Source: Candidatus Latescibacterota bacterium (lineage in GTDB: Bacteria > Latescibacterota > UBA2968 > UBA8231). From it: 64,000 nucleotides of DNA. This document shows, in pieces, positions 1 through 64,000 of this stretch. A program made the position numbers and the translations under genes. Under the pieces are notes generated by a model that saw only the letters and a list, made by a program, of their open reading frames with translations, was not told where the DNA came from and made no database searches. The stretch covers positions 320,001 to 384,000 of the forward strand of contig OY730476.1 of the NCBI GenBank assembly GCA_963422735.1, given 5' to 3'. How positions within the stretch are numbered: position 1 is the first letter of the stretch; each line of letters starts with the position of its first letter.

Positions 1-224
1 ATCGCCAAAAATCGCGCGCCGCAGCGCGTCGTTCAAGTGCGACAACGGTACGCCACTTCTCCACGGCGTTTGGTGTGCAAAGGGGCGTTTCCTGTCTCAA
101 AGGCCTAGGCGATCCGCCTGCCACACGGGCGCGAGGGCCTGCGCGCCAGCATCGCCTTTTTCCTACTCAAAGCTGAAATTGACCAACCACTCGCGGTGCT
201 GGGCCGCTTACAAAGGAGCTAGGC

Positions 225-1301
225 GTGAAAATCACCAAAGTAAAAACCATTCAGATAGAGACCCCGCGCTACTATGGCCACATCTCCGGGCACGTGCTGG
301 TCAAGGTCTTTGTCGATGACGGCCCGGTGGGCTGGGGCGAGGCGTCCGACAGCCGCGCCGAGGATTTGTCGACCATTGCCCGGCAGTACAATGAGCTGCT
401 AGTGGGGCGGGACGCCGGGGCCATTACCGAGATCAACGAGCTGTTGCGCGGCCACACCTTCCACAGCTCAGTGACCGACCTCCACCTCGCCTCGGCGATT
501 GATCTGGCGCTCTACGATCTCAATGGCAAGGCCCAAGGGGTTCCGGCCTACCGGCTTTTGGGCGGCAAGATGCGGGAGAGGCTCTATTGCTGCTATCCAA
601 TTTTTGGCTGGCAGGTAAAAGAGGACTTCGAGCGTACGCTGGGCTATCTCCAGCGGCTGCTCGACTTGGGCCATCACCTGTTTCGCTACTACGTGTCGGG
701 CGATAGCGCACTCGACGACCGCTTCCTCGGCGAGGCCAAACGCCGCTTCGACGATCGGCTCAAGCTCAAGTCCATCGACTTTTCTGGCCGCTTCACCGAT
801 TGGGAGACGGCCGTCCGCTACGCCGATGTCCTTCGCCACCACGCGCCCTATCACTTTGAGCAGCCCACACGCAGTCTGCGGATCTCGGCCGAATTTGTGC
901 GGCGGGTTGACTTGCCGGTGAGCTGGCACATCAACAGCTTGGAGTTGGGAATGGAAGCCATCGAAAGAAGGGCCTGCACGGCTTTTAACCTGGCCTGTGT
1001 CTGCGGCGGCCCGACCCATATCCGCCGACTTTTCGCCTTGGCGGAGGCGGCCGGGTTCCGCTGCCTGATTGGCACCGATCAAGAATCGACGCTGGGGGTT
1101 TCGGCGCAGGTCAGCGTTGGCATCGCCATGCCCAACACCAACTTGCCCTGCGACCCAATGGGGCCGGTGCTATACACGGCTTCGCCGGCCGTGGAAAGGG
1201 TGCGGGCCGAGGGCAGCTACTTGTATCCGCTTGAAGGGCCGGGCCTCGGCGTGGAGATCGACGCGGACAAGCTAAGCGCAATAACCGCAGAGGAAGCCTG
1301 A
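225..1301 (+). CDS. Mandelate racemase/muconate lactonizing enzyme family (enolase superfamily) protein
   Basis: N-terminal MKITKVKT..GWGEA, SAIDLALYDLNGKAQGVPAYRLLGG motif, C-terminal GPGLGVEID; RBS AGGAG before GTG start. Confidence 0.9.
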   Translation: MKITKVKTIQIETPRYYGHISGHVLVKVFVDDGPVGWGEASDSRAEDLSTIARQYNELLVGRDAGAITEINELLRGHTFHSSVTDLHLASAIDLALYDLNGKAQGVPAYRLLGGKMRERLYCCYPIFGWQVKEDFERTLGYLQRLLDLGHHLFRYYVSGDSALDDRFLGEAKRRFDDRLKLKSIDFSGRFTDWETAVRYADVLRHHAPYHFEQPTRSLRISAEFVRRVDLPVSWHINSLELGMEAIERRACTAFNLACVCGGPTHIRRLFALAEAAGFRCLIGTDQESTLGVSAQVSVGIAMPNTNLPCDPMGPVLYTASPAVERVRAEGSYLYPLEGPGLGVEIDADKLSAITAEEA

Positions 1302-1413
1302 TTAGTGGTTAGTAGATAGGGACCACTGCTTTGCCGTTGACCCTTCGCCGGTTGTGCCGCAGTATATATCCTTTCGACAATACTTGAGTTACATACATAA
1401 ACAGGAGCGGAAA

Positions 1414-2406
1414 ATGAGCGAGGAAAACCGAGCGACTTGGGCCGACAATTGGCTCGGGTATCGGGAGGAAATCAAGGTCGTCGATGTCACGATACGCGAT
1501 GGCGGCCTGATGAACGACCATTGGTTCGACGACGAGGTGGTCACAGGCGTGTACGAGGCCTGCGTCGAGGCCGGAATCGACTACATGGAAATCGGCTACA
1601 TCAACTCGCGGGAGCAGTTTCCGTCCAGCGAGTTTGGGCCGTGGAAGCACTGCCGCGAGGAGGACATCCGCCGCATCGTCGGCGACAACAACACCTCGCT
1701 GAAGTTAGCGGCCATGGCCGACGCCGAAAAAAGCGATTACAAAACGGACATACTGCCGGCATCTGAAAGCGTGTTGGACATGATCCGCGTGGCCACCTAT
1801 ATCCACCAAATGTCGCTGGCGTTGGACATGATTAAGGACGCCCGCGACAAGGGCTATGAAACGACCCTAAACTTAATGGCCGTTTCCACCGTGCCGGAGT
1901 CCGAGGTCAAGAGTGCGCTGGAGATGCTGGTGCGCTCAGACGTGGGAGCTATTTACGTGGTCGATAGCTTTGGCTCGCTCTACAGCGAGCAGGTCCGCGC
2001 ACTTTGCAACATGTTTTTCGAATACTGCGAGGGGACCCCAATCGAGGTCGGGATCCACGCGCATAACAATCGGCAACTGGCCTTTGCCAATACCATCGAA
2101 GCTGTAGTGTTGGGAGCCAATTGCGCGGACGCGAGTTTCGCCGGCTTGGGCCGCGGCGCGGGCAACTGCCAGATGGAGCTTTTGTTGGGCTTTTTGCACA
2201 ACCCGAAATTTCGCTTGCGCCCAGTGCTCAAGTGCATTGAGGAGCACATAGAGTCGCTGCGCTCCAAGCTGCTGTGGGGCTACGACTATCCCTACATGAT
2301 CACCGGCCTGCTCAACCAGCACCCGCGGGCCGGCATGGCGTTCAACGCCTCTGAGGACCGAGGCAAAATCATCCAATTCTACGACCAGATGGAAGAGCAG
2401 GAGTGA
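1414..2406 (+). CDS. DRE-TIM metallolyase (HMGL-like, 4-hydroxy-2-oxovalerate aldolase-like)
   Basis: DVTIRDGG, HAHNNRQLAFAN, GLGRGAGNC motifs; ATG at 1414 follows AGGAG. Confidence 0.85.
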   Translation: MSEENRATWADNWLGYREEIKVVDVTIRDGGLMNDHWFDDEVVTGVYEACVEAGIDYMEIGYINSREQFPSSEFGPWKHCREEDIRRIVGDNNTSLKLAAMADAEKSDYKTDILPASESVLDMIRVATYIHQMSLALDMIKDARDKGYETTLNLMAVSTVPESEVKSALEMLVRSDVGAIYVVDSFGSLYSEQVRALCNMFFEYCEGTPIEVGIHAHNNRQLAFANTIEAVVLGANCADASFAGLGRGAGNCQMELLLGFLHNPKFRLRPVLKCIEEHIESLRSKLLWGYDYPYMITGLLNQHPRAGMAFNASEDRGKIIQFYDQMEEQE

Positions 2407-2569
2407 TCTCGACAGCCTAGTGCAAGCGGCGGCAAGACGTCCCGGTGGATAGAGGTACTCCAGCGGGACATCTTGGTTATAAAACATTGCAAAATTGCTA
2501 CCGGTTTAAAAAATTGAGAACAGAGAAACTCAATCGGCCGTAGAGCCGACGCGAAAGGAGGAATCACTT

Positions 2570-3000
2570 GTGGCAGTAACAGTCAGTCTAATATGAAGGG
2601 CGGGGTCGGCAAGACGACGATTGCGTCACAGTTGGCGCATGCTGCCGTCTCGGATAGCCTAAAGGTCCTAGCTGTAGATATGGACCCACAGTCGAATTTG
2701 AGCCAAGCCATGATAGGGGTTCGTAAGTATGTAGATCATTTACGAGACAATCGTCCCACTATCGTACAGATATTTGAAGATTATATCCCCGCCGGAGGGG
2801 CTAGCGGATCTCCCCGTCCTATTGATCTTGACGAGGTAATTGTACGGGGTATTGGGTATAAGGGTAACAAGCCGGATCTCATTCCTTCTCGCCTTGAACT
2901 GAGCCGAACGCTCAAAAACCCGACCGGGAAAGCTGTTCGATTGACTAACTGCGAAAACTCGACGAAGAGACGCGAGGCAGCAGAAGCGACCTTGGGATAA
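2570..3000 (+). pseudogene. Truncated, frameshifted ParA/Soj-family ATPase
   Basis: KGGVGKTT Walker A and VDMDPQSNLS; GTG start (VAVTVSL) is out of frame with MKGG and the ORF stops at about half of normal ParA length. Confidence 0.75.
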
Positions 3001-3115
3001 TTACCGACCAGATACTCGGCCATAGCAATAACGCAGGCGGACGCACCTGATCGACTATCTCCTCGGCAACCCTGCGCTGAAAAGGCTCAGCGGGGACGCC
3101 TTCGCCGCCCGCTCT

Positions 3116-3718
3116 TCAGTACCAGAGATAGCTGGCGTTGAAGGCGATGGCTAGGCCGGTGATGTCGGCTCTGACTACCTGGTCGTCGATTGTGGCCTCG
3201 GCACTTGGCGTGCCCCATCCGACGGTGCCTTGGACCATCCAGTGCTTGCGCATTTCGTAGCCTATGCTGCCGGCCAGCCCGACGCCATCGAGGACATTGT
3301 TGCCCCCGTCGTTCCAGCGCGCGGTGCCGATGATGACGTCGACGAAGGGCGACGGAGCGCTTTTTTTGAAGAAATAGGTCGCGCTAAAGCCATCGACATC
3401 AAAGCGCGTGTTGCCCCTTTTGACCGCTGTGCCGAGGAGCTTGGTGTCGGCGTCGTCCGCGTCGCTACCCAAGTCCATGACCCAGCCCAAGACGAGATGG
3501 TCGGTGAGGCCGTATCCAAACCGGAGGGCGGTCTCAAACGTCGAGTCGCTGTCCTCGCGTCGGGTGGACTCACCAGCGATGAGCCACTCCTGCTCAATGA
3601 ACTGGTAGCCCGGCCCGAGGCTAAGACCGAACAGAAATCCCTCGCGCCTTGCATCAAAGGCGTGGGCGGAAAGCGGCAGCGCGAGCAAGAGGGCGAGCAA
3701 AGGCAAGGCGCGTTGCAT
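3116..3718 (-). CDS. Outer-membrane beta-barrel protein (hypothetical)
   Basis: Signal peptide ending AHA, amphipathic beta-strand pattern, aromatic C-terminus (FNASYLWY). Confidence 0.65.
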   Translation of the reverse strand: MQRALPLLALLLALPLSAHAFDARREGFLFGLSLGPGYQFIEQEWLIAGESTRREDSDSTFETALRFGYGLTDHLVLGWVMDLGSDADDADTKLLGTAVKRGNTRFDVDGFSATYFFKKSAPSPFVDVIIGTARWNDGGNNVLDGVGLAGSIGYEMRKHWMVQGTVGWGTPSAEATIDDQVVRADITGLAIAFNASYLWY

Positions 3719-3859
3719 GATGAAGCTCCATGTAGGGTATGGGGTTGAATGGGAAAAAAGAGGGTCTTAAACGGGCTGTCAAATTATCTAACACCGCTAC
3801 CAGTGAAAAGTGCCAGCGCGCAGCGGCGGGTGCCCTACTGGTCGCAGCAGACTAAGGTG

Positions 3860-4257
3860 CGCGCCGGGGCGTACCTAACGCTGGCTAGGTGCTGGCAGCC
3901 CGGCGATACCATTGACCTCGAGATGGACCTGTCAATGCACTACTGGCAGGGCGAAGAGGAGGGCCGCGATAGGTCTCGATTTTTAGGGGGCCGGTGCTCT
4001 TGACCTACGACCGCCGGCTCAACACCGTGGACCCGGACGAGGTGCCGGCATTCGACTCGGTGGGTCTGCGGGGGAATTTGGTGGAGTCCGAGGCTATGGT
4101 GGCGATGGATTTTATTGCTGTGGATGGCAGCACACTGCGCTTGTGCGACTTTGCCAGTACCGGGGAGGGCGGTTCGCCGCATTGCTCCTGGCTGCGCGTT
4201 GTCAACGCGCCCCAAACGCCTTTTTCACGCGAGAATCCGCTCCGCAGCGGGCGGTAG
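3860..4257 (+). pseudogene. C-terminal remnant of a GH127-like glycoside hydrolase
   Basis: GAYLTLARCWQPGDTIDLEMD then, in another frame, GPVLLTYD..LRLCDFASTG; no N-terminal catalytic domain. Confidence 0.5.
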
Positions 4258-4271
4258 AAGGAGCCTGTGTC

Positions 4272-5603
4272 ATGCGCGATCATTCGGTGCGCCGCTCATT
4301 GCAAATCTACGAGCGCGCCAAAGCGCTCATCCCCGGTACCACCCAGCTCATCAGCCGCCGCCCGACTCGGGCCGCGTTCGGCGTCAGCCCCATCTACGCC
4401 GAGCGCGCCAAAGGCTGCCGCATCTGGGATGTGGATGGCAACGAATACATCGATTGGACCAGCGCCGTGGGGCCGGTGATCTTGGGCTATGCCGACGAGG
4501 TCGTTGATGCCGCGGTCCGCGCCCAGATCGACCGAGGGACGATCTACAGCATTGTCCAAGAATCGGCCGTAGAACTAGCCGAAGAGTTGGTGCGGATTGT
4601 GCCCTCGGCAGAAATGGTGCGCTACTGCAAGGGCGGGGGCGAGGCCTGTACCATTGCGGTGCGGATCGCACGCGGGGTCACCGGCCGCGACAAGGTGCTG
4701 TTTTGCGGGTACCATGGCTGGCACGACTGGTACCAGGCCGCCAACATCGGGGCCGAGCGGCTGGCCGCTCATCTTTTCAATGGTATTGAGCCGATTGGCG
4801 TGCCTCGCTGTCTGGAGGGCACAGCCCTGCCTTTTACCTATGGCGATATCGATGAACTCACCGCCCTGATCGAAGCGCACGCCGGCGAGTTGGCCTGTAT
4901 CATCATGGAGCCGATGCGCTCCGACGAGCCGCCGCCGGGCTATCTCGACAAGGTGCGGGAGTTGGCGTCGCACTACGGGGTGGTGCTGATCTTCGACGAG
5001 GTCTCCTCTGGGTTTCGCCTAGCCTTGGGCAGTGCCCAGGAATACACGGGCGTGACGCCGGATATATCCGTTTTTGCCAAGGCCATCTCCAACGGCTATC
5101 CAATGGGCGCAGTGGTCGGCAAGCGGGAGGTTATGGCTCCAGCCGAGCAGATGTTTATCTCTAGTGCCTATTGGGACGACAACATCGGCGTGGCGGCCTC
5201 GCTGGCGACCTTGCGCGAGTTGGAGCGCCGCGACGCGGTGGGCCACTTCCAGCGCATCGGCACCTTCTTTAAGGAGCAGATCGACGCGGCCGCGGCTGCC
5301 GTCGGGCTCGACGCTAGCTGCGAGGGAGTGGCCGCGCATCCCCGCATCCGCTTGGGCGCGGAGGATGCCGCGACGGCCGTCAAAGTCAACACGCTGTTCA
5401 TCCAAGAAAACGCCCGCCGCGGCGTGATCTTGGCGACTGGGTTCATGTTCAATTGCGCCCACGGCGAGGCCGAGGTCGAACAGACCGCGGCCGTGGTGCG
5501 GGAGAGTTTTGCCGTTATTACCGAGGGCTTGGATCGCGGGGCCTTGGACGAACTGCTCGAAGTACCGCCTCAGGAAGATCTTTTTCGGCGGCTAGTGCGC
5601 TAA
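4272..5603 (+). CDS. Class III PLP aminotransferase (glutamate-1-semialdehyde aminomutase-like)
   Basis: WDVDGNEYID, LIFDEVSSGFR, FAKAISNGYPMGA (PLP lysine); ATG 4272 after AAGGAG. Confidence 0.9.
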   Translation: MRDHSVRRSLQIYERAKALIPGTTQLISRRPTRAAFGVSPIYAERAKGCRIWDVDGNEYIDWTSAVGPVILGYADEVVDAAVRAQIDRGTIYSIVQESAVELAEELVRIVPSAEMVRYCKGGGEACTIAVRIARGVTGRDKVLFCGYHGWHDWYQAANIGAERLAAHLFNGIEPIGVPRCLEGTALPFTYGDIDELTALIEAHAGELACIIMEPMRSDEPPPGYLDKVRELASHYGVVLIFDEVSSGFRLALGSAQEYTGVTPDISVFAKAISNGYPMGAVVGKREVMAPAEQMFISSAYWDDNIGVAASLATLRELERRDAVGHFQRIGTFFKEQIDAAAAAVGLDASCEGVAAHPRIRLGAEDAATAVKVNTLFIQENARRGVILATGFMFNCAHGEAEVEQTAAVVRESFAVITEGLDRGALDELLEVPPQEDLFRRLVR

Positions 5604-5606
5604 AGC

Positions 5607-6716
5607 TTAGGGAGTAATCTCGGCAAAGACGGTGATTAAGCGAGGGAAGAAGGTGGCGAAGGTCGGGTAGCGGTCGCGCTGGGATTCGTATTCTTCGAGG
5701 CGGTGTGCTATGGCGTGGATGTAGCGGAAGCCGCGCCCGGATTCTTCATGCAGCGCCCGGCGACCCGCTTCTGCACCGAGGTGATGGTGGGCAAGACGAG
5801 CGGTGACGGCGCGGATGAGGTGTTCATTGGCGCAGTCGAGCCAGTTCGTGTAGCCGATGCTGGCCATCTGTTCGGCCAGCGGGGCGAATAGGTCGGCATG
5901 GGGTCTCAGCATTGGATAGTACTCCCCGCTGAGGGGGTTGACGAAGGCGTGACTGAACTCGTGCCATATAATCTGCAACAGTTGATCGCGAGGGCCGTAT
6001 TCGGGTAGGCCGTGCGTGGCGTCCGTGGGGCCGAGCAGCGTATAGACATCGTACGGCCCTTTAGAGCGTCCGATGTGCGGGCCAAACCCTCCGTGGTGCA
6101 AGAGCGGGCTGAGGACGAGGTGATAGCTGATTTGGCGGGTGCCGAAATAGGCCTCGACTTCGCTGGTGGGATCGGCGCCAGCCAGTTCCTCAAGGAGGCG
6201 GGCCCTGATGAGGCGGTAGAGCTTTTGGCTGCGGGTGAAGAAGTGGTTGAATTGGGTCTGGCGAGCAAAATTGCGCAAGGCGTGGACGAAGCGCGTAAAG
6301 TTTTCCTCGCCGCGGAAGGCGCGATAGATATGGGGGGGAATGGGTTGGATTAGTTCTAATACGGGTGGATCGGACAGGTAGAGCATGGCGGTTGGATAGG
6401 CATCGGACCACCCTGTGTCCAAGCTCAGGCTGCGAAAAAGAGCGACGGCCTGCTGAGGGGGATAGCGCGAGAAGTAGGTGATGAGGTCGCTCGCGTAGTC
6501 CACCCGATAGGGCGTCAGATAGCGATACTGGCTGAGGAGCTGGACCGCGGTGAGCAGTTCGAGGCGCGGGTCAGCACCAATGTACAGGCGTTGCTCGGCG
6601 TGGCCGCCGGAAGCTAAAAGCAGCGCAAGGCCAACGCATATACGATAAAAGCCGACTCGCAACGAGCCGGCTTTTAATTTTTCGGGACGAACTTCCAACG
6701 ATATCAGGAGGACCAA
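5607..6716 (-). CDS. DUF4932-like putative metallopeptidase-fold protein
   Basis: DPRLELL near N-terminus, HEFSHAFVNP (HExxH), NEHLIRAV; true start may be downstream. Confidence 0.65.
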   Translation of the reverse strand: MVLLISLEVRPEKLKAGSLRVGFYRICVGLALLLASGGHAEQRLYIGADPRLELLTAVQLLSQYRYLTPYRVDYASDLITYFSRYPPQQAVALFRSLSLDTGWSDAYPTAMLYLSDPPVLELIQPIPPHIYRAFRGEENFTRFVHALRNFARQTQFNHFFTRSQKLYRLIRARLLEELAGADPTSEVEAYFGTRQISYHLVLSPLLHHGGFGPHIGRSKGPYDVYTLLGPTDATHGLPEYGPRDQLLQIIWHEFSHAFVNPLSGEYYPMLRPHADLFAPLAEQMASIGYTNWLDCANEHLIRAVTARLAHHHLGAEAGRRALHEESGRGFRYIHAIAHRLEEYESQRDRYPTFATFFPRLITVFAEITP

Positions 6717-7042
6717 GAGCCGCCGGGGTTTGGTGCGGCTTGGTCGGCGGAGCGGGTGTCGTGCAGGGCTTCTTTGAGCTGTTTACCCGGCTTGAAGTGG
6801 GTCTTGCGGCGGGCGGGCACGTACACTACTTCACCGGTGCGCGGGTTGCGTGCAGCGGGCTTGGGCTTGGTGTCTTTGACTTCGAGGACGCCGAAACCCC
6901 TGATTTCGATGCGGTTCCCTTCGATAAGTGTTTCGCGCATGGCCTCGAAAAGGCTATCGACCATTTGCAAAGTCAGGTTGTTTTTGCAGCCGAGCGTATC
7001 GGCAACCGACCGCGCTAGGTCCTTCTTGGTTATCGTGGCCAC
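6704..7042 (-). CDS. HU/IHF-family DNA-binding protein
   Basis: TKKDL, IEIRGFGVLEV, ARNPRTGE, HFKPGKQLK. Confidence 0.95.
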   Translation of the reverse strand: MATITKKDLARSVADTLGCKNNLTLQMVDSLFEAMRETLIEGNRIEIRGFGVLEVKDTKPKPAARNPRTGEVVYVPARRKTHFKPGKQLKEALHDTRSADQAAPNPGGSWSS

Positions 7043-7166
7043 TAAAACCTCTATAGATGAGGAGTTAAACCGGCTCTGATTTTGTGCATAAGTGCTTGTA
7101 TTATACGAAATTCTGAGACTTAATCAAGAGAAAAGTAACTAATAAAGAAACAAAGACATAAGCGCG

Positions 7167-8174
7167 TCACGGGACTTGTAAATGAGGGTCGGAAAGGGTT
7201 TTCAAAAAAGCTACTAGGGCGCGTTTGTCGGCCGGATTGAGGTCGAGGTTGGGCCGGACGAGCAACAGCGGGTCGGCGAGGATAGTGCGGTGAAAGCCGG
7301 AGTCGTAGTGCTCGACGACCTCCTCTAGGGTCTGAAAGCGGCCATCGTGCATATAGGGCGCGGTGTATTCTACGTTGCGCAGGGTTGGCGTCTTGAATTT
7401 GCCGCGGTCGAGGCGTTTCCCGGTGAGTGCGGCCAACCCCTCATCCGGGGGATCTAGGTCGAGACCATTGTTGTGAAACTCGTTGTCGGTGAAAAGCGGC
7501 GCGACGTGGCAGTGGAAGCAGTCGCCCGCCTCAGTGTGAAAGAGGAGGAAGCCCCGTTCTTCTTCTGGGGTAAACGCCGCTTGGCCAGCTAGCCGGCGGT
7601 CGTATTTGCTGTCCGCCGCAATGAGGGTGCGCTCAAATTGGGCGATGGCTTGGACGACGCGTTGCTGGTCAATAGGCACGTCGCCAAAGGCACGGGCGAA
7701 GAGCGCGGGATATTCGGCGTGGCGCTCTAGTTTGGCCACCACGCGGTCCCAATCCTCGCCCATTTCCACGGACCTCTGCACGGGTTCGAGGGCTTGGTCT
7801 TCGAGGCTGGCCGCCCGTCCGTCCCAGAAAAAGGACGAGCTCCAGAGCAGGTTAAAAAGCGGCATGGAGTTGCGGCTGGTGACGCCGCCGACGCCTTGGC
7901 TAAAGGGCCGCGGATCGGAGAAAGCGTGGGCGGGCAGGTGGCACGAGGTGCAGGAGATGGTGCTATCGACGGAGAGGATGGGGTCGGCAAAGAGCCGCTT
8001 TCCAAGGGCGATGCCCTCGACGGTCAGGGGATTATCCGGCGGGATTGTCGGCGCGGGAAATCCCGTCGGCACGGCCAGTTCATAGGGCGTTGGGGCAGGC
8101 GGAGGGGTAGGGGATACGCCCGCGTCTTTGCCACAGGCGACTAGCCCTAGCAGGATCAGTGCTCCAAGCCCCAT
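7167..8174 (-). CDS. mbnH: Di-heme cytochrome c peroxidase, MbnH/MauG-like lipoprotein
   Basis: Lipobox LVAC, two CxxCH (CTSCH, CFHCH), FWDGR, FKTPTLRNV, APYMHDG; directly downstream of an MbnP-like gene. Confidence 0.8.
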   Translation of the reverse strand: MGLGALILLGLVACGKDAGVSPTPPPAPTPYELAVPTGFPAPTIPPDNPLTVEGIALGKRLFADPILSVDSTISCTSCHLPAHAFSDPRPFSQGVGGVTSRNSMPLFNLLWSSSFFWDGRAASLEDQALEPVQRSVEMGEDWDRVVAKLERHAEYPALFARAFGDVPIDQQRVVQAIAQFERTLIAADSKYDRRLAGQAAFTPEEERGFLLFHTEAGDCFHCHVAPLFTDNEFHNNGLDLDPPDEGLAALTGKRLDRGKFKTPTLRNVEYTAPYMHDGRFQTLEEVVEHYDSGFHRTILADPLLLVRPNLDLNPADKRALVAFLKTLSDPHLQVP

Positions 8175-8177
8175 GGG

Positions 8178-8963
8178 TTATCCCCCTAAGTGTTCGTGGT
8201 GGTCTTGTGCGACTTCCTCTTCCCCGGGGTTTTGGCCGACGGGGTCGAGGTGCCCGATGTGCCCTAGGGAAAAGACCGTAGCGCCGTTGCCCTGCAAGGT
8301 AAACTGCGCGTCGGCGTTGCCCATAATCCCGCCGCGGCCGTTAAAGTCGTACAGCGATGGCGCGTCGTACCACTCGTTGAGGTCCATCACCACGGCGATT
8401 GCCCACTCGTCTCCGCTGACTGTTAGGGAAAGCGGTAGAGAGACGGCAAATGAAAAGTCTTCTCCGCCCGCTGGCCCGGTGTGCGTGAGAAAGGCTCCCT
8501 CGCCGTCCTCGGTGCGGAAGAGGCCCTCCATGCGCATGTAGTGGTAGCCGCCGCCCATAGGCACCGGCCAAGCCATGTTGTTGAAGTGATCGACGCTCGG
8601 CAGCGCGCCGGCCTCATTTTTAGCACCGTCGATGCCAAAGGTAAAGTGCAGAGCAGTGTATTCGCCACCGGGTACCTTGGATGAAACGCTGCGGGTCGCA
8701 CCCACAAAGGCGTTGCAGTAGTGGAATTCTGCCAGGGCGACGCGCTTGCCTCCGGCCGTCTCTAAGGCGATATCCGAGACGATGTACTCTAGGCGGGTGA
8801 CGCCGTATTTACTGTCGGCGGCATTGGTGTAGAGGATATCCTCGTGCTTGAGACCGACTCCGGCGACGATGTGGTTGAAGTGGACGGTCACCTCGCCTTG
8901 GTCTTCATCGGGGTCGCCGCAGGCTATCAAAAAGCAACAAGCGGCCAATATGAGGTGTTTCAT
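8178..8963 (-). CDS. mbnP: MbnP-family protein
   Basis: Lipobox LIAC, RLEYIVSDIAL, FTFGIDG, MAWPVPMGGGYHYMRMEG; paired with di-heme peroxidase. Confidence 0.75.
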   Translation of the reverse strand: MKHLILAACCFLIACGDPDEDQGEVTVHFNHIVAGVGLKHEDILYTNAADSKYGVTRLEYIVSDIALETAGGKRVALAEFHYCNAFVGATRSVSSKVPGGEYTALHFTFGIDGAKNEAGALPSVDHFNNMAWPVPMGGGYHYMRMEGLFRTEDGEGAFLTHTGPAGGEDFSFAVSLPLSLTVSGDEWAIAVVMDLNEWYDAPSLYDFNGRGGIMGNADAQFTLQGNGATVFSLGHIGHLDPVGQNPGEEEVAQDHHEHLGG

Positions 8964-9136
8964 AGGGTATGCCTTTTTCAGAAGATGTTGAGTTGGTAGT
9001 TCAGGCCCAATAGCACGAGGTGAGCGGCTGTGAGCTGAATCTTCCTTTTTGTATTTTGGGTGCGATCAGCGAGAACTGCGATTCCGCTTGTTAGTCTGTT
9101 TTTAACACGGTACATTACCAAATAGGATGCGATAGG

Positions 9137-10627
9137 ATGCGCCAATTTGTCGAGTCTGTCCAAAGGACCAAGGGTAAGTCTGCTTCCGGTGAGCGTCCGC
9201 GGACGCGAATTGGCCACAAGCTGGTCCTGAGTTTCGTGCTGCTGGTCATGGTCGTGGTGGGGCTATCGGGCTGGGTGCTATTCGAGTTGACAGACCGCAG
9301 CTTGGAGCGGCAGATGCGCGGCCATCTCGTATCGGTTGCCACGCTAGTGAGCACGAACCTGTCCGGCAATGTGCTGCGCTTTTTGCACCCAGGCCGCGAG
9401 CACTCCAATCTCTACCGGACCCTAGTGGGTAAATTGCAGCGCGCCGAACAAGGGGTCGGTGCCCGGCACATCTTCGTTTTCGACCGCCAGTACCGCTCGC
9501 TGCTCGACACCGATGGCCTGATGCCCATTGGCCGCGAGTACCCCAAGCTGCTCTTCCACCGTCGGGAACTGGAGAGAGTTTGGAAGGGCTATACCGCGCA
9601 TTCGGTGCTTTTTTACGATGGCGATGTTCCATACATGACGGGCTACGCCCCGATCTTTTACGATGGCGAGGTCGTCGCGGCCGTCGGGGTCGAAATCGGG
9701 GCCGGGTTTGTGGACTCCATCCGCGTCTTCGGGCGGTCGGTATTGATCTTTGCCGGGTTGGGTGCGTTGCTCACCGTCGGGGTGGCATGGGGGTTGGCGC
9801 GGACCCTGACGCGGCCCATCCAAAAGCTGGTCGAGGCCGCGCGCGAAATTGGCCGGGGCAATATGGACCAAAAGGTGGTCACCGCGTCCGACGACGAAAT
9901 CGGCTATTTGGGCGAGACTATGGAGGAAATGCGGCGCAAGCTGGTCGCCCGCGACGCCCAACTGCGTCTCATGCTAGGCGGCGTGGCCCACGAGATCCGC
10001 AATCCGCTGGGCAGCATTGAGCTGTACGCCGGCCTGATCGCCGGCGACTTGCCGGCCAGCGACGAGCGCAAGCAACACATCGAGAAGGTCATCGAGGAAG
10101 TGCGCCGGCTCAATCGCGTAATTTCCGAGTTTCTCGCATTTGCCCGGCCGGTGCCGGCGCAGCCGCAGCCGATGGCGTTGGCTCCGCTGGTGTCCGACGC
10201 GGCCTTTTTGCTGGCCCCGGAAATGCAGGCGGCGGGCATTAGCTACGAGGAACATGTCGCGCCCGATCTGGTGTGCTGCATCGACGCTGAGCAAATGGAG
10301 CGGGTGCTGGTCAACTTGATGAAGAACGCCATCCAGGCTATGCGCGATGGCGGGCACTTGGCGGTGCGGGCCACGGCTGAAGGCGAGGAAGTCGTCGTCG
10401 AGGTAGCCGACGATGGCCCGGGCATGTCGGAGGCGGTGCAGGCGCGCCTCTTTGAGCCTTTCTTTACGACTAAAGAGCAGGGATCGGGTTTGGGGCTGGC
10501 GGTGGTGGCGCGGTCGGTTGAGGAAAATCGCGGCCGGATCGAAATAGACAGTCGTCAAGGCGAAGGTACGGTGTGCCGCCTGCGCCTGCCGCAGTCCAAG
10601 GATGGGGTGCCATGGGTAGGATTCTGA
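9137..10627 (+). CDS. HAMP-domain sensor histidine kinase
   Basis: Two TM helices, HAMP, H-box VAHEIRNPL, NLMKNA, DDGPG, PFFTTK, GSGLGL. Confidence 0.95.
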   Translation: MRQFVESVQRTKGKSASGERPRTRIGHKLVLSFVLLVMVVVGLSGWVLFELTDRSLERQMRGHLVSVATLVSTNLSGNVLRFLHPGREHSNLYRTLVGKLQRAEQGVGARHIFVFDRQYRSLLDTDGLMPIGREYPKLLFHRRELERVWKGYTAHSVLFYDGDVPYMTGYAPIFYDGEVVAAVGVEIGAGFVDSIRVFGRSVLIFAGLGALLTVGVAWGLARTLTRPIQKLVEAAREIGRGNMDQKVVTASDDEIGYLGETMEEMRRKLVARDAQLRLMLGGVAHEIRNPLGSIELYAGLIAGDLPASDERKQHIEKVIEEVRRLNRVISEFLAFARPVPAQPQPMALAPLVSDAAFLLAPEMQAAGISYEEHVAPDLVCCIDAEQMERVLVNLMKNAIQAMRDGGHLAVRATAEGEEVVVEVADDGPGMSEAVQARLFEPFFTTKEQGSGLGLAVVARSVEENRGRIEIDSRQGEGTVCRLRLPQSKDGVPWVGF

Positions 10628-12066
10628 TTATCGACGACAACCAAAGCCTCGGCGACGGGCTGGTGCTGAGCCTGAACAAGATGGGGCATCAAGCGGTCGC
10701 CGCAGAGAGCGGTCGCGAAGGTTTGGAGCGGATAAAGGACGCGCCCTTTGACTTGGTCATTACTGATTACCGCATGGAGGAGATGGACGGCTTGGCGGTG
10801 ATGGAGGTGGTACAGCGCCAAGCTCCGGAGACCGACGTGATGATGATGACGGCTTACGACACCCGGGAACTGGCCGTAGAGGCCATGGAGCGGGGGGCGA
10901 TCGACTTTATCGTCAAACCCTTCCGGCCCGACGAACTGTGGCTGAAGGTCAATAAGCGGCTTGACTATCGAGCCAAACTGCAGGAAGCCCAAGCCAAGCT
11001 GCAGGAAGCCCAAACCCTCCGCCGGGAAGCCGAGTCCAAGCTCCAGGACTGGGAGCACTTATTCGAGCAAAACCGCTACCTGCGCGAAGAGATCGACAGC
11101 CGCTACAACTTCGGCGAGATCGTCGGCCAGTCCCCGCAGATCAAGGCCGTGCGTGAGCGAGTGCATAAGGTGGCGTCGTCGTCGTCGTCGGTACTCATCT
11201 ACGGGGAAAGCGGCACCGGCAAGGAGTTGGTCGCCCGCGCCATCCACTATCAGAGTAGCCGCAGCAAAGGTTCGTTCGTCAGAGTCAACTGCGGTGCCCT
11301 ACCGACCGGGTTGGTCGAAAGCGAGTTATTTGGGCACGAGCGGGGGGCCTTTACCAGCGCGGTGCGGAGCAAGAAGGGCAAGTTCGAACTGGCTGAGGGG
11401 GGGACGATTTTTTTAGACGAGATCGGCGATGTATCTTTGGAGACCCAAGTCCGGCTGTTGAGGGTGTTGCAGGAAAAGCAGTTCGACCGCGTGGGAGGCG
11501 AGCAGCCGATTGACGTAGATGTGCGGGTGGTGGCGGCGACCAACCGGCCACTTAAACGCATGCTCGAAGAGGGCACCTTCCGCGAGGATCTTTTCTATCG
11601 GCTGGAGGTCATTCCCATCACCTTGCCGCCACTGCGGGACCGGCGAGAGGACATCGAGCTATTGGTGAAACACTTTAGACAAAAAAAATGTAGGGAAATG
11701 AACCTCCCGCCCAAGCGTCTAACCGAAGAGGCCCTGACCGGCTTGCAAAGCTACCCGTGGCCGGGCAATGTACGCGAGCTGGAAAACGTCATCGAGCGCA
11801 CGATGGTGTTGGTTGACGGCGAGGAAATCGGCTACCACGATCTGCCGCTGACCTTTGACGAGGGGCCTACTAAGGAAGAGATTGCTGAAGCGGGGACCAC
11901 CGACGAAGGGAGGTTGCTGCTCAACGAGCGCCTCGACGAGGTGGAGCGCGCCCTAATCGCTCGGGCGATGGAGGAAGCCCATCACGTCAAGACCAAGGCG
12001 GCTTCGCTCTTGGGGATCAAGACTAGTGCCCTGTACTATAAGCTCGACAAATACGGTCTAGATTAG
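10612..12066 (+). CDS. Sigma54-dependent response regulator (NtrC family)
   Basis: Receiver (ILIIDD, TD, KPF), GESGTGKE, GAFTSA, FLDEIGD, WPGNVRELEN, Fis-type HTH. Confidence 0.95.
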   Translation: MGRILIIDDNQSLGDGLVLSLNKMGHQAVAAESGREGLERIKDAPFDLVITDYRMEEMDGLAVMEVVQRQAPETDVMMMTAYDTRELAVEAMERGAIDFIVKPFRPDELWLKVNKRLDYRAKLQEAQAKLQEAQTLRREAESKLQDWEHLFEQNRYLREEIDSRYNFGEIVGQSPQIKAVRERVHKVASSSSSVLIYGESGTGKELVARAIHYQSSRSKGSFVRVNCGALPTGLVESELFGHERGAFTSAVRSKKGKFELAEGGTIFLDEIGDVSLETQVRLLRVLQEKQFDRVGGEQPIDVDVRVVAATNRPLKRMLEEGTFREDLFYRLEVIPITLPPLRDRREDIELLVKHFRQKKCREMNLPPKRLTEEALTGLQSYPWPGNVRELENVIERTMVLVDGEEIGYHDLPLTFDEGPTKEEIAEAGTTDEGRLLLNERLDEVERALIARAMEEAHHVKTKAASLLGIKTSALYYKLDKYGLD

Positions 12067-12068
12067 CG

Positions 12069-12959
12069 ATGAGAAATCCATTCATTTTTTTATTGGTCTT
12101 GGGGTTGACGATGCCCGGGTCCGTGCGTGGGGACGCGGCCGGTCTGGGGGACCTAAAGGCCCAATATCGCGTCTTGGAGAGCCAGCGCGATTCCCTCGTG
12201 GGCCAGCACTTGCGGGTTGCGGCCGAAGCCGAAGTGCTATCGGCCCGCATCGACAGTCTGAAGCTGAGTGCAGCGAACTCTGCGGTGCTGCGGGAAGCTC
12301 TGCGCTCCTCGCTCGGGTTGGTGCAGCGCATGGTCGAGATCGACTGGAAGTTGGTGGCTTTAGAGGCGCGGCAGGATAGTTTGGCCGAGCGCTTGTGCCT
12401 CGCCTACGAGTGGGAAATCGGCGTACTCATCCAGAAGTTGGCCGAGCAGCCCGACCGGGTCCTGTCGGCCCAACTCACGCTCTATCAGGAGGCGCGGGAA
12501 CAGCTCGGAGTCGGAGTCCAAAGCGCGAACCTGCACTACAGCGAGCAGATGAAAATTGAGGTGGACGACGGGCCGGACGAGATTCAGCAGAAGCAAGAAC
12601 TCTTGGAGGATATCGCCGACCGCCTCAAGGCCGAATGGAGCGACAACGCCGACCTGATGAGCCGCTTGGAGGCCGAATACCGGCTGTGCATCCGAGCAGA
12701 GCAGGCGCGGGCCAAAGCGCGGCGACCCGATGAGCGGCTTTTGGTGAGCGGGGAACAGCCGCGCGAGCAAGTGCGGTTTCTCGGGCGAGACGAGTCCTTG
12801 GCCGAATTCGACCTCGAATCGTCGATCGCCGAAGTCGCATTGAAAATTCACAAGCTGAAGGCGCACCAGCAGGAAATCCTCCAGCTACAGGCCGTGGTCG
12901 AAGACCGCGCCGAGGCGTTTCGGCTCTACTTGCGCAGCATGTTAGAAGGCGAGGAATAG
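12069..12959 (+). CDS. Secreted coiled-coil hypothetical protein
   Basis: Signal peptide, helical Leu/Glu/Gln-rich sequence, 2 bp after the regulator. Confidence 0.6.
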   Translation: MRNPFIFLLVLGLTMPGSVRGDAAGLGDLKAQYRVLESQRDSLVGQHLRVAAEAEVLSARIDSLKLSAANSAVLREALRSSLGLVQRMVEIDWKLVALEARQDSLAERLCLAYEWEIGVLIQKLAEQPDRVLSAQLTLYQEAREQLGVGVQSANLHYSEQMKIEVDDGPDEIQQKQELLEDIADRLKAEWSDNADLMSRLEAEYRLCIRAEQARAKARRPDERLLVSGEQPREQVRFLGRDESLAEFDLESSIAEVALKIHKLKAHQQEILQLQAVVEDRAEAFRLYLRSMLEGEE

Positions 12960-13019
12960 TGGTTAGTGATCAGTGATCACTGATCAGTCCCAACCCATCC
13001 CCCTCGGAGTGGCGGGGAA

Positions 13020-13388
13020 CTAACCGCTAACCACTGGAATGGTGTGCAACCCTCGGCTTACTTCCACTACATTGTCTCGCGTCGCGCTGAAGGCGCACTT
13101 GAGCCGTTGATAGGCTGCCCACGGGTCTGTCTGGTGACCACAGGTAAAGAGGTCGAGGGCGGCATAACCGCGCTCGGGCCACGTGTGGACGGCCAAGTGG
13201 CTCTCTTCGACGATGAGCACACCGGTGACCCCTCCCGGACTGAAGCGGTGAAACGTAGTGCCTAAGACGCGAGTGCCGGCCGCTGTGGCGGCGGCCTGCA
13301 ACTCGGCTGCGATATAGTCTGGGTCGTCGAGCCGCTTGTGGTCGCAGCCATAGAGATCGACGAGTAGATGGCGGCCTATGGCCTGCAT
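13020..13388 (-). CDS. speD: S-adenosylmethionine decarboxylase proenzyme (class 1B)
   Basis: GRHLLVDLYGC, HRFSPGGVTGV, EESHLAVHTWPE (self-cleavage E-S), DLFTCG. Confidence 0.95.
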   Translation of the reverse strand: MQAIGRHLLVDLYGCDHKRLDDPDYIAAELQAAATAAGTRVLGTTFHRFSPGGVTGVLIVEESHLAVHTWPERGYAALDLFTCGHQTDPWAAYQRLKCAFSATRDNVVEVSRGLHTIPVVSG

Positions 13389-13439
13389 TGAAGCGTGCCC
13401 GAGCAGTGGAGCAGAAATGTACGAGCTGCAACGAGGCCC

Positions 13440-13628
13440 TCAGACATATTCGACGATGTCGGTGGGCAGGCACTTGAGGTCCCGGCATATATTGGACAGG
13501 ATGTACGGGTCCATGGCCTCCGTGCCTTGGTCAATGGCTTTTTTGATGTGCTGGTAAGTGGTCAGGTTGATTTCGGGTTTGCGCTCTTCGAGCATTTGTT
13601 CGATCGCTTCTTTCTTAAAGCGGATCAT
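13440..13628 (-). CDS. Small Cro/C1-like helix-turn-helix protein
   Basis: C-terminal LSNICRDLKCLPTDIVEYV resembles HTH_26/YozG proteins; GAGGAGG RBS. Confidence 0.55.
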   Translation of the reverse strand: MIRFKKEAIEQMLEERKPEINLTTYQHIKKAIDQGTEAMDPYILSNICRDLKCLPTDIVEYV

Positions 13629-13730
13629 GCAGCCTCCTCGCTTGCGGGTGGGATGAGTACCTGATGTTACGCAGCCTTTATCCCCCGCCTACGCGGGGGC
13701 AGGCTCTGCGGCTTCCTGCCGTCCCCCCTT

Positions 13731-13871
13731 GTCATTCCCGCCAAAGCGGGAATCCAACCCAGCGCATGATGCGGACCCCGTCTGCACGGGGGCAGGCTTC
13801 GACGTACGCTGTCGAGTCGAGCAGCCGAACCGCCGAGGGTTGATCTGGATGCCTGCTTTCGCAGGCATGAC
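13731..13871. repeat. REP-like inverted palindromic pair
   Basis: GTCATTCCCGCCAAAGCGGGAATCCA (13731-13756) and inverted TGGATGCCTGCTTTCGCAGGCATGAC (13846-13871); similar remnants near 34047-34121. Confidence 0.7.
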
Positions 13872-13953
13872 CGCCCAGACATAGACCAAGCAATCGCAAG
13901 ACTGCGTACGGTCAATGAGTAAGTAAGGCCACGCGGCGATCTCCGTCAAAAGG

Positions 13954-15201
13954 CTATTCATAACGCAAGGCGTCTATAGGATTGAGGAGGGCGGCTTGGC
14001 GGGCCGGGTAGATGCCGAAGCCAATGCCGACCGCGGCCGAGACCCCAAAGGCGAGGGCAATGGTCCAGGGCTGGACGATGGTGCGCCAGCCCGCGTACAG
14101 GGTGATCCCTTCCGGAATGGCGTAGCCCAGCACCACCCCCATCAGGCCGCCGATCAGGCTGACCAACAGCGATTCGACCAAAAACTGCGCGAGGATGTCG
14201 TGCCGCCGTGCGCCCAAGGCGCGGCGGATGCCGATTTCGCGCGTGCGCTCGAGCACCGAGGCCAGCATGATATTCATGATGCCGATGCCGCCGACTAACA
14301 GGGAGATGCCGGCGATGCAGCCCATGACTATGTTGAAGATCTGCTGAGTTTTCTGGCTCTGGCGCAACAGCTCTTCGGGAATGGCGATCTTGAAGTCCTC
14401 GACGCCGCGATGGCGCCGGTTGAGGATGGTGCGGACGATGGCGGCGGCCTCTGGTAGCTGGTCGGAGTTGGGGACCTTGACGGTGATTTGGGTCAACTCG
14501 GGCTCGCCCGGATCCCAGTGAAAGCGGTTGAGCAGGGCCGTCAGCGGGACGTAGATGTCCTCGTCGGTGTTGCGCACTTCGAGCACCCCGCCGATTTTGC
14601 CGCCGGCTGCGCCCTTGTCTTCGAGTACGCCGATGACCGTAAACCACTGGTTGCGGATTTTGACCCGGCCGCCGAGGGGATCGTCGAAAAAGAACAGGGC
14701 GCGCTTGACATCCGCACCCAACACGCAAACGCGCTTGGCGTCGCGCAAGTCTTCGGCCGAGAAGAACGCGCCGCTGCCCATGCGGGCGTCGAGCACGGTC
14801 AGGTAGTCGGGCGTCGTGCCTACTGCCATGGTGTGAAAGGTGTTGCCTTGGGCTTGGGCCTTGACCTTGACCTCGCGCTGCGGGGTTGCGTAGTCGGCCA
14901 AAAGGCATATCGCAGCGATTGAGCGGGCGTCGTCCCACGTCAGGCCGGCGGAGAGGTTGTAGTCGGCGTCGGTGGCTGCGTCCGCTTCGCCTTCGTCTTT
15001 TTTCCAGTGCTGGACGATGATGTTGCTAATGCCCATCTGGCGAATCTGTTCGAGGGATTCCTGTTTGGCGCCCTCGCCGATGGACAGCATGGCAATGACA
15101 GCGGCCACCCCAAAGACAATGCCGAGCATGGTCAGCAGGGTCTGCAGCTTGTGCGAGAGGAGCCCGACCCAGCTCAAGGCGGCGGTTTCGCGCAGTTCCA
15201 T
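13954..15201 (-). CDS. MacB/FtsX-like ABC transporter permease
   Basis: TMLGIVFGVAAVIAM, ISLLVGGIGIMNIML, ERTREIGIRRALGA, PIDALRYE. Confidence 0.95.
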   Translation of the reverse strand: MELRETAALSWVGLLSHKLQTLLTMLGIVFGVAAVIAMLSIGEGAKQESLEQIRQMGISNIIVQHWKKDEGEADAATDADYNLSAGLTWDDARSIAAICLLADYATPQREVKVKAQAQGNTFHTMAVGTTPDYLTVLDARMGSGAFFSAEDLRDAKRVCVLGADVKRALFFFDDPLGGRVKIRNQWFTVIGVLEDKGAAGGKIGGVLEVRNTDEDIYVPLTALLNRFHWDPGEPELTQITVKVPNSDQLPEAAAIVRTILNRRHRGVEDFKIAIPEELLRQSQKTQQIFNIVMGCIAGISLLVGGIGIMNIMLASVLERTREIGIRRALGARRHDILAQFLVESLLVSLIGGLMGVVLGYAIPEGITLYAGWRTIVQPWTIALAFGVSAAVGIGFGIYPARQAALLNPIDALRYE

Positions 15202-15204
15202 GGA

Positions 15205-16572
15205 TTACCGCACTGAGGGTGCATCAGCCTCTGGGGCCGCGTCCATGCCGCCGATGGGATCGGCCGCTTGGGTCGGGTCGCGCAGGGCAACGCGGTCGTC
15301 GGGTGCCAGCCCGTGCTCGACGACGACGAAGTCCTCGTTTTTCTTGCCCAGCGTCACGGCCCGCTCCTCGGGCTGGCCGCCGATGACGCGATAGACGAGT
15401 GCGCGCCCGTCCCTTTCAAAAATCGCGTCTAAGGGAATGTAGAGGGGCAGCGGTGCGGCCGCGGCGACCTCGGTGGTGGCCTCGGGTTGCACCGAGTCCG
15501 GCTTGGCCGCCGACCTCGGCGGGATGGTCTCGACGATGATTTCCGCGGTCGCGGTCATGCCGGGCTTGAGCCGGTCGTCTTCTTCCTCTATTGCGAGCAC
15601 CACGTCGAAGACCTTGACGTTTTTCTCGCCCTCCTTATCGCGGCCGAGCGAGGCAATGCTCTTGATGCGGCCGTGGAAGATGGGTTCGGGTAGGGCGTCG
15701 AGTTTGATGAGGGCGACTTGGCCGGTGTCTAGCTTATCGACCTCGACCTCGTTGACATAGGTCTTGACCTGCATCTGCGAGAGGTCGGGCAGGGAGATGA
15801 CGTTGACCCCGCCCCAGATCTCGTCGCCGACGCGCACTTTTTCTGGCCTCTCGCCCTTCCACACCTTGCCATACACCACCAAGCCGGGCTTTTCAGCCTT
15901 GATGGTCGTGCTTGCCAATTCCTTGCGGGCCTTGTCTAGCTCGCGCTCGTTGCGCTCGATTTCGAGCTGGCGCTTTCTAATATCGGCGTTGTTGACTACC
16001 TGTTGCGACTTGAGTTTCTCGACGGCTTGCTGATAGCTCAGATTGGCTTTGTGAGCTTCGATTTGGGCCTCTTCTTTTTGTACGGTGGCTTCAAAGGCCA
16101 TGCGCTCGACCTTGAGTTCGGCGAGGCGCAAGTTGGCCTCTTGGTTTTTGATGTCGGCTTCGAGTTTGACGATTTCGGCCTTCTGGGTGGCCTGCGTTTT
16201 CTCTAGGTCGGCCTGTGCGGACTCGACTTGCTGCTCGGCGTCCATGACCCGCTTCTGAAAGTCCGTCTGCTCAAACTGGACGAGCAGATCCCCAACGGCG
16301 ACTTGCTCACCCTCGGGGAAAAGCTCGACGATTTTGAGCTGACCTCGGACGCGGGGCGCAACGATATTTTCCGCCTCCACGGCTTCGAGTTCGCCGCCTT
16401 TGAGCTTCAAGGAGATGACGAACTCGCCCTGCTGGACTGGGTAGGTGGGGATGGAAGACGCAGCTTCGTCGGGCATCTGCTGTAAGGCGATAAACGCCGC
16501 CAAAACCGCGACCGCGCAGAGCCCGGCAATCCACCACTTGCGGCGACCGTTGGCACTTGGAATGTGGGTCAA
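15205..16572 (-). CDS. Efflux periplasmic adaptor (MacA/HlyD family)
   Basis: N-terminal TM, lipoyl-like PEGEQVAVGDLL, long coiled coil, LKPGMTA. Confidence 0.9.
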   Translation of the reverse strand: MTHIPSANGRRKWWIAGLCAVAVLAAFIALQQMPDEAASSIPTYPVQQGEFVISLKLKGGELEAVEAENIVAPRVRGQLKIVELFPEGEQVAVGDLLVQFEQTDFQKRVMDAEQQVESAQADLEKTQATQKAEIVKLEADIKNQEANLRLAELKVERMAFEATVQKEEAQIEAHKANLSYQQAVEKLKSQQVVNNADIRKRQLEIERNERELDKARKELASTTIKAEKPGLVVYGKVWKGERPEKVRVGDEIWGGVNVISLPDLSQMQVKTYVNEVEVDKLDTGQVALIKLDALPEPIFHGRIKSIASLGRDKEGEKNVKVFDVVLAIEEEDDRLKPGMTATAEIIVETIPPRSAAKPDSVQPEATTEVAAAAPLPLYIPLDAIFERDGRALVYRVIGGQPEERAVTLGKKNEDFVVVEHGLAPDDRVALRDPTQAADPIGGMDAAPEADAPSVR

Positions 16573-16579
16573 GACAACC

Positions 16580-17788
16580 TCATCGGGGGACAGTGGGGTC
16601 TTTGAGAGCGACGATGTCGCCTTCGGCTAGGCCGGAGACAATCGCGGCCGCGGTGGCGTTTTTCGCGGACAATTCTACCTCAACTTCTGCGAAATCGCCG
16701 CCTTCGAGCCGATAGGCAACCCAGCGGTCGGCGCGGGCGAAGACGGCGTTCAGTGGCACGGATAGGACATTGGGGATGGCGCGGAGGACGATTTCGACTT
16801 GGGCGGACATGCCCGGCTTGAGCCGCTCGTCCTGCTCGTCGATGTCGATGACGAGCTCGAAGACGTGGATGTCCGGTGCGCCAGGCTGGGGGGAGGCCAT
16901 GGGCGCGATGTTGGCTACGGTGCCGTTGAAGACCGGCCCGGGGAAGGCTTCGAGGCGGATGAAGACCCGCTGGCCGACGCGTATGCGCTCGATGTCCATT
17001 TCGCCGATCAGGCACAGTACCTGCATTTCGCTCATGTCCGGGATGTCGAGCAGGCCGCGACCTCCCCAGACTTGGTCTCCGACCGCGACTTTGCCCTCCT
17101 CGTCGGTGCCTGGTTTCCAGATTTTGCGATAGACCACGATACCCGGTTTGGCCGCATAGATGCTGGTGCGTTCGTAGTCGCGCCGCGCCCTTTCGTAGCG
17201 CTCCTGCTTGCGGGCGATGTTCAGCTCGTGCTTGCGAAAATCCACCCGGTTGACCACTTCTTGAGCCACGGACTCCTGCCGCGCTTCCGCCGTGGCGCGC
17301 CGGGCCTTCGCCAAATTGATGAGCCCTTGCTCTTGGTCAATGGTGGCGGCGAATTTCTGGCGTTCTTGGTTGACCGCAGCGAGTTGGAGCTCGGCCTGCT
17401 GCTGCTGGATCTTGCGCTTGATGTCGGCGAGGTGTTGCTCGTGCTCGGCCTTGGCCTTGGCGAATTCCGACTGGGCCTGTTCGAGCTGGCCCTCGCGGTC
17501 GAGCATCTCCCGTTCAAACTCGGCCGGGTCGAACTGGAGGATCAAGTCGCCGACATCGACTTTTTCCCCTTCGGGCCAGAGGTGAACGATCTTGAGCCGG
17601 CCGCCGATCCGCGGCGACATCACGACTTCGCCGCTGACCGCGCGCACCTCGCCACCTTCAAAGTGCGTCACCGCAAAATCGCCGCGCACGACCTCGGCCG
17701 TGGGCAGGTCGGGCGGCACGCCCTGACAAGCGCACAGCGCTAGGGCGCAAAAGACCCTTCTCACCGGGTGGCCTCCTCGGTCGGGCAA
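16580..17788 (-). CDS. Second efflux periplasmic adaptor (MacA/HlyD family)
   Basis: [12 protein letters not shown], coiled coil, LKPGMSA; true start probably GTG near 17764 with lipobox-like LCAC. Confidence 0.9.
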
Positions 17789-18459
17789 TCGCTTTCGATG
17801 CGACCATCGCGGAAGCGGACGATGCGCCGGCTGCGGCGGGCGAGGTGCTCTTCGTGTGTCACGAGGAGGATGGTGTTGCCCGCGGCGTGTACTTGGTCGA
17901 AAAGGTCCATGATTTCGTCGCCGGTGCGGGAGTCGAGGGCACCGGTCGGCTCGTCGGCGAGGATGATGGAGGGCTCGTTGACGAGGGCACGAGCAATGGC
18001 CACGCGCTGCTTCTGGCCGCCGGACAGCGCGTTGGGCCGGTGCTCAACGCGCTCGGCCAAGCCCACAGACTCGAGGGCGAGGGCGGCTCGCTCCCGGCGT
18101 TGTCGCGCCGGCAGGCCGCTGTAAATCAGCGGCAGCTCGACATTGCCCAAGGCATTGGCACGGGGCAGGAGGTTAAAGGTTTGAAAGACGAAGCCGATTT
18201 CCCGATTGCGGATCCTCGCTAAGTCGTCGTCGTCCATCTCGCTGACGAGGACATTGCCGAGAGCGTAGCTGCCCGAGGTGGGCACATCGAGGCAGCCGAG
18301 GATGTTGAGCAGGGTGCTCTTGCCCGATCCCGACGGCCCCATGATGGCCACGTATTCGCCCGCAGCCACGCAGAGGTCCACCCCGCTTAGGGCGTGGATT
18401 GCAGTCGCCCCCATGTCGTAGGTCTTGGTCAGGTTGCGTATTTCAATAATCTCGTCCAT
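17761..18459 (-). CDS. ABC transporter ATP-binding protein (MacB/LolD type)
   Basis: [32 protein letters not shown]; ATG at 18459. Confidence 0.95.
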
Positions 18460-19108
18460 CGGCCTTCTCAACCGCTCGCACTTGCCCCTGCTCCAGCCAC
18501 CCAGCCGCAGCCGCTGGCGGCTGGCGCACGCGGACATAGCCCGCTCGCTCTTCTTCGGCGAGCAGGATCGCGCCCGCCTCAACGCGGGCCAGCACTGGAG
18601 CACTGGGAGCGGGGGTCGCGCGCAGTGCGCCGCCGGTGGGTGCGTACACCATGCGTTCGATAAAGCCGTCGATCGTGGCTCTAAATACGGCCATAGCGTC
18701 GCGGGCCAAGTCGTCGTGGGGTGCGACCCGCACGGCCGCTAGCTTACTATAACGATAGGTGATCCCGGCAGCCGCCTCGCTCTGGGCGCGAAGATGGGCC
18801 AACTCGGGCACTGGAGCAGATGCCTTGGGGCCGGCTGCGGTAAAGACCGCGGTTACTAAGGTCTCGGTCTCGGGGTTGTAGGGGCTGGGTTGGGCCTGCC
18901 AGCGGAGGAGTTGGCCATCTTCGTACACTTGCAGGATATAGGCGCGGGTGAGTTCGTCGAAGCGGGCGGCAATGCCCCGGTATTCGCACTCGGCGCGTTG
19001 CAAGGCGTCGATGTCGCGGGCCATATCGCGCACAACGCCCGGGTTTGGGGAAGGGAGTAAGACGAGGGCAGGCGCGAGCAGTGTCTTGAAGATGCGGGCA
19101 GCTAACAT
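18443..19108 (-). CDS. Secreted hypothetical protein with C-terminal SH3b-like domain
   Basis: Signal peptide; [23 protein letters not shown] pattern. Confidence 0.5.
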
Positions 19109-19269
19109 GGGATTGGGTACGTAAAGATGCTAGCTTAGCGGTGTATCCTTGTCAAGAAGACAACCGATTAGGTTTAGGGTAGCGGCGGTCGTATCTTAGG
19201 CTGATATCTACCCGCTAGTCTGATAAGAAAGGGGGCCGGGGGGATCGGTTTTCTCAAGGAGATACGACG

Positions 19270-19328
19270 ATGCGTTTTTTTAACACGGCTGGCCCGATCC
19301 AGCCCCAACACCACTACCACATCCCGCA
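19270..19328 (+). pseudogene. 5' stub of an AAA-ATPase gene (MRFFNTAGPIQPQHHYHIP)
   Basis: 6 mismatches in 58 nt against the start of the ATPase at 46962, with similar CAAGGAG RBS; cut off at 19329. Confidence 0.75.
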
Positions 19329-19377
19329 GCTACTGCGGGGAGGGGCCTAAAATCTTCCAAGCACCGAAAGGACGAGT

Positions 19378-20175
19378 ATGAGCGCCATATCCTTTGAGCA
19401 TATGTTGAGCCGCCAGTACACGGTCTTCGATGGGCTGGGTGGGATGCACGTGGAAGACATCTACCAAGACCGCCAAGGCTTTCTCTGGATCGCCACGGCC
19501 GACGGCGGCGTCAGCCGGTTCGACAGTGTGCGCTTCGATACCTTTAACACCAAAGATGGCCTGCCCAATCTGACGGTGATGGCCATTGCCGAGGAAGCCG
19601 ACGGGCGGCTGCTGTTGGGCACGTTTGGCGGGGGGATCGCCGCCTACGACGGGCGCGGCTTTCAGGTGTACACCACCGAGCACGGCCTGCCTTCCAATGA
19701 GATCGTGAGCCTGCAACCGCAGCCGGATGGCTCGATGCTGGTGCTGACCAACGAGGGGGTAGCGTGGTTTGCCGAGGGGGGCTGTACAAGGAGCATAACC
19801 GATGTTGGCGGCCAACCGTTGGGGCGGGTGTACGATATGGCCACTGACGCGGGCGGCACCACTTGGCTGGCCACGTGGGAGCGAGGCGTTCTCAGCTTGG
19901 ATGGGCGGTGCATGGATACCGGCGACCGGGCGGTGCGATGGCCTTGGAAATTCGCCGAAGGTCCCTCTGGCCACCTGTGGATTGCCTTCCTGTACATGAA
20001 CCCCGAAACCTTTATCGGCCGCTACGATGCGCGAGACGAGCAGTTCGCATTCATCCATGTGGATTGCGAAGCCGAGAGGGCTGCGCAGAATGGGGTGCGG
20101 CATGTGCGGGTTGACGATAGGGGCTGGCTCTGGCTGGCGCGCCGAGGGGTGCTCTGCTACGACGGGCAGGCGTGA
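19378..20175 (+). pseudogene. Truncated copy of the beta-propeller sigma54 activator (N-terminal quarter only)
   Basis: 19329-20151 is nearly identical to 37242-38065, then diverges and stops; no AAA+ or HTH. Confidence 0.9.
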
Positions 20176-20184
20176 CATCATTTT

Positions 20185-21041
20185 TCCGAGGAGATGGCGG
20201 CTTCCCAAGACTATACGCCCCGTCATATTGGCGACTTTACCGGTGATGACGCCGATCTCCGGGAGCGTCCGTGGGGTGAACAGGTGGTTTGTGGGGCCCT
20301 TGGGCGCGGCGTTTCAGAGAGGCGAGATATTTGAATTCGATGAGAGGAAGAAGCCGTTAGGGGTGGGCGATTTTGATGGCGATGGGCAGGTGGATTTCCT
20401 CACCGAATTCGCATCCGCTCAATTAGAAGGTGCTATATGATGATCGGCTATTTCTGCGCTCGTCAGTGCGGGTGCGCGACCTCAACGCCGATGGAGTCGA
20501 GGACTGGGTGTTTATCGGCGGGGATCGCGCCTCGGGCTTTGGGGTGTTTGTCGAATGGGGCGGGAGTGTCAACCCTACTCAAGTAGGGGAGCGGCACCCT
20601 CTGGAGGGCAGTGGGATACACGTGCTGTGTGGGGATATGGATAACGACGGCGATCTCGACTTGGTGGTGTTAGATCCGATATGGGGTGGAGTGCATCTGC
20701 TCAAGAGTTCACTGGCCGAGCAGCCAACGGCGGTGCTGACGCCGGCGGTAGCGCGGCCGGTGCAGCATCGGCTGGGTGAAAGCTATCCCAATCCGTTCAA
20801 TCCGGCGGTGGTGCTGCCCCTTGAGTTGGCAACGGACGCGGCGGGAGTGTCGCTGACGGTGTATGACGTGCTGGGTCGTCGGGTGCGGCGGGTGTGGGAC
20901 GGGTCGCTGGGGGCGGGAACGCATCGGTTTACGTGGGATGGCCGCGACGCGGCGGGCAAGGCGGTGGCTGCGGGTGTGTATATCTATCAGGTCGAAGTGG
21001 ATGGGCAGGTGGAAGCGAAGAAGACGACGAAGCGGCCTTGA
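20185..21041 (+). pseudogene. C-terminal remnant of an FG-GAP/FlgD protein
   Basis: Internally deleted, frameshifted homolog of about 26400-27360 (GDFDGDGQVDFLTEF, YPNPFNP); no N-terminus. Confidence 0.85.
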
Positions 21042-21302
21042 GGGGATGCGTCTATGCGACCGTACGCACTCGTATTGGCCTTTGCTCAACCCCACTTTCA
21101 GCACCGCAGCGGCTTGGCTCTGATGCGGCCGGGGCTGAGGGGGCCGGGTTCTCAGTGCTTCGCGGGGCTTGCGGTCCTGCTCGGCGCACGGGGAGCCGCA
21201 CGCCGACCGGGAGGGCGCGATCCCTAGGAGTAGCTATAGCCTCGCTCCGATGGTATGTAGGCGGCATCGAAGGGGCTATGAAAATGGGTGGGGCCTCGGT
21301 GC

Positions 21303-21370
21303 ATACGGAAAACCGTATCCATCATACGGAAAATCGTATAAAACCGTATCCATCATACGGGAAACCGTAT
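21303..21370 (+). promoter_or_regulatory. Putative enhancer (UAS) for cassette 1: three ATACG-N6-CGTAT palindromes
   Basis: Sites at 21303-21318, 21324-21339 and 21355-21370, upstream of a -24/-12 promoter. Confidence 0.75.
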
Positions 21371-21491
21371 GCTCCCTAGCACCGACGGCTCCGGCACCGA
21401 CGAGTAGAAAGCTTTCTCATACGTTATAAGTATCATGTTTTTCAATCTGTTAGATGCGTCCTGAAGGGTTTTTTGTTCGGATTCTGATCGT

Positions 21492-21507
21492 TGGCATGCC
21501 ACTTGCA
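21492..21507 (+). promoter_or_regulatory. Sigma54 -24/-12 promoter of precursor 1
   Basis: TGGCATGCCACTTGCA (GG-N10-GC); IHF-like TTTCAATCTGTTA at 21440-21452. Confidence 0.85.
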
Positions 21508-21627
21508 TAGCATAACTGTTGAAGGCGCTGCCGATGCCGACGAGGTATCGGTCGTTGCTCAACGCTGACTTCCAGTATGGTATCGGCCCCAGGCTGCGGA
21601 CGTACTGGGCAACGAAGGAGATGGACC

Positions 21628-21906
21628 ATGGACAGTCTTCGGGAATTCTTCACGTCGTCGAGCGGGTTGGCCCCGGCTCGGCAGGGGTTGGGACTCGGGT
21701 GGGTCATCAGCGCTCTTACGGGGGTCGCTATCCTGCTCGGGGCCAAGGAAGCCGAAGCCGGTAGTTGCCCGGGCGAACGGACAGATTGTTCTTGGCATGC
21801 CGGGTGCGCGGAAGTTTATCCGAATGAGCCGTTCCGGTGCTGCACCAAGAAGTTGGACGCCTACTGCGATGTGATTGAAGTAGTAAGTTGCTCCTGTGTG
21901 GCCTAA
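21628..21906 (+). CDS. Cys-rich secreted peptide precursor 1 (92 aa: 44-aa leader, 48-aa 8-Cys core)
   Basis: AAGGAG RBS; MDSLREFFTSSSGLAPARQGLGLGWVISALTGVAILLGAKEAEA-GSCPGERTDCSWHAGCAEVYPNEPFRCCTKKLDAYCDVIEVVSCSCVA; leader shared with 24763 and 40787. Confidence 0.9.
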   Translation: MDSLREFFTSSSGLAPARQGLGLGWVISALTGVAILLGAKEAEAGSCPGERTDCSWHAGCAEVYPNEPFRCCTKKLDAYCDVIEVVSCSCVA

Positions 21907-22062
21907 GACTACCACATCCGATATAAAGAAGATAGATGGGTGGCCGTTACTCAGGCTAAGGTGCTAAAGGTCCGGATCAATCGTAGCGTTTGAGCCGAGC
22001 TCCTCCTTTTTTCCGACTGCTTAGAGACGCTATCTGCCGGAATTGTTGGAAAGGTATGTGCT

Positions 22063-24213
22063 ATGATGTTGCTATGGGCCGTTGTTACAGGTGTTGTGCT
22101 GTGGGGTGGCTCCGCCGAGGCGGTTAGGTGGGATTTCGACGATGGGACAACGCAGGGGTGGTCTGCCAAAGAAGCGCTTATATGGGGTGGGACGCGTGAA
22201 TTGCACCTGTTTCCGGGGGGGGTCGAAGACGGCGTGTGGCGGATCAATGTCGATCCCTCGGTCACCAAGGGTCATTATCTCGCGCCGAGTGTCGAATTGA
22301 TTTCTTCGACCATCGGGTACGATTCAGGTCTATTCGACCAAGTGCGCATCCGGTTCCGCACCGTCCATCACCACCCTACGGTCGGTAATGTTTCAATCGA
22401 GTGGACCAACGAGCACAACGCCCTGTCTTCAGGTTGGGATCCAAAAGATCCGCCGTCTGGAAGCCGGTTTCAAAGCCCCGTACAACCAATCGTTTATACC
22501 ACCGAGTGGCAGGAAGTGGTGCTCTTCTTGGCAGGTCAAGACGAGAAGATATGGCAGGGGCTGTTAAAAGATATTCAGCTAGGTTTTAGACTGGATGAGA
22601 ACAAAACAGGGGCAACTCGGTCGTCTACCGAGGTGGTCGGGTGGTTTGAGATCGACTGGATCGAGTTGACCGGCGTGGAAGAGATGATACAGGGAGAACT
22701 ACCGCCGCCGCACGTAGAGTACTTTCGCTTTGCTGAGGCCAAACTTTTTGCGCCGCCGGTGTTCTATCCGATTGCGCCGGGCATAGGGGAAGACGCTCTA
22801 GGTCTAGATAAGATCGGCGTCTTGGCGGACTTGGATGGCGATGGCGACTTAGACTTTTTCGCCCCCTATAATTACCGTCAACAGGGGCGATGGTGGTCTA
22901 AAACAGGGTGGCTGATGGCCCTCAATGACGGGCAAGGCGTCTTGGAACTAGGGCGTATAGAGGAAGTATCTGCTACAGAGCAGCCTAGTACCGATGCGGC
23001 AACTGGAACGACGACCGTCTCCGGGGTGATCATAGAGGTGATTGGTGCTGATTTGACCGGCGATGGTAAAGACGAAATCGCGATATCTGCAAGCAACAGT
23101 GGGCAAGTGACAGAAGTTTGGTCTGTGGGGCCGGAACTCCAAGTCGAGGTGCTCGTGCAGATAGAGGATCGATGGATCCGAGATGTGGCGGATTGGGATG
23201 GCGACGGCCGGGTCGAACTATTTGTAGGGGATATTACGTTTGAAGGAAGCACGTTAGAGGTCTGGGATGTCGAGCAGGGGGTGTGGGCCGCCGATGAGAT
23301 TGCGACTGCCAAAAACCATGCGCCCGCTCAGATTGGCGACTTTATCGGCGATGGGGCATTAGACGTGTTGTGGCTACCGATCGCTGGGCGAGTGAATACG
23401 TGGATTGTGCAGGCCTTGAGCGAGGAGTTTCAGAGAGGCGAGATATTTGAATTCGATGAGAGGAAAGGGCTGTTAGGGATGGGCGATTTTGATGGCGATG
23501 GACAGGTGGATTTCCTCACCGAATTCGCACTTGATCGAATCGAAGGTAGGAAGGGACTGGTTTTGCAGAGGAAGCGCGCCGGAGATCGCTTAGCAGCCGA
23601 GGTGCTCTACGATGATCGGCTGTTTCTGCGCTCGTCAGTGCGGGTGCGCGACCTCAACGCCGATGGAGTCGAGGACTGGGTATTTATCGGCGGGGATCGC
23701 GCCTCGGGCTTTGGGGTGTTTGTCGAATGGGGCGGGAGCGTCAACCCTACTCAAGCAGGGGAGCGGCATCGTCTGGAGGGCAGTGGGCGATACGTGCTGT
23801 GTGGGGATATGGATAACGACGGCGATCTCGACTTGGTGGTGTTAGATCCGATATGGGGTGGAGTGCATCTGCTCAAGAGTTCACTGGCCGAGCAGCCAAC
23901 GGCGGTGCTGACGCCGGCGGTAGCGCGACCGGTGCAGCATCGGCTGGGCGACAGCTATCCCAATCCGTTCAATCCGGCGGTGGTGCTGCCCCTTGAGTTG
24001 GCAACGGACGCGGCGGGAGTGTCGCTGACGGTGTATGACGTGTTGGGTCGTCGGGTGCGGCGGGTGTGGGACGGGTCGCTGGGGTCGGGAACGCATCGGT
24101 TTACGTGGGATGGCCGCGACGCGGCGGGCAAGGCGGTGGCCGCCGGGGTGTATATCTATCAGGTCGAAATCGACGGGCAGGTGGAAGCGAAGAAGACGAC
24201 GAAGCGGCCTTGA
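22063..24213 (+). CDS. Secreted FG-GAP/VCBS-repeat protein with C-terminal FlgD-Ig/T9SS-like domain, cassette 1
   Basis: Signal peptide (AEA), WDFDDGTTQGW domain, repeated D-x-D-G-D-G motifs, YPNPFNP..WDGRD..GVYIY. Confidence 0.9.
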   Translation: MMLLWAVVTGVVLWGGSAEAVRWDFDDGTTQGWSAKEALIWGGTRELHLFPGGVEDGVWRINVDPSVTKGHYLAPSVELISSTIGYDSGLFDQVRIRFRTVHHHPTVGNVSIEWTNEHNALSSGWDPKDPPSGSRFQSPVQPIVYTTEWQEVVLFLAGQDEKIWQGLLKDIQLGFRLDENKTGATRSSTEVVGWFEIDWIELTGVEEMIQGELPPPHVEYFRFAEAKLFAPPVFYPIAPGIGEDALGLDKIGVLADLDGDGDLDFFAPYNYRQQGRWWSKTGWLMALNDGQGVLELGRIEEVSATEQPSTDAATGTTTVSGVIIEVIGADLTGDGKDEIAISASNSGQVTEVWSVGPELQVEVLVQIEDRWIRDVADWDGDGRVELFVGDITFEGSTLEVWDVEQGVWAADEIATAKNHAPAQIGDFIGDGALDVLWLPIAGRVNTWIVQALSEEFQRGEIFEFDERKGLLGMGDFDGDGQVDFLTEFALDRIEGRKGLVLQRKRAGDRLAAEVLYDDRLFLRSSVRVRDLNADGVEDWVFIGGDRASGFGVFVEWGGSVNPTQAGERHRLEGSGRYVLCGDMDNDGDLDLVVLDPIWGGVHLLKSSLAEQPTAVLTPAVARPVQHRLGDSYPNPFNPAVVLPLELATDAAGVSLTVYDVLGRRVRRVWDGSLGSGTHRFTWDGRDAAGKAVAAGVYIYQVEIDGQVEAKKTTKRP

Positions 24214-24463
24214 GGGGATGCGTCTATGCGACCGTACGCACTCGTATTGGCCTTTGCTCAAGCACCGCAGCGGCTTGGCTCTGATGCGGCCGGGGCTGAG
24301 GGGGCCGGGTTCTCAGTGCTTCGCGGGGCTTGCGGTCCTGCTCGGCGCGCGGGGAGCCGCACGCCGACCGGGAGGGCGCGATCCCTAGGAGTAGCTATAG
24401 CCTCGCTCCGATGGTATGTAGGCGGCATCGAAGGGGCTATGAAAATGGGCGGGGCCTCGGTGC

Positions 24464-24500
24464 ATACGGAAAACCGTATCCATCATACGGAAAATCGTAT
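24464..24500 (+). promoter_or_regulatory. Putative enhancer (UAS) for cassette 2: two ATACG-N6-CGTAT palindromes
   Basis: 24464-24479 and 24485-24500, 21 bp apart. Confidence 0.75.
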
Positions 24501-24621
24501 GCTCCCTAGCACCGACGGCTCCGGCACCGACAAGTAGAAAGCTTTCTCATACATTATAAGTATCATGTTTTTCAATCTGTTAGATGCGTCCTGAAGGATT
24601 TTTTGTTCGGATTCTGCTCGT

Positions 24622-24637
24622 TGGCACGCCATTTGCA
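24622..24637 (+). promoter_or_regulatory. Sigma54 -24/-12 promoter of precursor 2 and probably of the maturation operon
   Basis: TGGCACGCCATTTGCA, an exact match to TGGCACG-N4-TTGCW; IHF-like site at 24570-24582. Confidence 0.9.
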
Positions 24638-24762
24638 TAGCATAACTGTTGAAGGCGCTGCCGATGCCGACGAAAGAAGGTATCGGTCGTTGCTCAACGC
24701 TGACTTCCAGTATGGTATCGGCCTCAGGCTGCGGACGTACTGGGCAACGAAGGAGATGGACC

Positions 24763-25044
24763 ATGGACAGTCTTCGGGAATTCTTCACGTCGTCGAGCGG
24801 GTTGGCCCCGGCTCGGCAGGGGTTGGGACTCGGGTGGGTCATCAGTGCTCTTACGGGGGTCGCTATCCTGCTCGGGGCGAAAGGAGCTGCAGCCGATTGC
24901 GACAAAAGAAAGTGGACAAGGGACTTCGGGTACAGCGCAGGTTGCGACGAGGCCACGAAAGGGGCAGCGGCGAAGATGTGTCAGGACTGTTGGCTGGACT
25001 CGAAATGCAAAACAAGGTGCGGGGGGAACTACTGCTGCGCTTGA
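24763..25044 (+). CDS. Cys-rich secreted peptide precursor 2 (93 aa; 49-aa 8-Cys core)
   Basis: Same leader ending AKGAAA, core DCDKRKWTRDFGYSAGCDEATKGAAAKMCQDCWLDSKCKTRCGGNYCCA; AAGGAG RBS. Confidence 0.9.
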   Translation: MDSLREFFTSSSGLAPARQGLGLGWVISALTGVAILLGAKGAAADCDKRKWTRDFGYSAGCDEATKGAAAKMCQDCWLDSKCKTRCGGNYCCA

Positions 25045-25100
25045 AGGGTATCTGAGACGACCTTAGCTGCTGTAGGGCCGTTTCTCTTGCTAAGGTGTGA

Positions 25101-25140
25101 GGGGCCGGCTTAATCGCTGCGATTGAGCCGGCCCCCTTTT
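25101..25140 (+). terminator. Hairpin (terminator/attenuator-like) between precursor 2 and its FG-GAP gene
   Basis: GGGGCCGGCTTAATCG-CTG-CGATTGAGCCGGCCCC followed by CTTTT; homologous stems at 21966-22012 and 41111-41151. Confidence 0.7.
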
Positions 25141-25200
25141 CCCTTCGTACTTACGGACAGTGCCCAGTCTTCTGGAAATGTCTCTTATGGAGGTAGTGTC

Positions 25201-27360
25201 ATGCTGAAATTTGTCGCTGTTGCATGGGTTGTGCTGGGCAGTAGCCTCGCCGAGGCGGTTAGGTGGGATTTCGACGATGGGACGACGCAAGGGTGGACCG
25301 CCAAAGAAGCGCTTATATGGGGTGGTACGCGTGAATTTAACCAGTTTCTGGGGGGGGTCGAAGACGGCGTGTGGCGGATCCGGATTGATCCGGCCGCTAC
25401 CAAGAGTTTGCACACCTCCAGGTCGGGTGTCGAAGTGATTTCTTCGGCGATCGGGTATGATTCGGACCTGTTCGATCAAGTCCGCATCCGGTTCCGCACC
25501 GTCCATGACCGTCCTACGGAAGGTACTTTTTCTATCGCGTGGGAAAACGCTTCCGATTTTAATCTGGATGCTGAATATGAAGCGTTAACGTCTTTTATAC
25601 ATCTCGCCCAGCAAATAGTCTATACCACCGAGTGGCAGGAATTGGTGGTATCCTTGGCGGGTCAAGCCGGATGGCAGGGCCTGTTAGAAAATATTCAGCT
25701 AAGTTTCATATCTTTTGAAGTGGTCGAGTCGTTTGAGATTGACTGGATCGAGTTGACCGGCGTGGAAGAGATGATACAGGGAGAACGGCCGCCGCCGCCC
25801 GTAGAGTACTACTTTCGCTTTGCGGGGGCCGGCCTTTTTGCGCCGCCGGTGTTCTATCCGATTGCGCCGGGCATAGGGGAAGCACCTATTGGAGGAAGGT
25901 ATCTAGGGGATAAGGTATGGGGCAACGTGTTGACGGACTTGGATGGCGATGGCGACTTAGACCTGTTCGGCCTCTGGAAAACGCGAACGGAAATACCACA
26001 TGGGTATGAGGATAAAGCGGGCTGGCTGATGGCTGTCAATGACGGGCGAGGGGCCTTGGAACGTGGGCCTGTTATAGAAGAAGTAATGGCTGCAGGTTGG
26101 GTGGTCTTAAAGATGCTGAGTGCTGATTTGACCGGCGATGGTAAGGACGAAATCGCGATATCACGAAGCAACCGGGAACCCTCGACCGAAGTGTGGTCTA
26201 TCGGGCCGGAACTCCAAATCGAGGTGCTCGTGCAGTTCGATAGCGGGCTCCATAATGTGGCGGATTGGGATGGCGACGGCCGGGTTGAGTTATTTACGGG
26301 GGGGGCTATGTTTGAAGGCTCTTTAGAGGAAGTGATCGCGGGTACGGCGAAGTTTTCAAGCAGGTTAGCGGTCTGGGAGGTCGAACAGGGCGTGTGGACT
26401 TCCGAGGAAGTGGCGGCTTCCCAAGACTATACGCCCTCTCATATCGGCGACTTTACTGGCGATGGGACCCTCGATGTGTTTTGGGTGCCGATCGCCGGGG
26501 AAGCCCGTGGGATGAACAGGTGGATTGTGGGAGCCTTGGGCGAGGAGCATCAGAAAGGAGAGATATTTGAATTCGATGAACGGAAGGGGCCGTTAGGGGT
26601 GGGCGATTTTGATGGTGATGGGCAGGTGGATTTCCTCACCGAGTTCACATCCCCTCAATTCAAAGATGGCATAGAAAGAATTAGCATAGAAGGTAGTAAG
26701 GGGATCGTCTTGCAGAGAAAGGGAGCCGGGGATCGCCTCGAAGCGGAGGTGCTGTATGATGATCGGCTGTTTCGGCGCTCGCCGGTGATGGTGCGCGACC
26801 TCAACGCCGATGGAGTCGAGGACTGGGTGTTTATCGGCGGGGATCGCGCCTCGGGCTTTGGGGTGTTTGTCGAATGGGGCGGGAGCGTCAACCCTACTCA
26901 AGCAGGGGAGCGGCATCGTCTGGAGGGCAGTGGGCGATACGTGCTGTGTGGGGATATGGATAACGACGGCGATCTCGACTTGGTGGTGTTAGATCCGATA
27001 TGGGGTGGGGTGCATCTGCTTGAGAGTTCACTGGCCGAGCAGCCAACGGCGGTGCTGACGCCGGCGGTAGCGCGACCGGTGCAACATCGGCTGGGCGACA
27101 GCTATCCCAATCCGTTCAATCCGGCGGTGGTGCTGCCCCTTGAGTTGGCAACGGACGCGGCGGGAGTGTCGCTGACGGTGTATGACGTGTTGGGTCGTCG
27201 GGTGCGGCGGGTGTGGGACGGGCCGCTGGGGTCGGGAACGCATCGGTTTACGTGGGATGGCCGCGACGCGGCGGGCAAGGCGGTGGCTGCCGGGGTGTAT
27301 ATCTATCAGGTCGAAATCGACGGACAGATAGAAGCCAAGAAGACGACCAAGCTACCGTAA
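25201..27360 (+). CDS. Secreted FG-GAP/VCBS-repeat protein with FlgD-Ig/T9SS-like domain, cassette 2
   Basis: ATG 25201 after GGAGGT; paralog of 22063..24213. Confidence 0.9.
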   Translation: MLKFVAVAWVVLGSSLAEAVRWDFDDGTTQGWTAKEALIWGGTREFNQFLGGVEDGVWRIRIDPAATKSLHTSRSGVEVISSAIGYDSDLFDQVRIRFRTVHDRPTEGTFSIAWENASDFNLDAEYEALTSFIHLAQQIVYTTEWQELVVSLAGQAGWQGLLENIQLSFISFEVVESFEIDWIELTGVEEMIQGERPPPPVEYYFRFAGAGLFAPPVFYPIAPGIGEAPIGGRYLGDKVWGNVLTDLDGDGDLDLFGLWKTRTEIPHGYEDKAGWLMAVNDGRGALERGPVIEEVMAAGWVVLKMLSADLTGDGKDEIAISRSNREPSTEVWSIGPELQIEVLVQFDSGLHNVADWDGDGRVELFTGGAMFEGSLEEVIAGTAKFSSRLAVWEVEQGVWTSEEVAASQDYTPSHIGDFTGDGTLDVFWVPIAGEARGMNRWIVGALGEEHQKGEIFEFDERKGPLGVGDFDGDGQVDFLTEFTSPQFKDGIERISIEGSKGIVLQRKGAGDRLEAEVLYDDRLFRRSPVMVRDLNADGVEDWVFIGGDRASGFGVFVEWGGSVNPTQAGERHRLEGSGRYVLCGDMDNDGDLDLVVLDPIWGGVHLLESSLAEQPTAVLTPAVARPVQHRLGDSYPNPFNPAVVLPLELATDAAGVSLTVYDVLGRRVRRVWDGPLGSGTHRFTWDGRDAAGKAVAAGVYIYQVEIDGQIEAKKTTKLP

Positions 27361-27365
27361 ACGGC

Positions 27366-27956
27366 ATGGGACAGCCTAAGCATCCATTATACTGGATGTA
27401 CTCCGGTTTAATCCTGCTCTTAATCCCTGCGATTATTGTGCTTGTGGACCGCTATGAAAAGAGCCTCAGCCCCCAAGCGCCCCTACCGCCTGCTCCGCCT
27501 AAAGAAGTTGTGTTGCGCGGTCTCGCCGCGTTTGATTCCACCGCGAGTGCTCTCCACCTAAAAGAAGTGTATCAGGCCGTGCCCGCGCTGCGTTCCGGGG
27601 TGTTGTCAGCCTATCGCGTGCTTACAGACGACGAGGCATTGGCCTACAAGCTAGTCGTCGTTCGCCACGATATTGCCTGTGCTACCTGCCGCGATCTACT
27701 GGTTGGCATCCTCATAGAGCCGAAGGAAGACCGCGTTGCGGCTGTTTGGTCCTTGGCGTCTTGGGAGCTGGCCGACGGCCGCTTCGATCCGACCGCCTTC
27801 TTTGCCCAACTGAGCGGGCGGGCACTCGCTGAGCCTTTGGTTGTAGGCCGGGATATCGATGGAATCACCGGGGCGACCCTGTCCGTAAATGCCTTGGTGA
27901 CCCAATGGAGCCAAGCGGGCACTTGGCTGGCGGAGTCCACGGGAATCACCTTTTGA
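27366..27956 (+). CDS. Membrane-anchored FMN-binding domain protein with CxxC motif
   Basis: N-terminal TM (ILLLIPAIIVLV), CATC, DIDGITGATLS flavinylation-type motif; ATG 5 bp after the upstream stop. Confidence 0.7.
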   Translation: MGQPKHPLYWMYSGLILLLIPAIIVLVDRYEKSLSPQAPLPPAPPKEVVLRGLAAFDSTASALHLKEVYQAVPALRSGVLSAYRVLTDDEALAYKLVVVRHDIACATCRDLLVGILIEPKEDRVAAVWSLASWELADGRFDPTAFFAQLSGRALAEPLVVGRDIDGITGATLSVNALVTQWSQAGTWLAESTGITF

Positions 27957-27969
27957 GGAGTATTGGGCT

Positions 27970-29127
27970 ATGGATATGTTGCTGAATGAGATTGATCTCG
28001 TCTTCTTGCTAGAGTGGGGCCTGCTGTGCTCGATCATGGCTGTTGCCGCCTACACAACTTATACGGACGTCAGCCATAGAGAGATTCCCAATTCGGCTAT
28101 TGGGACTTTGCTCGGTCTGGGGCTGATAGGGCAGATGGGATTGTGGATATTGGGTGAGGTTGCACTCGTATCGATCGGGCTATCATTGCTGCTGGGATTT
28201 GCCGTAGGCTACCTGTTGTTTATGTATGGCTTCTGGGGGGCGGGGGATGCCAAGTTGTATTGGGCCATGGTCGCGGCGATGCCTAGTACGTTGTTTGGTC
28301 AGAAGTGGCCGACTCTCTCCTTGGCCTTTTTTTCGCTAGATACCCCTATTTGGTCCTTGTTGGTCAATACCATTTTGACCAATACCGTTTTTCTTGTAGT
28401 CCTTCTGGTCCTCCATAAACCCGCAAGACCCATCGCAATCTCTGCAAGCGAGCATAGAAAGGGCATGAATTGGGGCTGGCTGCGCTCGGGGTTTGAAGCG
28501 GCAGGATTGAGCGGGTTGGTGTTAGGTGGGACGACGTTGGTCGGCGTGACCTTGACCCTCGCCGAGGCTATCGTAGTGGGGGCTGTGCTCTATTTGATCC
28601 ATGAAGAGCGGACCAAGGCGCCCAATAGAATTATTTGGGTCGTTCCCGGGCTTGTAATCGGTGTCTTTAGCACCATCAGCACCGGGAACTACCTGATCTG
28701 TCTCTTGCTTTGGGCCGTGCTGTGGGGCATACAGACCGTCTATGTGTATATCCACGCTCTCGAGTACCAGAAGTTTGTGCAGCCGGTTTCTATCGATGCC
28801 TTACAGCCGGGCATGGTGCTACATCAGTCGATTTATGAAGCCCCTGCGGAAGGGCGAGTCGAAGTAGTTTCGTTCGGCGAGCAGAGTAGAGATACGCGGG
28901 AGCGAATAGGTCGAATGGGCAAGCCGTTGACCGGGCGAAAAGTGCGCCAGCTAAAAGACCTACAAAAAAAGGGATTGTTCCGCGAATGGGACGATCAGGT
29001 AGAAGTTGAACTGTCGCTGCCCTTTGCGCCGGTCTTGATGGTTGGCGTCGGCCTAACTCTGATATGGCCCGGAAGTATGGTAAGGCCAGTCAATCGGTGG
29101 ATTCAGCCGTTGTTCGATGCGTTTTAG
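27970..29127 (+). CDS. A24-family prepilin/preflagellin peptidase (GxGD aspartyl protease), FlaK/PibD-like
   Basis: YTDVSHREIPN (Asp1), WGAGDAKL (GxGD), multiple TMs, C-terminal LQPGMVL..LPFAPVLMVG; no PilD N-terminal Cys/methylase domain. Confidence 0.85.
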   Translation: MDMLLNEIDLVFLLEWGLLCSIMAVAAYTTYTDVSHREIPNSAIGTLLGLGLIGQMGLWILGEVALVSIGLSLLLGFAVGYLLFMYGFWGAGDAKLYWAMVAAMPSTLFGQKWPTLSLAFFSLDTPIWSLLVNTILTNTVFLVVLLVLHKPARPIAISASEHRKGMNWGWLRSGFEAAGLSGLVLGGTTLVGVTLTLAEAIVVGAVLYLIHEERTKAPNRIIWVVPGLVIGVFSTISTGNYLICLLLWAVLWGIQTVYVYIHALEYQKFVQPVSIDALQPGMVLHQSIYEAPAEGRVEVVSFGEQSRDTRERIGRMGKPLTGRKVRQLKDLQKKGLFREWDDQVEVELSLPFAPVLMVGVGLTLIWPGSMVRPVNRWIQPLFDAF

Positions 29128-29145
29128 GGAAAGGAAAGATACACG

Positions 29146-29700
29146 ATGAAAGCTATGCGCTCGAAACCGCAAGCGACGATGCTGTTGCTGTCAACGGTGC
29201 TGGGCATCCTCTTGGGGACCAGTATATTGTTGGCCACAAAAATCAACAATCCTCCAATCGCCCCAATGGCGACGAGCTTGGAAAACCTGTTGGGTGAACG
29301 CGTCCCGGAGTACAAACTCGAACAACTGAACGGTGCTCCAATCTCGACCCATCTGTACAAGGGCGAATCCCACCTGCTGGCCTTTACGCTGCCGAGTTGT
29401 GATGCCTGTGACACCATGTACCCCATTTTAAGGGAAGCGGCTACAGATATTCCCATTTTGATGATTGCCAATACACGAGAAGGACTGATGGAAAAGGTCG
29501 CCGAACACGCCTTGGCCTTTCCCATTGCTGTAGATACACTGCTGCTGACGATGGAAGAGCTCAACATCACGAATTTCCCGACCGCGCTCTTGGTGGATGG
29601 GGAACAAAGGATCGTCGAGGCCGTCAGGGGCGGCGGCTTCCCGATTGAGAACATTGTACAGTCCGCGCAGAAAGTACTTGAAAAAGAGAGGACACAATGA
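29146..29700 (+). CDS. Membrane-anchored TlpA/MauD-like thioredoxin-fold protein
   Basis: N-terminal TM, PSCDAC, cis-Pro loop NFPTALLVD. Confidence 0.8.
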   Translation: MKAMRSKPQATMLLLSTVLGILLGTSILLATKINNPPIAPMATSLENLLGERVPEYKLEQLNGAPISTHLYKGESHLLAFTLPSCDACDTMYPILREAATDIPILMIANTREGLMEKVAEHALAFPIAVDTLLLTMEELNITNFPTALLVDGEQRIVEAVRGGGFPIENIVQSAQKVLEKERTQ

Positions 29701-30227
29701 GGGCCGATCAAAAGCATTGGAAGATCGCCGGGCTTGTGAGCGTGGTCTTGTTGCTGGTGCTGATTTTCAAGGAGAAGTCTGAGGAACCAGCGGGGATCGT
29801 CTGGAGCGAGGAGGATACGAAGCGTTCTGAGTATCTATCTGAAGGAACAGACGCCCCTGACTTTGAATTGCCCTCTATGCAAGGGGGCCACGTCCGTCTC
29901 AGCCGTTTTAAGGGGCAGCGGGTAGGGCTGATTTTTGTAACCCCTACCTGCCCGTATTGCAACGACTTGGAACGTTACTTGGTAGAGTACGACCTTCCCC
30001 AAGAGAGCCATTTGCTACTGGTCAGCCAAGGTACGAAAGACCAAGTGCAGCAAATCGTCGAAAACCACGACTTGGCGATACCCGTTTTGGTCGACTCAGC
30101 GGGTGCGGTTGCCCAAGCCTACCGGATCGGGGGTGTGCCGCAGTTTTACGTGGTGAGCAAGGAGGGAAGCATTGCTTCTTTTGCGCGAGGGATGCCGCCG
30201 GTATGGGAAGCCGTGCAAAAGCTATAA
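29697..30227 (+). CDS. Membrane-anchored TlpA/ResA-like thiol-disulfide oxidoreductase
   Basis: GTDAPDFELP, PTCPYC, GVPQFYVV; ATGA overlap with the upstream gene. Confidence 0.85.
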   Translation: MRADQKHWKIAGLVSVVLLLVLIFKEKSEEPAGIVWSEEDTKRSEYLSEGTDAPDFELPSMQGGHVRLSRFKGQRVGLIFVTPTCPYCNDLERYLVEYDLPQESHLLLVSQGTKDQVQQIVENHDLAIPVLVDSAGAVAQAYRIGGVPQFYVVSKEGSIASFARGMPPVWEAVQKL

Positions 30228-30248
30228 ACAAGGAGGACACTACGAGGT

Positions 30249-31454
30249 ATGGAAATCATTCCGTTAATTGCCGAACGCGACGTAGCGATGCAACGGGCGT
30301 GGGTCGCACAAAATCGAGATGTACGCACCCAAGCGAAGGCTTGCCTCCTTTTGGGACGCTATTACAAGGAACAAGGTGAACTCGACAAGGCTGAAGCCCT
30401 GTACCGAAGAGCCCTTGCGAAAGCACGGCCGTTGCAGGCACATGAGATGGAAGCCGATGCGTGCAGCGGCTTGGGGCTTATGTACCAAGTCAAGGGACGG
30501 ATGGACGAGGCGGTTGACTATCTCAATAAAGCCTTTGAGATCAATAGGGAATGCCGCGATGAGCAGCGTCTGGCCGTCAACTATAGCAATAGAGGCTTTG
30601 TCGCCCATCTCCAAGGAAAAATTGGAGAAGCACAAGACCTGCACATACGCGCTCAGAAACTTCACGAGGTGTCGGGCAATAGAGCCTATTGGGCGGAAGA
30701 ATGCGGCAACTTGGGTCAGTTGGCACTCCAGCAGAACAAACTGGAGGAGGCCGAGGGCTACTTTCAGCAGGGGCTGAACATTTGTGAAGAATTCGGCGAT
30801 CTGCAAGGTATTTCCGGCCACTATCAAGGCTTGGGACTGGTCTATCTCGGACAGCAGCGTTTGGCCGAAGCCGAAGGCATCCTTAAAAAAGGCCTTGCGA
30901 TCGAGGAGCGGCTCCAGCGCGACGAGGGATTGGCTCATCATTACAGCGTCTTGGGGGGCGTATATAGCCGAGCAGGTCGGTTTAATGAGGCGGAAACCAT
31001 GTACCGTCGGACGCTGGCCATCCAACGCAAATTAGGCCATAAACAGTTTGAAGCCCGCACCATAAGCGGTCTGGGGCAGATGCTATGGGAGAAAGGCGAC
31101 CTGCGAGAAGCTACGGCGTCGTTTCAGCAGGCTAGGGCACTGTTTGACGCGATCGGAGACAACAAAGGCGGGGCGGTACAAGCGGCTCTTTTGGGCGATA
31201 CCTATATGGACGTTGAAAACTTTCATGCGGCAGAGGGGGCGTATCGGCAGGCGGTGCAGCTATTTGAGAAAGTATCGGACTTGGAGGCCGTAGCCGACGT
31301 TAGAGTTCGTTTGGGGAGGGTCTATGCTTCGAATCAGGCTCCTTATGATGCCTTGCTTCAGTGGCGGCAAGCACTGGAATTATACCGCGAACTCCAGCTA
31401 GACGACCGGGTTGAGTTCGTAGAAGAGCTTCTGAGGACGAGCGGCAGAACGTAA
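30249..31454 (+). CDS. Tetratricopeptide-repeat protein, no signal peptide
   Basis: About nine TPR-like units (LG..Y..G...EA...Y..AL). Confidence 0.9.
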   Translation: MEIIPLIAERDVAMQRAWVAQNRDVRTQAKACLLLGRYYKEQGELDKAEALYRRALAKARPLQAHEMEADACSGLGLMYQVKGRMDEAVDYLNKAFEINRECRDEQRLAVNYSNRGFVAHLQGKIGEAQDLHIRAQKLHEVSGNRAYWAEECGNLGQLALQQNKLEEAEGYFQQGLNICEEFGDLQGISGHYQGLGLVYLGQQRLAEAEGILKKGLAIEERLQRDEGLAHHYSVLGGVYSRAGRFNEAETMYRRTLAIQRKLGHKQFEARTISGLGQMLWEKGDLREATASFQQARALFDAIGDNKGGAVQAALLGDTYMDVENFHAAEGAYRQAVQLFEKVSDLEAVADVRVRLGRVYASNQAPYDALLQWRQALELYRELQLDDRVEFVEELLRTSGRT

Positions 31455-31462
31455 AGGACAAA

Positions 31463-33943
31463 ATGATGTTCAAAGCGATGCGGCAGCGGACAGTAGCCGG
31501 ACTCTTCAAGGTCATCAGCCGTCTTGAGGAAACGGAACGCTTGCGTCGTCTAGAGCGAGACCGAGTTTCAATACTGATCTTTTTTCACGGTTTTGATCGC
31601 GTTTCCGCGCATCGTGCTTTGGTAGTGGGTACGACGCTCCGCCGCCGAGGATACCGAGTCGAGTTTGCGGGCACGGGTTCGTTTGCCGACCAGTTCCGGC
31701 AAGCGGGCTTCCCACTGCACGACCTCGACACGCCGATACAAGACTTGGGAGCAGTACTGGATTTTGGCGCGAATGAAGCAGACTACCATACATTCATCAA
31801 TCAAAGCGTGGAAGCCGAGCGAGCGCTGATTGGTCGCTTGAAGCCCGACCTCGCAATAGTGGACTCCCGTCCCACGCTGCGCTTGGCGGCGACATTGGAA
31901 GGGGTTGATGTGGTTTGGATAAAGTCGGCCTATACTATGCCCGAATACTCCTACCCTATTCACTCACCTGATTTCATGCGTACTTGGGATGATATAATTA
32001 AACGTACCCATCGAGAATGGGCTTATGGGGTGACATGTAGGGAACTGTACCTGCTCTGCGATATTCCAGCGGTTCATCCACTGGGACCGGAGACGCCTGC
32101 CAACTACTTCTTCGTCGGGCCGCTACTCGAGGGGCTCGATGCGGAGGAGCAAGGTGCGGTGGAGCGGGAGGGGGTGTACTGGGATCTCAGAATGTTGGGA
32201 GCCGATTGGCCCTCCATTCAAGAGGCCCGGCAAAAGCTGGCAATGAAAGGGATTCGGCAGTGGGTGATTCCACCTGTTGGGGCGCGTATCGACCCAATAG
32301 AAAACTGCGAGATCGTCGATCCTAATTTTTTGCGGCAGGCCGCCTCCCAAGCGGCTGTCTTTGCCGGCGGCGGAGATCCCGGTTTCTTTTACCAAGCTCT
32401 ATTCAAGGGCATACCGGTCATTGGGCTTCCCACGAATGATACGCAAGAGTACTTCATCAACCGCCTGCAAGCACTGGGGCTGGGTATCAAATTGAGCTAC
32501 CGAGATTTCACCCGACCGGCGGCTCTCGTGCAAAGCGTTGAGGGGCTGTTAAATCACTATGCGATATTCGCTAGACGATGCTGTGCTCTCGCCGGTGATA
32601 TACGGGAATGGCAGGACGCAAATCGCGTCGCGGATATAGTTGATGTGTACTGGATGAGTCGTACGGAGGAACGCCGAATAGATTCGCATTATCAGATGAG
32701 CCAACGCGACTTTGCCCGGCAGTTGTCAGTGAGCACACTGCTCCGCGACGAGCAAATTGAAGAGATGCTTGAGAACGGGCGAAATCGCCAGATGCCGCAT
32801 GAAGTGCGACAAGACGGTATCTGGTACGATCGCCTCGATTCGTGGAACTGGCTGTACGACCACGACGCTCGCTTTTTTGCGTGTGATTACGAGGCGCGTG
32901 AGGAGATGCGTTCGTTCTTCATTCACAAAGAAAAGGGTGCACTCCATTCAGCCATGGAAAGCCAGCGCTTGCTGCTGACGTACACCTTCACCTTGTCTGC
33001 GGCCGAGGATACAACACACGATGCGCGGATATTTCTGCCCTACCCAATAACCACCGACTTTCAGAAGGATATAAAGCTGCTATCTTGCCATCCTACGGGG
33101 ATGCAAGAACACTTTTTGCCACACTCGGGTTTTTTCTATGGCTACCCTACCGGTTGTGATTTTAGCTCCGGTAAGGCATATACGTTTTCTTACGAGTGTG
33201 AATTGACGGTTTATTCGAGAGTGATGGGTGCTACCGGGACAATGGAGACGATCACGTCCGAACAGTTCGAGCTCTACACCATCGTTGATAAATCCTTGGC
33301 CGAACATCCACTCGTCCGCCGTTGTTGGGAGGATGTGGGCATAGACGAAGGGTTGAGCGACGTAGAAAAAGCCCGTCTATTATATGGTTACTTGGCCAGA
33401 AATAAGCACTTCAAGAAAACCAAAGATAGCTGCCAATGCTATCCGTGTAGCACCCTAAAAGCACTGGCGGACGACGGGGGACATTGTATTACGTTATCCC
33501 GTGCCTTTATTGCTCTTTGCCGTCTGCAAAACATACCCGCCCGCGAGCAGGCCGGAGCCATAGCAGTCAACCCGCTAGGGTCGAGCCGGTACGAGAACCG
33601 GACGTATAACGAAGTGGTGTTTGGGCACACGTGGGCTGAAATTTTTATCTCGGGTCTCGGATGGATCCCTGTGGAATTTCACGGTATCAGTATTGGTACT
33701 CCAGCACTCACGGAGATCAATGTGCAAAGTGAGGCATTGCGCCATAAGGTCTGGGAGAATAGCGAGCCGTATTTTGACTTTTACTTTGGCCATTTGGACT
33801 GCTTCCACATCGTATGCTCAAACGCTGTCGCCAAGGAAATACCACAAGTCCTTATATGTGAAGATACAGATAATGGCTTCCCCCGCGTTCATCAACTGGA
33901 TTCTCTGAGGGAGGAATGCCGCTTAGTCTTTGAATGTATATAA
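31463..33943 (+). CDS. GT-B glycosyltransferase (GT1/MGT-like) fused to a transglutaminase-like domain
   Basis: N-half: AHRAL..LRRRGYRVEF, LKPDLAIVD, FVGPL, QALFKGIPVIGLP..TQE; C-half: GGHCITLSRAFIALCR..IPARE, GHTWAEIF..GWIPVE. Confidence 0.8.
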   Translation: MMFKAMRQRTVAGLFKVISRLEETERLRRLERDRVSILIFFHGFDRVSAHRALVVGTTLRRRGYRVEFAGTGSFADQFRQAGFPLHDLDTPIQDLGAVLDFGANEADYHTFINQSVEAERALIGRLKPDLAIVDSRPTLRLAATLEGVDVVWIKSAYTMPEYSYPIHSPDFMRTWDDIIKRTHREWAYGVTCRELYLLCDIPAVHPLGPETPANYFFVGPLLEGLDAEEQGAVEREGVYWDLRMLGADWPSIQEARQKLAMKGIRQWVIPPVGARIDPIENCEIVDPNFLRQAASQAAVFAGGGDPGFFYQALFKGIPVIGLPTNDTQEYFINRLQALGLGIKLSYRDFTRPAALVQSVEGLLNHYAIFARRCCALAGDIREWQDANRVADIVDVYWMSRTEERRIDSHYQMSQRDFARQLSVSTLLRDEQIEEMLENGRNRQMPHEVRQDGIWYDRLDSWNWLYDHDARFFACDYEAREEMRSFFIHKEKGALHSAMESQRLLLTYTFTLSAAEDTTHDARIFLPYPITTDFQKDIKLLSCHPTGMQEHFLPHSGFFYGYPTGCDFSSGKAYTFSYECELTVYSRVMGATGTMETITSEQFELYTIVDKSLAEHPLVRRCWEDVGIDEGLSDVEKARLLYGYLARNKHFKKTKDSCQCYPCSTLKALADDGGHCITLSRAFIALCRLQNIPAREQAGAIAVNPLGSSRYENRTYNEVVFGHTWAEIFISGLGWIPVEFHGISIGTPALTEINVQSEALRHKVWENSEPYFDFYFGHLDCFHIVCSNAVAKEIPQVLICEDTDNGFPRVHQLDSLREECRLVFECI

Positions 33944-34195
33944 GGGAGCTGACGTTACGCAGTGCTTTGTCGCGGACGAACCAGTCCATCAGGTGGTCCC
34001 CCGCCGGTGGCCCCCGCTGGATGTCACGCCTAAAGGCGCGGTGAAGCCTGCTTCCGCAGGAAGGATCCTCGCCCGGACCGAGGTTCGAGCCCAAGGCTCG
34101 TCATTCCCTCGAAAGTGGGGAGGCAGCGGGGGGAGGCAGGGCGAAACCACGCCTTGGGCGGTAAACTGCGTAACGCCAGTAAGGGAGCGAGCTCA

Positions 34196-35239
34196 ATGGA
34201 TATTTCTGTCGTCATCGCTACACACAATCAGCGCGATCGGTTGCGGCTTGTGTTAAGCGGCTTGGCCGTTCAAACATTCTCCGAGGGTCCGTTTGAGGTT
34301 ATAGTGGTGGACGATGGCAGCACGGACGGAACGGGGGAGTTTCTGCGTACATATAAGCAACTTCCCATAAAAGCTATTCCCTTGCATACCAATGTAGGAC
34401 GCGGTCGAGCGCGAAATATCGGTATAGCGGAAGCGCGGGGAGACGTAGTCGCCTTTTTAGATGGAGACGCGCTACCGGATCCCGATTGGTTGGCTCAACA
34501 TTGGCGACTATTTCAGCGCTACAACGGTGTAACAAGCGGGTTCCAGTATTGCTTGCCTTGCTTGGAGTACGTTGAGGATCCGCAAAGTGGTCTTCCTTGG
34601 GAGGACGTTCCGGCCTCGGTTACTCAGAGCATGCGTACGTATCCAGACGAATTTCGGGTGACCGAAGCCATGGTACAGTCCGATTTCGGCGCGATTGATC
34701 GACTGGCTCAAGAGGGTGGGTATCCCTTCCCGGAGTTAAAATTAATGCAAGATCAAGTACAACTGCTCTTTGACAACGTGCCCGATTCGCCGATTGGTTG
34801 GATCAGTTTTTATCCACACAATGCTTCGGCCCCGCGCGTCGCCCTTGAGGAGGTCGGTGGATTTGACGAAGAGCTGCTCCATTCTGAAGGATGGGATTTA
34901 GCCTATCGCCTCATGCGGAATGGCTACAACATGCGCTTTGCAACCAAGGCGCAGAGCTATCACCTGTATCACCACCACGACTTTTTTAGTCCACAGAATG
35001 CGTTCGCAGAATCGCAAAAACGGCGTAGGGCGATAGCCCATATAGTGAAGAAAAACGAGGATTCTCGGCTGTATCTAATCGAATTTTGGCTCGCTTCTCT
35101 ATGGCCGGACTGCCTAATTCCAGAGGAGATGCGCCTCAACAACCTGATGGAATTTCACGAAACGCATCAGACTATCTCGTGCGGTGAAATGGCAGAGCGT
35201 ACATTAATGCTCGATCTTCATCCCTTGAGAGGGGCATAA
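34196..35239 (+). CDS. Family 2 glycosyltransferase
   Basis: ISVVIATHN, VVDDGSTDGT, ARNIG, FLDGD, VGGFDEE..EGWDLAYRL, HLYH; ATG 34196. Confidence 0.9.
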   Translation: MDISVVIATHNQRDRLRLVLSGLAVQTFSEGPFEVIVVDDGSTDGTGEFLRTYKQLPIKAIPLHTNVGRGRARNIGIAEARGDVVAFLDGDALPDPDWLAQHWRLFQRYNGVTSGFQYCLPCLEYVEDPQSGLPWEDVPASVTQSMRTYPDEFRVTEAMVQSDFGAIDRLAQEGGYPFPELKLMQDQVQLLFDNVPDSPIGWISFYPHNASAPRVALEEVGGFDEELLHSEGWDLAYRLMRNGYNMRFATKAQSYHLYHHHDFFSPQNAFAESQKRRRAIAHIVKKNEDSRLYLIEFWLASLWPDCLIPEEMRLNNLMEFHETHQTISCGEMAERTLMLDLHPLRGA

Positions 35240-35242
35240 GGC

Positions 35243-36583
35243 ATGAGACGGCCATGGAAGGTTCCGCTGCAAAAAGATAGAAGACTGCAAAGTTGCTTGG
35301 CGCTGTCGCTGGCCTTGCATCTGCTGGCGATGTTTGGCGTCGCGCACCGCGAGCGGGTTACTCAATTCCCTGTCCTCCCGCCGATCATGGTGAAGTTTAC
35401 CAAACGGCCACCGCCGCAGCGCACCCTCACCCGTCGCCAACGGCCCCACCAACGGCCCTTGGTGCGCCGCCCGGCCCTGCAAGCGGCCCCGGTCGAGGCC
35501 GTGCGGCCGGCTCCCTCGGCGGTGCGCCCGCTGCCGGTGTTCCAGACCTCGGCTCCCCGGCTGTCGACGGCTTCGCTGCCGGATCGGGTGGTGTTGCCCG
35601 TGCCGGATTTTCCGGCTCGGCACATTGGCCCGCACCTGCGGGTTGGGGCGTTGGAAGGGACGCGGCAGGGCGCGGACGAGATTGACTTGGGCTTGGAGAT
35701 GATGGATGTGCAGGCGCTGGACACGGGGCGGCACCGGGCGATGGTCGTGGTCGATCCCAAAGATCGGCGCAACCTCAAGGGGTTCCTCTATATGTCCGGC
35801 CTCTACAGCCCTTCCATCGAACGGGCTGAATACAGTGAGCAGGCCGAAAATATACAAGTGCGCTGGTATCACCAGATGCCGCGCCAAATGGTGGAACGGC
35901 GGATGCTGCAAGGGTTAGCCGATAAGATGACTGCCAGTACGCAGGTCCACGTCGAAGTGCGCGACGCGATTCGACTCGACGATCCGCAGCTTTTGCAAGT
36001 CCCCTTCGTGCTGCTAACTGTCAATACCCCCTTTGAGTTTACGGACAGCGAGGCGGCCAATCTAGGGGCGTATTTGACCGGCGGCGGCTTCCTGTTTGTG
36101 GATATTGTCCGCATGTTGTGGAACAATTATAGAGACGACGAATTAGACATTCCCTCGGTGCGTTCCCTCATTCGCGCCGGCTTCCAAGCAGTGGGCTATC
36201 AAGAATGGAAGGATTGGCAGTTTAGCCGCCTAGAGCTAACCCATCCGCTCTATCATTGCTTCTACGATGTAAACAGCCTGCCGCGCGGGATGCGCGATAT
36301 GCACTTTATGGTTGATGACTATCCGCCACGCACGCCGGACTATTTGGAGGGGATCATGGTCGGGGAGCAGTTGGTGGGGGTGTATTCGATGCGGAACTAC
36401 GCGGATTTCTGGGCGGGCATCGGTCGGGAGTTGGTGGATTGGTCTTTGGCGAATAACGTAGTCAACCACTCGGCTCTGGTCAGTGCCGAAGAGCCGTTGG
36501 TCTATGATTTGGGGGTGAATATCGTGGTGTACGCGTTGACGCGGGAGGGATCATTGGCGCGGCAATTAGTCGATGCAGACTGA
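35243..36583 (+). CDS. DUF4159-domain protein with TonB-like N-terminal anchor and Pro-rich linker (copy 1)
   Basis: SLALHLL anchor, Pro/Arg linker, EAANLGAYLTGGGFLFVD, HPLYHCFYD, LGVNIVVYALT. Confidence 0.75.
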   Translation: MRRPWKVPLQKDRRLQSCLALSLALHLLAMFGVAHRERVTQFPVLPPIMVKFTKRPPPQRTLTRRQRPHQRPLVRRPALQAAPVEAVRPAPSAVRPLPVFQTSAPRLSTASLPDRVVLPVPDFPARHIGPHLRVGALEGTRQGADEIDLGLEMMDVQALDTGRHRAMVVVDPKDRRNLKGFLYMSGLYSPSIERAEYSEQAENIQVRWYHQMPRQMVERRMLQGLADKMTASTQVHVEVRDAIRLDDPQLLQVPFVLLTVNTPFEFTDSEAANLGAYLTGGGFLFVDIVRMLWNNYRDDELDIPSVRSLIRAGFQAVGYQEWKDWQFSRLELTHPLYHCFYDVNSLPRGMRDMHFMVDDYPPRTPDYLEGIMVGEQLVGVYSMRNYADFWAGIGRELVDWSLANNVVNHSALVSAEEPLVYDLGVNIVVYALTREGSLARQLVDAD

Positions 36584-36750
36584 GATTGGAGGACATATCA
36601 CCCTCGGGAAACGCTTGATTTTGGGGTCTTTCGACGCCCCGTGAGGCCGGCGCGGATTTTAAGACAGCTTCTAACGTTGAAGGGGGTACTCATCGCACCT
36701 TATTCCGGTTTCACCACAAATTTCAAGTTAATGTACAGAAGGGTGCTGTC

Positions 36751-37241
36751 ATGTTGCCCATTTCCATTTGTGTATGGATGGTGCTGTTGAGTGGCCCTGC
36801 GGCGGCGATCAGGTGGGGTTTTGACGATGGGACGATGCAGGGATGGGGAGCCAAGAAACCTATTAGTGCCGGGGGGATCATCCGTTGTCTGGGGCGGTCG
36901 AAGCGGCGTGTGGCGGATCAATGCCTTTCGCACCGGCGGCCTCAGTGGATCCGGGATCGAATTGATTTCTCCTACGATAGGCTATGATTCGCACCTTTTC
37001 GACCGGGTGCGGGTGCGGTTCCGCACGGTCCATCACAGTCCTACAACAGGAGACGTACTCCTCCGCTGGACCAATGAGCACAACCTCATGTACCCGGGTA
37101 GTGACCCCCTACCGGGAAGGGGTCGGTTTTCTCTTCCCGCAAACGGCACCTACGGCGAGTTGGTATATACGACCGAATGGCAAGAGTTCGAGTTTTCGTT
37201 GGTTGACATGGAGGAGAATTTCTTCTGTGTGATAAGACCCA
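36751..37241 (+). pseudogene. Frameshifted N-terminal remnant of another FG-GAP paralog
   Basis: Signal peptide + IRWGFDDGTMQGW, then in another frame LISPTIGYDSHLFDRVRVRFRTVHH..VYTTEWQE; ends where the regulator block starts. Confidence 0.85.
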
Positions 37242-37291
37242 AGCTGCTGCGGGGAGGGGCCTAAAATCTTCCAAGCACCGAAAGGACGAGT

Positions 37292-40200
37292 ATGAGCGCC
37301 ATATCCTTTGAGCATATGTTGAGCCGCCAGTACACGGTCTTCGATGGGCTGGGTGGGATGCACGTGGAAGACATCTACCAAGACCGCCAAGGCTTTCTCT
37401 GGATCGCCACGGCCGACGGTGGCGTCAGCCGGTTCGACAGTGTGCGCTTCGATACCTTTAACACCAAAGATGGCCTGCCCAATCTGACGGTGATGGCCAT
37501 TGCCGAGGAAGCCGACGGGCGGCTGCTGTTGGGCACGTTTGGCGGGGGGATCGCCGCCTACGACGGGCGCGGCTTTCAGGTGTACACCACCGAGCACGGC
37601 CTGCCTTCCAATGAGATCGTGAGCCTGCAACCGCAGCCGGATGGCTCGATGCTGGTGCTGACCAACGAGGGGGTAGCGTGGTTTGCCGAGGGGGGCTGTA
37701 CAAGGAGCATAACCGATGTTGGCGGCCAACCGTTGGGGCGGGTGTACGATATGGCCACTGACGCGGGCGGCACCACTTGGCTGGCCACGTGGGAGCGAGG
37801 TGTTCTCAGCTTGGATGGGCGGTGCATGGATACCGGCGACCGGGCGGTGCGATGGCCTTGGAAATTCGCCGAAGGTCCCTCTGGCCACCTGTGGATTGCC
37901 TTCCTGTACATGAACCCCGAAACCTTTATCGGCCGCTACGATGCGCGAGACGAGCAGTTCGCATTCATCCATGTGGATTGCGAAGCCGAGAGGGCTGCGC
38001 AGAATGGGGTGCGGCATGTGCGGGTTGACGATAGGGGCTGGCTCTGGCTGGCGCGCCGAGGGGTGGTGGTACACACAGGTCAAGAGTGGCAGCAGGTTTC
38101 CGCCTCCCTGCCCGATATTGACTTTTCGGGTACGCGCCTGACGTACGAGGACCGCGAGGGCAATATATGGATCGGGCTTTGGGGCGGCGGGCTAATTTTT
38201 TGCGATCCGGCCAGCGTCCGGCTCTACACCGAAGCCAACGGCCTGCCGGACCGCGAGGTTCGCCACTTAGGCGAAGATTCTAAGGGGCGGATGTGGATCG
38301 GCACGATGGGGGGCATGGCCTGCATGGAAGAGGGGCAAATCCGTCCGCTCGATCAGTTTGAAACCGTTTCGGCGATGATGGTGGATAGCGCGGGGCAGGT
38401 CTGGAGCGGCGGGGACACCGGCCGGGTGTACAAGTGGGAAGGCCAGACGCCGCGAGCGATCGCCGTGGATGAAGAAATCCACTCCGAAAAAATCACCGGG
38501 CTGTGCCAAGACGGGCAAGGGCGTATATGGATTGGCACGTTCCGCGGCCACTTCGGCTGGGTAGAAGCCCATCGCTTCACCCTCCTCGACGAGTGGGAAG
38601 GCGATGAATGCCGCGCCCTGCTGCGAAACCAAAACGGGGTATTCTGGATTGGTTTCTTCGGCAGAGTCCCGGCACTTTACTGGTACGAGGACGGTCATTT
38701 TCGCCCGGTGAAGATGGACGAGTTGGAGACGATCGTCTATGTCAATGTCTTGTGGGAGCACCAAAATGTCTTGTGGATCGGCACGGCTAAGGGGCTTTTC
38801 GCGCTCGACCACTCGTCGGGGCAGGTGCGCCACTTTACGACCGATCAGTTTGAGCGGTCGGCCAATGGCGTCTTGGCACTGGCGGCCGACCGCCAGGGCC
38901 ATATTTGGATTGGGACCAGTGGTGGGGGTGTGCTGCGCTACGACGGCGAGACCTTCCAAAGCATCCGCTTAGGGCCGTCTGCTCTCGTAAACATAGTCGA
39001 GGCTATTCTATGCGACCGCGATGGCCGGCTGTGGTTTGGGACGCGGGCCGGCTTGGTCGCCTACCAGCCCGGCGACACGCCGCCGCGCTTGGTGATCCGC
39101 GAGGTGATGGCCGGCACCCTCTTAGATGCGCCTGAAGCCGTCTCCTGCTCAGAGAGCATTCCCGAAATCCGCATCCACTTCCAAGGCATCAGCTTCCGCA
39201 CCGGCGTACAGCAGATGCGCTATCGCCACCGCTTGGTAGGCTACGGCCCGGCCGAACCGTGGAGCGCGTTCACCGCCGTCGATGCGGTGGTGTACACCGC
39301 CTTGCCGGTGGGCGACTACCGCTTTGAGGTGCAGACCATAGACCAAGATGGCCTGAAGTCCGAGGTGATCGGCTTGGACGTCCACATCCTCCCCGGCATC
39401 CAAACTGAACGCTTCCGCGCTTTCGGAAAGGCCCTGCGGGCGATCGAGTCTGTTGTGCCGAGCCGCAGTCGGGCCATGCAACAGGTGATGAAAAAAGTCT
39501 CGCAGGTCGCCGGGACCGATATGACCGTGCTGGTGCTGGGCGAGACCGGCACGGGCAAGGGGGTGCTCGCGCAGACCCTCCACGACACAAGCCGCCGCCA
39601 CGGGCATCCCTTTATCCAAGTCAATTGCGGGGCACTGCCCCCCGGGTTGGTCGAGAGCGAGTTGTTCGGCCACGAGAAAGGGGCCTTTACCGGCGCAAAC
39701 ACCCGCCAGATCGGGCGCTTTGAACTGGCCGATGGCGGCACACTCTTTCTGGACGAAATCGGCGATTTGCCGTTGGAATCTCAGCGGGTGCTGCTGCATA
39801 TCTTAGAGGAGAATACCCTGACCCGCGTCGGTGGCGAGCAGTCTGTGCGGGTGGATGTGCGGGTGATTGCGGCGACCAACCTCGACCTACAGCAGGCTAT
39901 CGAGGAGGGCACGTTCCGCAAAGACCTGTTTTATCGTCTGGAGGTCTTCGCGCTTGAGCTTCCGTCGCTGCGGCAGCGGTGCGAGGATATACCGGCTTTA
40001 GCCGCGCATTTTGTGGAGTGGTATGCCCAAGACCTCAAGCGGCCGGTGCCGACGATAGACGACGGGGTGGTCGCGCATTTGCAGGCGTACTCTTGGCCGG
40101 GGAATGTGCGCGAACTGGAGCACGTGATCCACCGGGCGGTCTTGCTGTGCGAGGGTGGTGTGATAGGGGTGGAGGAGGTGGCGTTGCCGGCTGAAGACGA

Positions 40201-40438
40201 GGAGGGGGACGAAAGCCAGTCGCCCCCGCCGGCTGAACGACAAACCGGGGATGCGGCCGAAGAGACGCCGCTTGTCGAAGGCATGGACGAAAAGCAGCAG
40301 ATTGTGGAGGCCCTGCAAGCGACCAATTGGATGATCTACGGCGAGCGCGGCGCGGCCAAACTGTTGGATATGAACCCGGAGAAACTGCGTTCCCGCATGC
40401 GCGTGTACGGGTTGCGGCGACCGAAAAAGTCGTCTTAA
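37292..40438 (+). CDS. Sigma54 enhancer-binding protein with N-terminal two-component-regulator beta-propeller and Y_Y_Y domains
   Basis: Many D..G.LWI(G/A)T..G repeats, YRHRLVG..VYTALPVGDYRFEVQ, GETGTGKG, GAFTGA, FLDEIGD, WPGNVRELEH, C-terminal HTH. Confidence 0.9.
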   Translation: MSAISFEHMLSRQYTVFDGLGGMHVEDIYQDRQGFLWIATADGGVSRFDSVRFDTFNTKDGLPNLTVMAIAEEADGRLLLGTFGGGIAAYDGRGFQVYTTEHGLPSNEIVSLQPQPDGSMLVLTNEGVAWFAEGGCTRSITDVGGQPLGRVYDMATDAGGTTWLATWERGVLSLDGRCMDTGDRAVRWPWKFAEGPSGHLWIAFLYMNPETFIGRYDARDEQFAFIHVDCEAERAAQNGVRHVRVDDRGWLWLARRGVVVHTGQEWQQVSASLPDIDFSGTRLTYEDREGNIWIGLWGGGLIFCDPASVRLYTEANGLPDREVRHLGEDSKGRMWIGTMGGMACMEEGQIRPLDQFETVSAMMVDSAGQVWSGGDTGRVYKWEGQTPRAIAVDEEIHSEKITGLCQDGQGRIWIGTFRGHFGWVEAHRFTLLDEWEGDECRALLRNQNGVFWIGFFGRVPALYWYEDGHFRPVKMDELETIVYVNVLWEHQNVLWIGTAKGLFALDHSSGQVRHFTTDQFERSANGVLALAADRQGHIWIGTSGGGVLRYDGETFQSIRLGPSALVNIVEAILCDRDGRLWFGTRAGLVAYQPGDTPPRLVIREVMAGTLLDAPEAVSCSESIPEIRIHFQGISFRTGVQQMRYRHRLVGYGPAEPWSAFTAVDAVVYTALPVGDYRFEVQTIDQDGLKSEVIGLDVHILPGIQTERFRAFGKALRAIESVVPSRSRAMQQVMKKVSQVAGTDMTVLVLGETGTGKGVLAQTLHDTSRRHGHPFIQVNCGALPPGLVESELFGHEKGAFTGANTRQIGRFELADGGTLFLDEIGDLPLESQRVLLHILEENTLTRVGGEQSVRVDVRVIAATNLDLQQAIEEGTFRKDLFYRLEVFALELPSLRQRCEDIPALAAHFVEWYAQDLKRPVPTIDDGVVAHLQAYSWPGNVRELEHVIHRAVLLCEGGVIGVEEVALPAEDEEGDESQSPPPAERQTGDAAEETPLVEGMDEKQQIVEALQATNWMIYGERGAAKLLDMNPEKLRSRMRVYGLRRPKKSS

Positions 40439-40474
40439 AGAGGATTGCGGCTAACCGAAGAGGCTGCGCTCTTG

Positions 40475-40511
40475 ATACGGAAAGTCGTATAAATCATACG
40501 GAAAGTCGTAT
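40475..40511 (+). promoter_or_regulatory. Putative enhancer (UAS) for cassette 3
   Basis: ATACGGAAAGTCGTAT at 40475-40490 and 40496-40511, 21 bp apart. Confidence 0.75.
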
Positions 40512-40620
40512 GCGGCCTTGCGCCGGTGCCTCATAGGAAGAGCCGTCTCATAATTCTAAGTATCATTTTCTTCAACGCTTTAGGGTCTCCTAAAGCATTT
40601 TTTTGCTCTTCCCTCGTTTT

Positions 40621-40636
40621 GGGCACGGAATGTGCA
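40621..40636 (+). promoter_or_regulatory. Sigma54 -24/-12 promoter of precursor 3
   Basis: GGGCACGGAATGTGCA (GG-N10-GC); IHF-like CTTCAACGCTTTA at 40570-40582, at nearly the same distance as in cassettes 1 and 2. Confidence 0.75.
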
Positions 40637-40786
40637 TATACAAAAGCAAGGCCTAGGCGGAAGTGCCGAAGCAGAAAGAAGGTGAGCGAACCACATCCTG
40701 GGCTTTACTTCACATCTCATTCCCTCGTCCCGTAGCCTCGCAGCACTTGGTCGCGGGCCTACGGGCGTATTGAGGAGGTAGAAGTT

Positions 40787-41059
40787 ATGAACACGTTGCG
40801 GGAGTTTTTCACGTCGTCGAGCGGGTTGGTGCCGGCTCGGCAGGGGCTGTCGCTGGGGTGGGTCATCAGTGCCCTCGTAGGGGTCGCCATTCTGGTCGGG
40901 GCAGAGGAAGCTGAAGCCCAAGATTGTCCGTCTACTTCGTTTGATTGCGAATACATGTATCCCACACACTGCACGAAATATTTTCCGACCCGGTGCTGCG
41001 TGATTAAGCTGGACCATAATTGCAGGAGCACTCTAGAATATTGTTTCTGCACCCCCTAA
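40787..41059 (+). CDS. Cys-rich secreted peptide precursor 3 (90 aa; 46-aa 8-Cys core)
   Basis: GAGGAGGT RBS; MNTLREFFTSSSGLVPARQGLSLGWVISALVGVAILVGAEEAEA-QDCPSTSFDCEYMYPTHCTKYFPTRCCVIKLDHNCRSTLEYCFCTP. Confidence 0.9.
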   Translation: MNTLREFFTSSSGLVPARQGLSLGWVISALVGVAILVGAEEAEAQDCPSTSFDCEYMYPTHCTKYFPTRCCVIKLDHNCRSTLEYCFCTP

Positions 41060-41110
41060 GAGCCATAGCTACTGACATAGCTATGAGGCTATTTCTCCGG
41101 CTAAGGTGCT

Positions 41111-41151
41111 AAGAGGGCTAGCTTAATCGTAGCGATCGAGCTAGCCCTCTT
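41111..41151 (+). terminator. Hairpin between precursor 3 and its FG-GAP gene
   Basis: AAGAGGGCTAGCTTAATCG-TAG-CGATCGAGCTAGCCCTCTT. Confidence 0.7.
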
Positions 41152-41201
41152 CTCAACTACCTAGAGAGGGTATCAGTCGGAATTTCGGAAAGGAGTGGAC
41201 T

Positions 41202-43343
41202 ATGATGTTGCTATTGACCGTTGTTGCAGGCGTCGTGCTATTGGGCAGTTCCGCCGTGGCGATCAAGTGGGATTTCGACGACGGGACAACGCAAGGGTGG
41301 TCCGCCAAGGAAGCTCTTACATGGGGGGGTACGCGTGAATTGTATCTGTTGCCGGGGGTGGTCGAAGACGGTGTGTGGAGAATCACGGTCGATCCCTATG
41401 TCACCAAAAGCCATTATAGTTCGGCGAGTATTTTCGTGAGTTCTTCTGCCGAATTGATTTCTCCTACTATAGGGTACGATTCGGATCTGTTCGACCATGT
41501 CCGCATCCGGTTCCGCACCGTCCATGACCTCCCTACGGTCGGTAGTTTTTCGATCTCTTGGACCAACGAGCACAACGCTAGGTTGGATATAGAAGATTTT
41601 TCTGAGGACCAGTTTGTCCTCCCCCTCCAATCCATAGTCTATACCACCGAGTGGCAGGAAGTGGTGATCGCCTTGGGGCATCAAGACGAGACGATATGGG
41701 AAGGTCTGTTAAAAGATATTCAGCTAAGTTTTGTACTGGATAGAGCGGACGCCCCTCTGTTGGGCGAGCTAGTCAAGTGGTTTGAGATCGACTGGATCGA
41801 GTTGACCGGTGTGGAAGAGCAATTACAGGGGGAATTAGCCCCTCCTTACGTGGACTATTTTCGCTGGGATGAGGCTGGCGTTTTTGCCCCGCCGGTGTTC
41901 TATCCGATTGCGTCGGGCATAGGAAAAGGTCAACTAGGACAGGCCGGCAGCGTGTTGACGGACTTGGATGGCGATGGCGACACAGACCTGTTGGCTGTCT
42001 GGCGGTACCATCAGAGGAGGTCTCCTACGACGGGCTGGCTGATGGCTGTCAATGACGGGCAAGGGGCCTTGGAACTGAGGCGCATAGAGGAGGTAGTTTC
42101 CACAGGGCAGCCTAGTACCGATGCAGCATCTGGCATCACAACCATCTCATTGGTGAGCGCAGAGGTGCTAGGTGCTGATTTGACGGGCGATGGGCAAGAC
42201 GAAATCGCGATATCTATAAGCAATAATAATAGTCTCGTAACAGAGGTTTGGTCTATCGATCCGGAACTCCAAGTCGAGGTGCTGGTGCAGATTAAAGATA
42301 GATGGCTCAGGAATGTGGCGGATTGGGATGGTGATGGCCGGGTCGAATTATTTGTAGGGAAGACTACGTTTGAGGGAAGCATTTTAGAGGTCTGGGATGT
42401 AGCACAGGGCGTGTGGACCGCCGAGGAGGTAGGTGTGGCCGAAAGGCATTCGCCCGACACCATCGGCGACTTTACCGGCGATGGCGCACTCGACGTGTTG
42501 TGGCTCCCGATCGCTGATCTGGTGAACACGTGGATTATGAGTCCCTTGGGCGAGGATCTGCAAAGAGGCGAGGTATTTGAATTCGATGAGTGGAAGCAGT
42601 TATTGGGGGTGGGCGATTTTGATGGCAATGGTCAGGTGGATTTTCTCACGGAGTTCTTCTTTGATGGAATGGAAGGCAGCAAGGGGCTGGCCTTGCAGCA
42701 AAAGAGCACCGGGGATCGCGTAGAAGCGGCGGTGCTGTATGATGAGCGACTGTTTCGCGGTTCGCCAGTGGAGATACGCGACCTCAACGCCGATGGGGTA
42801 GAAGACTGGGTGTTTATCGGTGGAGACCGCGCCTCGGGCTTTGGGGTGTTTGTCGAATGGGGCGGCAGTGTCCGTCCTACCCAAGCCGGGGAGCGGCATC
42901 GGCTGGAGGGCAGGGCGACCACCGTGCTGTCGGGGGATATGGATGGGGACGGCGATGTGGACTTGGTGGTGTTGGATCCGATCTTGGGTGGGGTGCATGT
43001 GCTCAAGAGTTCGTTGGGCGAGCAGGCGACCGCGGTACTGACGACCGCAGCCGTGCGGCCGGCGCAGTATCGGCTGGGCGACAGCTATCCGAATCCATTC
43101 AATCCCCAAGTGGTGATTCCCCTCGATTTGGCGACAGACGCGGCGGGGGTGTCGCTGCGGGTGTACGATGTGTTGGGTCAGCAGGTGCGGCAGTTATGGG
43201 ACGGGCCGCTGGCGGCGGGTAGCCATCGGTTTGTGTGGAATGGCCGCGACGAGGAGGGTAAGGAAGTGGCCGCTGGCGTGTATATCTATAAGGTTGAGAT
43301 GGATGGACAGATACAAGCGAGGAAGACGACGAGACTGCCGTGA
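41202..43343 (+). CDS. Secreted FG-GAP/VCBS-repeat protein with FlgD-Ig/T9SS-like domain, cassette 3
   Basis: Full-length paralog of 22063 and 25201; AAGGAG RBS. Confidence 0.9.
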   Translation: MMLLLTVVAGVVLLGSSAVAIKWDFDDGTTQGWSAKEALTWGGTRELYLLPGVVEDGVWRITVDPYVTKSHYSSASIFVSSSAELISPTIGYDSDLFDHVRIRFRTVHDLPTVGSFSISWTNEHNARLDIEDFSEDQFVLPLQSIVYTTEWQEVVIALGHQDETIWEGLLKDIQLSFVLDRADAPLLGELVKWFEIDWIELTGVEEQLQGELAPPYVDYFRWDEAGVFAPPVFYPIASGIGKGQLGQAGSVLTDLDGDGDTDLLAVWRYHQRRSPTTGWLMAVNDGQGALELRRIEEVVSTGQPSTDAASGITTISLVSAEVLGADLTGDGQDEIAISISNNNSLVTEVWSIDPELQVEVLVQIKDRWLRNVADWDGDGRVELFVGKTTFEGSILEVWDVAQGVWTAEEVGVAERHSPDTIGDFTGDGALDVLWLPIADLVNTWIMSPLGEDLQRGEVFEFDEWKQLLGVGDFDGNGQVDFLTEFFFDGMEGSKGLALQQKSTGDRVEAAVLYDERLFRGSPVEIRDLNADGVEDWVFIGGDRASGFGVFVEWGGSVRPTQAGERHRLEGRATTVLSGDMDGDGDVDLVVLDPILGGVHVLKSSLGEQATAVLTTAAVRPAQYRLGDSYPNPFNPQVVIPLDLATDAAGVSLRVYDVLGQQVRQLWDGPLAAGSHRFVWNGRDEEGKEVAAGVYIYKVEMDGQIQARKTTRLP

Positions 43344-43345
43344 GT

Positions 43346-43477
43346 TCAGCGAGTGCGGTTGCCCAAGCTTATCAGATCGGGGGCGTGCCGCAGTTTTACG
43401 TGGTGAGCGAGGAGGGGACCATCGCTTCTTTTGCGCGAGGGATGCCTCCGGTGTGGGAAGCCGTGCAAAAGCTATAA
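43346..43477 (+). pseudogene. 3' remnant of the TlpA-like gene
   Basis: Homologous to 30096-30227 (AVAQAYQIGGVPQFYVV..GMPPVWEAVQKL-stop). Confidence 0.9.
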
Positions 43478-43499
43478 CCGGGGAGGACCTACTATTGCC

Positions 43500-43586
43500 T
43501 TTCACGAAACGCATCAGGCTATCTCGAGCGGCGAAATGGCAGAGCGTACATTAATGCTCGATCTTCATCCCTTGAGAGGGGCATAA
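43500..43586 (+). pseudogene. 3' remnant of the GT2 gene
   Basis: Homologous to 35153-35239 (FHETHQ..MAERTLMLDLHPLRGA-stop). Confidence 0.9.
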
Positions 43587-43589
43587 GGC

Positions 43590-44933
43590 ATGAGACGGCC
43601 ATGGAAGGTTCCGCTGCAAAAAGATAGAAGACTGCAAAGTTGCTTGGCGCTGTCGCTGGCCTTGCATCTGCTGGCGATGTTTGGCGTCGCGCACCGCGAG
43701 CGGGTTACTCAATTCCCTGTCCTCCCGCCGATCATGGTGAAGTTTACCAAACGGCCACCGCCGCAGCGCACCCTCACCCGTCGCCAACGGCCCCACCAAC
43801 GGCCCTTGGTGCGCCGCCCGGCCCTGCAAGCGGCCCCGGTCGAGGCCGTGCGGCCGGCTCCCTCGGCGGTGCGCCCGCTGCCGGTGTTCCAGACCTCGGC
43901 TCCCCGGCTGTCGACGGCTTCGCTGCCGGATCGGGTGGTGTTGCCCGTGCCGGATTTTCCGGCTCGGCACATTGGCCCGCACCTGCGGGTTGGGGCGTTG
44001 GAAGGGACGCGGCAGGGCGCGGACGAGATTGACTTGGGCTTGGAGATGATGGATGTGCAGGCGCTGGACACGGGGCGGCACCGGGCGATGGTCGTGGTCG
44101 ATCCCAAAGATCGGCGCAACCTCAAGGGGTTCCTCTATATGTCCGGCCTCTACAGCCCTTCTATTGAACGGGCTGAAGAGAGTGAACAGGCCGAAAACAA
44201 GCAAGTGCGCTGGTATCACCAGATGCCGCGCCAAATGGTGGAACGGCGGATGCTGCAAGGATTGGCCGATAAGATGACTGCCAGTACGCAGGTCCACGTC
44301 GGAGTGCGCGACGCAGTCGCCCTTGACGACCCGCAGCTTTTGCAGGTCCCCTTCGTGCTGCTAACTGTCAATACCCCCTTTGAGTTTACGGACAGCGAGG
44401 CGGCCAATCTAGGGGCGTATTTGACCGGCGGCGGCTTCCTGTTTGTGGATATTGTCCGCATGTTGTGGAACAATTATAGAGACGACGAATTAGACATTCC
44501 CTCGGTGCGTTCCCTCATTCGCGCCAGCTTCCAAGCGGCAGGCTATCAAGAATGGAAGGATTGGCAGTTTAGCCGCCTAGAGCTAACCCATCCGCTCTAT
44601 CATTGCTTCTACGATGTAAACAGCCTGCCGCGCGGGATGCGCGATATGCACTTTATAGTGGGCAAACAAGATACGCCACTAACCCCGGACTACTTGGAGG
44701 GCATAATGGTAGGGGAGCATTTGGCCGGGGCGTATTCGATGCGTGGGTACGCTGATTTCTGGGCGGGTATCGGTTGGGAGAACCTCGATTGGGCTTTGAT
44801 GAATGGCGTAAGCAACAGCGCGTTTCTCGCCAGTGCCGAAGAGCCGTTGGTGTATAGTTTGGGCATCAATATCGTGGTGTACGCGTTGACGCGCGAGGGA
44901 TCACTGGCACGGCAATTGGTCACCGCGGACTAA
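43590..44933 (+). CDS. DUF4159-domain protein (copy 2)
   Basis: N-terminal ~190 aa identical to 35243..36583; patchy divergence in the C-terminal domain. Confidence 0.8.
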   Translation: MRRPWKVPLQKDRRLQSCLALSLALHLLAMFGVAHRERVTQFPVLPPIMVKFTKRPPPQRTLTRRQRPHQRPLVRRPALQAAPVEAVRPAPSAVRPLPVFQTSAPRLSTASLPDRVVLPVPDFPARHIGPHLRVGALEGTRQGADEIDLGLEMMDVQALDTGRHRAMVVVDPKDRRNLKGFLYMSGLYSPSIERAEESEQAENKQVRWYHQMPRQMVERRMLQGLADKMTASTQVHVGVRDAVALDDPQLLQVPFVLLTVNTPFEFTDSEAANLGAYLTGGGFLFVDIVRMLWNNYRDDELDIPSVRSLIRASFQAAGYQEWKDWQFSRLELTHPLYHCFYDVNSLPRGMRDMHFIVGKQDTPLTPDYLEGIMVGEHLAGAYSMRGYADFWAGIGWENLDWALMNGVSNSAFLASAEEPLVYSLGINIVVYALTREGSLARQLVTAD

Positions 44934-44958
44934 TGAATGTTTAAATAAGGATATCATC

Positions 44959-45252
44959 ATGATACGCATTAACACATTGAACTGCTGCGGCCGGACCTTA
45001 ACCATCGAACTAATGGGGTATATCAATAAGACGGAGTTCGACATCCTGCATGATTTCCTAAAATCGCATGTCGAGGAAGGGATAACGGAGGTCTGCATCG
45101 TGGCGAATGAAGTGCGGAGCCTCAATCCATTGCTCGAGCGAGAGGCGATCCGTTTGGGGCAATTGGGCCTGACGTTGCGCTTCCAGCAACTCGCTCGTAC
45201 CATGAAGGGCGTATTAGAAAGCTGGGATTTGGAGGAGTGGATAGATGATTAG
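44959..45252 (+). CDS. Small STAS-like hypothetical protein
   Basis: 97 aa, LTIELMGYIN..EVCIVANEVRSL pattern resembling STAS fold; AAGGA RBS; overlaps next gene. Confidence 0.4.
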   Translation: MIRINTLNCCGRTLTIELMGYINKTEFDILHDFLKSHVEEGITEVCIVANEVRSLNPLLEREAIRLGQLGLTLRFQQLARTMKGVLESWDLEEWIDD

Positions 45253-46900
45253 AGCGATGGGTCATTGGCTCGGCTTGGCCGTGCTCTGCTGCACTCCGGC
45301 GCTGGCTGGCGAGTGGGTGCAAGAGGGAGCCGACAGTTTCTCGGCCGGCACTTTTTCCGGCACGGAGATCGATCGCTTGGGACAAGTGTCGCTGGCCTCC
45401 TTTCGCGGGGTCAACCTCGCCTTGGATGCGGTGGCGTCCTCTGGGCCAAACACCTTGAGCGGCCGGCGCAGCGTCACCGACGGCGATACCGACACCGAGT
45501 GGCGCTTTGACAATGAGGTCGAAGTGTTGGGCAAGTGGATTCGGATCGATTTGGGCGGCGACCGCGGCGTGCGCCAAGTGCGTCTCTTGCCGGGCAAGAC
45601 GGTGGCCCAACGGCCGCTGTTTTTCGTCAAAGGCTACCGCCTCGAAGTGGCGCAGGAGACCACGCCCGACGATTGGGTGTTGGTGGCGCAACAGGCGGAA
45701 AACACCCGTCCGACGGTCGATACGTCGGTGGATTCAACGTGGATCGAGACCAGCGCGGACGGGGGGCCGCTGCCGGTGTTGGGCCGGTTTGTGCGCCTGC
45801 GCCTGACGCGCGAGGACCCACCCAACTGGGTCTCCATCGGCGAGGTGGAAGTGTTCGGCGAGGGCTTCCGCGCCGAGGGGACGTTTGCGTCGGCTGTGTT
45901 CGACGCCGGGCAGCCGGTCAACGTGGGGCGGGTGTGGTTTGCTGGCCAAACGCCGCCGGGCACGGTCTTGCGGGTGCAGTTTCGCACCTCGGTTGATGGG
46001 CAGGCGTGGCCCGAGTGGCACCGGGTGCCGGCGTGGGACTTGGCAGCAGTCGGCGAGGGCGTGGCCCTGACCGAGCCGGAGCCGGCGCGGTTTGTGCAGT
46101 ATCGGGCGGTCATGGAAACGCGCGATCCACTGCGTGCACCGAGGCTGGCACAGGTGGCGGTCGCCTTTGGGGAACAGCTTTTTGCGCGGGCGGTGGCCGG
46201 GGCCGTTGCGCCGGCGCGGCCGGTGTTGGGCGAGGAGACCGCGTTCACTTATACCCTCGATGTGGAAATCGGCCCGGACGATCTCGGCTTTGACCGAGTG
46301 CATATCGGCCTGCCGGGCGTGGTGCGGCAGGTGCGGTTCGGTGGGGTGGTGCTGCCGGAGGATGCGTATGAGGCCGGGTGGGGCGATGAGGGTATTCGGT
46401 TGGTGTTGGGGGCCGAATACGGTGTGGCCCGGTCGGGGCGGCTCGAAGTGGAATTTGCGTCGGTGCTGTTGCAGCCGACGCTGGCGGTGCGGGCGGCCGT
46501 TGCCTTGGGCGATAGAGCGGATTGGCAGTATGTGCGGCCGGTGGCGGAAGATGCTTGGACTTTGGTGGGCGAGGGGGTGGTCGGCCGCGCCCTGCCGCGC
46601 GCTGGCGTGTCGGTGCGGCCCAATCCCTTCAACGCGGCCTCGGGTGCGGCCCAAATTCAGATCGACTTGGCCAAGGTGCAGCACCCGCAGGCGTTGACAG
46701 TGGCCCTGTACGACTTGGCGGGACGGCGGGTGCGAGTACTGTGGGACGGGTGGGCCGCTGCGGCCGGGCGCAAGCGCTTGGCGTGGGATGGCCGCGACGC
46801 GAGCGGGGGGCTGGTCGCGCTCGGGCATTATCTGCTGCGCGTCGAAATTGATGCCGACCGCGCTGATGTGTGGACGGGGCTGGTCGGGGTGGTGTACTGA
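45245..46900 (+). CDS. Secreted protein with discoidin (F5/8 type C)-like domain and C-terminal FlgD-Ig domain
   Basis: Signal peptide; VTDGDTDTEW, WIRIDLG, GRFVRL..VSIGEVEVF; PNPFN..WDGRD. Confidence 0.75.
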   Translation: MIRAMGHWLGLAVLCCTPALAGEWVQEGADSFSAGTFSGTEIDRLGQVSLASFRGVNLALDAVASSGPNTLSGRRSVTDGDTDTEWRFDNEVEVLGKWIRIDLGGDRGVRQVRLLPGKTVAQRPLFFVKGYRLEVAQETTPDDWVLVAQQAENTRPTVDTSVDSTWIETSADGGPLPVLGRFVRLRLTREDPPNWVSIGEVEVFGEGFRAEGTFASAVFDAGQPVNVGRVWFAGQTPPGTVLRVQFRTSVDGQAWPEWHRVPAWDLAAVGEGVALTEPEPARFVQYRAVMETRDPLRAPRLAQVAVAFGEQLFARAVAGAVAPARPVLGEETAFTYTLDVEIGPDDLGFDRVHIGLPGVVRQVRFGGVVLPEDAYEAGWGDEGIRLVLGAEYGVARSGRLEVEFASVLLQPTLAVRAAVALGDRADWQYVRPVAEDAWTLVGEGVVGRALPRAGVSVRPNPFNAASGAAQIQIDLAKVQHPQALTVALYDLAGRRVRVLWDGWAAAAGRKRLAWDGRDASGGLVALGHYLLRVEIDADRADVWTGLVGVVY

Positions 46901-46961
46901 GTACGGAGGACCTACCCCCTAGCCTCTCAGGGGTAGGTCCTAGCTCCCAAGGAGAAACGAG

Positions 46962-48539
46962 ATGCGTTTTTTCAACACGGCTGGCCCCATCCGGCCCGAC
47001 GACCACTACCACATCCCGCCGTTGGAGCGCTTGGATTTGGACGGGATGTTGACCCTCATCGGGCAAAAAAAGTACTTCGTGCTACACGCGCCACGGCAGA
47101 CGGGCAAGACGTCGGCACTGCTGGTGCTGCGCGACTTGCTCAATGCCCGAGGCGATTACCGCTGCGCGTACGTCAATGTGGAAGGTGGGCAAGCTGGGCG
47201 CGAGAATGTAGAACAGGTGATACGCACCATTTTGGGAGCGCTGGCGTCTCGGGCACGCTTGACACTGGGCGACGAATTTTTGGGCAAGGTCTGGCCGGGC
47301 CTCCTCGCCGAGGTCGGGCCGGGTGTTGCGCTACAGGAGGCGTTGACGCGCTGATCGGAGGCTGATCCTAGGCCCTTGGTCCTGCTGATTGACGAGATTG
47401 ACGCCCTCATCGGCGATTCGCTGCTGTCGGTGCTGCGTCAGTTGCGGGCCGGCTACGACCTGCGGCCGGAGGGCTTTCCGCAGAGCGTGGTGTTGTGCGG
47501 GGTGCGCGATGTGCGCGACTACCGGATTCAATCGACCGCGGAAAACGCGATCATCGCCGGCGGCAGTGCGTTCAACATCAAAGCGCGGTCGCTGCGATTA
47601 AGTGACTTTTCGCGGCAGGAGGTTCTATCGTTGCTGAGGCAGCACACGGAAGAAACAGGCCAAGCGTTTACGGCCGAGGCGCAGGACGCGGTCTGGACGC
47701 AGACGCAAGGGCAGCCGTGGCTGGTCAATGCCTTGGCCTACGAAACCTGCTTTGAGCACGAGGTGGGGTCTGCCCGTTCCCGTCCTATTGACATCGCCGC
47801 CCTCCGCACCGCGCGCGAACAGCTCATTGTGCGGCGCGAGACGCACTTGGATCAGTTGACCAACAAGCTCAAGGAGGAGCGCGTGCGCCGGGTGGTCGAG
47901 CCGCTGTTGAGCGGGGCCAAACAGAGCGCGTTTTCGGCGCGGGATCTGGAATATGTCCGCGATTTGGGCTTGATCCCCCCGGATGATCCGCTGCGCATGG
48001 CCAATCCGATCTACGCGGAAGTGGTGCCGCGCGAACTGACTTATGCGATCCAAGCAGGCCTTGCCGAGGACGCGGCGTGGTATGTGGATGCGGCCGGCGG
48101 GTTGGATGTGGGCAAGCTGCTGGCGTCGTTTCAGCAATTTTTTCGCGAGCACTCGGAGCACTGGGTGGAGCGGTTCCAGTACAAGGAAGCGGGTCCGCAA
48201 CTGCTACTGCAGGCGTTTTTGCAGCGGATTGTCAACAGCGGCGGTCGGATCGAGCGCGAATACGGCTTGGGTCGGATGCGGACGGACTTGCTGCTCGTGT
48301 GGCCGCAGGGCGAGCAGATGCTCAAAGTTGTGATCGAATGCAAAATTCTGCATAAGAGTTTGGAGCAGACGGTTGCCGAGGGGTTGGAACAGACGGCTGA
48401 GTACATGGATCGGTGCGCGGCCGAGGGAGGGCATCTGGTGATATTCGACCGGCGTGAAAACAGGCGTTGGGACGACAAGGTGTTTCACTGTCGCCGGGCG
48501 TCCGACCGGGGCGTCGAGATCGACGTGTGGGGGATATGA
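46962..48539 (+). pseudogene. AAA-family ATPase with C-terminal PD-(D/E)XK-like domain, interrupted by in-frame TGA at 47352
   Basis: MRFFNTAGP, APRQTGKTS, ALTR*SEADPRPLVLLIDEID in one frame, REYGLG..RTDLL..IECK. Confidence 0.8.
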
Positions 48540-48621
48540 GACCTAACCCCCGAACCCCTTCCGCATCAGCTAGGGTTTTATCACAATTTTCCCCTCGCAA
48601 AGAGGGCCGGGGGGATGAGTC

Positions 48622-51297
48622 TTGTGCCGACACGGAAACGACCGGCGGCCGCTGGAGGCGGTGATAATGATTATGCGCACATTCTTCCGAGTCTTCCTCT
48701 GGATCGCCTTGCTGTTGTCGGGGCGTCCGCTAGCGGCCGATCTGCCCGACGCCGCCCCTCCGCGCCACTTTTTGCGCCGCCCGCCCCTGAGCGAATACAC
48801 CAATTACGGCGAGGACCTCTACCGGCCCTATCGCCGCGAGATCCGCTTGGCCCCGCGCTACGACTTCCTCGGCGGCTTCCTCGCCGAGGGCTTCCTCGTC
48901 TATGAGTTAGACGAGCAGCGGCCCGGCGGCAGCCGCATCCGCAAGGACCGGCTCTACCGCTCGCTCAACAACCTGATCATCGCCCACGACAGCTACGGCC
49001 CGTGGCGTTGGTCCTTGACCGTGGGCGACGAGGTGCGCACCGAGTTTACGCCGTTGACGTTGCGGCAGGCCGGCTTTAATGGCTTGCGCTGGGATGTGGT
49101 CTTTCCGGCCAACAAAATTACCTTGCTGACCACGCGCGGCTTTGACTCGTCGCTTTTTCCCACGCTCCACAGCTTTTCCGACCCGGTAGCCCAAGGGCGG
49201 GGAACGCTCGTTGACTATTTGGAGCGAACCGAGGAAAACCCGGTGTACAATATCGCCGGCCACTGGCAGACCCGGGTGGGCGATGTGCTGCGCTTTGGCG
49301 CGACCTTTGTCAACCAACACCAAGCCAATACGGCCCGAGGCAGTGCCGGTGGCTTTTTGCGCGGTAGCATTCCCTATCCGGCCATGCAGCCACCGAGCGA
49401 GATTACCGTGCGCGTGCGCGACGACTCGCCGCAAAGCGACGAGGCCGGGGCCATCGCGTACGACATTGTCCTCGAGTTGGAAGGGGAAGGGCCGGAAGGA
49501 GAGGCCACGATCAGCAGCGACCCGGCCGACGACCGCTTTGCGCCGGTGCTGCAACCGCAAGTGTTGGGTGGGCGGCGAGGCGATGGTTTCCGCGAGGTGC
49601 GCGGCGAGGAGGCGGTGGAATACCTATTTGTCGTACCAGAGGATTTCGCGCCGCACCGGGCGCGGGTGCGGGCGGTGGTGGCCAACGACTACCGCATTGA
49701 GGTGGCGCAACAGCACCCCTTTTTCGACGCGCTGCGCAATCAGTTCACCCCGCGCAATACATCCTTTGAGACGCGGGCGCGGGCGACGGGAGAGGTGCGG
49801 GATTTTTCCAACCGCCGGGCCGTGGAGTTTGAACACGGCTTTTCCACTGGGCAGACGATTTTTGGCTTTGACGTGGAGGCCACGTTGGTCGGCCTGAAGG
49901 TGCGCGCCGAATACCAGCGCAACCTGCTCTACCGCAGTTTCCCGGTGCTGCGCGGCCGGCACGGCAGCCAAAAGGCGGCGGGGTGGTACGTCAACGCGCT
50001 CAAGGACGTCGGGCGCTGGGAGGTGGGCGGCGAACTCTTCCATATAGGGCCGCGCTACGGCGGCGGGTACGATAGCCGGCGCGGCGGGGTGCGGCTCTAC
50101 ACGGACTTGGGTGGGGAAAGCCAAGATCGGCAGGTATTGTCCGAGTTTCCCCTGGTTGATGACAACGACGACAACGACCGCTACGCGGACGACAATTTGC
50201 GCGATTATCCCAACGGCCCGGAGACCGAATCCGGCGTCTTCCCCGGGCTAGACGAGGACAACGACAACATTCCGGACGACGACAAAAACGCCAATGGAGT
50301 GCCCGACTTTGAGGAGCCGTTTTTGCTGTACTACTCCGATCCACAGGAGTTTGTCTATGGCATTGACCTGAACAACAACGGCGTTATTGACGAGCGCGAA
50401 AACGACAACAAGCCAGACTATCCCTACGACCGCGACCGGCGGGGCCTGCACGGCTTTGTCGCCCTGCCGCGCTGGCGCGGCCTGTCGGCCGGGGTGGGTT
50501 ACTATCGCCAGGACGAGATCGCCGGGCCGGGCCGGGCGGTGTCGCGCTACGGGCGGGTGTCCTATCGCTTTGACGTGCCGCGGTGGGGGCAAGTCCAGCT
50601 CGACCACGACAGCAAGCGGGTCGAGGACACGGTGCCGGACTCGGTCTATGTCTTCCGCGCCGGCGAGAACAACAATCCGGACCAGCCGCCCACGCCCGAT
50701 GCCTTGCTGATGGCCGACTCGTGGGTGCATACCTCGTTTGTCGGCACCCGGTTTGCGCGGCTGGACCAGCTCCACATTGAAAACAACGCGCAGTGGATCC
50801 TGAACCGGCAGTTGGCGGCTTCGGCCCGCGTGCAGACCTTCACGGTGGTCAACAAGGCCGACTACACCTACGAGTTGGCCCGCCTGCGCGTCCAAGCTAT
50901 GCTCAAGCATCTGTACAAGCACGTCACCGCGAGTGACCGGCGGCGGGCGGTGGAGTCGTGGAATCAGGTTGCGCCCATCCTGCGCGTGGATTGGCGGCTG
51001 ACCGAGAATACGTTGGTGCAATTTGGCCAGCAGGGGATGGGGGTGCCGTTCACGCGCACGTTGTTGCCCGTGCTCGCCTTCCGCTTTATCGACCGAGTGG
51101 ATCGAGAGCGCGAGCTGCGCTCGGCGAGTTCGGTGCTGATGTTCACGGTGCGGGGCACGTACATCGGCTATACAATGGTCTCCAACACCGGAATCGAGCT
51201 GCGCCACGAGGAATTTGCCGACCCGGCCGTGTCGCGGACGCGCGATGGCGGCGTGTCGCGGTTTTTCATCTCGGTTATCGCAGGGTACGATCGCTAA
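48622..51297 (+). CDS. Large secreted/outer-membrane hypothetical protein with acidic Ca-binding-like loops
   Basis: Signal peptide (true start probably near 48668-48674), DDNDDNDRYADD, DEDNDNIPDDDKNANGVPD, DLNNNGVID; beta-strand-rich C-terminus. Confidence 0.6.
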   Translation: MCRHGNDRRPLEAVIMIMRTFFRVFLWIALLLSGRPLAADLPDAAPPRHFLRRPPLSEYTNYGEDLYRPYRREIRLAPRYDFLGGFLAEGFLVYELDEQRPGGSRIRKDRLYRSLNNLIIAHDSYGPWRWSLTVGDEVRTEFTPLTLRQAGFNGLRWDVVFPANKITLLTTRGFDSSLFPTLHSFSDPVAQGRGTLVDYLERTEENPVYNIAGHWQTRVGDVLRFGATFVNQHQANTARGSAGGFLRGSIPYPAMQPPSEITVRVRDDSPQSDEAGAIAYDIVLELEGEGPEGEATISSDPADDRFAPVLQPQVLGGRRGDGFREVRGEEAVEYLFVVPEDFAPHRARVRAVVANDYRIEVAQQHPFFDALRNQFTPRNTSFETRARATGEVRDFSNRRAVEFEHGFSTGQTIFGFDVEATLVGLKVRAEYQRNLLYRSFPVLRGRHGSQKAAGWYVNALKDVGRWEVGGELFHIGPRYGGGYDSRRGGVRLYTDLGGESQDRQVLSEFPLVDDNDDNDRYADDNLRDYPNGPETESGVFPGLDEDNDNIPDDDKNANGVPDFEEPFLLYYSDPQEFVYGIDLNNNGVIDERENDNKPDYPYDRDRRGLHGFVALPRWRGLSAGVGYYRQDEIAGPGRAVSRYGRVSYRFDVPRWGQVQLDHDSKRVEDTVPDSVYVFRAGENNNPDQPPTPDALLMADSWVHTSFVGTRFARLDQLHIENNAQWILNRQLAASARVQTFTVVNKADYTYELARLRVQAMLKHLYKHVTASDRRRAVESWNQVAPILRVDWRLTENTLVQFGQQGMGVPFTRTLLPVLAFRFIDRVDRERELRSASSVLMFTVRGTYIGYTMVSNTGIELRHEEFADPAVSRTRDGGVSRFFISVIAGYDR

Positions 51298-54200
51298 TGG
51301 CTATTTGGCTTCCCTTGGTGCTGGCCGGCTTAGTGGCCGGCAGCCAGTTCGTGACCAATCCAGAGGATTTGGGCAAGCACTTTGTGCGGGCGCAAAAGCT
51401 GTTGGCCACCGGCGATTTTGCCGGAGCGCAGCGAATATACGAGGGCGTGTTGGCCGTGTCGGACGGGGTGCTGATGCGCGCCTCGCACGTGCGCGTGGTC
51501 GTGGATGAGCACGCAGTGGGCGTCCAAGCAGCGGCGCGCTACCAGTTGGCCAACATGGCTCGCAAGCAGGCACAGTTGTGGGAGGAGGAAGCGGCGTTGG
51601 CCGATTCGGCCGGGGCCGATTCGCTGGCCGCGCTGGCCACGGCGTCCTTGCGGGCGGCGGCGGACCGCTTTGCTGTGCTGCGCGATGAGGAGGGGTTTGA
51701 ACTGCGCGAGACTGCGGCGTACCTCGTGGTGGAGTGCTTTTTTGACGCCAAGGAGTATGCGGCAGCAGCCGGGGCTGGGGAAGTGTTGTTGCGCCTGTTC
51801 CCCAAGGGGCGTTATGCCGAGCGGACGCGCTATACCTTGGGATGGGCGTGGTTTTACCAGCAGGAGTACGCGCAGGCGGCGGTGGCCTTTGGGGCATATT
51901 TGCAGGACGCGCCCGCGGGGATGCGGGCGTATCGGGCGCGGTTGCAGATGGGGTTGGCGCTGGAAGCATTGGGGCGGTATGAGGACGCGCTGGCGGCGTT
52001 TGGGGAGTTAGCCGATACCTATGACCCGGCGGATATGGACGATGCGGAAAAGCGGGCGGTGGCCTTGGCCGGATTGCGCCAAGGGCAGTCGCGGCGTACG
52101 CTGGCGGCTAAAGCCTGGATCAAGCGCGGGGATATGCTAAAGGCGTTGGGCCGCTATGGCGAGGCACTGGCCGCGTACAAGAAGGTCAGCCGGGACTTTC
52201 CGCAGGAGCCGCAGCTCGCCGAGCAGGCTTGGGTGCGGCAGGCGCTTTTGGCCCAGACCACACACGGGGTGGAGGCCAGCTTGGAGGTGTATCGCTATGC
52301 TGCGGAGCAGGCCGAGCGGCCGGCTTTTCGGGCGCGGATGCAGGCCGGGCTGATGAGCCTGCTGTTTGACGAGGGCCGCTACGAGGAGGCGCTGGCGGCG
52401 CATCGGCTCTACCTGACAGCTTATGGGGCGTTTGCGGACGCGGCTGGGGTGTCTGTTGACGAGGCTGTGTTCCGCCAGGCCGAGTGCCTGCGGCTGATGG
52501 GGGAAGAGCGTGCGGTCGCCGACAGTGCCCAAGTGTGGTTCGCCGAGGCGCTGGCCCTGTACGGCAAGGTGGGGACGTACTTGGCACCGGAAGCTCTGTT
52601 TTGGCAGGGGACGATCCATCAGACCCTCGGCGACTCAGCCGCGGCCTTAGCGCAGTTTGAACAGGTGATGGCCGGGGAGGCTGCTCCCGAGCTGGCTTGC
52701 CGCGCCCTGTTGCAGATCGCCCGCCTGCGCCACGAGCAGAGCGACGCGCTCTACGAACAGATCTTGACCCAATGTACCGACGAGGAGGTGCGCGGGTTGG
52801 CCGCGCTGGTGCTGGGTCGCCGCTGGCGGCAGGCCGGGCGCAGATCGGAAGCACGCCAGGTGCTGGAGTCCATCGCCCCGAGCCAGCCCCAGTACGCGTA
52901 CGCGCAATTGGAACGGGCGCAACTGTACGTCGAGGAGGGGGCAGCTGATGAGGCCATAGCCCTGATTGCGCGGCAGGTCGCGCAGACGCCGAATGCCGAG
53001 CTTACCGCGCAGTTGGGGCTGTTGTACCAGGGGCGTGGCGAGCACGAGCAGGCCCTGCCGTTGTTGCGCGAGGCTCTGCCGCAATTGGAGGGGGCTACGG
53101 CGGCGGCCGCGCAGGTGGGTTGGGTTGGAGCTTGTACAAGACTGAGCGCTACGAGGCCGCGTGGAAGGAGTGGGAGGCGGCTTGGCAGGCGGGTGTGTTG
53201 GCGGGCGACCAGCGGCGCGCCCTGTTGCAGGCTATGAGCGCGTGTGCCCAGACTTTGGGGGATAGCGGGCGCATGGAAGCGGTCTATCGGGCCATGGTTG
53301 ACAACGAGGCCACCCGCGTCGAGGGCTTGTTGGGGCTGGGGCAGTGGTATTTGGATCAGGATGAGGCCGCGCAGGCTGCAGCCCAAGTTCGTCCCTTGCT
53401 AGCGCAGGAGGATCGCGCATGGCTCCTGCTGGGCCGGGCACTGATGGCCGAGGACAGCTTGGCCGCAGCGCGGGCGGTCTTGGAAGAAGGGCTGGCGCAG
53501 ACATTGACCCCAGAGAAGGCGGCCGAATTCCATTTTGAATTGGGTAGCGTGGCCTTGGGCGAGCGCGATTACGAGGCCGCAGCGCGGGCGTTTGGCGCGG
53601 TCTTGGAGGGAGGGCCGCGCCGGGCGATGCGGGCCGCCGCCCTTTTCTACTTGGGGCACAGCCTCCAGGCGCGGGGCGAACGGGCGGCGGCGCAGGCGGC
53701 CTTTGCGGAGTTGGCCGCGGCCTATCCTGATCAGCCGCAGGTGTCTGAGGCCGAGCTGCTGGTAGGGGAACTGTACTACGAGGAAGAGGAATACGAGCGG
53801 GCGCTGGCGTCCTACGAGCGGGTCTTTGACACCTACCCGCACAGCAAGGACGCGCCCGAGGCTCTGTATGGGGCGGCTTGGTGCCAGTTGGAGCTTGAAC
53901 GCATCGAGCCGATGCGCGACCTGTTTTTGCGCTTGGTGCTCGAGCATCCCCAGCACGAACGCGCCCATCAGGGGCTTATGCACATCGGAGACTACTACTA
54001 CAACGGCCACCAATTCCTCAAGGCGTCGCGGCTCTACGAGCAGGTGGTGGAGCGCTTCCCGGAGACGGCGGAGGCATTGCAAGCGCGCCAGTTGTTGGCC
54101 TATCTGGCAGACGCGAAAGCCGACTCGCTCTACACAGAGGGCATGGCACTCTATGACCAAGGCGAGTTTGTGCGGGCCATCGCGGTGTTGGAGGAGGTCA

Positions 54201-54418
54201 TTGAGCGCTATCCCAACACCCCCAGCGAGGCGGCGGCGTGGTGCAATATCGGGGTTTCTTATTATCAGATGGACAACTGGCGCCTAGCCGCCCTAGCCTA
54301 TGAGGAGGCGATCTCGGCCTTGGAGGGAAGAGAGGAAGAATGGCGCGCCTTGGAGTTTGCCCGCAGCAATCGGGAGATGATCGGCCGCATGTACTTGGGC
54401 GAGGTGGCAGCGGAATGA
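51297..54418 (+). pseudogene. Large TPR (BamD/CpoB-like) protein split by a frameshift near 53120
   Basis: ATG 51297 overlaps the upstream stop; TPR motifs run on across the shift (AAQVG / LGWSLYK); real decay or sequencing error. Confidence 0.7.
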
Positions 54419-55161
54419 AGACTTGGGGATGGGGGATACTTGCGCTGCTCGTGGCGGCTGGCTGCATTCGGTTTCCGCCGGATTTGCGCTACGCGCTGCG
54501 CGTTATGCCGCAGGAGGCCCTGCTGGAGGATGGGCGCTATTACTTCGACCCGGAGGATAGTACCGCGGTCTTTGAGCAGCAAGGCTTTCGCCTCAAGCTG
54601 CGCTACCTAAGCGATCAGGCCCTGAATCGGGAATACGCCCGTTTTACCTTTCGCGAGCCGAATCTGAATCCCTTTACATACGGACGGGATCGCGACTTGG
54701 ATCGGGGCTATGCGCCGCCGCGCTTTACCGTCTTTGAGATGACGGTGGTCAACCAGAGCTATCCCAAGGTGATGGTCGATCCGGCGAAGATGGTATTGCA
54801 CACCGACCGAGGTGGCGAGTACCGATACTGGGGTGTGCTCAAGCGCGACGCGGACAACAGTTTTGAGCACTACTACATGGAGCGGCGCGGCAAGGGCGGC
54901 AATGAAGACTACTACTATCAGGAGCGCATGGGCTTGGTGCGGGAGGCGTTGTTCAGGCGGCACACCTTTGTATTTAAGGGGGACACCTATACCGGCAAGG
55001 TGGTCTTTGCGCCGCTGCACGCCAAGGTGCGGGCGATCACCGTCGAGATGGAGGATATGGTCTTGCGAGTAGATGCCTTCGACCGCCCCAAGGAAGTGAC
55101 GAGCGCCTCGTTTGCGTTTTCGGTGACGCATGAAATCGCCCCAGTGCCGCCAGCGGAGTAG
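54415..55161 (+). CDS. Hypothetical lipoprotein
   Basis: ATGA overlap; MKTWGWGILALLVAAG-C lipobox. Confidence 0.7.
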   Translation: MKTWGWGILALLVAAGCIRFPPDLRYALRVMPQEALLEDGRYYFDPEDSTAVFEQQGFRLKLRYLSDQALNREYARFTFREPNLNPFTYGRDRDLDRGYAPPRFTVFEMTVVNQSYPKVMVDPAKMVLHTDRGGEYRYWGVLKRDADNSFEHYYMERRGKGGNEDYYYQERMGLVREALFRRHTFVFKGDTYTGKVVFAPLHAKVRAITVEMEDMVLRVDAFDRPKEVTSASFAFSVTHEIAPVPPAE

Positions 55162-55391
55162 GGACAAACCATGGTTTGTCCCACAAGTACTTTGGGCGCG
55201 GGTGCGATCGAGTGCGTATCTTTCTGTTTCCTAAGAAGCTGTCTGTTTCACCGCGCCACCCGTTTTCACGGGCGCAGGCAACCCCTCGCGGCCTGTCGCG
55301 CCTGCTTCACCCGCCTAAAGTCGGCGTATATGCGCTCGGGGCGCACCCGGAATTCTCACACAGCTTCTAAAGCAAGAAAAGCACTCCAGCC

Positions 55392-56273
55392 GTGATCCTC
55401 GCTCTGCCAACAGACAAGCTGACGCCGCGCACGGCCGACGAACTCCTCGTAGGGTTCCTCGACTACGCGCACGGGGCCGTGCCCGGGCAGCCCTTGGAGG
55501 TCGATTTGCGCGCCTTGCACTTTATTGATCCCTATGGCTTGGTGGCCTTGTGCTTGATGGCGCGCTACGGGGACTCGCTCTCGTCGCGGGTCGTCTTTCA
55601 CCTGCCCCGCGCTTTTGCCCTGCGCACCTATCTAGGACGGGTGCGGTTCGCCGCGGCCGTGGATGGGGTTGAACTCTCCGGGCCGACGCTTATCGTAGAT
55701 CAGGAGCGGGAAAAGGAAGAGAGCGAGGCCCTGTTGGAAATCACGCGGATTGAGGAGCGAGCGGATATCGAGACCGCGTTGGGCAAAATCGGCCAGCGCG
55801 TAGAGGCGATTCTGGCCGAGGAATTGCGCTACACCGAGGTGGAGATCAATCAGTTCAAAAACGTCGTCGCCGAGCTGTGCCACAACATTCTCGATCACAG
55901 CGAGAATTGGGGCTACCTGACGGCCCAGCGCTACTTGGATTCGCGGGTGGGAAAAAAATACGTGGTCATCGGGGTGGGGGACCTCGGGATCGGGATCAAG
56001 AAGAGCCTGTCGGTGCGCTACGACGCGGCGGATTGGTCGCATGGCACGGCCATACTCAACTCGTTGCAGAAGCACTTTTCCCGCGACGCGACCCGCGGCC
56101 TCGGGCTGTATATCGTCAATCAGATTTGCAACCGCTACAATGGCTCATTGCACATCCGCTCGGGGGATACTCGGGTCTATATTCGCAGTCGGCGGCACTG
56201 GGAACACGCTTCGGTCCACTTTCCCGGCACCCAGATTGCTATCGCGCTCTATCAGCGGGAAGGCGGGCCTTAG
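55392..56273 (+). CDS. STAS-like + HATPase_c (GHKL/anti-sigma kinase-like) protein
   Basis: DLRALHFIDPYGL, ELCHNILDHS (N-box), DLGIGI, GLGLY, GSLHIRSG, FPGTQI. Confidence 0.8.
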   Translation: MILALPTDKLTPRTADELLVGFLDYAHGAVPGQPLEVDLRALHFIDPYGLVALCLMARYGDSLSSRVVFHLPRAFALRTYLGRVRFAAAVDGVELSGPTLIVDQEREKEESEALLEITRIEERADIETALGKIGQRVEAILAEELRYTEVEINQFKNVVAELCHNILDHSENWGYLTAQRYLDSRVGKKYVVIGVGDLGIGIKKSLSVRYDAADWSHGTAILNSLQKHFSRDATRGLGLYIVNQICNRYNGSLHIRSGDTRVYIRSRRHWEHASVHFPGTQIAIALYQREGGP

Positions 56274-56276
56274 CCG

Positions 56277-56411
56277 ATGTTTGGCGAGCGGCACACCCCG
56301 CCGAAGTCCCCGCGCTACGAGCCGTGGCTGCTGTTGGCCCTAGCGGTGGTCATCGCCGGCCTCGCCGTGGCCGTCTACGTGGCGGTGAGCATTCTATTTC
56401 CTACCGCCTAG
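56277..56411 (+). CDS. 44-aa single-pass membrane protein (below ORF-track cutoff)
   Basis: MFGERHTPPKSPRYEPWLLLALAVVIAGLAVAVYVAVSILFPTA; starts 3 bp after the upstream stop. Confidence 0.55.
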   Translation: MFGERHTPPKSPRYEPWLLLALAVVIAGLAVAVYVAVSILFPTA

Positions 56412-56468
56412 CCCCATCATATTGGTATCCGTTGAATTCCGCATCGCTCATTTTGTGGTAGAATTTGC

Positions 56469-56537
56469 TTGACAGCCAGAAAATCTCCGCGTAAGTTTGC
56501 TTAATTGAATACAGTTAAGTTTTTGTTTATTCAATTA
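56469..56537 (+). promoter_or_regulatory. Sigma70 promoter with downstream inverted-repeat operator
   Basis: TTGACA-17 bp-TAAGTT (56469-56497); TAATTGAATA-N16-TATTCAATTA (56502-56537). Confidence 0.7.
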
Positions 56538-56554
56538 CAGGAAAGGCGCGGTTC

Positions 56555-57145
56555 ATGGATCCAGCCGTTGAAGAGCGCGTACAACAGCAGGCCATACACC
56601 AAGCCCCCGCGTACCTGTTTGCGGGCGAACAGGGCATCTTCAGCGGGCGGCCTCGCGGGGCCCAGCTACTTGAAGAATTGATGCAGCACCTGCTCAGCGG
56701 CCCGGCCGACGCGGCCACGCCGCTGGACTTTTCCCGGGTTTCGTTCATGGATGTCTCGTGCGCCGACGAGATGCTCAACAAGCTGCTCTTGCGCTTGGCC
56801 AGCGGCGAGATAGGGCACCGCTACGTCTATATCACCGAGGCCAATATCTCGGTGCGCGAGACTATCGCGGCCGTGTTGCAGCTCCGCGAGTTGGCCGCGC
56901 TGTACAAAGATGGCGAGTACGCCGGGGTGCTCGGGGTGCTCAAGACGCCGATGCGCGAGGTGCTCGACGTGCTGCTAGCGCATAAGTGCGCGACCTCGGC
57001 CGCGATCTCCGACGCGCTCGGCAAAAACATCAACATCGTCTGCAACCGCCTCAACGCCTTGCAACGCCTCGGGTTGGTGTGCCGCCTGCGCGATGGGTCG
57101 GTCGCCGGCGGCGGGCGGCAATTCTACTATGTCTCGATTGTCTAA
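56555..57145 (+). CDS. STAS-like (DUF4325-type) + winged-helix regulator
   Basis: LDFSRVSFMDVSCADE; ATSAAISDAL..CNRLNALQRLGLV..GGRQFYY. Confidence 0.7.
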   Translation: MDPAVEERVQQQAIHQAPAYLFAGEQGIFSGRPRGAQLLEELMQHLLSGPADAATPLDFSRVSFMDVSCADEMLNKLLLRLASGEIGHRYVYITEANISVRETIAAVLQLRELAALYKDGEYAGVLGVLKTPMREVLDVLLAHKCATSAAISDALGKNINIVCNRLNALQRLGLVCRLRDGSVAGGGRQFYYVSIV

Positions 57146-57803
57146 GTGCTTCCTGGGAGCGGCCTTAACCGCTGCCTTGGCCTTGGGAGCCGCGGCGGCC
57201 AAGCTGCGCAGCGACCACACCTTCGTGGTCGAGGCTAGCGTGGAAAATTTTCGCGACGCGCCCAACGGCACCAAGCTGGGCACGTTGCTGGCCGGCACGG
57301 AGATTGAGCAAATCGGCGAGGAGGGCCGCTGGGTGCGCTTCCGCGTCGAAGGCTGGGTTTGGGGACCTTCCTTGGAAGGCTATGTCTCCGAGGAGGAGGG
57401 TCGCGACGCGCCGGAGGAAGAGCCGATCCCGCCGCTGCAAGACCAACGCCCCCGGCTTAAAGAGCTGGTTAACGACCGCTATGGGGTGTTCTACGGGGTT
57501 GGGCTAGACGAGGATGTCGGCCGGCTGTGGCTGCGATTTCGCGTCCGCGACATCGAGCGCGAGGCTTGGGAGCGGCGCGCATTTGCCGTGCAGCGCGGCG
57601 CGGCCGAGTTGTTGCAGGGCCACGTCGAGTTCAGCGCAATCCGCATTGAGACCAACCGGCCTGATGGCAGCGGCGAAGTCGGCCAGTACATCGCTGCGAC
57701 CGCTGCTGCTGACTTGGCCCGCGCCGGCGACGACTGGGCCGCTTGGCGGCAGCACACGCGCTTTTCGATTGATGGGGGCGAAACGTGGGAAGAGGCCGAA
57801 TAA
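57129..57803 (+). CDS. Secreted SH3b-like domain protein
   Basis: Signal peptide; NFRDAPNG..GRWVRFRVEGWVW. Confidence 0.6.
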   Translation: MSRLSKCFLGAALTAALALGAAAAKLRSDHTFVVEASVENFRDAPNGTKLGTLLAGTEIEQIGEEGRWVRFRVEGWVWGPSLEGYVSEEEGRDAPEEEPIPPLQDQRPRLKELVNDRYGVFYGVGLDEDVGRLWLRFRVRDIEREAWERRAFAVQRGAAELLQGHVEFSAIRIETNRPDGSGEVGQYIAATAAADLARAGDDWAAWRQHTRFSIDGGETWEEAE

Positions 57804-57854
57804 ATGCGCGCATCTCGACGGGGCCGCTCTAGGGCTGCTCGCAAGGCTAATGCC

Positions 57855-59090
57855 ATGTTGGATCTGTATTCGGTAAAGACCCAAATAGACGGCATGGTGG
57901 CCGACGAGCGCCGCGTCCAAGAGGACTTTCGCGCCAAGCTCGAATTGGCATTGGCCCAATACCGGCGCTGGCTGCCTGAATGGGAGCGCTTGGCCCGCAA
58001 GATCGACGAGAGCCGCACTTCTTGGCTGTTACCCGGCTTGGGCGAGGGCCTAGGCGGCGGGATCAACCCGCCCGCCCGCCCGAGTACCATCAGCATCGCC
58101 GCCACGGACGGCTCGCAAATTTTTCCCGACCGACACGAGATCTCGGCCTGTTTTCTGATCAATATCGGTTACATTCTGCTGCACTACGGCACTGGCGAGA
58201 AGCCACTGATGAGCAGCAAGCCGCGGCTCTACTACCGAGAGGAGGATATTTACGAGGAATGGGGTGGGGCGCGGGTTTTCGCCAATCGCGAACTCGTCGG
58301 CTTCAAGCGCGGCCTCATGGAGTTCACCGAGTTAGCTGATTTGGCGTTGGCAGCCCGCGCCGAGGGGCATCAGACGCTCGCGCTTTCCGACGGCACGCTG
58401 ATTTTGTGGAACTTGGAGGGCAAGCCGCAAGACTTCCGCGCCGCGCACCTAGAGGCCACCCTAGCGGCGATGGACGAGTTGCGCGAGGCGCGGGTGCCGG
58501 TGGCAGGTTACATCAGCCAGCCGGGGAGCCAAGAATTGATCAACGCGCTCAAGCTGGGCCTGTGTCCGCTTGCAGCGGCCGACTGCGACCGCTGCCCCTA
58601 TCAGGAAGAAAACCAGCTCCACTTTAGCCGCGAAGAAATCGACGCCCTGCAAGCGGACTTGTGGCAGGGCCGCGGCTTGCCTTGCAGCCCCATTGAGGGA
58701 CTGAACGACGCGGTCTTGGTGCGGCAGGTGCTCCGCCTTGGGCAGCGTACGCCGCTCTACCGCAGTGCGTCCAAGATTCTCGCCGAGTACGGGCCGCATC
58801 ACATCTACTACTTCTACCTGCACGTAGGGGCCGAGATCGGTCGGGTCGAAATCCCGGAATGGGTGGCGGCCGACCGCGAGCTGCTCGACTTGGTCCACGC
58901 CTGTCTGTGCGACCAAGCCGAAAAGGGCCAAGGCTATCCGGTCGCCTTGGCCGAGGCACACGAGCGCGCCGTGGTACGCAGCGCGGACCGCGAGACATTC
59001 TATCGCTTTTTGCGCGACACCTTTGTCAAAAACGACCTGCAAACCCGCTTGTCAACAAAGAGTTTCAAGAAGCGCTACACCGGCATTTAG
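57855..59090 (+). CDS. nurA: DNA double-strand break repair nuclease NurA
   Basis: ATDGSQI, SDGTL, RVEIPEW, GYPVALAEAHERAVV; upstream of HAS-barrel and HerA genes. Confidence 0.9.
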   Translation: MLDLYSVKTQIDGMVADERRVQEDFRAKLELALAQYRRWLPEWERLARKIDESRTSWLLPGLGEGLGGGINPPARPSTISIAATDGSQIFPDRHEISACFLINIGYILLHYGTGEKPLMSSKPRLYYREEDIYEEWGGARVFANRELVGFKRGLMEFTELADLALAARAEGHQTLALSDGTLILWNLEGKPQDFRAAHLEATLAAMDELREARVPVAGYISQPGSQELINALKLGLCPLAAADCDRCPYQEENQLHFSREEIDALQADLWQGRGLPCSPIEGLNDAVLVRQVLRLGQRTPLYRSASKILAEYGPHHIYYFYLHVGAEIGRVEIPEWVAADRELLDLVHACLCDQAEKGQGYPVALAEAHERAVVRSADRETFYRFLRDTFVKNDLQTRLSTKSFKKRYTGI

Positions 59091-59102
59091 GGGAGGCCCA
59101 CC

Positions 59103-59759
59103 GTGGAGACCATCAAAGAGCGCGAGCGAGGCCCGCTGAGCCGCTTCCTGCCCGAGTTCCTGCCGCTGTCTGGCGACTCCGGGGACGAGCGAACCTACGT
59201 GGGCGAAGTAGTAGAGAGCAGCACCACTGAGTTGATCGCCCAAGCGCGCGAGCTGCACGGCGCACCTTCCTTTGGTCAGTTCGTGCGCGTGGAGGCCGCG
59301 ATGCCGGTAGTCGGCATTGTGTTCAACGTCTTCACGCACTCCATCGAGCCGAACCGCCGGCCCACGGCCTACGGCAAGACCGAAGAGGAGCTACGCCTAG
59401 AGCAGCCGCAAATTTTCGAGTTGTTGCGCACCGAGTTCCAAGGCCTAGTCATTGGCTATTTGGACGGCGATGAGTCCGTGCAAATCCTGCCGCCGCAGCC
59501 GGCGCGCATCCACAGCTTTGTGCACTTGTGCTCAGACGAGCAAGTGCGGGCCTTCACCCGCACCGACGACTATCTGCGCAGCATTCTCAACACATCCAAA
59601 ATACCCACTGACGAGCTGGTAATCGCGGTGTTGCGCCACACCGTGCGCGCCCACGCCCACGCGCCGTCCTATCTGGTGCAGATGGGCAAGGAGTTGTCGC
59701 GGCTGCTCAGCGACGACTACGACCGGCTCAGCTCGATTATCCGCCGGGTGGTCAACTGA
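59103..59759 (+). CDS. HAS-barrel domain protein
   Basis: GEVVESSTTE, PSFGQFV, LPPQPARIH; position between nurA and herA. Confidence 0.75.
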   Translation: METIKERERGPLSRFLPEFLPLSGDSGDERTYVGEVVESSTTELIAQARELHGAPSFGQFVRVEAAMPVVGIVFNVFTHSIEPNRRPTAYGKTEEELRLEQPQIFELLRTEFQGLVIGYLDGDESVQILPPQPARIHSFVHLCSDEQVRAFTRTDDYLRSILNTSKIPTDELVIAVLRHTVRAHAHAPSYLVQMGKELSRLLSDDYDRLSSIIRRVVN

Positions 59760-59761
59760 CA

Positions 59762-61444
59762 ATGGCAAAATACGCGCACAACGGAGTGCCAGCCGCGGCC
59801 GGTCGCGGGCAGCAGATCGGGGTGATTACCAAAGGCTCGCTGGTCGAGGGGCTGGAGATGAAGCTGGACCCCGAGCAGAACGTCGAGGACATGAAGGCCG
59901 GCAAATTCGTGGTCATCGAGGGCGACAAAAACGACTTCTTCTCCATGGTCACCGACATGCGCCTCGACGCGAATAACCAAGAGATTCTCCTGCATCCCCC
60001 GAGCCAAGAAGACGCGCTCTTGCGCCAAGTGCTCGCCGGCACCAGCACGTACAACATCGTCTCGCTGCGGCCCATGCTGATGATGCTCAAGAATGCAGCG
60101 GCCGAAGAAGGCCCGCGTCCGGTTAAGGCCATTCCGAGTCACTTCTCCGAGGTGCAAGAGGCCATGGCCGACGATGTGGCCAAGATATTCGGCTGCGAGG
60201 GCGACGCCGAGGGCCGCTACTTCAGCATCGGCCACCCGCTCGACATGGACACCCAAGTTTGCCTCGACATGATCCGCTTTGCCGAGCGCTCCAACGGCAT
60301 CTTCGGCAAGACCGGCACGGGCAAGTCCTTCCTGACGCGGCTGGTGCTGTGCGGGCTGATTCACTTCGACAAGGCCGTCAACCTGATCTTCGACATGCAC
60401 AACGAGTACGGGTTCAAGGCCATGAAGGAAAACGGCTCCACCACGACCTTCGTCAAGGGCCTCAAGCAGCTTTTCGGCGAGCGGGTGGCGATTTTTTCCT
60501 TAGACCCCCAATCGACCCGCGCCCGCGGCGTGCAGCCGGATCACGAGGTCTATATCTCCTACGACCAGATCACCGTCGAAGACATTGCCCCGCTGCAAGA
60601 CGAGCTCAAGCTCAACCCCACGGCCGTGGAGTCGGCCTACTTGGTGTACGCGATTTACAAGGAGCGCTGGCTGAGCACGCTCTTGAAATTGGAAGGCCCG
60701 GATGTGGAGGATTTTGCCCGCGAGATCGGCGCGAATGCCGGGTCTTTAGTGGCCCTGCATCGCAAGCTCAAACGGCTCGAAAACTTTCCCTTTATGGTCT
60801 CCAAACTCCGGGGCGGCGACGTGGTGGACCGCATCATGGAATACCTCGACAAAGGCATCAACGTGGTGCTGGAGTTCGGGCAGCAGACGAGTATGCTGTG
60901 CTATTTGCTAGTGGCCAACATCATCGCGCGGCGCATCCACGAGATGTACGTCAAAAAGAGCGAGCGCTTCTACGCCACCCAGTGCCCTGAAGACCAGCCG
61001 CGGCAGCTAATGATCACCATTGAGGAAGCGCACAAATTCCTCAACCCCATAGCGGCTAAGCAGACCATCTTCGGCACTATTGCCCGCGAGATGCGTAAGT
61101 ACTATGTCTCGCTGTTGGTAGTAGATCAGCGGCCGTCGAGCATTGACGACGAGGTGTTGTCCCAGATCGGTACGCGCATCACGGCCCTACTCAACGACGA
61201 AAAGGATATTCAAGCGGTACTCACTGGTGTCAGCGGCACTGAAGGGCTGCGTAGTGTGCTGGCCAGCCTAGACTCCAAGCAGCAGGCCCTGATCCTCGGC
61301 CATGCCGTCCCCATGCCGGTAGTGATCAAGACCCGCGACTACGATACCCAATTCTACAGCGCGATGGGCTGCATGGACGATCTGCCTGCCGAGGAGCGGC
61401 GGGAGAAGGTGGAGCGGGATGTGGCGGCGTTGTTTGGGGAGTAG
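59762..61444 (+). CDS. herA: HerA helicase/translocase ATPase
   Basis: N-terminal HAS, GKTGTGKS, FDMHNEYG, IEEAHKF, IAREMRKY, DQRPS. Confidence 0.9.
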   Translation: MAKYAHNGVPAAAGRGQQIGVITKGSLVEGLEMKLDPEQNVEDMKAGKFVVIEGDKNDFFSMVTDMRLDANNQEILLHPPSQEDALLRQVLAGTSTYNIVSLRPMLMMLKNAAAEEGPRPVKAIPSHFSEVQEAMADDVAKIFGCEGDAEGRYFSIGHPLDMDTQVCLDMIRFAERSNGIFGKTGTGKSFLTRLVLCGLIHFDKAVNLIFDMHNEYGFKAMKENGSTTTFVKGLKQLFGERVAIFSLDPQSTRARGVQPDHEVYISYDQITVEDIAPLQDELKLNPTAVESAYLVYAIYKERWLSTLLKLEGPDVEDFAREIGANAGSLVALHRKLKRLENFPFMVSKLRGGDVVDRIMEYLDKGINVVLEFGQQTSMLCYLLVANIIARRIHEMYVKKSERFYATQCPEDQPRQLMITIEEAHKFLNPIAAKQTIFGTIAREMRKYYVSLLVVDQRPSSIDDEVLSQIGTRITALLNDEKDIQAVLTGVSGTEGLRSVLASLDSKQQALILGHAVPMPVVIKTRDYDTQFYSAMGCMDDLPAEERREKVERDVAALFGE

Positions 61445-61455
61445 GGAGGTGTGCG

Positions 61456-62150
61456 ATGGAGACGTATTCGAACGGACAAGACATCATCTACCACGGCGAT
61501 GCGGTCTGTGTTCTGTGTTCTGGAGTCAGAGCGGATTCCCGAGGACAGCATTGACCTGATATTCGCCGATCCGCCGTACAATATTGGCAAGAACTTCAAC
61601 GGGCGACGCGACAAATGGCCCGAAAAGGCGTACTGCGCGTGGGTATCATAAGCTCAAGCCGACCGGTAGCCTGTACTTAATGTGTGCCACGCAGTGTTTT
61701 GCGCCGTTTGATTTGCTCTTGCGCCAACGCCTGACTATTCTCTCGCGGATTGTCTGGCACTACGACAGCTCCGGTGTGCAAGCCAAGCGATACTTTGGTT
61801 CCCTTTGGGAGCCGATATTTCACTGTGTGAGAGATCCCAAGCACTATACCTTCAATGCAGACGACATCCTCGTCGAAGCCAAAACTGGGGCGCAGCGCAA
61901 ACTAATCGACTATCGCAAACCGGTGCCTACCCAATACAATTAGTTCAAACCCTGGAGACATCGTCCTCGATCCGTTCGCCGGAACATTTACTGCAGCTCG
62001 CGCTGCCGCCAATCTCAACCGTAGAAGCACGAGTATTGAGATTGACGAGGATTACCTGAAAATTGGACTTAGACGACTTGAACTGGCTGCCGAGTACAAG
62101 GGAGAGGTTTACACCGGCCGCTGAAGTCCTACGAAGACGGGTATTCCAGC
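61456..62150 (+). pseudogene. yhdJ: Degraded beta-class N6-adenine DNA methyltransferase, YhdJ-like
   Basis: DLIFADPPYNIGKNF, RIVWHYDSSGVQAK, PGDIVLDPFAGTFT in different frames; deletions and frameshifts; end approximate. Confidence 0.75.
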
Positions 62151-63311
62151 GAATTACCTCCAAAATCATTGAGGAAGTAGAGCGCGAATTTAACGGGCTT
62201 GGAAGGGCTATCTTTGAATTAAGTCCACTTCTTCAGTATATCAAGAAAAAGACGAAATTTGCTAACAGAGGTTCAAAAGCACGGAGCAGTTTTTTACGCC
62301 CTTTATGTCCTGATCAAAGACTACGTGACCAAGGAATATCTCGAAAAGGGCGACTATGCAGAGTATGAAGGAGTCGATTTTACCCCACTATTGCGCCGGA
62401 TGCGCGAACTTCCCTTCGGGTCGAGCTCAATAATCGTGCAAATGACGAATTCCACAAGTATTTTCCCGAAGAAGATCGACGCCCAATACTCAGAGACGTT
62501 TCGAATCGAAAGTATTGGATCAATGAGGCATTATTAACGGCCTTAATGGGAGAGCACAAATACAGCCTTGCTCAGGTAATACTTCGAATCATTGACCTTT
62601 ACATTGAAACTAAGCGCGAATCGTTTTCTCAGTTTATTGAAGACTGCGAACGACTGCAGGAAGCAAACGAGAAAGGGAATGATGAAGCAGCAGAATTTAT
62701 CAGATCGCTGTTGTCTCCGGAGAGAGACGCCAGACTTTTTGAAATAGTGAGCTATGCTGTCCTCAAAGCTCACTTTTCGACAGAAATCATCTTTATCGAA
62801 AAAACTCGCTATAGTATCGAAGAAGAAGCCCTGAGTTTGTTTAAGACAGGACGGACTAATGCTAATGATGGTGGCATTGATTTCGTGATGAAGCCGCTAG
62901 GCAGGTTTTTTCAAGTTACGGAAGCTCTCGACGTAAAAAAATATTTCTTGGATATCGACAAGGTCGAGAGGTATCCAATTTCGTTTGTTATTTAAGACTA
63001 CGCTTGAGATCGATGAAATTCGGTTGCGCTTAGAAGATGGTGCTAAAGAGCAATACGGAGTGCGTGAGATTGTGCGGCGATACATGGCTGCTATAGAAGA
63101 GATTTTTAATATTCCCAAAGTGGTCGGGATCTTTAATATCTTAGCGGATCAAGGTCGAGTCTTTGAGGTGCTAGACGAAATAATCCGCTGGAGCAAAAAG
63201 GCAACCTTGCTTCTTCTGAAAGTGTCGCTGACGAAGACGAGGATACCGACGATTGAAAGGCTAAGGTTGTTGGGGAACAGGGGAGGATTTTCAGGCCGCT
63301 TACTTGAGTAA
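62150..63311 (+). pseudogene. Fragmented putative type II restriction endonuclease
   Basis: Lower-GC fragments following the MTase; TGRTNANDGGIDFVMKPLGRFFQVTE; several frameshifts; boundaries approximate. Confidence 0.6.
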
Positions 63312-63538
63312 CAGCGTCCCGATGGTGGAAATCCAACTGGCCAAGACGACGCCGAGCGTCCAGTGAAATTTGGTGTTCATTTCCTTGGCGTAGTTGGTTG
63401 GTCTGAGAGTCGGTCTTTGGGTCCAAGGTGTCGAATCGGGAGTCGGTACATGCAATGGCATCCGGGTGCTCCGAGTCGGCCGCCGGGTACTTGATGGCCG
63501 AGAGGCCGAGAGGTTGCCTTCGATGATTCGTACAAAGT

Positions 63539-63570
63539 GGAGGGGGCGTAGCTCAATCCACGCCCCCTCC
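63539..63570 (-). terminator. Hairpin downstream of the ABC ATPase gene
   Basis: GGAGGGGGCGT-N10-ACGCCCCCTCC, perfect 11-bp stem 5 bp from the stop codon. Confidence 0.55.
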
Positions 63571-63575
63571 TCCCC

Positions 63576-63998
63576 CTAGGCTGCTGGCAGGACGGGCCGT
63601 TCGACGTATTCGACGTAGAGTTGCTCCAAGTCGGCTTCTTGGAACTCGTCGCGGGTGAGCGTCTTGACCAGATGGCCCTCGACCATGATGCCGAGCCGGT
63701 CGGCGATCACGCGTGCGCGGAACACGTCGTGGGTGGTCATCCAAATGGCCTTGCCTTCGTGGCGCAGCTCATCCAATAGCTCCAAAAACTCGGCCCCAGA
63801 CTTGGGATCGAGACCCGAGGTCGGCTCGTCGAGCAGCACGATGCGGGCGTCTTTGGCGATGGCAATGGCAATGCCTAGCTTCTGGCGCATCCCCTTGGAA
63901 AACTCCTTGACCCGTCGGTCAAACGCCTCCTCTTGCAAGCCCACGCGTGCCATGATCGAGTCGTAGTGCGCGGCGTCTTGGGACGGCTGGCCGCTCAA
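63576..63998 (-). CDS. ABC transporter ATP-binding protein (partial, runs off the window)
   Basis: FSKGMRQK, LLDEPTSGLDP, TTHD. Confidence 0.9.
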   Translation of the reverse strand: MSGQPSQDAAHYDSIMARVGLQEEAFDRRVKEFSKGMRQKLGIAIAIAKDARIVLLDEPTSGLDPKSGAEFLELLDELRHEGKAIWMTTHDVFRARVIADRLGIMVEGHLVKTLTRDEFQEADLEQLYVEYVERPVLPAA

Positions 63999-64000
63999 GC

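Follow-up and report, generated by a model that had tools for sequence, protein, structure and literature searches.

What does a bacterium make from a locus that sets three small cysteine-rich ORFs beside a pilin-type peptidase, redox proteins, glycosyltransferases and a transglutaminase-like domain, and which of these genes belong to the same pathway? The question is raised by the features in Table 1, which lie in a 64,000-nucleotide stretch (the window) of a Candidatus Latescibacterota contig. The initial annotation took the locus for a RiPP-like system and did not recognise the gene combination; we likewise found no published description of a system that combines such a leader, Cys-rich peptides, a pilin-type peptidase and flavin/thioredoxin genes, and the peptides have no NCBIfam or Pfam model. 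From computational evidence we prefer, as fairly probable, the reading that these genes form a maturation system specific to this lineage, whose products are secreted mini-proteins rich in disulfides.

Table 1. Features of the locus, in window coordinates
Feature	Position	Strand	Description	Basis
sigma54 activator, partial copy	19378..20175	+	265 aa of N-terminal part; 19328-20151 is 99.6% nt identical to 37242-38065	
FG-GAP fragment	20430..21041	+	copy of C-terminal third (FG-GAP repeats and CTD); 20428-21339 is 96% identical to 23600-24500	
sigma54-type -24/-12 motif TGGCATGCCACTTGCA	21492..21507	+	136 nt upstream of pep1	
pep1	21628..21906	+	92-aa precursor: 44-aa leader, 8-Cys core	translation, alignment, homologue search
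FGGAP1	22063..24213	+	signal peptide, N-terminal domain, FG-GAP/VCBS propeller, FlgD_ig / T9SS type A sorting domain	
sigma54-type -24/-12 motif TGGCACGCCATTTGCA	24622..24637	+	141 nt upstream of pep2	
pep2	24763..25044	+	93-aa precursor: leader in common with pep1, different 8-Cys core	translation, alignment
FGGAP2	25201..27360	+	FGGAP1 paralogue; ATG 25201 inside ORF opening at 25123	
FMNlike	27366..27956	+	membrane-anchored RnfG/NqrC-like FMN-binding protein; invariant CxxC, DG[ILV][TS]GAT	
A24 peptidase	27970..29127	+	FlaK-like GxGD aspartyl peptidase, Arc_PepC-like domain; proposed leader peptidase	
Tlp1	29146..29700	+	membrane-anchored TlpA/ResA-like thiol-disulfide oxidoreductase, CDAC site	
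Tlp2	29697..30227	+	membrane-anchored TlpA/ResA-like thiol-disulfide oxidoreductase, CPYC site	
TPR protein	30249..31454	+	no signal peptide by eye; accessory	
GT1-TGase fusion	31463..33943	+	GT1-family GT-B fused to Transglut_core; accessory, multi-copy family	
GT2 glycosyltransferase	34115..35239	+	likely ATG 34196; accessory	
DUF4159a	35243..36583	+	N-terminal membrane anchor, Pro/Arg-rich linker, DUF4159 domain; accessory	
sigma54 activator	37292..40438	+	Reg_prop propeller, Y_Y_Y, AAA+ Sigma54_activat	
sigma54-type -24/-12 motif GGGCACGGAATGTGCA	40621..40636	+	166 nt upstream of pep3	
pep3	40787..41059	+	90-aa precursor: leader in common with pep1/pep2, third 8-Cys core	translation, alignment
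FGGAP3	41202..43343	+	FG-GAP/T9SS-CTD protein, putative cognate partner of pep3	
DUF4159b	43590..44933	+	94% nt copy of DUF4159a	

The precursor family and its putative promoters

The three small ORFs align without gaps over their first 44 residues and carry eight Cys each in the C-terminal part, as had been described at the outset; by hand count on the alignment, pep2 shares 42/44 and pep3 37/44 leader residues with pep1. Codon 44 is also the exact end of a tract of 95% DNA identity (21340-21760 against 24470-24895). The pattern of a conserved leader and a variable core, first remarked on in these three ORFs, extends to a large family that is real and beyond chance, since 159 protein clusters are related to the peptides at E<=0.01 and a leader-only profile matched 141 representatives in a search of 1.84 billion proteins. 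Among the 120 clusters listed of the 159, 8 Cys were counted in 89, 6 in 14 and 10 in 7; among the 136 profile matches listed of the 141, at least 6 Cys follow the leader in 110 and exactly 8 in 55. The family is confined to Candidatus Latescibacterota, where leader profile A6 matches 40/168 genomes (37 of these at E<=1e-8), with up to 21 matches per genome (G130). Each precursor consists of a conserved N-region (consensus F-x-x-S-[ES]-S-G-x-x-x-P-[RK]-x-[GA]), a single hydrophobic helix that starts with [LIF]-x-x-x-[WF] and ends in AxA, and a hypervariable core of ~35-55 residues, mostly with 8 Cys, in which no Ser/Thr/Cys position is conserved beyond the Cys framework.

The sigma54 promoters that had been assigned to the three genes are borne out by motifs 136-166 nt upstream of all three starts. 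A loose form of the motif occurs 6 times in the whole window against 5.2 expected, no more than chance. The strict form stands at -136 to -166 in 11/38 leader genes (those of the window and of loci L006-L022), against 17 occurrences in 398 kb of + strand, and its position is specific and enriched upstream of leader genes. In 11/17 related loci a sigma54 activator is encoded immediately upstream of a leader gene, and the adjacent activator would drive expression from these promoters. The truncated activator copy at the cluster's left edge reads as a recombination scar, the FG-GAP fragment beside it is probably a pseudogene piece, and a remnant of the 3' end of Tlp2 lies at 43346-43492, upstream of DUF4159b.

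An A24 peptidase linked to the leader

The A24 protein scores 30 bits against the Pfam A24 model (cut-off 26.5), D33 and the motif W89-G92-D93-K95 are invariant in 13 homologues with identity down to 26%, and its nearest Atlas cluster is archaeal Peptidase_A24 plus Arc_PepC. Structural comparison places it closest to FlaK (3s0x_B, Z 12.6, rmsd 3.4 A over 160 aligned residues; next match Z 6.3), for a model whose mean pLDDT is only 65 and with which a Foldseek search gave no match. From these motifs and the model, the protein is predicted to be a competent GxGD protease.

A24 was matched in 31/168 genomes of the phylum and all 31 are leader-positive, while a leader match lies within 5 kb on the same contig for 41/46 A24 genes and within 1 kb for 18/46, counting matches that span ~270 or more of 385 query residues; such co-occurrence counts overstate the support because related genomes are not independent. 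In the three loci from genomes chosen on A24 alone (L030-L032), a leader-bearing Cys-rich ORF was found beside A24 in every case, and the linkage to the leader holds across distant lineages, as does that of the thiol-redox genes. Six strong-leader genomes (G120, G134, G137, G141, G088, G091) gave no A24 match at 1e-10; in G137 (locus L011) the block from A24 to DUF4159 is deleted, with one peptide gene and the FG-GAP genes still open. The window's genome, a single contig and 95% complete, has only one full-length A24 gene and no match to a T2SSE/PilB-family ATPase, nor any Pfam match to DsbB, VKOR or DSBA. Because type IV filament ATPase, DsbA, DsbB and VKOR are all unmatched there, the peptidase and redox genes look dedicated to the leader peptides.

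The redox arm

FMNlike scores only 16.4 bits against Pfam FMN_bind, below the cut-off of 22, and its model (pLDDT 83) matches the RnfG/NqrC fold (7zc6_G, E 6.4e-5, probability 1.0); the CxxC and DG[ILV][TS]GAT motifs are invariant among its homologues. Tlp1 also scores below Pfam cut-offs. A24 is flanked by FMNlike and two Tlp genes in L023, L024, L026-L030, L032 and L033. FMNlike was matched in 28/168 genomes, leader, A24 and FMNlike occur together in 24, and within the window's genome FMNlike is restricted to two leader loci. It has no match in seven A24-positive genomes, among them every one of the five from genus g18, which makes the flavoprotein dispensable in some lineages. ApbE is encoded once in the window's genome, and in L027 and L030 its gene immediately precedes FMNlike.

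Conserved core and accessory genes

The operon membership first proposed (FMN-binding CxxC protein, A24 peptidase, two TlpA-like proteins, TPR protein, GT-B/transglutaminase fusion, GT2 and DUF4159 protein) was confirmed in full; the genes overlap or lie 3-21 nt apart, with a wider gap of 171-252 nt ahead of GT2 only. The expectation that these genes travel with the leader held in part: the linkage of A24 and the thiol-redox genes extends across distant lineages, and that of GT, TGase, TPR and DUF4159 does not. Seven loci from other genera (L023-L027, L030-L032) keep leader, A24 and Tlp, and also FMNlike except in L025 and L031; the glycosyltransferases, GT1-TGase, TPR and DUF4159 have no match in them. 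The conserved core is the leader peptide, the FlaK-like A24 peptidase, the TlpA-like oxidoreductases and usually FMNlike, and GT1-TGase, GT2, TPR and DUF4159 are accessories restricted to family f1. Since the GT and TGase genes are outside this core, the glycosylated or isopeptide cross-linked products suggested by the initial annotation are without positive evidence, and products matured by leader removal and disulfides only would fall outside a strict definition of RiPPs.

FG-GAP partners and the type IX secretion system

The FG-GAP/FlgD gene noted downstream of each small ORF encodes FG-GAP repeats and a FlgD_ig / T9SS type A sorting domain (TIGR04183, 31.5 bits, cut-off 23), and an FG-GAP gene comes next after 27/29 short leader genes. 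Distances between peptide cores correlate with those between FG-GAP N-parts (Mantel r 0.74, 23 pairs; reached in 0/2000 permutations), a correlation that joint duplication of linked genes alone could yield; from these sequences, each peptide in the window's genus appears to co-diversify with its FG-GAP neighbour. FGGAP1 is the predicted binding partner of pep1. The peptide-propeller complex model scores 0.65 (best of 3 controls, 0.23), with at least 75% of contacts in agreement between runs and a partner pLDDT of at least 70; that score was reached by 58/80 solved complexes and 2/110 mismatched pairs, counts that hold only roughly because custom alignments were used. The model supports binding of the peptide to its FG-GAP partner.

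The window's genome has the T9SS components PorU (632 bits) and SprA. As the FG-GAP partners are predicted T9SS cargo, the proposal that the peptides are exported or displayed on the surface is plausible. The CTD of type A cargo is found both on the FG-GAP partners and on fused proteins in which the leader is followed by 2-3 Cys modules. In contrast, the short peptides have no CTD, and the complex model suggests that they may be exported by riding on the propeller partner.

Comparison with known systems

Class III (prepilin-type) signal peptides are processed by the A24 peptidases PilD, FlaK, PibD and EppA. Like these, the window's enzyme is a GxGD A24-family aspartyl peptidase with both catalytic Asp; its closest relatives are archaeal-type, with an Arc_PepC-like domain, and the polar N-region of the leader ends in G/A followed directly by ~20 hydrophobic residues. 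In contrast, no type IV filament ATPase was matched in the window's genome, and the substrates are mini-proteins rich in Cys instead of pilins. Their N-region is long, at ~20 aa, and carries a conserved motif of its own (S-x-S-G...P-R-x-G), and an AxA site follows the helix. Around the cleavage site proposed below, the basic residue is at -3 and not at -2, and +5 is W/F and not E.

The sublancin glycocin system comprises SunA, the GT2 SunS, the thiol-disulfide oxidoreductases BdbA/BdbB and the C39-ABC exporter SunT, and thus likewise unites a small Cys-rich ribosomal peptide and its leader with a GT2 and thiol-disulfide oxidoreductases in one cluster. The window's system differs in having neither a double-glycine leader nor a C39-ABC exporter, in a leader that includes a transmembrane helix and has an A24 peptidase as its counterpart, and in that GT2 is missing from most lineages that carry the leader system. 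The making and shuffling of disulfides in exported proteins is the work of DsbA/DsbB, VKOR and the flavin sulfhydryl oxidases (Erv/QSOX), and the job proposed here is the same, with a thioredoxin-fold protein that would hand electrons to a redox cofactor protein. The window's genome, however, has no DsbA, DsbB or VKOR match, and FMNlike is modelled as an RnfG/NqrC-type covalent-FMN fold, not as an Erv fold or a quinone reductase.

One study presents the His-Xaa-Ser (HXS) system HxsA-D as an anti-phage system in E. coli, with HxsA as a periplasmic effector whose N-terminus is processed in a non-canonical way (PMC13128918), a point of likeness to our peptides; the NCBIfam models for HXS are TIGR03976, TIGR03978 and NF038309. 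In three metagenome contigs (L035-L037), a full-length homologue of the A24 subfamily (22-25% identity) lies beside HxsD-like genes and HxsB (460 bits), and the leader of a small HxsA3-like ORF there can be aligned with that of the Latescibacterota peptides (hhalign probability 60%, E 8.5e-5). The window, however, contains neither a radical-SAM gene nor HxS repeats, its proposed maturation chemistry is thiol/disulfide plus flavin, and no peptidase is mentioned in the E. coli paper (the word 'peptidase' occurs 0 times). Extracytosolic FMN-binding proteins flavinylated by ApbE, including hybrid thioredoxin-like/flavinylation systems (Meheust et al. 2021, PMC8238504), share the membrane-anchored FMN_bind-like domain with a [S/T]GA[S/T]-type motif, and FMNlike too neighbours thioredoxin-like genes, with ApbE adjacent in two loci. 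The clusters in the accessible part of that paper instead combine either DsbD, DUF3570 and DUF4266, or P19/FTR1, and this part mentions no A24, Cys-rich precursors or CxxC within the FMN-binding protein, although the supplementary cluster tables might list such a cluster.

Alternative explanations

In a true RiPP pathway, the leader would guide cytoplasmic GT2, GT1-TGase and a TPR scaffold to glycosylate or cross-link the core before export, and A24 or the transglutaminase-like domain would remove the leader. We regard this as unlikely, if worth serious attention. In genus g1, TPR, GT1-TGase, GT2 and DUF4159 do sit together in one tightly spaced operon (3-21 nt between genes), and the genus's second, divergent system type has its own ~40% GT1-TGase paralogue a few kb from its A24 (e.g. 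in G139, G133, G144, G125, G140, G138, G145 and G127). The GT-B part of the fusion resembles the natural-product GT1 enzymes YjiC, CalG2 and OleD, and the distant A24 homologues in radical-SAM peptide maturase loci suggest that a leader/A24 module can serve RiPP-type chemistry. However, these enzymes are unmatched in the other-genus loci, GT1-TGase is found only in family f1 (33/168 genomes, 11 of them with no leader or A24 match), and L014 has the core cassette and DUF4159 without TPR, GT1-TGase or GT2. A Sec-type helix with AxA also implies unfolded export, no dedicated ABC/C39 exporter is present, and the core offers no conserved Ser/Thr/Cys outside the Cys framework. The peptide could also be the effector of a polymorphic toxin or bacteriocin, with the FG-GAP protein or a MacB/FtsX-type ABC permease as carrier, exporter or immunity protein; this explanation speaks to biological role and would fit the maturation chemistry that we favour. 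It would suit the hypervariable cores behind a conserved leader, the high copy number in G130, the tandem arrays, gene-conversion tracts and decayed copies of the modules, the co-diversification and predicted tight binding of peptide and partner, the MacB_PCD/FtsX permease that follows peptide genes in L026, L027 and L030, and the MacB-HlyD-HlyD-ABC cluster that borders the window's cluster. We nevertheless hold it to be quite improbable, as domain searches gave no toxin or immunity family match, the MacB cluster is syntenic in only 3/17 loci of L006-L022 (L012, L017, L022), and a partner with its own export signal would be unusual for an immunity protein.

It would be a surprising coincidence if the peptides were ordinary Sec-secreted small proteins and A24, Tlp and FMNlike served an unrelated envelope function and were merely syntenic. 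The leader does end in a standard AxA signal-peptidase motif, G137 keeps peptide genes without the cassette, and some peptide/FG-GAP modules are far from any cassette (e.g. L012, L019). Yet adjacency is kept at an A24 identity of only 26-33% and in differing gene orders, FMNlike occurs in the window's genome at the two leader loci only, the leader N-region is conserved far beyond the needs of a signal peptide, and the genome has no other candidate A24 substrate system. Least credible to us are mini-pilins, that is, A24-cut peptides that retain the hydrophobic helix and assemble into type IV-like filaments whose heads are knotted by disulfides. The hallmarks of pilins are there (A24, G/A before ~20 hydrophobic residues, a small globular Cys-containing C-terminal part), but the whole genome has no match to a T2SSE-family assembly ATPase, no assembly ATPase or platform protein is among the window query proteins that match related loci, +5 is W/F, the conserved AxA behind the helix suggests helix removal, and forms fused to a T9SS CTD exist.

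Proposed mechanism and role

In the maturation system that we favour, the precursor would become inserted in the inner membrane so that its N-terminus faces the cytoplasm. The FlaK-like A24 peptidase would recognise the N-region and, as with class III signal peptides, cleave near G20/L21, where the helix borders the cytoplasm. The AxA site may then free the core into the periplasm; given its conservation after the helix, ordinary signal peptidase I could release the core without A24. The two membrane-anchored TlpA-like proteins would create and rearrange the core's four disulfides, and the FMN-binding CxxC protein, flavinylated by ApbE, would connect them to an electron sink or source and so substitute for DsbA/DsbB/VKOR, which are unmatched in the window's genome. 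In the window's genus, the folded peptide would bind its cognate, co-diversifying FG-GAP propeller protein at the top face, and with the propeller as T9SS cargo, peptide and propeller would be exported or displayed as a pair. The product would then most likely serve the cell as a polymorphic extracellular ligand, either bacteriocin-like or as an adhesion/recognition module.

Leader peptides and their family

Judged from sequence comparisons, structural models and co-occurrence, the locus is a predicted leader-dependent maturation system for polymorphic cysteine-rich peptides, whose conserved machinery would consist of a FlaK-like A24 peptidase together with thiol and flavin redox proteins. We rate it as a putative route for the leader-guided maturation of secreted peptides, built from parts unseen in that role before. 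Of the maturation pathway proposed in the initial annotation, the leader dependence and the polymorphic Cys-rich peptides stood, and the glycosyltransferases and the transglutaminase fusion did not hold up as conserved machinery. The three small ORFs on which that proposal was built, each with a common 44-aa leader and eight Cys (pep1, pep2 and pep3), were confirmed by the ORF calls and by a gap-free alignment of residues 1-44, MDSLREFFTSSSGLAPARQGLGLGWVISALTGVAILLGAKEAEA, with few differences among the copies. The residual 46-49 residues are divergent, with exactly 8 Cys in each. At the DNA level pep1 and pep2 have in common a 95% identical tract (21340-21760 = 24470-24895) that spans the promoter region and the leader and stops exactly at codon 44.

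Coordinates of the peptide genes, the operon, the activator and the distant loci that pair A24 with Hxs-type genes
Feature	Position	Strand	Basis
pep1	21628-21906	+	ORF call, 44-aa leader and 8-Cys core
pep2	24763-25044	+	ORF call, 44-aa leader and 8-Cys core
pep3	40787-41059	+	ORF call, 44-aa leader and 8-Cys core
Operon between the second and third peptide/FG-GAP module	27366-36583	+	domain searches
Sigma54 activator, Reg_prop/Y_Y_Y sensor part	37292-40438	+	domain search
A24/Hxs loci	L035:3391-6809, L036:3386-6925, L037:1113-5507		profile searches

A word-indexed search returned 159 clusters related to the peptides at E<=0.01, none of them with a name or a Pfam domain; the 120 listed include 89 with 8 Cys, 14 with 6 and 7 with 10. 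All 17 of the 17 genome loci found through the leader come from MAG records of Candidatus Latescibacterota (Latescibacteria). A profile of the leader only (A6), built from 16 diverse leaders, matched 141 representatives at E<=1e-3 in a search of 1.84 billion proteins, and in the 136 matches listed at least 6 Cys follow the leader in 110 and exactly 8 in 55. Most of the other matches, with fewer than six, look truncated, and one of them, the repeat protein P0236, is a probable false match. In the A6 alignment G13 is invariant and W25 nearly so, and the consensus reads F-x-x-S-[ES]-S-G-x-x-x-P-[RK]-x-[GA], followed by [LIF]-x-x-x-[WF], hydrophobic residues and AxA. The same leader also heads longer relatives (250-330 aa), in which two to three tandem Cys modules and a T9SS-type CTD like that of the FG-GAP proteins come after it. 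Pfam and NCBIfam searches of the peptides returned no family even at E<=10, no curated family was found for the peptides or for FMNlike (the FMN-binding CxxC protein of the operon), and our literature searches found no published description of this maturation system.

Linkage of leader and peptidase across the phylum

In the genus of the window the same genes recur with shuffling: the activator, one or more peptide/FG-GAP pairs, FMNlike, A24, the two TlpA/ResA-like proteins Tlp1 and Tlp2, a TPR protein, the GT-B/transglutaminase fusion (GT1-TGase), GT2 and DUF4159. An FG-GAP gene comes next after 27 of 29 short leader genes. In ten distant loci (L023-L032; A24 identity 27-40%) the conserved set is reduced to A24, TlpA-like genes and a leader ORF. 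All ten have an adjacent leader-bearing Cys-rich ORF, and eight have FMNlike, which is missing from L025 and L031. Three of these loci, L030-L032, had been picked by A24 alone from genomes that had escaped the first leader profile, and a leader-bearing peptide was then located beside A24 in all three.

Among 168 genomes of the phylum, A24 was matched in 31, the broad leader profile in 40 (37 at E<=1e-8) and FMNlike in 28, with all three present in 24, counts that overstate the statistics because related genomes are not independent. The leader is present in each of the 31 A24-positive genomes. Nine genomes match the leader without A24, six of them strongly (G120, G134, G137, G141, G088 and G091) and three marginally; seven A24-positive genomes, including all five of genus g18, lack a match to FMNlike. 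Of the 385 query residues, 46 A24 matches cover roughly 270 or more; 41 of these matches have a leader match on the same contig within 5 kb, and 18 within 1 kb. The five without a nearby leader comprise two copies in genome G102 and three matches on short contigs from fragmented assemblies. The adjacency of A24 and leader survives changes of gene order and deep divergence.

The initial annotation had proposed that co-occurrence with the operon genes be checked through a leader profile. A24 and Tlp genes do stand beside the leader, and the TPR protein, GT1-TGase, GT2 and DUF4159 had no match in the seven loci of other genera (L023-L027 and L030-L032). GT1-TGase is a multi-copy gene limited to one taxonomic family (33 of the 168 genomes), and it is also found in 11 genomes with neither a leader nor an A24 match; in the window's genus both types of the system have a copy nearby. 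Several copies per genome are seen throughout this family (f1). Further paralogues of about 40% lie in the window's own genome (G000:C1:394086-396533, 410788-413244 and 1932607-1935026), two of them 10-29 kb past the right end of the window.

The same genome carries a second, decayed system of divergent type (L029, G000:C1:1708594-1716400), made up of the C-terminal third of A24 only, then FMNlike, two Tlp genes and a leader peptide with about 6 Cys, together with FG-GAP pieces, part of a GT1-TGase gene and a DUF4159 gene with a frameshift. The type is found intact in G138 (L028) and in L033. A 439-aa ORF (7115-8434), which may be an insertion element, seems to interrupt the Tlp2 homologue at L026:6817-8769. 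Where genera have no FG-GAP partners, the peptide or A24 genes have beside them a gene for a secreted protein of about 300 aa that belongs to no Pfam family (L024:8145-9119, L031:5769-6776, L032:9772-10662 and 10700-11692). These proteins have the common N-terminal motif IYPF-ELTD...DGS-DW...GEP-LTA-DF and may be an alternative partner of the peptides.

Cluster layout and proposed sigma54 control

Domain searches of the operon agreed with the gene content first listed for it: an FMN-binding-like CxxC protein, A24, two TlpA/ResA-like proteins, a TPR protein, the GT-B/transglutaminase fusion, GT2 and DUF4159. The GT half of the fusion resembles the GT1 enzymes YjiC, CalG2 and OleD. DNA self-comparison revealed the cluster to be a mosaic of repeated modules. 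At its left edge, 19328-21339 joins a 99.6% copy of the activator 5' part (= 37242-38065) to an FG-GAP 3' end and spacer (96%, = 23600-24500), and looks like a recombination scar of pseudogene pieces. The DUF4159 gene is present in duplicate, with the copies 94% identical, and directly upstream of the second lies a 90% copy (43346-43492) of the final ~148 nt of the Tlp2 gene (30096-30243). This remnant suggests that the module derives from a Tlp2-DUF4159 arrangement such as that in L014. Past the cluster comes first a gene (45245-46900) whose product combines an F5/8 type C (discoidin) domain with a FlgD_ig CTD and is probably T9SS cargo as well; the gene is syntenic behind DUF4159 in L018 and behind an FG-GAP gene in L011. 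An 11-nt insertion behind 24260, in the spacer between FGGAP1 (the FG-GAP gene after pep1) and pep2, is found in contigs of the public runs X1 and X6, along with a few single-base differences that indicate strain variation.

The sigma54 promoters that had been assigned to the peptide genes stood as to their position: -24/-12 motifs lie 136, 141 and 166 nt upstream of the start codons of pep1, pep2 and pep3. Over the whole window a loose form of the motif was not enriched over chance (6 found vs 5.2 expected), so the motif is informative only by its position before leader genes. A strict form is found at -136 to -166 in 11 of the 38 leader genes of the window and 17 related loci, out of just 17 occurrences in 398 kb of + strand; it is missing from the other 27, several of which stand second in a tandem array. 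In 11 of the 17 loci the activator gene immediately precedes a leader gene.

The A24 peptidase and proposed leader processing

The assignment of the peptidase draws on its Pfam match (PF01478, 30.0 bits, cut-off 26.5; 32 bits in the whole-genome search) and on D33 and G92-D93 (FWGAGDAKL; motif FWGxGDAKL), which are invariant in 13 homologues with identity down to 26%. D33 and D93 we take, by analogy, to be the two catalytic aspartates expected of GxGD proteases. An AlphaFold model of moderate confidence (pLDDT 65) was compared exhaustively with solved structures by VIA-align, and the best match was FlaK (3s0x_B, Z 12.6, rmsd 3.4 A, 160 aligned), with the runner-up at Z 6.3. Foldseek gave no match to the model at E<=0.001, and searches of solved-structure sequences with the A24 protein and with the A24 profile gave 0 matches. 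The C-terminal part is a borderline match to Arc_PepC (22.7 bits, cut-off 23.4), and the closest Atlas cluster is an archaeal one of A24 plus Arc_PepC.

The window's own genome, a single 4.95-Mb contig that is 95% complete, has only one full-length A24 gene and 0 matches to the T2SSE/PilB assembly ATPase family (PF00437), for which the control search was positive in 13 of 14 genomes. This A24 is therefore without a pilin, pseudopilin or archaellin machinery to serve, and a pilus reading of the locus was dropped for want of an assembly ATPase match in this genome. The leader peptides appear to be the only visible substrates of A24 there. The 16 leaders of A6 fit the class III pattern, in which an N-region ending in G or A is followed by L/I/F-x-x-x-W/F and a hydrophobic stretch. 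The Glu of bacterial pilins at +5 is absent from them, the position being occupied by the nearly invariant W or by F, and the basic residue is not at -2 and mostly at -3. By analogy with class III processing, the A24 cut would fall behind the conserved G/A at position 20, directly ahead of the hydrophobic helix. The conserved AxA behind the helix would also allow signal peptidase I to free the core.

A putative redox relay

FMNlike has an N-terminal anchor, and RHDIxCxxCxD and DG[ILV][TS]GAT are invariant in 12 homologues, as is G169-A170-T171, a flavinylation motif of the [S/T]GA[S/T] type. Its match to Pfam FMN_bind (PF04205) is below threshold (16.4 bits vs 22, E 0.014) and confined to the motif region, and its profile gave only chance-level matches (E 0.1) among solved-structure sequences. 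The model (pLDDT 83) has RnfG/NqrC proteins as all of its top Foldseek matches (7zc6_G, E 6.4e-5, probability 1.0), the covalent-FMN subunits. ApbE is present in one copy in the window's own genome (275 bits). In L027 and L030, two genomes of another family, it lies directly upstream of the FMNlike homologue (L027:11820-12944 and L030:11373-12464, both - strand; 253 and 255 bits), and in L026 a GT4 glycosyltransferase holds the equivalent place. In the own genome FMNlike is confined to the two leader loci.

Tlp2 is an AhpC-TSA protein (65.5 bits, cut-off 26) with a CPYC site, and Tlp1, which falls under the Pfam cut-offs (23 vs 26), matches ResA at E 7e-10 and has a CDAC site. C-x-A-C is kept in 17 of 18 covered matches of the Tlp1 type, and C-P-[YH]-C in 14 of 23 of the Tlp2 type, a count affected by imperfect binning. 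No Pfam match to DsbB, VKOR or DSBA was found in the own genome, and DsbD_TM had one match. Because of this, and of the evidence on FMNlike, ApbE and the Tlp proteins, we propose that the two Tlp proteins and the flavoprotein would act together as a relay dedicated to making and shuffling the four disulfides. Hybrid systems of thioredoxin and flavinylation have already been noted bioinformatically (PMC8238504). Those described in the text examined do not have this gene set, which its supplementary cluster tables could list.

The predicted propeller partner and export

Downstream of each peptide gene there is indeed, as the initial annotation had stated, an FG-GAP/FlgD gene, and it carries a T9SS type A sorting domain. 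The products of 713-720 aa have a signal peptide, an N-terminal domain of no known family and FG-GAP repeats, and FGGAP1 ends in a FlgD_ig/T9SS type A sorting domain (TIGR04183, 31.5 bits, cut-off 23). Distances between peptide cores correlate with those between FG-GAP proteins (N-terminal 60%) with a Mantel r of 0.74, reached by 0 of 2000 permutations, which shows that the pairs are inherited as units and is no proof of binding, since linked genes that duplicate together yield the same pattern. This test used 23 of 27 pairs, after dropping one with a truncated leader and three for which motif-based trimming of the ORF start failed. A model of the pep1 core (45-92) with FGGAP1 (21-630) scored 0.65 vs 0.23 in the best of 3 controls, a level that 58 of 80 solved complexes attained, as did 2 of 110 mismatched pairs; these counts are approximate, since custom alignments were used. 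Contact agreement across three runs was at least 75%, partner pLDDT was at least 70, and almost all of the peptide is in contact with the N-terminal domain and with loops of consecutive propeller blades. The model supports a predicted binding of the pep1 core to FGGAP1.

The own genome encodes a T9SS: it has PorU (632 bits, cut-off 420) and SprA, and the CTD region is matched in about 50 other open frames. The fused proteins of leader, Cys modules and CTD show that the Cys modules themselves are predicted T9SS cargo, and the short peptides would leave the cell in complex with their propeller. On the opposite strand (13954-19108), immediately to the left of the cluster, are genes for a MacB_PCD/FtsX permease, an ABC ATPase and two HlyD-type adaptors, and a MacB/FtsX-type permease is also seen behind the peptide genes in L026:11235-13562, L027:4155-6650 and L030:5245-7575. 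Such a MacB system could be an exporter or an immunity pump. As a part of the system, the MacB/HlyD exporter was kept as a lead only, because the MacB cluster of the window is syntenic in only 3 of the 17 loci L006-L022.

Comparison with glycocins and Hxs-type systems

The peptide family has the conserved leader and variable core by which RiPP precursors are recognised, and as to core-modifying enzymes, the other mark of a RiPP, GT2 and GT1-TGase belong to the operon only in family f1. The double-glycine leader and C39-peptidase ABC exporter that are the hallmark of sublancin-type glycocins had been reported absent, and they are: no C39 domain was present in the proteins scanned. Unlike the leaders of glycocins, that of the window has a membrane helix and AxA, and the only nearby ABC system is of the MacB type.

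A metagenome scan with the A24 profile returned 15 loci, three of which, on low-GC contigs (L035-L037), encode full-length A24 homologues of 22-25% identity. Each homologue has behind it HxsD-like genes, a gene for the radical-SAM maturase HxsB (TIGR03978, 460 bits, cut-off 370) and a short ORF that matches HxsA3 weakly (32.8 bits vs a cut-off of 65). The leader of this ORF aligns in the same register with the Latescibacterota leader (hhalign probability 60%, E 8.5e-5); the ORF with this leader runs on, in L037, into Hint/intein-type domains. Because A24 and an aligning leader are found together in these Hxs-type loci, the leader/A24 pair may be a module common to chemically different peptide-maturation systems, a suggestion that we treat as a lead only. 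The window itself has no HxsB/HxsC, HxsD or HxS-repeat precursor, all of which were seen only beside the distant A24 homologues of L035-L037, and its peptides had no match to NF038309 even at E<=10. In E. coli, HXS acts against phages, and its effector enters the periplasm once its N-terminus has been processed in a non-canonical way; the available part of that description mentions no peptidase (PMC13128918).

Implications

The predictions can be joined into a single reading, which we consider possible and, taken whole, less likely than not. The locus would be an unrecognised route to extracellular disulfide-knotted peptides, in which a FlaK-like peptidase freed from type IV filaments serves as the dedicated peptidase of a new leader class, the leader/peptidase module being common with radical-SAM Hxs-type systems. 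A flavinylated RnfG/NqrC-like CxxC protein and two TlpA-like proteins would form a new periplasmic disulfide machine that replaces DsbA/DsbB/VKOR, and the polymorphic ligands would lock into cognate beta-propeller carriers, exit by the T9SS and possibly act as a recognition or competition code.

If the proposed maturation model holds, A24/GxGD peptidases would gain a role beyond pili, archaella and type II secretion, and the new leader class, being easily searchable, would mark hundreds of unexplored Cys-rich peptides. The link to Hxs-type radical-SAM systems would suggest that the leader/peptidase module serves in general to export and process peptide effectors that are periplasmic or secreted. 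A flavin-linked thioredoxin relay would be a candidate answer to how a diderm without detectable DsbA, DsbB or VKOR comes by multi-disulfide proteins, and in an uncultured phylum the co-diversifying peptide-propeller pairs on T9SS cargo would be a new kind of polymorphic module of two parts, on the surface or secreted, and would also supply compact disulfide-rich scaffolds.

Follow-up and report, generated by a model that had tools for sequence, protein, structure and literature searches.

Conotoxins, defensins and the plant S-locus SCR/SP11 proteins are eukaryotic cysteine-rich peptides in which a conserved pre-region precedes a hypervariable mature region held on a cysteine scaffold. Mussel MgCRP-I is reported to be organised in the same way (PMC4558851). 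Such a constant leader in front of a variable cysteine core is known from animal toxins and plant defence peptides; the locus described below adds a paired propeller and processing and folding genes of its own, a combination without a description in bacteria. Our best explanation of this locus, which we hold as a whole with moderate confidence, is that its three precursors are members of a multigene family of exported, disulfide-bonded mini-proteins.

Precursor genes and their family

The window (the whole analysed stretch of 64,000 nucleotides from a Latescibacterota genome) carries three precursor genes, and these and all other features given below lie on the forward strand. Precursor 1 (21628..21906; 92 aa) has orthologues (P0002-P0009) at 74–84% identity, and is followed by precursor 2 (24763..25044; 93 aa) and precursor 3 (40787..41059; 90 aa). 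In translation, all eight cysteines of each precursor lie C-terminal to a 44-aa leader ending in AxA. The leader of precursor 1 (21628-21759) ends in AEA and precedes a core of 48 aa (21760-21903) with the framework C-C-C-CC-C-CxC; that of precursor 2 (24763-24894) ends in AAA, ahead of a 49-aa core (24895-25041) with the framework C-C-CxxC-C-C-CC; and that of precursor 3 (40787-40918; AEA) precedes a 46-aa core (40919-41056) with the framework of core 1.

Every statement on the sequence that the sequence-only reading had made about these three genes was reproduced. The re-derived spacings are C-6-C-5-C-10-CC-7-C-7-CxC in core 1, C-14-C-11-CxxC-5-C-3-C-4-CC in core 2 and C-6-C-7-C-7-CC-7-C-6-CxC in core 3; LDAYC, LDSKC and LDHNC occur in the three cores, and Gln is the first residue of core 3 if the cut follows AEA. 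Leaders 1 and 2 are nearly identical in DNA (126/132 nt, compared with 106/132 nt for leaders 1 and 3), with mismatches at codon 28 and codons 39-43, so that identity stops about five codons before the AxA site. Core 1 is nonetheless closer to core 3 (alignment score 59) than to core 2 (score 13). The leader is common to 159 database proteins (E<=1), a further 72 representatives match it at E<=1e-3, and 33 related genomic loci were found; core 1 itself is covered by contigs from four independent sequencing runs, with no listed differences across 21712-21909. Given these matches, loci and coverage, the observation is far beyond chance. The family is nearly confined to one genus-level group of Latescibacterota.

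Across the family, several generalisations drawn from the window were too narrow. Eight cysteines, described as constant, are constant in the window's three genes and only modal in the family (129/199 unique cores), where cores with 6, 10 and 12 also occur; the number is even in 184/199. The LDxxC motif, proposed as a shared signature, is present in just 50/199 unique cores, and there are at least six cysteine frameworks rather than two. Core length ranges from 35 to 60 aa, and the cysteine scaffold alone is kept. When the two frameworks of the window were aligned with hhalign, LD fell at the same aligned position (P 6.5e-4, with a probability of only 27%), and from this alignment they look like diverged versions of one domain. 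Most cores (79%) have a net negative charge, with a mean of -2.6. Sequence searches revealed no relation of the family to Pfam families or PDB chains.

In the leader, a hydrophobic segment lies between a conserved cytoplasmic motif (EF..S.SG......GL..GW) and the AxA site. Ala occupies position -1 in 174/199, and one of Ala, Thr, Val, Gly and Ser stands at -3 in 175/199. Two invariant glycines (Gly13 and Gly20), with Arg ahead of them, stand directly before the hydrophobic stretch. Leader dN/dS is 0.15–0.20 (about 0.2) at a dS of 0.6–0.8; conservation therefore acts on the protein level, and the leaders are under purifying selection. The cores evolve near neutrality (0.6–1.0) with their cysteines fixed: dN/dS was 1.02 for the framework of cores 1 and 3 (only 9 pairs) and 0.57 for that of core 2 (only 15 pairs).

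These values agree with a constant leader and diversified cores, as the sequence-only reading had it; its proposal that cores are swapped fits less well than stable, vertically inherited cassettes of core plus partner between homogenised flanks. Units 1 and 2 have flanks that are 90–100% identical and cores that are 30–47% identical. Leader similarity is higher among unrelated cores of one genome (0.839, n=86) than among cores of one type from different genomes (0.816, n=40). The flanks are better described as homogenised within the genome, comprising promoter and leader on the 5' side and the 3' end of the partner gene. Gene conversion would keep these parts alike, and the heritable unit would be the core together with the variable part of its propeller.

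Regulation, partner genes and the conserved locus

A sigma-54 activator (enhancer-binding protein; 37292..40438; Sigma54_activat 1.7e-69) with an N-terminal Reg_prop/Y_Y_Y propeller sensor (Reg_prop 8.1e-44) is encoded in the window, and in many related loci it lies directly 5' of the first peptide gene. Promoter-like -24/-12 elements precede precursor 1 (21492..21507; 1 mismatch to consensus), precursor 2 (24622..24637; 0 mismatches) and precursor 3 (40621..40636; 2 mismatches, GG/GC intact). Counted at <=2 mismatches with GG/GC intact, such an element occurs 136–178 nt upstream in 35/59 peptide genes, compared with 1.5% of shuffled upstream regions. Further upstream is a 16-nt palindrome (ATACGG-N4-YCGTAT type), in three copies 325, 304 and 273 nt from the start of precursor 1 (21303..21370), in two copies 299 and 278 nt from position 24763 of precursor 2 (24464..24500) and in two copies ahead of precursor 3 (40475..40511). 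It may serve the sigma-54 activator as its upstream activator site, and its type was found upstream of 10/59 peptide genes. Between precursor 2 and partner 2, a strong stem-loop with a 16-bp stem, followed by a T-rich run (25101..25135), appears terminator- or attenuator-like; the fold of this intergenic region has a z of -4.18 (0/200 shuffles as stable). A related hairpin lies 3' of precursor 3 (z -4.31), and the one at precursor 1 was not convincing (z +1.21).

Each precursor gene is paired with a downstream partner. Partner 1 (22063..24213; 716 aa) combines a Sec signal and an unassigned N-terminal domain with FG-GAP repeats and, at the C-terminus, a type A sorting domain of the type IX secretion system (T9SS); it has matches to FG-GAP_3 (1.4e-13), FlgD_ig (7.8e-12) and TIGR04183 (31.5 bits; cut-off 23). 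Partner 2 (25198..27360; likely start ATG at 25198, reading frame open from 25123) and partner 3 (41202..43343) are likewise FG-GAP proteins with a T9SS sorting domain. In the family, an FG-GAP gene lies <=1.2 kb downstream of 48/50 single-module peptide genes, and these partners are of the sorting-domain type. Partner clades track the peptide framework (8 changes compared with a shuffled mean of 17.8; 0/200 shuffles as low), and the partners of CxxC-framework peptides fall in a single clade (12/12; support 100). Because peptide and partner genes are adjacent, this match may reflect co-inheritance rather than interaction. In fused relatives, the same leader and one to three cysteine modules are joined directly to a T9SS sorting domain, and 8/8 of them pass the TIGR04183 cut-off; the stand-alone peptides themselves lack such a domain. 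The genome also encodes SprA and PorU (632 bits), and sorting domains occur in about 50 of its ORFs. A remnant of a further unit (19328..21041) joins an activator fragment to a partner fragment: its 5' part (19328-20175) is a 99% identical copy of the first ~850 nt of the activator gene, and its 3' part (20251-21041) matches the final ~790 nt of a partner gene.

The gene order in relatives is activator, [peptide + partner]n, FMN-like protein, A24 peptidase, two thioredoxins, TPR protein, glycosyltransferase/transglutaminase, family 2 glycosyltransferase and DUF4159. A second entire copy of the system, 30–60% identical, comes with a separate A24 paralogue and a divergent leader class of its own. 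In the window, the membrane-anchored FMN-binding-like protein (27369..27956) carries TGAT, which fits the [S/T]GA[S/T] flavinylation motif as given in the part of PMC8238504 used here. PF04205 is the top or sole match in 6/6 of its orthologues and paralogues, albeit below the cut-off (15–20 bits vs 22). The A24-family aspartyl peptidase (prepilin/preflagellin-type, GxGD; 27970..29127; 385 aa) matches Peptidase_A24 (7.4e-07; 30 bits vs 26.5) and weakly FlaK_Arch, and its catalytic Asp positions (D33 and G92-D93) are invariant in 9/9 orthologues and paralogues. Two TlpA/ResA-like thioredoxin-fold proteins follow. The first (29146..29700; CDAC motif) has an N-terminal anchor or signal and sub-threshold matches to AhpC-TSA/Redoxin and ResA/MauD, and the second (29697..30227; CPYC motif) matches AhpC-TSA (5.5e-18), Redoxin (3.9e-11) and, weakly, ResA, MauD and StoA. 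The remaining genes encode a locus-conserved TPR protein (30249..31454), a syntenic protein with a GT1-like region and a transglutaminase-core (cysteine-protease-like) domain (31463..33943; 826 aa; Transglut_core 5.5e-11, MGT weak), a family 2 glycosyltransferase (34115..35239; 5.6e-29) and a DUF4159 protein (35243..36583; second copy at 43590-44933). The genome encodes ApbE, no DsbB or VKOR was found in it, and neither DsbD nor ApbE is encoded within the locus.

Proposed leader processing, disulfides and export

It is possible, although in our view unlikely, that the peptides are simply secreted by Sec, their leader being an unusually conserved signal peptidase I signal, and that they are periplasmic or leak out, while the A24, glycosyltransferase and FMN/thioredoxin genes work for the FG-GAP proteins or for another purpose. 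The leader is indeed laid out as a classical n-h-c signal, its residues at -3 and -1 being small, and the fused forms are ordinary, Sec-requiring T9SS cargo. Four genomes of the genus that have the peptide and no A24 orthologue (G120, G134, G137 and G141, with three contigs in G137 and one in G134) are in line with this reading; of the others, 17 have peptide and A24, none has A24 only and 10 have neither. Two further observations count against our best explanation, in which the A24 peptidase processes the leader: two of the four A24-like copies in G102 (L047, L048) are accompanied, in the 10–12 kb covered, by neither a leader-type ORF nor any other gene of the locus, and A24-like genes (30–33% identity) are found in genera where no peptide matched at E<=1e-5 (5/10 in g18; G103 and G104). 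Against plain Sec secretion, ordinary signal peptides do not show residue-by-residue conservation of the n-region of the kind that the leader dN/dS indicates here, the leader motif persists even in leaders that are otherwise very divergent, and the A24 paralogue and leader class diverge in step across the two parallel systems. A T2SSE (type IV filament) ATPase was found neither in this genome nor in 13/17 A24-positive genomes, so the A24 enzyme here has no such other client.

The same peptidase, with intact catalytic residues, could instead cut after invariant Gly13 or Gly20 and leave the hydrophobic segment in place, giving membrane-anchored or filament-forming products with a cysteine-rich head. 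The two Arg-preceded glycines just ahead of the hydrophobic stretch would suit this, as would the leader layout, which we take to resemble Flp-type prepilins in its Ser-Gly and Gly-Leu spacing. We find such pilin-like products improbable: T2SSE/PilB/TadA-type ATPases were not found in the genome, the Flp_Fap model matched neither the leader (a point that also favours plain Sec secretion) nor any of 168 genomes of the phylum, the fused forms carry a T9SS sorting domain, and an AxA conserved directly ahead of the hypervariable core would be pointless if uncut.

It is similarly doubtful that the cores are glycocin- or RiPP-like bacteriocins, modified before export (e.g., glycosylated by the GT2 or GT1-like enzyme), disulfide-locked and antimicrobial, with the propeller as immunity protein, carrier or receptor. 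Leader/core precursors in conserved synteny with two glycosyltransferases, a transglutaminase-type domain and two thioredoxin-fold proteins are in line with this, as are the hairpins 3' of precursor genes, which recall many precursor operons; a sublancin-type cluster has a similar gene set. The locus, however, lacks both an ABC transporter/C39 peptidase and a double-glycine leader, and since the leader is like an export signal, the core would exit the cytoplasm unfolded. Core alignments contain no conserved Ser/Thr/Cys acceptor beyond the cysteine scaffold, and the cores are acidic.

Disulfides are the best reading of the cysteines, as was first proposed, because their counts are even, they are gained and lost in pairs, the leader looks like an export signal and two thiol-disulfide oxidoreductases are co-encoded. 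Paired losses affect {C1,C6} and {C5,C7} two times each and {C2,C4} once; in 15 cores C4 is lost and a C-terminal cysteine gained, and in 10-Cys forms two cysteines were added together. For the framework of cores 1 and 3, the paired losses suggest a pairing of C1-C6, C2-C4, C3-C8 and C5-C7, and it is from sequence statistics only that we would speak of a mini-protein with four disulfides. Metal-binding clusters of a metallothionein or zinc-ribbon kind, for which the CxxC and CC motifs of core 2 would speak at least in that framework, are very improbable in view of the same four lines of evidence, the lack of conserved His residues and the missing CxxC in the other frameworks, which appear homologous.

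On balance we favour a lineage-specific, dedicated system for the maturation and T9SS-linked export of disulfide-rich mini-proteins paired with cognate propellers. For this system we infer which peptidase acts at which site, what oxidises the cysteines, that peptide and partner are co-exported, and what the biological role would be, as follows. The adjacent propeller-sensor sigma-54 activator would turn on the -24/-12 promoters of the peptide genes, and the leader would carry the core across the inner membrane. The A24 GxGD peptidase of the locus would act on the conserved leader, with the cut at AxA probably made by signal peptidase I. Disulfides would be made and shuffled, in a genome with no DsbB/VKOR, by the FMN-binding-like membrane protein and the two TlpA-like thioredoxins; TlpA-like thioredoxins are usually reductants rather than oxidants, which counts against an oxidant role here. 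The folded module would then exit through the type IX secretion system, relatives by their own sorting domain and stand-alone peptides with, or bound to, the FG-GAP beta-propeller encoded directly downstream. They probably serve in specific binding outside the cell, as recognition or adhesion pairs, rather than in membrane-active killing.

Comparison with known systems

The partners and the fused multi-module relatives are like T9SS type A cargo in that they pass TIGR04183, and SprA and PorU are encoded in the genome; the stand-alone peptides of the window differ in carrying no sorting domain, and we know of no established T9SS route by which a small protein is co-exported with a partner that bears one. 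As in extracytosolic flavinylated/thioredoxin-like electron-transfer modules (PMC8238504), an FMN-binding-like membrane protein adjoins exported thioredoxin-fold proteins, and ApbE is present in the genome, although all matches are weak or sub-threshold and the locus has no DsbD or ApbE. The part of PMC8238504 used here describes no link of such modules to a cysteine-rich peptide family. The weak resemblance of the thioredoxins to ResA, MauD and StoA recalls MauD-type helpers of disulfide-rich proteins.

Class III signal peptides (type IV pilins, Flp pilins, archaellins) offer a parallel in that an A24 GxGD peptidase is encoded beside substrates with a conserved N-terminal motif and invariant Gly. 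The present family differs from them in the absence of a filament ATPase, of a Flp_Fap match and of the canonical acidic residue at +5, in a second, signal-peptidase-I-type site after the hydrophobic segment and in a hypervariable cysteine-rich C-terminal module. With RiPPs of the prochlorosin/Nif11/NHLP type it shares hypervariable cores behind a conserved leader that dedicated enzymes probably recognise, several precursors per genome and maturation genes in the locus. It differs from these RiPP systems in that no lanthionine, radical SAM, cyclodehydratase or C39-transporter genes occur in the locus, the leader has a transmembrane/signal segment and AxA, and the products are 35–60 aa long and disulfide-stabilised. 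Sublancin-type glycocin clusters also bring together a small disulfide-containing peptide, two genes for thiol-disulfide oxidoreductases and a family 2 glycosyltransferase; our locus has no SunT-type exporter and another leader type, and adds the A24 peptidase, the T9SS-linked partner and sigma-54 control.

The resemblance to toxins and defensins that the sequence-only reading had proposed holds for the organisation and not for the charge, so that this reading as a whole is supported in part; small exported cysteine-rich proteins with a constant leader and varied cores, and their disulfides, are among its supported elements. The host is bacterial, there is no sequence similarity to the eukaryotic superfamilies, the cores are acidic rather than cationic as in defensins, the suggested cysteine pairing differs from what we take to be the plant-defensin pattern, and the processing, folding and export machinery (A24, FMN/Trx, T9SS) is without a eukaryotic counterpart. 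What the two have in common is a multigene family with a conserved pre-region, a hypervariable mature region, a fixed cysteine scaffold in several frameworks and non-cysteine residues that evolve near-neutrally or faster.

Three precursors and the wider family of Cys-rich cores

Three short open reading frames (ORFs) in the window each translate into a 44-aa leader ending in an AxA site and a core with eight cysteines. They lie on the forward strand at 21628–21906 (precursor 1), 24763–25044 (precursor 2), and 40787–41059 (precursor 3), with a Shine-Dalgarno-like AGGAG shortly upstream of each. Recomputed from the translated ORFs, the Cys spacings of cores 1–3 were exactly those given in the sequence-only reading. 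The near-identity that it reported for leaders 1 and 2 was also confirmed (6 of 132 nt differ, at codon 28 and codons 39–43), as was the greater resemblance of core 1 to core 3 than to core 2 (alignment score 59 vs. 13). Leaders 1 and 3 differ at 26 of 132 nt.

A word-indexed search returned 159 proteins matching at E ≤ 1 (120 of them listed), and a profile search of 1.84 billion representatives added 72 more at E ≤ 1e-3, some with far more divergent leaders. Pooling database proteins with ORFs from related loci and removing duplicates gave 199 unique single-module cores of 25–75 aa. Eight Cys were counted in 129 of these cores, six in 30, 10 in 18, 12 in two, four in four, and two in one; the remaining 15 had an odd count, several of them being truncated records. 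The family rule is an even Cys number on one of several scaffolds. Among the 120 listed proteins, both frameworks previously claimed are real, namely C-C-C-CC-C-CxC of cores 1 and 3 (50 proteins) and C-C-CxxC-C-C-CC of core 2 (25), but they stand beside C-C-C-C-C-CxC-C (14), C-C-C-C-CC (6), C-C-C-C-C-C (5), C-C-CxCxxC-C-C-CCxC (5), and singletons. Likewise, the eight Cys and shared LDxxC described as constant hold for the three window genes only, since neither is general in the 199 cores; LDxxC occurs in just 50 of them and was ruled out as a family motif. The core begins with Gln in 5 of the 120 listed proteins.

Core-only profiles of the core-1/3 framework (A5, 24 rows) and the CxxC framework (A6, 16 rows) aligned over 38 columns with P = 6.5e-4 and a probability of only 27%, statistics that are weak for Cys-rich sequences. 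In this comparison the first Cys and the ..AGC motif of each profile coincide, CC in cores 1 and 3 falls on CxxC in core 2, and the two LD dipeptides share one position. The last pairing suggests that the LDxxC common to cores 1–3 may be a remnant of common descent and not a functional signature.

The family was detected in 25 of 168 genomes of the phylum (one genome per species), 21 of which fall in the window's genus (31 genomes), at 1 to 19 copies per genome. Named relatives are metagenome-assembled genomes labelled Latescibacterota and one labelled Gemmatimonadetes. The nearest clusters in the ESM Atlas are hypothetical proteins, most commonly labelled Candidatus Poribacteria, with scores of 0.85–0.87 (<0.9) that provide a lead only. 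Pfam and NCBIfam scans gave no family match for the precursors, Pfam at E ≤ 10 gave zero matches for 7 precursors, and PDB profile searches gave nothing below an E of 0.4, with no match to a defensin, knottin, or conotoxin family. The defensin-like organization previously proposed is apparent in the conserved leader and variable Cys-scaffold cores, but not in family membership or charge: the cores are acidic (mean net charge −2.6; 79% of the 199 net negative; 5.5% at +2 or more, with core 2 at +2), and the net positive charge of cationic defensin-type antimicrobial peptides is not a general property of these 199 cores.

Four indirect lines agree that the cores are probably disulfide-bonded: even Cys counts, paired losses, paired gains, and an export signal with thioredoxin-fold neighbors. 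Specifically, among 88 cores fitting the core-1/3 profile (Cys numbered C1 to C8 in order), double losses affected {C1,C6} twice, {C2,C4} once, and {C5,C7} twice, with a few extra {C5,C7} cases blurred by alignment shifts; C4 was replaced by a new C-terminal Cys in 15 of these cores. The two extra Cys of the 10-Cys forms were gained together in all of them, and two thioredoxin-fold genes adjoin the precursors, whose cores sit behind an export signal. For the core-1/3 framework we predict the pairs C1-C6, C2-C4, and C5-C7 from the mutually compatible loss patterns, and C3-C8 by elimination given the other three. Overall, it is highly probable that these genes represent a real family of exported, disulfide-bonded mini-proteins with a dedicated leader.

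Leader type and candidate maturation genes

The leader has the layout of a type I signal peptide (positive n-region, h-region of ~15–20 residues, small neutral residues at −3/−1), with Arg5 and Arg18 in the n-region, a hydrophobic GLGLGW...LLGA stretch, and then AEA or AAA. Position −1 is Ala in 174 of 199 sequences, and position −3 is Ala, Thr, Val, Gly, or Ser in 175 of 199. Using the Nei-Gojobori method on genes from different loci, we obtained a leader dN/dS of 0.20 (dS 0.78; 1164 usable of 1205 pairs), which indicates that leader conservation reflects selection on the peptide sequence. This leader-versus-core check, suggested in the sequence-only reading, separated the two: dN/dS was 1.02 for cores of the core-1/3 framework (9 alignable pairs; leader in the same pairs 0.15) and 0.57 for the CxxC framework (15 pairs; leader 0.20). 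Apart from their Cys, the cores are near-neutral.

Two other precursor classes were considered. A resemblance to peptides that are made on ribosomes and modified after translation (RiPPs) would lie in the leader/core contrast and in the glycosyltransferases, transglutaminase-core domain, and A24 peptidase of the locus; Pfam/NCBIfam scans of the locus detected neither a RiPP class enzyme nor a RiPP recognition element. The leader may also resemble Flp prepilins, and we looked for the class III motif, which has Gly at −1 and an acidic residue at +5; counted from either invariant Gly, the +5 residue is Arg or Trp, and Flp_Fap (PF04964) had 0 matches at E ≤ 1 in the window's genome and none at E ≤ 0.001 in the phylum's 168 genomes.

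The GxGD aspartyl peptidase gene of the locus (A24; 27970–29127, forward strand) matches PF01478 at 30 bits (cut-off 26.5), and its catalytic D33 and GxGD-type D93 are invariant in 9 of 9 sequences. No second full-length A24 copy was found in the window's genome, and the protein gave zero matches to PDB sequences at E ≤ 1. Within the genus, 17 genomes have both A24 and peptides, 4 have peptides only, none has A24 only, and 10 have neither, counts in which kin are not independent. The filament ATPase T2SSE/PilB/TadA (PF00437) had 0 matches in the window's 95%-complete single-contig genome, was absent from 23 of the 31 genus genomes, and was missing in 13 of the 17 A24-positive ones. A strict A24-peptide link is, however, opposed by two A24-like copies without a peptide nearby in one genome (G102), and by more distant A24-like genes in genera without peptide matches. 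We consider that the chances of A24 acting on the leader are about even.

With regard to folding, neither DsbB nor VKOR was found in the same 95%-complete single-contig genome. ApbE is present, and the FMN-binding-like protein of the locus contains a flavinylation-type TGAT motif; FMN_bind matches were sub-threshold in 6 of 6 homologues. Both the flavinylation motif and the concept of a hybrid flavin/thioredoxin module come from PMC8238504. That the FMN/thioredoxin module folds the cores is a finely balanced proposition.

Cassette structure and regulation of the locus

The gene order in relatives is sigma-54 activator, one or more units of peptide plus downstream partner gene (an FG-GAP propeller with a type IX secretion system (T9SS) sorting domain), FMN-binding-like protein, A24 peptidase, thioredoxins 1 and 2, TPR protein, GT1-like/transglutaminase protein, GT2, and DUF4159. 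Many of the same genomes have a second system elsewhere, with an equal gene set that is 30–60% identical and its own divergent leader class that retains the EF..S.SG......GL..GW motif. In the window's genome this second system lies at ~1.71 Mb (G000:C1:1708594-1716400, partly covered by related locus L004), with A24 reduced to a C-terminal fragment. Alongside it are an FMN-like gene, two thioredoxins, a peptide that has six Cys and a divergent leader, an FG-GAP/T9SS protein of 715 aa, a GT gene that is broken, and DUF4159; upstream, on the opposite strand, is an activator gene.

Units 1 and 2 of the window are 90–100% identical in DNA from 21102 to about 21750 (promoter region and leader), 30–47% in the core, mosaic (28–95%) in the partner gene, and 97–100% in its final ~550 nt. 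Assemblies of short reads from other samples fork precisely at the first core codon, 21760. Leader identity averages 0.839 within a genome across unrelated cores (n = 86) and 0.816 between genomes for the same core type (n = 40), and each core has clear orthologues in other genomes. The picture is one of apparently stable core lineages with flanks homogenized by gene conversion, the cores being neither swapped in nor hypermutated; the earlier proposal of core swapping behind a constant leader does not fit this picture. Hypermutation of the DGR type was ruled out, as core 1 had no listed difference (21712–21909) in contigs of four runs from four studies and no reverse transcriptase was present among the window's scanned ORFs.

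Other repeats surround these units. The activator's first ~850 nt recur at 99% identity at 19328–20175, fused to the final ~790 nt of a partner gene (20251–21041), and an N-terminal partner-gene fragment (36751–37264) abuts the intact activator gene. These broken leftovers (19328–21041 and 36751–37264) have the appearance of recombination products formed between repeated units. DUF4159 is present in two copies (35243–36583 and 43590–44933), with 99% identity over their first 300 nt and upstream region (35153–35452 vs. 43500–43799) and 80% at the 3′ end, a pattern that fits local gene conversion.

Of 59 peptide genes, 35 have a consensus-like −24/−12 element 136–178 nt upstream (vs. 1.5% of shuffles); the genes lacking it are for the most part second in an array. 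The window-wide motif count was not enriched (27 vs. 31 expected at ≤2 mismatches), and the position-specific test alone is informative. A further 130–230 nt upstream, 10 of the 59 genes, including all three in the window, have arrays of 16-nt palindromes. Control through sigma-54 by the adjacent activator (37292–40438, forward strand) is likely. Conserved GC-rich hairpins lie between precursor and partner genes at 25101–25135 and 41110–41150, with a weaker one at 21970–22010, and share the loop-region sequence ..CTTAATCG.. / ..CGAT.GAGC... It is possible that the hairpin attenuates read-through, which may keep peptide mRNA above partner mRNA.

Elsewhere in the window, an MbnP-like protein adjoins a di-haem cytochrome c peroxidase/MauG-like protein (7167–8963, reverse strand; an MbnH/MbnP-type pair), beside genes for a histidine kinase and for a second sigma-54 response regulator (9137–12066, forward strand). 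A NurA-HerA (HAS-barrel/DUF87) gene pair occupies 57804–61444; beyond archaea and a small number of bacterial phyla, such a pair is unusual.

Partner propellers, type IX secretion, and possible role

Of 50 single-module peptide genes in the window and in 33 related loci, 48 have a partner gene within 1.2 kb downstream. At ~715 aa, the partner combines a Sec signal with a domain of ~200 aa, FG-GAP repeats, and a T9SS sorting domain of type A. In a tree of 41 partners, labels for the upstream peptide framework changed 8 times (vs. 17.8 in shuffles), and all 12 CxxC-type partners formed one fully supported clade. Because the two genes are adjacent, this match shows that the pair is a unit of inheritance, and not that the proteins interact. 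A complex prediction for core 1 with residues 21–625 of partner 1 (score 0.08, mark 0.32) weighs neither way.

The three stand-alone precursors have no NCBIfam match to a sorting domain, and the partners pass TIGR04183 (31.5 bits; cut-off 23). Eight fused relatives with the family leader (L012, L024, L026, L027, L029, L037, P0122, and P0138) also pass it in all cases (24.1–35.4 bits); in these, one to three Cys-rich modules come after the leader, with the partners' type of sorting domain immediately behind. Two or three tandem modules, split by short acidic SEAEQ-like linkers, occur in L012:8716-9489, L024:8823-9644, L027:5731-6543, L037:6001-6837, L026:8836-9828 and 9890-10741, and L029:9126-10118 and 10181-11029. 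Such architectures show that Cys modules can be concatenated and, judging from their domains, exported as a single cargo. The window's genome has a SprA_N match (84 bits; the ORF spans 2140 aa), a PorU match (632 bits; cut-off 420), and ~50 ORFs with sorting domains. Given the fused relatives and the presence of SprA and PorU, the Cys modules are T9SS cargo in at least some members. We infer that the stand-alone peptides are exported with the downstream propeller; their exit via T9SS together with the partner falls slightly short of an even chance. A further secreted protein, combining a discoidin domain (F5/8 type C) with a FlgD_ig/sorting-type C-terminus, is encoded at 45245–46900, and also adjoins the system in related locus L013.

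The most economical model is dedicated maturation and T9SS-linked export of disulfide-rich mini-proteins with cognate propellers. A role as specific binding or recognition pairs is possible but rather doubtful. More speculative, and improbable as a whole, is a joint reading that combines core/propeller recognition pairs, A24 leader clipping, and flavin-thioredoxin oxidative folding in a previously unknown pathway. In this joint reading, the core and the variable face of a T9SS-displayed beta-propeller would be a cognate, co-diversifying ligand-receptor pair serving self/non-self or host recognition, a bacterial equivalent of SCR/SRK at the plant S-locus. An orphan A24 intramembrane peptidase would clip the dedicated leader in cells without a type IV filament, the freed cytoplasmic leader fragment may feed back to the propeller-sensor sigma-54 activator, and the flavin-thioredoxin module would stand in for DsbA/DsbB. 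No such bacterial system was found in a full-text literature search whose scope mostly excluded subscription journals.

The family offers ~200 natural disulfide-rich scaffolds of 35–60 residues for peptide engineering, a testable client for orphan A24 peptidases, and, in an uncultured phylum, a candidate system of molecular recognition. If the most economical model is correct, the machinery newly linked to such peptides would include an A24 peptidase that works apart from any pilus system, a flavin/thioredoxin module for folding where the genome lacks DsbB and VKOR, and type IX secretion of small partners. The strategy of a constant pre-region and a hypervariable disulfide scaffold, as in venoms, defensins, and plant recognition peptides, would then have arisen independently in bacteria.

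Follow-up and report, generated by a model that had tools for sequence, protein, structure and literature searches.

The stretch of DNA analysed here (the window, 64,000 nucleotides) contains three genes for peptides of 90–93 aa, each 142–156 bp upstream of a gene for an FG-GAP/FlgD_ig paralog (FG1, FG2 and FG3, of 716, 719 and 713 aa). All features given below are on the + strand. A preliminary description had placed a 713–719 aa paralog 140–160 bp behind every precursor; coordinates and lengths were borne out, the real gaps being 156, 156 and 142 bp in cassettes 1, 2 and 3. The pairing is not due to chance: the genome contains a fourth, distant peptide-FG pair at a distance of 1.39 Mb, whose FG protein is 35% identical to FG3.

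From its sequence, peptide 1 (21628..21906, 92 aa) consists of a 44-aa leader and a 48-aa core with 8 Cys, assigned to class A1. Peptide 2 (24763..25044, 93 aa) has the same leader ahead of an 8-Cys core of class B, and peptide 3 (40787..41059, 90 aa, 8 Cys) belongs to class A3. The leader is near-invariant among the three, and the 8-Cys core is divergent. Cores 1 and 3 are alike, as previously claimed: they have one Cys scaffold in common (C6C5C10C0C7C7C1C and C6C7C7C0C7C6C1C), and core 2 is built on another (C14C11C2C5C3C4C0C). AlphaFold2 modelled the core of peptide 2 with a pLDDT of about 90, and the top row of a structure search with the peptide core was a defensin-like bacteriocin at a non-significant Z of 2.8. 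Among 27 orthologue-like pairs the cores are fast-evolving (median pN 0.28 versus pS 0.23); the corresponding values for the leaders are 0.09 and 0.32. The leader has a prepilin-like (R/K/E)-x-G|(L/F) site ahead of a hydrophobic helix and an A-x-A site after the helix. A cleavage-like site with G or A at −1 and L, F or I at +1 is present in 172 of 173 unique peptides, and A-x-A precedes the core in 132 of the 173. Position +5 is Trp, not the Glu usual in bacterial pilins, and the short peptides carry no C-terminal sorting domain. Homologues of peptide 1 occur in 20 of 30 other genomes of the genus.

FG1 (22063..24213) was assigned a signal peptide, a jelly-roll N-domain, an FG-GAP propeller and a FlgD_ig/T9SS-type C-terminal domain by Pfam, NCBIfam and alignment, with the layout taken from the model of FG3. 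FG2 (25201..27360; Pfam, alignment, tree) falls in clade B, and its start was set at the ATG that matches the paralogs, giving 719 aa. The AlphaFold2 model of FG3 (41202..43343) has a mean pLDDT of 83.7 and gave matches in a Foldseek search; its strand pattern, read by eye, comprises a signal peptide, a beta-sandwich at about 20–205, a propeller at about 230–605 and a C-terminal domain at 637–713. The reported near-identity of FG1 and FG2 at the C terminus was confirmed by alignment: the last ~200 residues are nearly identical, and substitutions and indels lie in the N-terminal and central parts. Synonymous divergence is 0.02–0.07 in alignment columns 601–750 versus 0.6–0.9 in the variable parts. 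Also in agreement with the earlier account, FG1 and FG3 have a QPSTDAA(T/S)GxTT insert that FG2 lacks. Since a related (x)TDAA(T/S)GxTT insert recurs in the orthologues of FG1 and FG3 from other genomes, it is a clade feature. Weak profile matches of the propeller were to the PL11 lyases YesW/YesX and the PVL lectin (E 7e-7 to 3e-4), and the FG proteins showed no recognisable catalytic residues.

Upstream of the three peptide genes, and nowhere else in the window, we found matches to an activator-binding-like palindrome (ATACGGRAANNCGTAT; 7 matches, expected 0.00): three sites in cassette 1 (21303..21370) and two each in cassettes 2 (24464..24500) and 3 (40475..40511). The sigma-54-type promoter motif likewise matches three times in the window (expected 0.74), once ahead of each peptide, as GGCAT-N5-TTGCA at 21493..21507 (seen also by alignment), GGCAC-N5-TTGCA at 24623..24637 and GGCAC-N5-GTGCA at 40622..40636. 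Of run-heading type-1 peptides, 35 of 41 have the motif within 300 bp upstream, where the background rate is 0.017 per 300 nt, and none of nine internal peptides of arrays has its own promoter. A sigma-54 activator of 1048 aa, in which Pfam identified Reg_prop propellers, Y_Y_Y and an AAA+ domain, is encoded at 37292..40438. Its DNA-binding tail is assumed from an 873-aa paralog at locus 2 (HTH_8), and no long hydrophobic stretch was seen when the sequence was read by eye. Between peptide and FG genes lies a hairpin of 13 pairs, 7 of which show compensatory changes among 24 sequences. By covariation, and with hand-counted coordinates throughout, it is conserved between peptide 2 and FG2 (25101..25135, GC-rich with a pyrimidine-rich tail) and between peptide 3 and FG3 (41113..41149); a weakened copy, followed by a T-run, lies between peptide 1 and FG1 (21969..22003).

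The window also contains the two decayed paralogs noted previously, each now found to lie in two frames. A C-terminal part occupies 20252..21041 (matches to our own HMM at 20252–20437 and 20427–21038; Pfam FlgD_ig), and its last 203 aa are 96% identical to FG1. It comes after a 5' fragment of the sigma-54 activator gene (19378..20175, 265 aa, Pfam Reg_prop), a recent copy of the start of 37292–40438: the DNA of 19328–20151 is 99.6% identical to that of 37242–38065. An N-terminal part occupies 36751..37261 (own HMM matches at 36751–36984 and 36902–37261).

Behind FG2 lies a series of accessory genes. The first (27366..27956) encodes, from its translation, a membrane-anchored FMN_bind-like protein with a GITGATLS motif; the Pfam FMN_bind and NCBIfam RnfG matches (E 0.002 and 2e-5) belong to its locus-2 homologue, which is 35% identical to it, and homologues turned up in 24 of 62 sampled sources, namely the window and 61 loci. 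The next gene (27970..29127) encodes an A24 prepilin-type aspartyl peptidase of 385 aa (Pfam Peptidase_A24, 30 bits, cut-off 26.5) with both catalytic Asp motifs (D33 and G-A-G-D93), and it is the only full-length A24 gene of the genome. Homologues adjoin peptide loci in 17 of 30 genomes of the genus; all 17 A24-bearing genomes are peptide-positive, and A24 occurs in 0 of 10 peptide-less ones. Nearly all full-length A24 matches adjoin peptide loci, and a second A24 subtype (39–41% identical) adjoins leader subtype 2. No type IV filament gene for an assembly ATPase or platform was found in the genome, as judged by T2SSE and T2SSF in the closed 4.95-Mb contig. Two thioredoxin-fold genes (29146–29700 and 29697–30227) are ResA/MauD-like by NCBIfam matches to ResA, MauD and DsbE, all below cut-offs. 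They are followed by a conserved block (30249..36583, Pfam) for TPR, transglutaminase-like, GT2 glycosyltransferase and DUF4159 proteins, which recurs at type-1 loci with 71–89% identity and at type-2 loci with 34–49%. A second DUF4159 gene (43590..44933) has 94% DNA identity to 35153–36571. The leader family is accompanied by an A24 peptidase, a pair of thioredoxin-fold proteins and an FMN-bind-like membrane protein.

Linkage was evaluated in 61 loci sampled from hit lists rather than as a full census. An FG gene lies directly 3' of 63 of 70 non-edge short peptides, with a median gap of 160 bp; there were in addition one overlapping case and two peptide-peptide-FG cases. Peptide and FG thus hold up as a conserved unit. 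The strict one-to-one pairing originally proposed does not: among 140 non-edge FG genes, 56 are preceded by a short peptide of their own and 44 by another FG gene, and for the other 30 checked as lacking both, neither holds. Runs of one peptide and 1–5 FG genes occur, and 44 of 136 FG genes are in runs without a peptide at the head. The sample includes at least three FG clades that are never found with a peptide, and their genes are full-length and conserved, not truncated orphans. Within the genus, all 20 peptide-positive genomes are also FG-positive, and 5 of 25 FG-positive genomes have no peptide. In other genera an FG gene is present at 2 of 14 peptide loci, a module of peptide, A24 and thioredoxin without FG at 12 of 14, and a different unknown secreted protein of 296–339 aa lies 3' of the peptide at 4 of 5 gene-listed loci. 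Common occurrence of FG homologues without a peptide gene had been named as a refutation of cognate pairing; the peptide-less FG genes and genomes, together with the 2 of 14 loci outside the genus, therefore refute its strict form.

Co-phylogeny, proposed earlier as a check, showed that, across genomes, the class of a peptide core matches the clade of the FG gene behind it. All FG genes behind class-B peptides (16/16) belong to a single clade of 33 that has 100% support, those behind L2-leader peptides in a deep L2 clade (14/14) and those behind class-A3 peptides in a 5-row clade (3/3). Core distance correlates with that of the FG N-domain (rho 0.61) and propeller (0.56), versus 0.06 for the C-terminal domain. 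Both the congruence and the correlation would also be expected from tight linkage and duplication of a two-gene unit without binding.

A search of the genome for T9SS genes, likewise suggested at the outset, identified SprA and PorU, both above cut-off, as well as a PorV-like gene that scored below it. About 100 places in the genome match the FG-type C-terminal domain. There are also fusion proteins (n=27) in which the same leader is followed by 1–3 Cys-rich modules and this domain; one of them shares 55% identity with a short peptide and 72% with residues 607–713 of FG3. Such leader-core-CTD fusions indicate that T9SS sorting tolerates the cores if the domain is provided in cis. Together with the T9SS genes, these fusion proteins suggest the cell surface as the probable destination. 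The FG and fusion proteins resemble the type A C-terminal-domain T9SS cargo of Bacteroidota in ending in Por_Secre_tail/FlgD_ig, and the SprA, PorU and PorV-like genes recall the Bacteroidota machinery; in contrast to that cargo, they belong to a different phylum and the short peptides have no C-terminal domain. The short peptides would thus be exported in trans.

In methylamine dehydrogenase and quinohemoprotein amine dehydrogenase, a small subunit rich in disulfides or thioethers is docked on a 7-bladed propeller, and MauD-type thioredoxins serve as helpers. The present cluster similarly combines a long-leader Cys-rich small protein, a propeller protein and MauD/ResA-like genes. However, the MauD matches are far below cut-off (46 versus 188.6 bits), the propeller is of the FG-GAP type, peptide 3 contains no Trp for a TTQ-type cofactor, and no haem, radical-SAM or amicyanin genes were seen.

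We tentatively favour a putative mechanism in which a sigma-54-driven operon module has been duplicated and its peptide is bound by the co-transcribed FG body, for export or capping. Each pair would be one copy of the module: activator sites, −24/−12 promoter, peptide, hairpin and at least one FG gene. Duplication of the whole module would account for the pairing and for the mirrored likeness of cores 1 and 3 and of FG1 and FG3, and subsequent gene conversion may have homogenised the shared handles (promoter, leader and C-terminal domain). The peptide would be exported via its conserved leader and processed by the locus A24 peptidase and signal peptidase I; both thioredoxin-fold proteins, together with the FMN-bind-like membrane protein, would fold it as a compact, disulfide-rich mini-protein. 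The FG protein, a predicted T9SS cargo with signal peptide, CBM-like jelly roll, FG-GAP propeller and type-A C-terminal domain, has a propeller resembling those of lectins and polysaccharide lyases. Most likely, the peptide would bind the variable FG body (N-domain plus propeller) in the periplasm and then either ride out with the FG protein or cap it until export, one peptide serving one or several FG proteins. If the hairpin reduces read-through, peptide would be made in excess of FG protein, a poor fit to a simple 1:1 complex. This model is weakened by FG genes that often have no peptide of their own, by modules outside the genus that mostly lack FG, and by an A24 cleavage that is only predicted, with no Glu at +5.

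It is possible, if somewhat unlikely, that the two products are co-regulated but physically independent, the abundant peptide having its own job and the FG proteins being surface glycan-binding proteins that share its promoter, so that pairing reflects only how the unit duplicates. The FG genes without peptides, the peptides without FG genes in other genera, the hairpin between the two genes and the promoterless internal array peptides are consistent with independence, and linkage alone accounts for the clade congruence and core-distance correlation. Within the genus, however, nearly every peptide has an FG gene directly behind it, every peptide-positive genome is FG-positive, and core divergence follows the FG body, not the flanking leader or C-terminal domain. 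Binding could also be inhibitory: a periplasmic peptide might hold a lectin- or lyase-like FG protein inactive until T9SS export, as immunity or pro-peptide proteins do in trans. We consider this unlikely. Peptide excess, class-specific co-variation, fast-evolving cores and the weak YesW/YesX and PVL matches would suit such a cap; yet many FG genes have no peptide, the leader-core-CTD fusions themselves send cores to the surface, and the FG proteins show no identified catalytic residues.

Type IV prepilins carry a class III signal peptide and are served by an A24 prepilin peptidase, and pilA is sigma-54/PilR-dependent. The locus recalls this arrangement in its A24 peptidase with both Asp motifs, in a leader that ends in G or A, then L or F and ~20 hydrophobic residues, and in a small gene with a sigma-54 promoter, upstream activator sites and a strong hairpin behind it. 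A24 might accordingly remove the first 20 residues, leaving a helix-anchored, pilin-like mini-protein, or an N-terminal fragment that feeds back on the apparently cytoplasmic activator, which has no long hydrophobic stretch by eye; FG would then be unrelated cargo. This seems quite unlikely, since the genome has no filament ATPase or platform gene, the conserved A-x-A site suggests release by signal peptidase I and the T9SS-domain fusion proteins must be soluble in the periplasm; the missing Glu at +5, the 45–50 aa 8-Cys head and the T9SS cargo partner are likewise unlike prepilins. Leader-core precursor operons, as of class II bacteriocins and RiPPs, have a hairpin 3' of the structural gene, and they share with this locus a conserved leader, discrete variable core classes, tandem precursors and a hairpin before downstream genes. 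They differ in that the leader here resembles an export signal and that Pfam and NCBIfam detected neither a known RiPP-modifying enzyme nor a C39 protease or ABC exporter among the window genes scanned. Small disulfide-rich secreted peptides with rapidly evolving cores, and the non-significant defensin-like top row, fit a bacteriocin or toxin with FG as immunity factor or receptor, two of the roles initially suggested for it. We nevertheless regard this as very unlikely: the scanned window genes include no C39/ABC exporter and no gene for a small membrane immunity protein. A 715-aa T9SS cargo would be an unusual immunity factor, and the peptide-less FG genes form intact, conserved clades.

The pairing of peptide and FG genes is a duplicated gene cassette found across related bacteria, not a strict one-to-one rule, and this cassette is part of a larger, undescribed peptide-maturation system.

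Each of the three peptide genes in the window (peptide 1, 21628-21906; peptide 2, 24763-25044; peptide 3, 40787-41059) is followed, after gaps of 156, 156 and 142 bp, by a gene for an FG-GAP/FlgD_ig protein, and the products, FG1 to FG3, are 716, 719 and 713 aa long. This confirms the arrangement claimed in the preliminary description. The three precursors have a 44-residue N-terminal part in common, MDSLREFFTSSSGLAPARQGLGLGWVISALTGVAILLGAKEAEA, followed by divergent cores of 46–49 residues with 8 Cys each. A fourth peptide-FG pair (locus 2) lies 1.39 Mb away in the same genome; the FG protein there shares 35% identity with FG3, and the peptide has a leader of a second type, beginning PLVEFVTSPSGHVEPRQGLAMGW. 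Structure prediction for the peptide 2 core (pLDDT about 90) gave a strand, a helix and two strands, and the leader was not confidently folded. Foldseek returned no solved fold for the core at E≤0.001, the best hit of the VIA wide structural search (laterosporulin3, Z 2.8) was not significant, and the peptides matched no Pfam or NCBIfam family.

As had been described, FG1 and FG2 hardly differ in their last ~200 residues but diverge elsewhere; synonymous divergence is 0.02–0.07 in this C-terminal stretch and 0.6–0.9 in the variable parts. The DNA at 20428-21760 is repeated at 23600-24895 with 93.7% identity, spanning the FG C-terminus, the intergenic region, the promoter and the leader; in the peptide cores behind this repeat, synonymous sites are saturated. 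This mosaic of conserved flanks and saturated cores points to gene conversion as the process that homogenised the shared flanks of cassettes 1 and 2. Comparison of FG1 with FG2 gave no clear signal of positive selection (dN/dS 0.15–1.06 in 50-codon windows). We also considered the QPSTDAA motif as a mark of gene conversion. A first regular expression matched just 3 of 144 FG proteins, but alignment revealed the insert in orthologues in diverged form, and the idea was therefore dropped.

The two decayed FG paralogs reported previously are real, as judged by matches to our own HMMs. An 824-bp segment containing the 5′ end of the sigma-54 activator gene is duplicated (19328-20151 and 37242-38065, 99.6% identical), and its left copy leads into an FG C-terminal remnant. 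This junction suggests that the left decayed paralog is what remains of another activator-peptide-FG cassette, the whole of which would have undergone a recent internal deletion. A separate 148-bp segment just 3′ of the second thioredoxin gene (30096-30243) is 90% identical to one just 3′ of FG3 (43346-43492).

The cassettes have regulatory sequences in common. Two or three activator-site palindromes, ATACGGRAANNCGTAT, lie 5′ of each peptide gene, and all 7 found in the window are there (0.00 expected); the −24/−12 promoter GGCAY-N5-KTGCA follows ~120–190 bp downstream, again with every window match at these positions (3, with 0.74 expected). The activator encoded at the locus (37292-40438) is a 1048-aa protein with Reg_prop propellers and a Y_Y_Y domain. 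Reading its sequence by eye, we saw no long hydrophobic stretch, which makes a cytoplasmic location of the sensor part probable. A GC-rich hairpin with a pyrimidine-rich tail, each time preceded by a conserved CTAAGGTG box, lies 3′ of the peptide stop in cassette 2 (25101-25135), in cassette 3 (41113-41149) and, in weaker form, in cassette 1 (21969-22003). Compensatory changes occur at 7 of its 13 pairs in a comparison of 24 related intergenic regions. The hairpin looks like an attenuator or a stabiliser of an RNA 3′ end; an Rfam search of 19000-47000 at E≤0.1 found no family, here or elsewhere in that interval.

In order to determine how general the pairing is, we surveyed 30 other genomes of the genus and 30 outside it for the FG body (N-domain plus propeller), using a 600-aa query. 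The query matched in 25 of the 30 genomes of the genus, with up to about 26 matches per genome, often in tandem arrays, and in 0 of the 30 outside. In the same 30 genomes of the genus, 20 matched the peptide profile and 17 had a homologue of the A24 prepilin-type peptidase. All 20 peptide-positive genomes were also FG-positive, and five FG-positive genomes had no peptide. We then annotated, with our own HMMs, 61 loci fetched from the hit lists, which are not a census; they contain 144 full-length FG genes, 72 short peptides and 27 longer leader-bearing proteins. An FG gene came directly next after 63 of the 70 short peptides away from locus edges; for one more the next FG gene overlapped by 62 bp, two were followed by another peptide and then an FG gene, and for four no FG gene was found after them. 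Seen from the other side, 56 of 140 non-edge FG genes had their own short peptide upstream, 44 had another FG gene, 5 a longer leader-bearing protein, 5 a peptide fragment, and 30 nothing of this system within 700 bp. Arrays of one peptide and 1 to 5 FG genes also exist. These neighbour counts give a rule for the genus: the peptide leads FG genes, yet an FG gene can stand without a peptide. The cassette is thus a conserved, co-inherited unit, but not a one-to-one one, and strict cognate pairing, as originally proposed, does not hold where FG genes without a peptide are this common.

The cores form discrete scaffolds conserved across species, with at least four scaffolds among the peptide-propeller pairs; peptides 1 and 3 belong to the related classes A1 and A3, and peptide 2 to class B. 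In a tree built with FastTree from the 144 FG bodies after removal of the C-terminal domain, FG genes behind class-B peptides fell 16 of 16 into one clade of 33 (support 100), those behind second-type leaders 14 of 14 into a deep second clade of 31, and those behind class-A3 peptides 3 of 3 into a 5-row clade. FG1 and FG3 grouped together among 17 rows beside clade B. About half of each FG clade lacked its own peptide, and three clades lacked peptides entirely. The likeness of cores 1 and 3 is mirrored by that of FG1 and FG3, and peptide core class agrees with FG clade; the co-evolution that had been read into this is not proven by it, because co-duplication leads to the same agreement and accounts for the mirroring.

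Distances among 42 type-1 pairs told which parts vary together. Core distance correlated with that of the FG N-domain (Spearman rho 0.61) and propeller (0.56), less with that of the peptide's own leader (0.30) and hardly with that of the FG C-terminal domain (0.06). In 27 orthologue-like pairs, median pN and pS were 0.28 and 0.23 for the core, 0.14 and 0.27 for the FG N-domain, 0.13 and 0.31 for the propeller, 0.09 and 0.32 for the leader, and 0.08 and 0.36 for the C-terminal domain. The variable unit is thus the core together with the FG body, flanked by conserved, homogenised handles. Such co-variation fits functional coupling of core and FG body, and it is also expected of a contiguous segment between two recombination-prone conserved flanks. 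Horizontal spread of the core-plus-body cassette we retain as a hint only: pS was lower in the core than in the leader in 18 of 27 pairs (p 0.07) and lower in the propeller than in the C-terminal domain in 17 of 27 (p 0.11), and neither difference is significant.

We next considered the FG proteins themselves. FG1–3 match FlgD_ig at 44–50 bits (cut-off 27) and FG-GAP_3 at 49–57 bits (cut-off 26.9), and FG1 matches TIGR04183 (Por_Secre_tail) at 31.5 bits against a cut-off of 23. By strand-pattern reading of an AlphaFold2 model (mean pLDDT 83.7), FG3 is predicted to consist of a signal peptide, a beta-sandwich (~20–205), a propeller (~230–605) and a C-terminal domain (637–713). Foldseek placed galactose oxidase, CRTAC1 and integrin alpha at a TM of about 0.35, a likeness at the level of architecture only, and the sequence profile matched CRTAC1, the PL11 lyases YesW/YesX and PVL lectin weakly; the N-domain reached 0.90–0.92 against CBM-type domains of the ESM Atlas, a likeness that we treat as a lead only. 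A C-terminal Por_Secre_tail/FlgD_ig domain is the mark of type-A cargo of the type IX secretion system (T9SS), and FG proteins carrying it would be exported by that route. T9SS genes, which the preliminary description proposed to look for, are present in the genome: our search, which covered SprA, PorU and PorV, found SprA_N at 84 bits (cut-off 27) and PorU at 632 bits (cut-off 420), with a PorV-like match of 152 bits falling below its cut-off of 250. About 100 sites in the genome match the FG-type C-terminal domain.

The 27 longer leader-bearing proteins join the two halves of the cassette. They combine the same leader with 1–3 Cys-rich modules and an FG-type linker and C-terminal domain in 200–330 aa (for example L045:3381-3980(-), L061:7823-8812(+) and L087:5349-6338(+), and 24 more in the fetched loci; none in the window). 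Those whose position was recorded close FG arrays on the downstream side. One of them shares 55% identity with a short class-A1 peptide and 72% with residues 607–713 of FG3. Together with the T9SS genes, these fusions indicate that cores can be T9SS cargo with the domain in cis, and we infer that the short peptides use the FG C-terminal domain in trans. A complex prediction for FG2 residues 20–640 with the peptide 2 core, run on our own alignments and without controls, scored 0.00 and counts neither way.

Between cassettes 2 and 3 lies a block encoding, in order, an FMN_bind-like membrane protein, the A24 peptidase, two ResA/MauD-like thioredoxin-fold proteins, a TPR protein, a transglutaminase-like protein, a GT2 glycosyltransferase and a DUF4159 protein. 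It recurs beside type-1 loci (71–89% identity) and type-2 loci (34–49%). The A24 gene (27970-29127; Pfam 30 bits, cut-off 26.5) is full length and has both catalytic Asp residues, D33 in YTDVSHREIPN and D93 in GAGDAKL, the second within GxGD. It is the only full-length A24 gene of the genome. Locus 2 retains just the C-terminal third of its own (L016:8594-9004, G000:C1:1708594-1709004; 33% identical to residues 246–380), so the window gene may serve both loci. The membrane-anchored FMN_bind-like protein, which contains GITGATLS, is a constant member of the module (27366-27956 and, at locus 2, L016:9015-9638); its presence suggests that peptide folding includes a flavin-dependent redox step outside the cytoplasm.

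The peptide leader has an (R/K/E)-x-G|(L/F) site and, after it, a hydrophobic stretch containing W in 172 of the 173 unique sequences from the genus and in 13 of 16 from other genera. It thus ends in G or A before ~20 hydrophobic residues, as in type IV pilins and class III signal substrates. All 17 A24-positive genomes of the genus were peptide-positive, 0 of 10 peptide-less genomes had A24, and nearly all full-length A24 matches adjoin peptide loci, a subtype 39–41% identical adjoining second-type leaders. On the strength of this co-location and co-occurrence, we propose the leader family as the probable substrate of this orphan A24 peptidase. A-x-A precedes the core in 132 of the 173 sequences and another small-x-small motif in 36 more, at which signal peptidase I may release the core.

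Known systems with such components differ from this one. Bacterial type IV pilins have Glu at +5, whereas the peptides have Trp (LGLGW), and the assembly ATPase and platform protein of a pilin system gave no match at E≤0.001 (T2SSE, PF00437; T2SSF, PF00482) in the single 4.95-Mb contig, which is 95% complete, although control searches matched in 13 of 14 genomes; the A24 peptidase thus has no type IV filament system to draw its substrates from. Pfam and NCBIfam, run on the window genes, showed no known class-defining modifying enzyme of a RiPP cluster; transglutaminase-like and GT2 genes are present, but they define no RiPP class. Nor did the scanned window genes include the C39/ABC exporter or small immunity protein of a bacteriocin locus. 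The Cys-rich peptide, the propeller and the MauD-like genes recall MADH/QHNDH with its small subunit, but the MauD-like genes score 35 and 46 bits against an equivalog cut-off of 188.6, and the peptide 3 core lacks the Trp of the cofactor.

Among 137 further genomes of the phylum, all outside the genus, 8 matched the peptide profile. Of fourteen loci fetched there, 9 contain A24, 10 thioredoxin genes, 8 the FMN-bind gene and just 2 an FG gene. In four of the five with listed genes, a different secreted protein, of 296–339 aa, follows the peptide and may take the place of the FG proteins as its partner. This family has no Pfam match and a C-terminus of ...TWGRIKASL (L097:8144-9118(+), L099:5983-6951(-), L102:6497-7501(-), and L104:7771-8661(+) and 8699-9691(+)). 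In one genome of a different family, the second thioredoxin gene is interrupted by a Mutator-family transposase, and three tandem peptide genes lie downstream of the insertion (L106:3804-5765).

The wider system thus comprises Cys-rich mini-proteins with prepilin-like leaders, an A24 peptidase dedicated to them and a redox module, and in the genus it is joined to an expanded T9SS propeller family; the literature reached by our full-text search held no described counterpart of it. We speculate, while regarding the whole as rather unlikely, that mini-proteins with a prepilin-like leader and a disulfide-rich head occur across the phylum with an A24 peptidase of their own and a module for oxidative folding (an FMN-bind-like membrane protein and two thioredoxin-fold proteins), in genomes without type IV filaments, and that in the genus they act as class-specific partners riding on or capping expanded FG-GAP T9SS cargo. 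If so, prepilin peptidases would have acquired a new use, and T9SS export in trans would have a first example. Were the peptides A24 substrates, a prepilin-type peptidase would have a role unconnected with any pilus, secretion pseudopilus or archaellum system, acting on an unnamed family (159 clusters in 5.8 billion proteins, none named or with a Pfam domain). If they bind FG proteins, T9SS cargo would bear a second protein, and the loci would form a natural library of matched pairs for the evolution of specificity. Even without binding, up to about 26 FG matches per genome under sigma-54 control represent a major unstudied surface-protein repertoire in an uncultured lineage.
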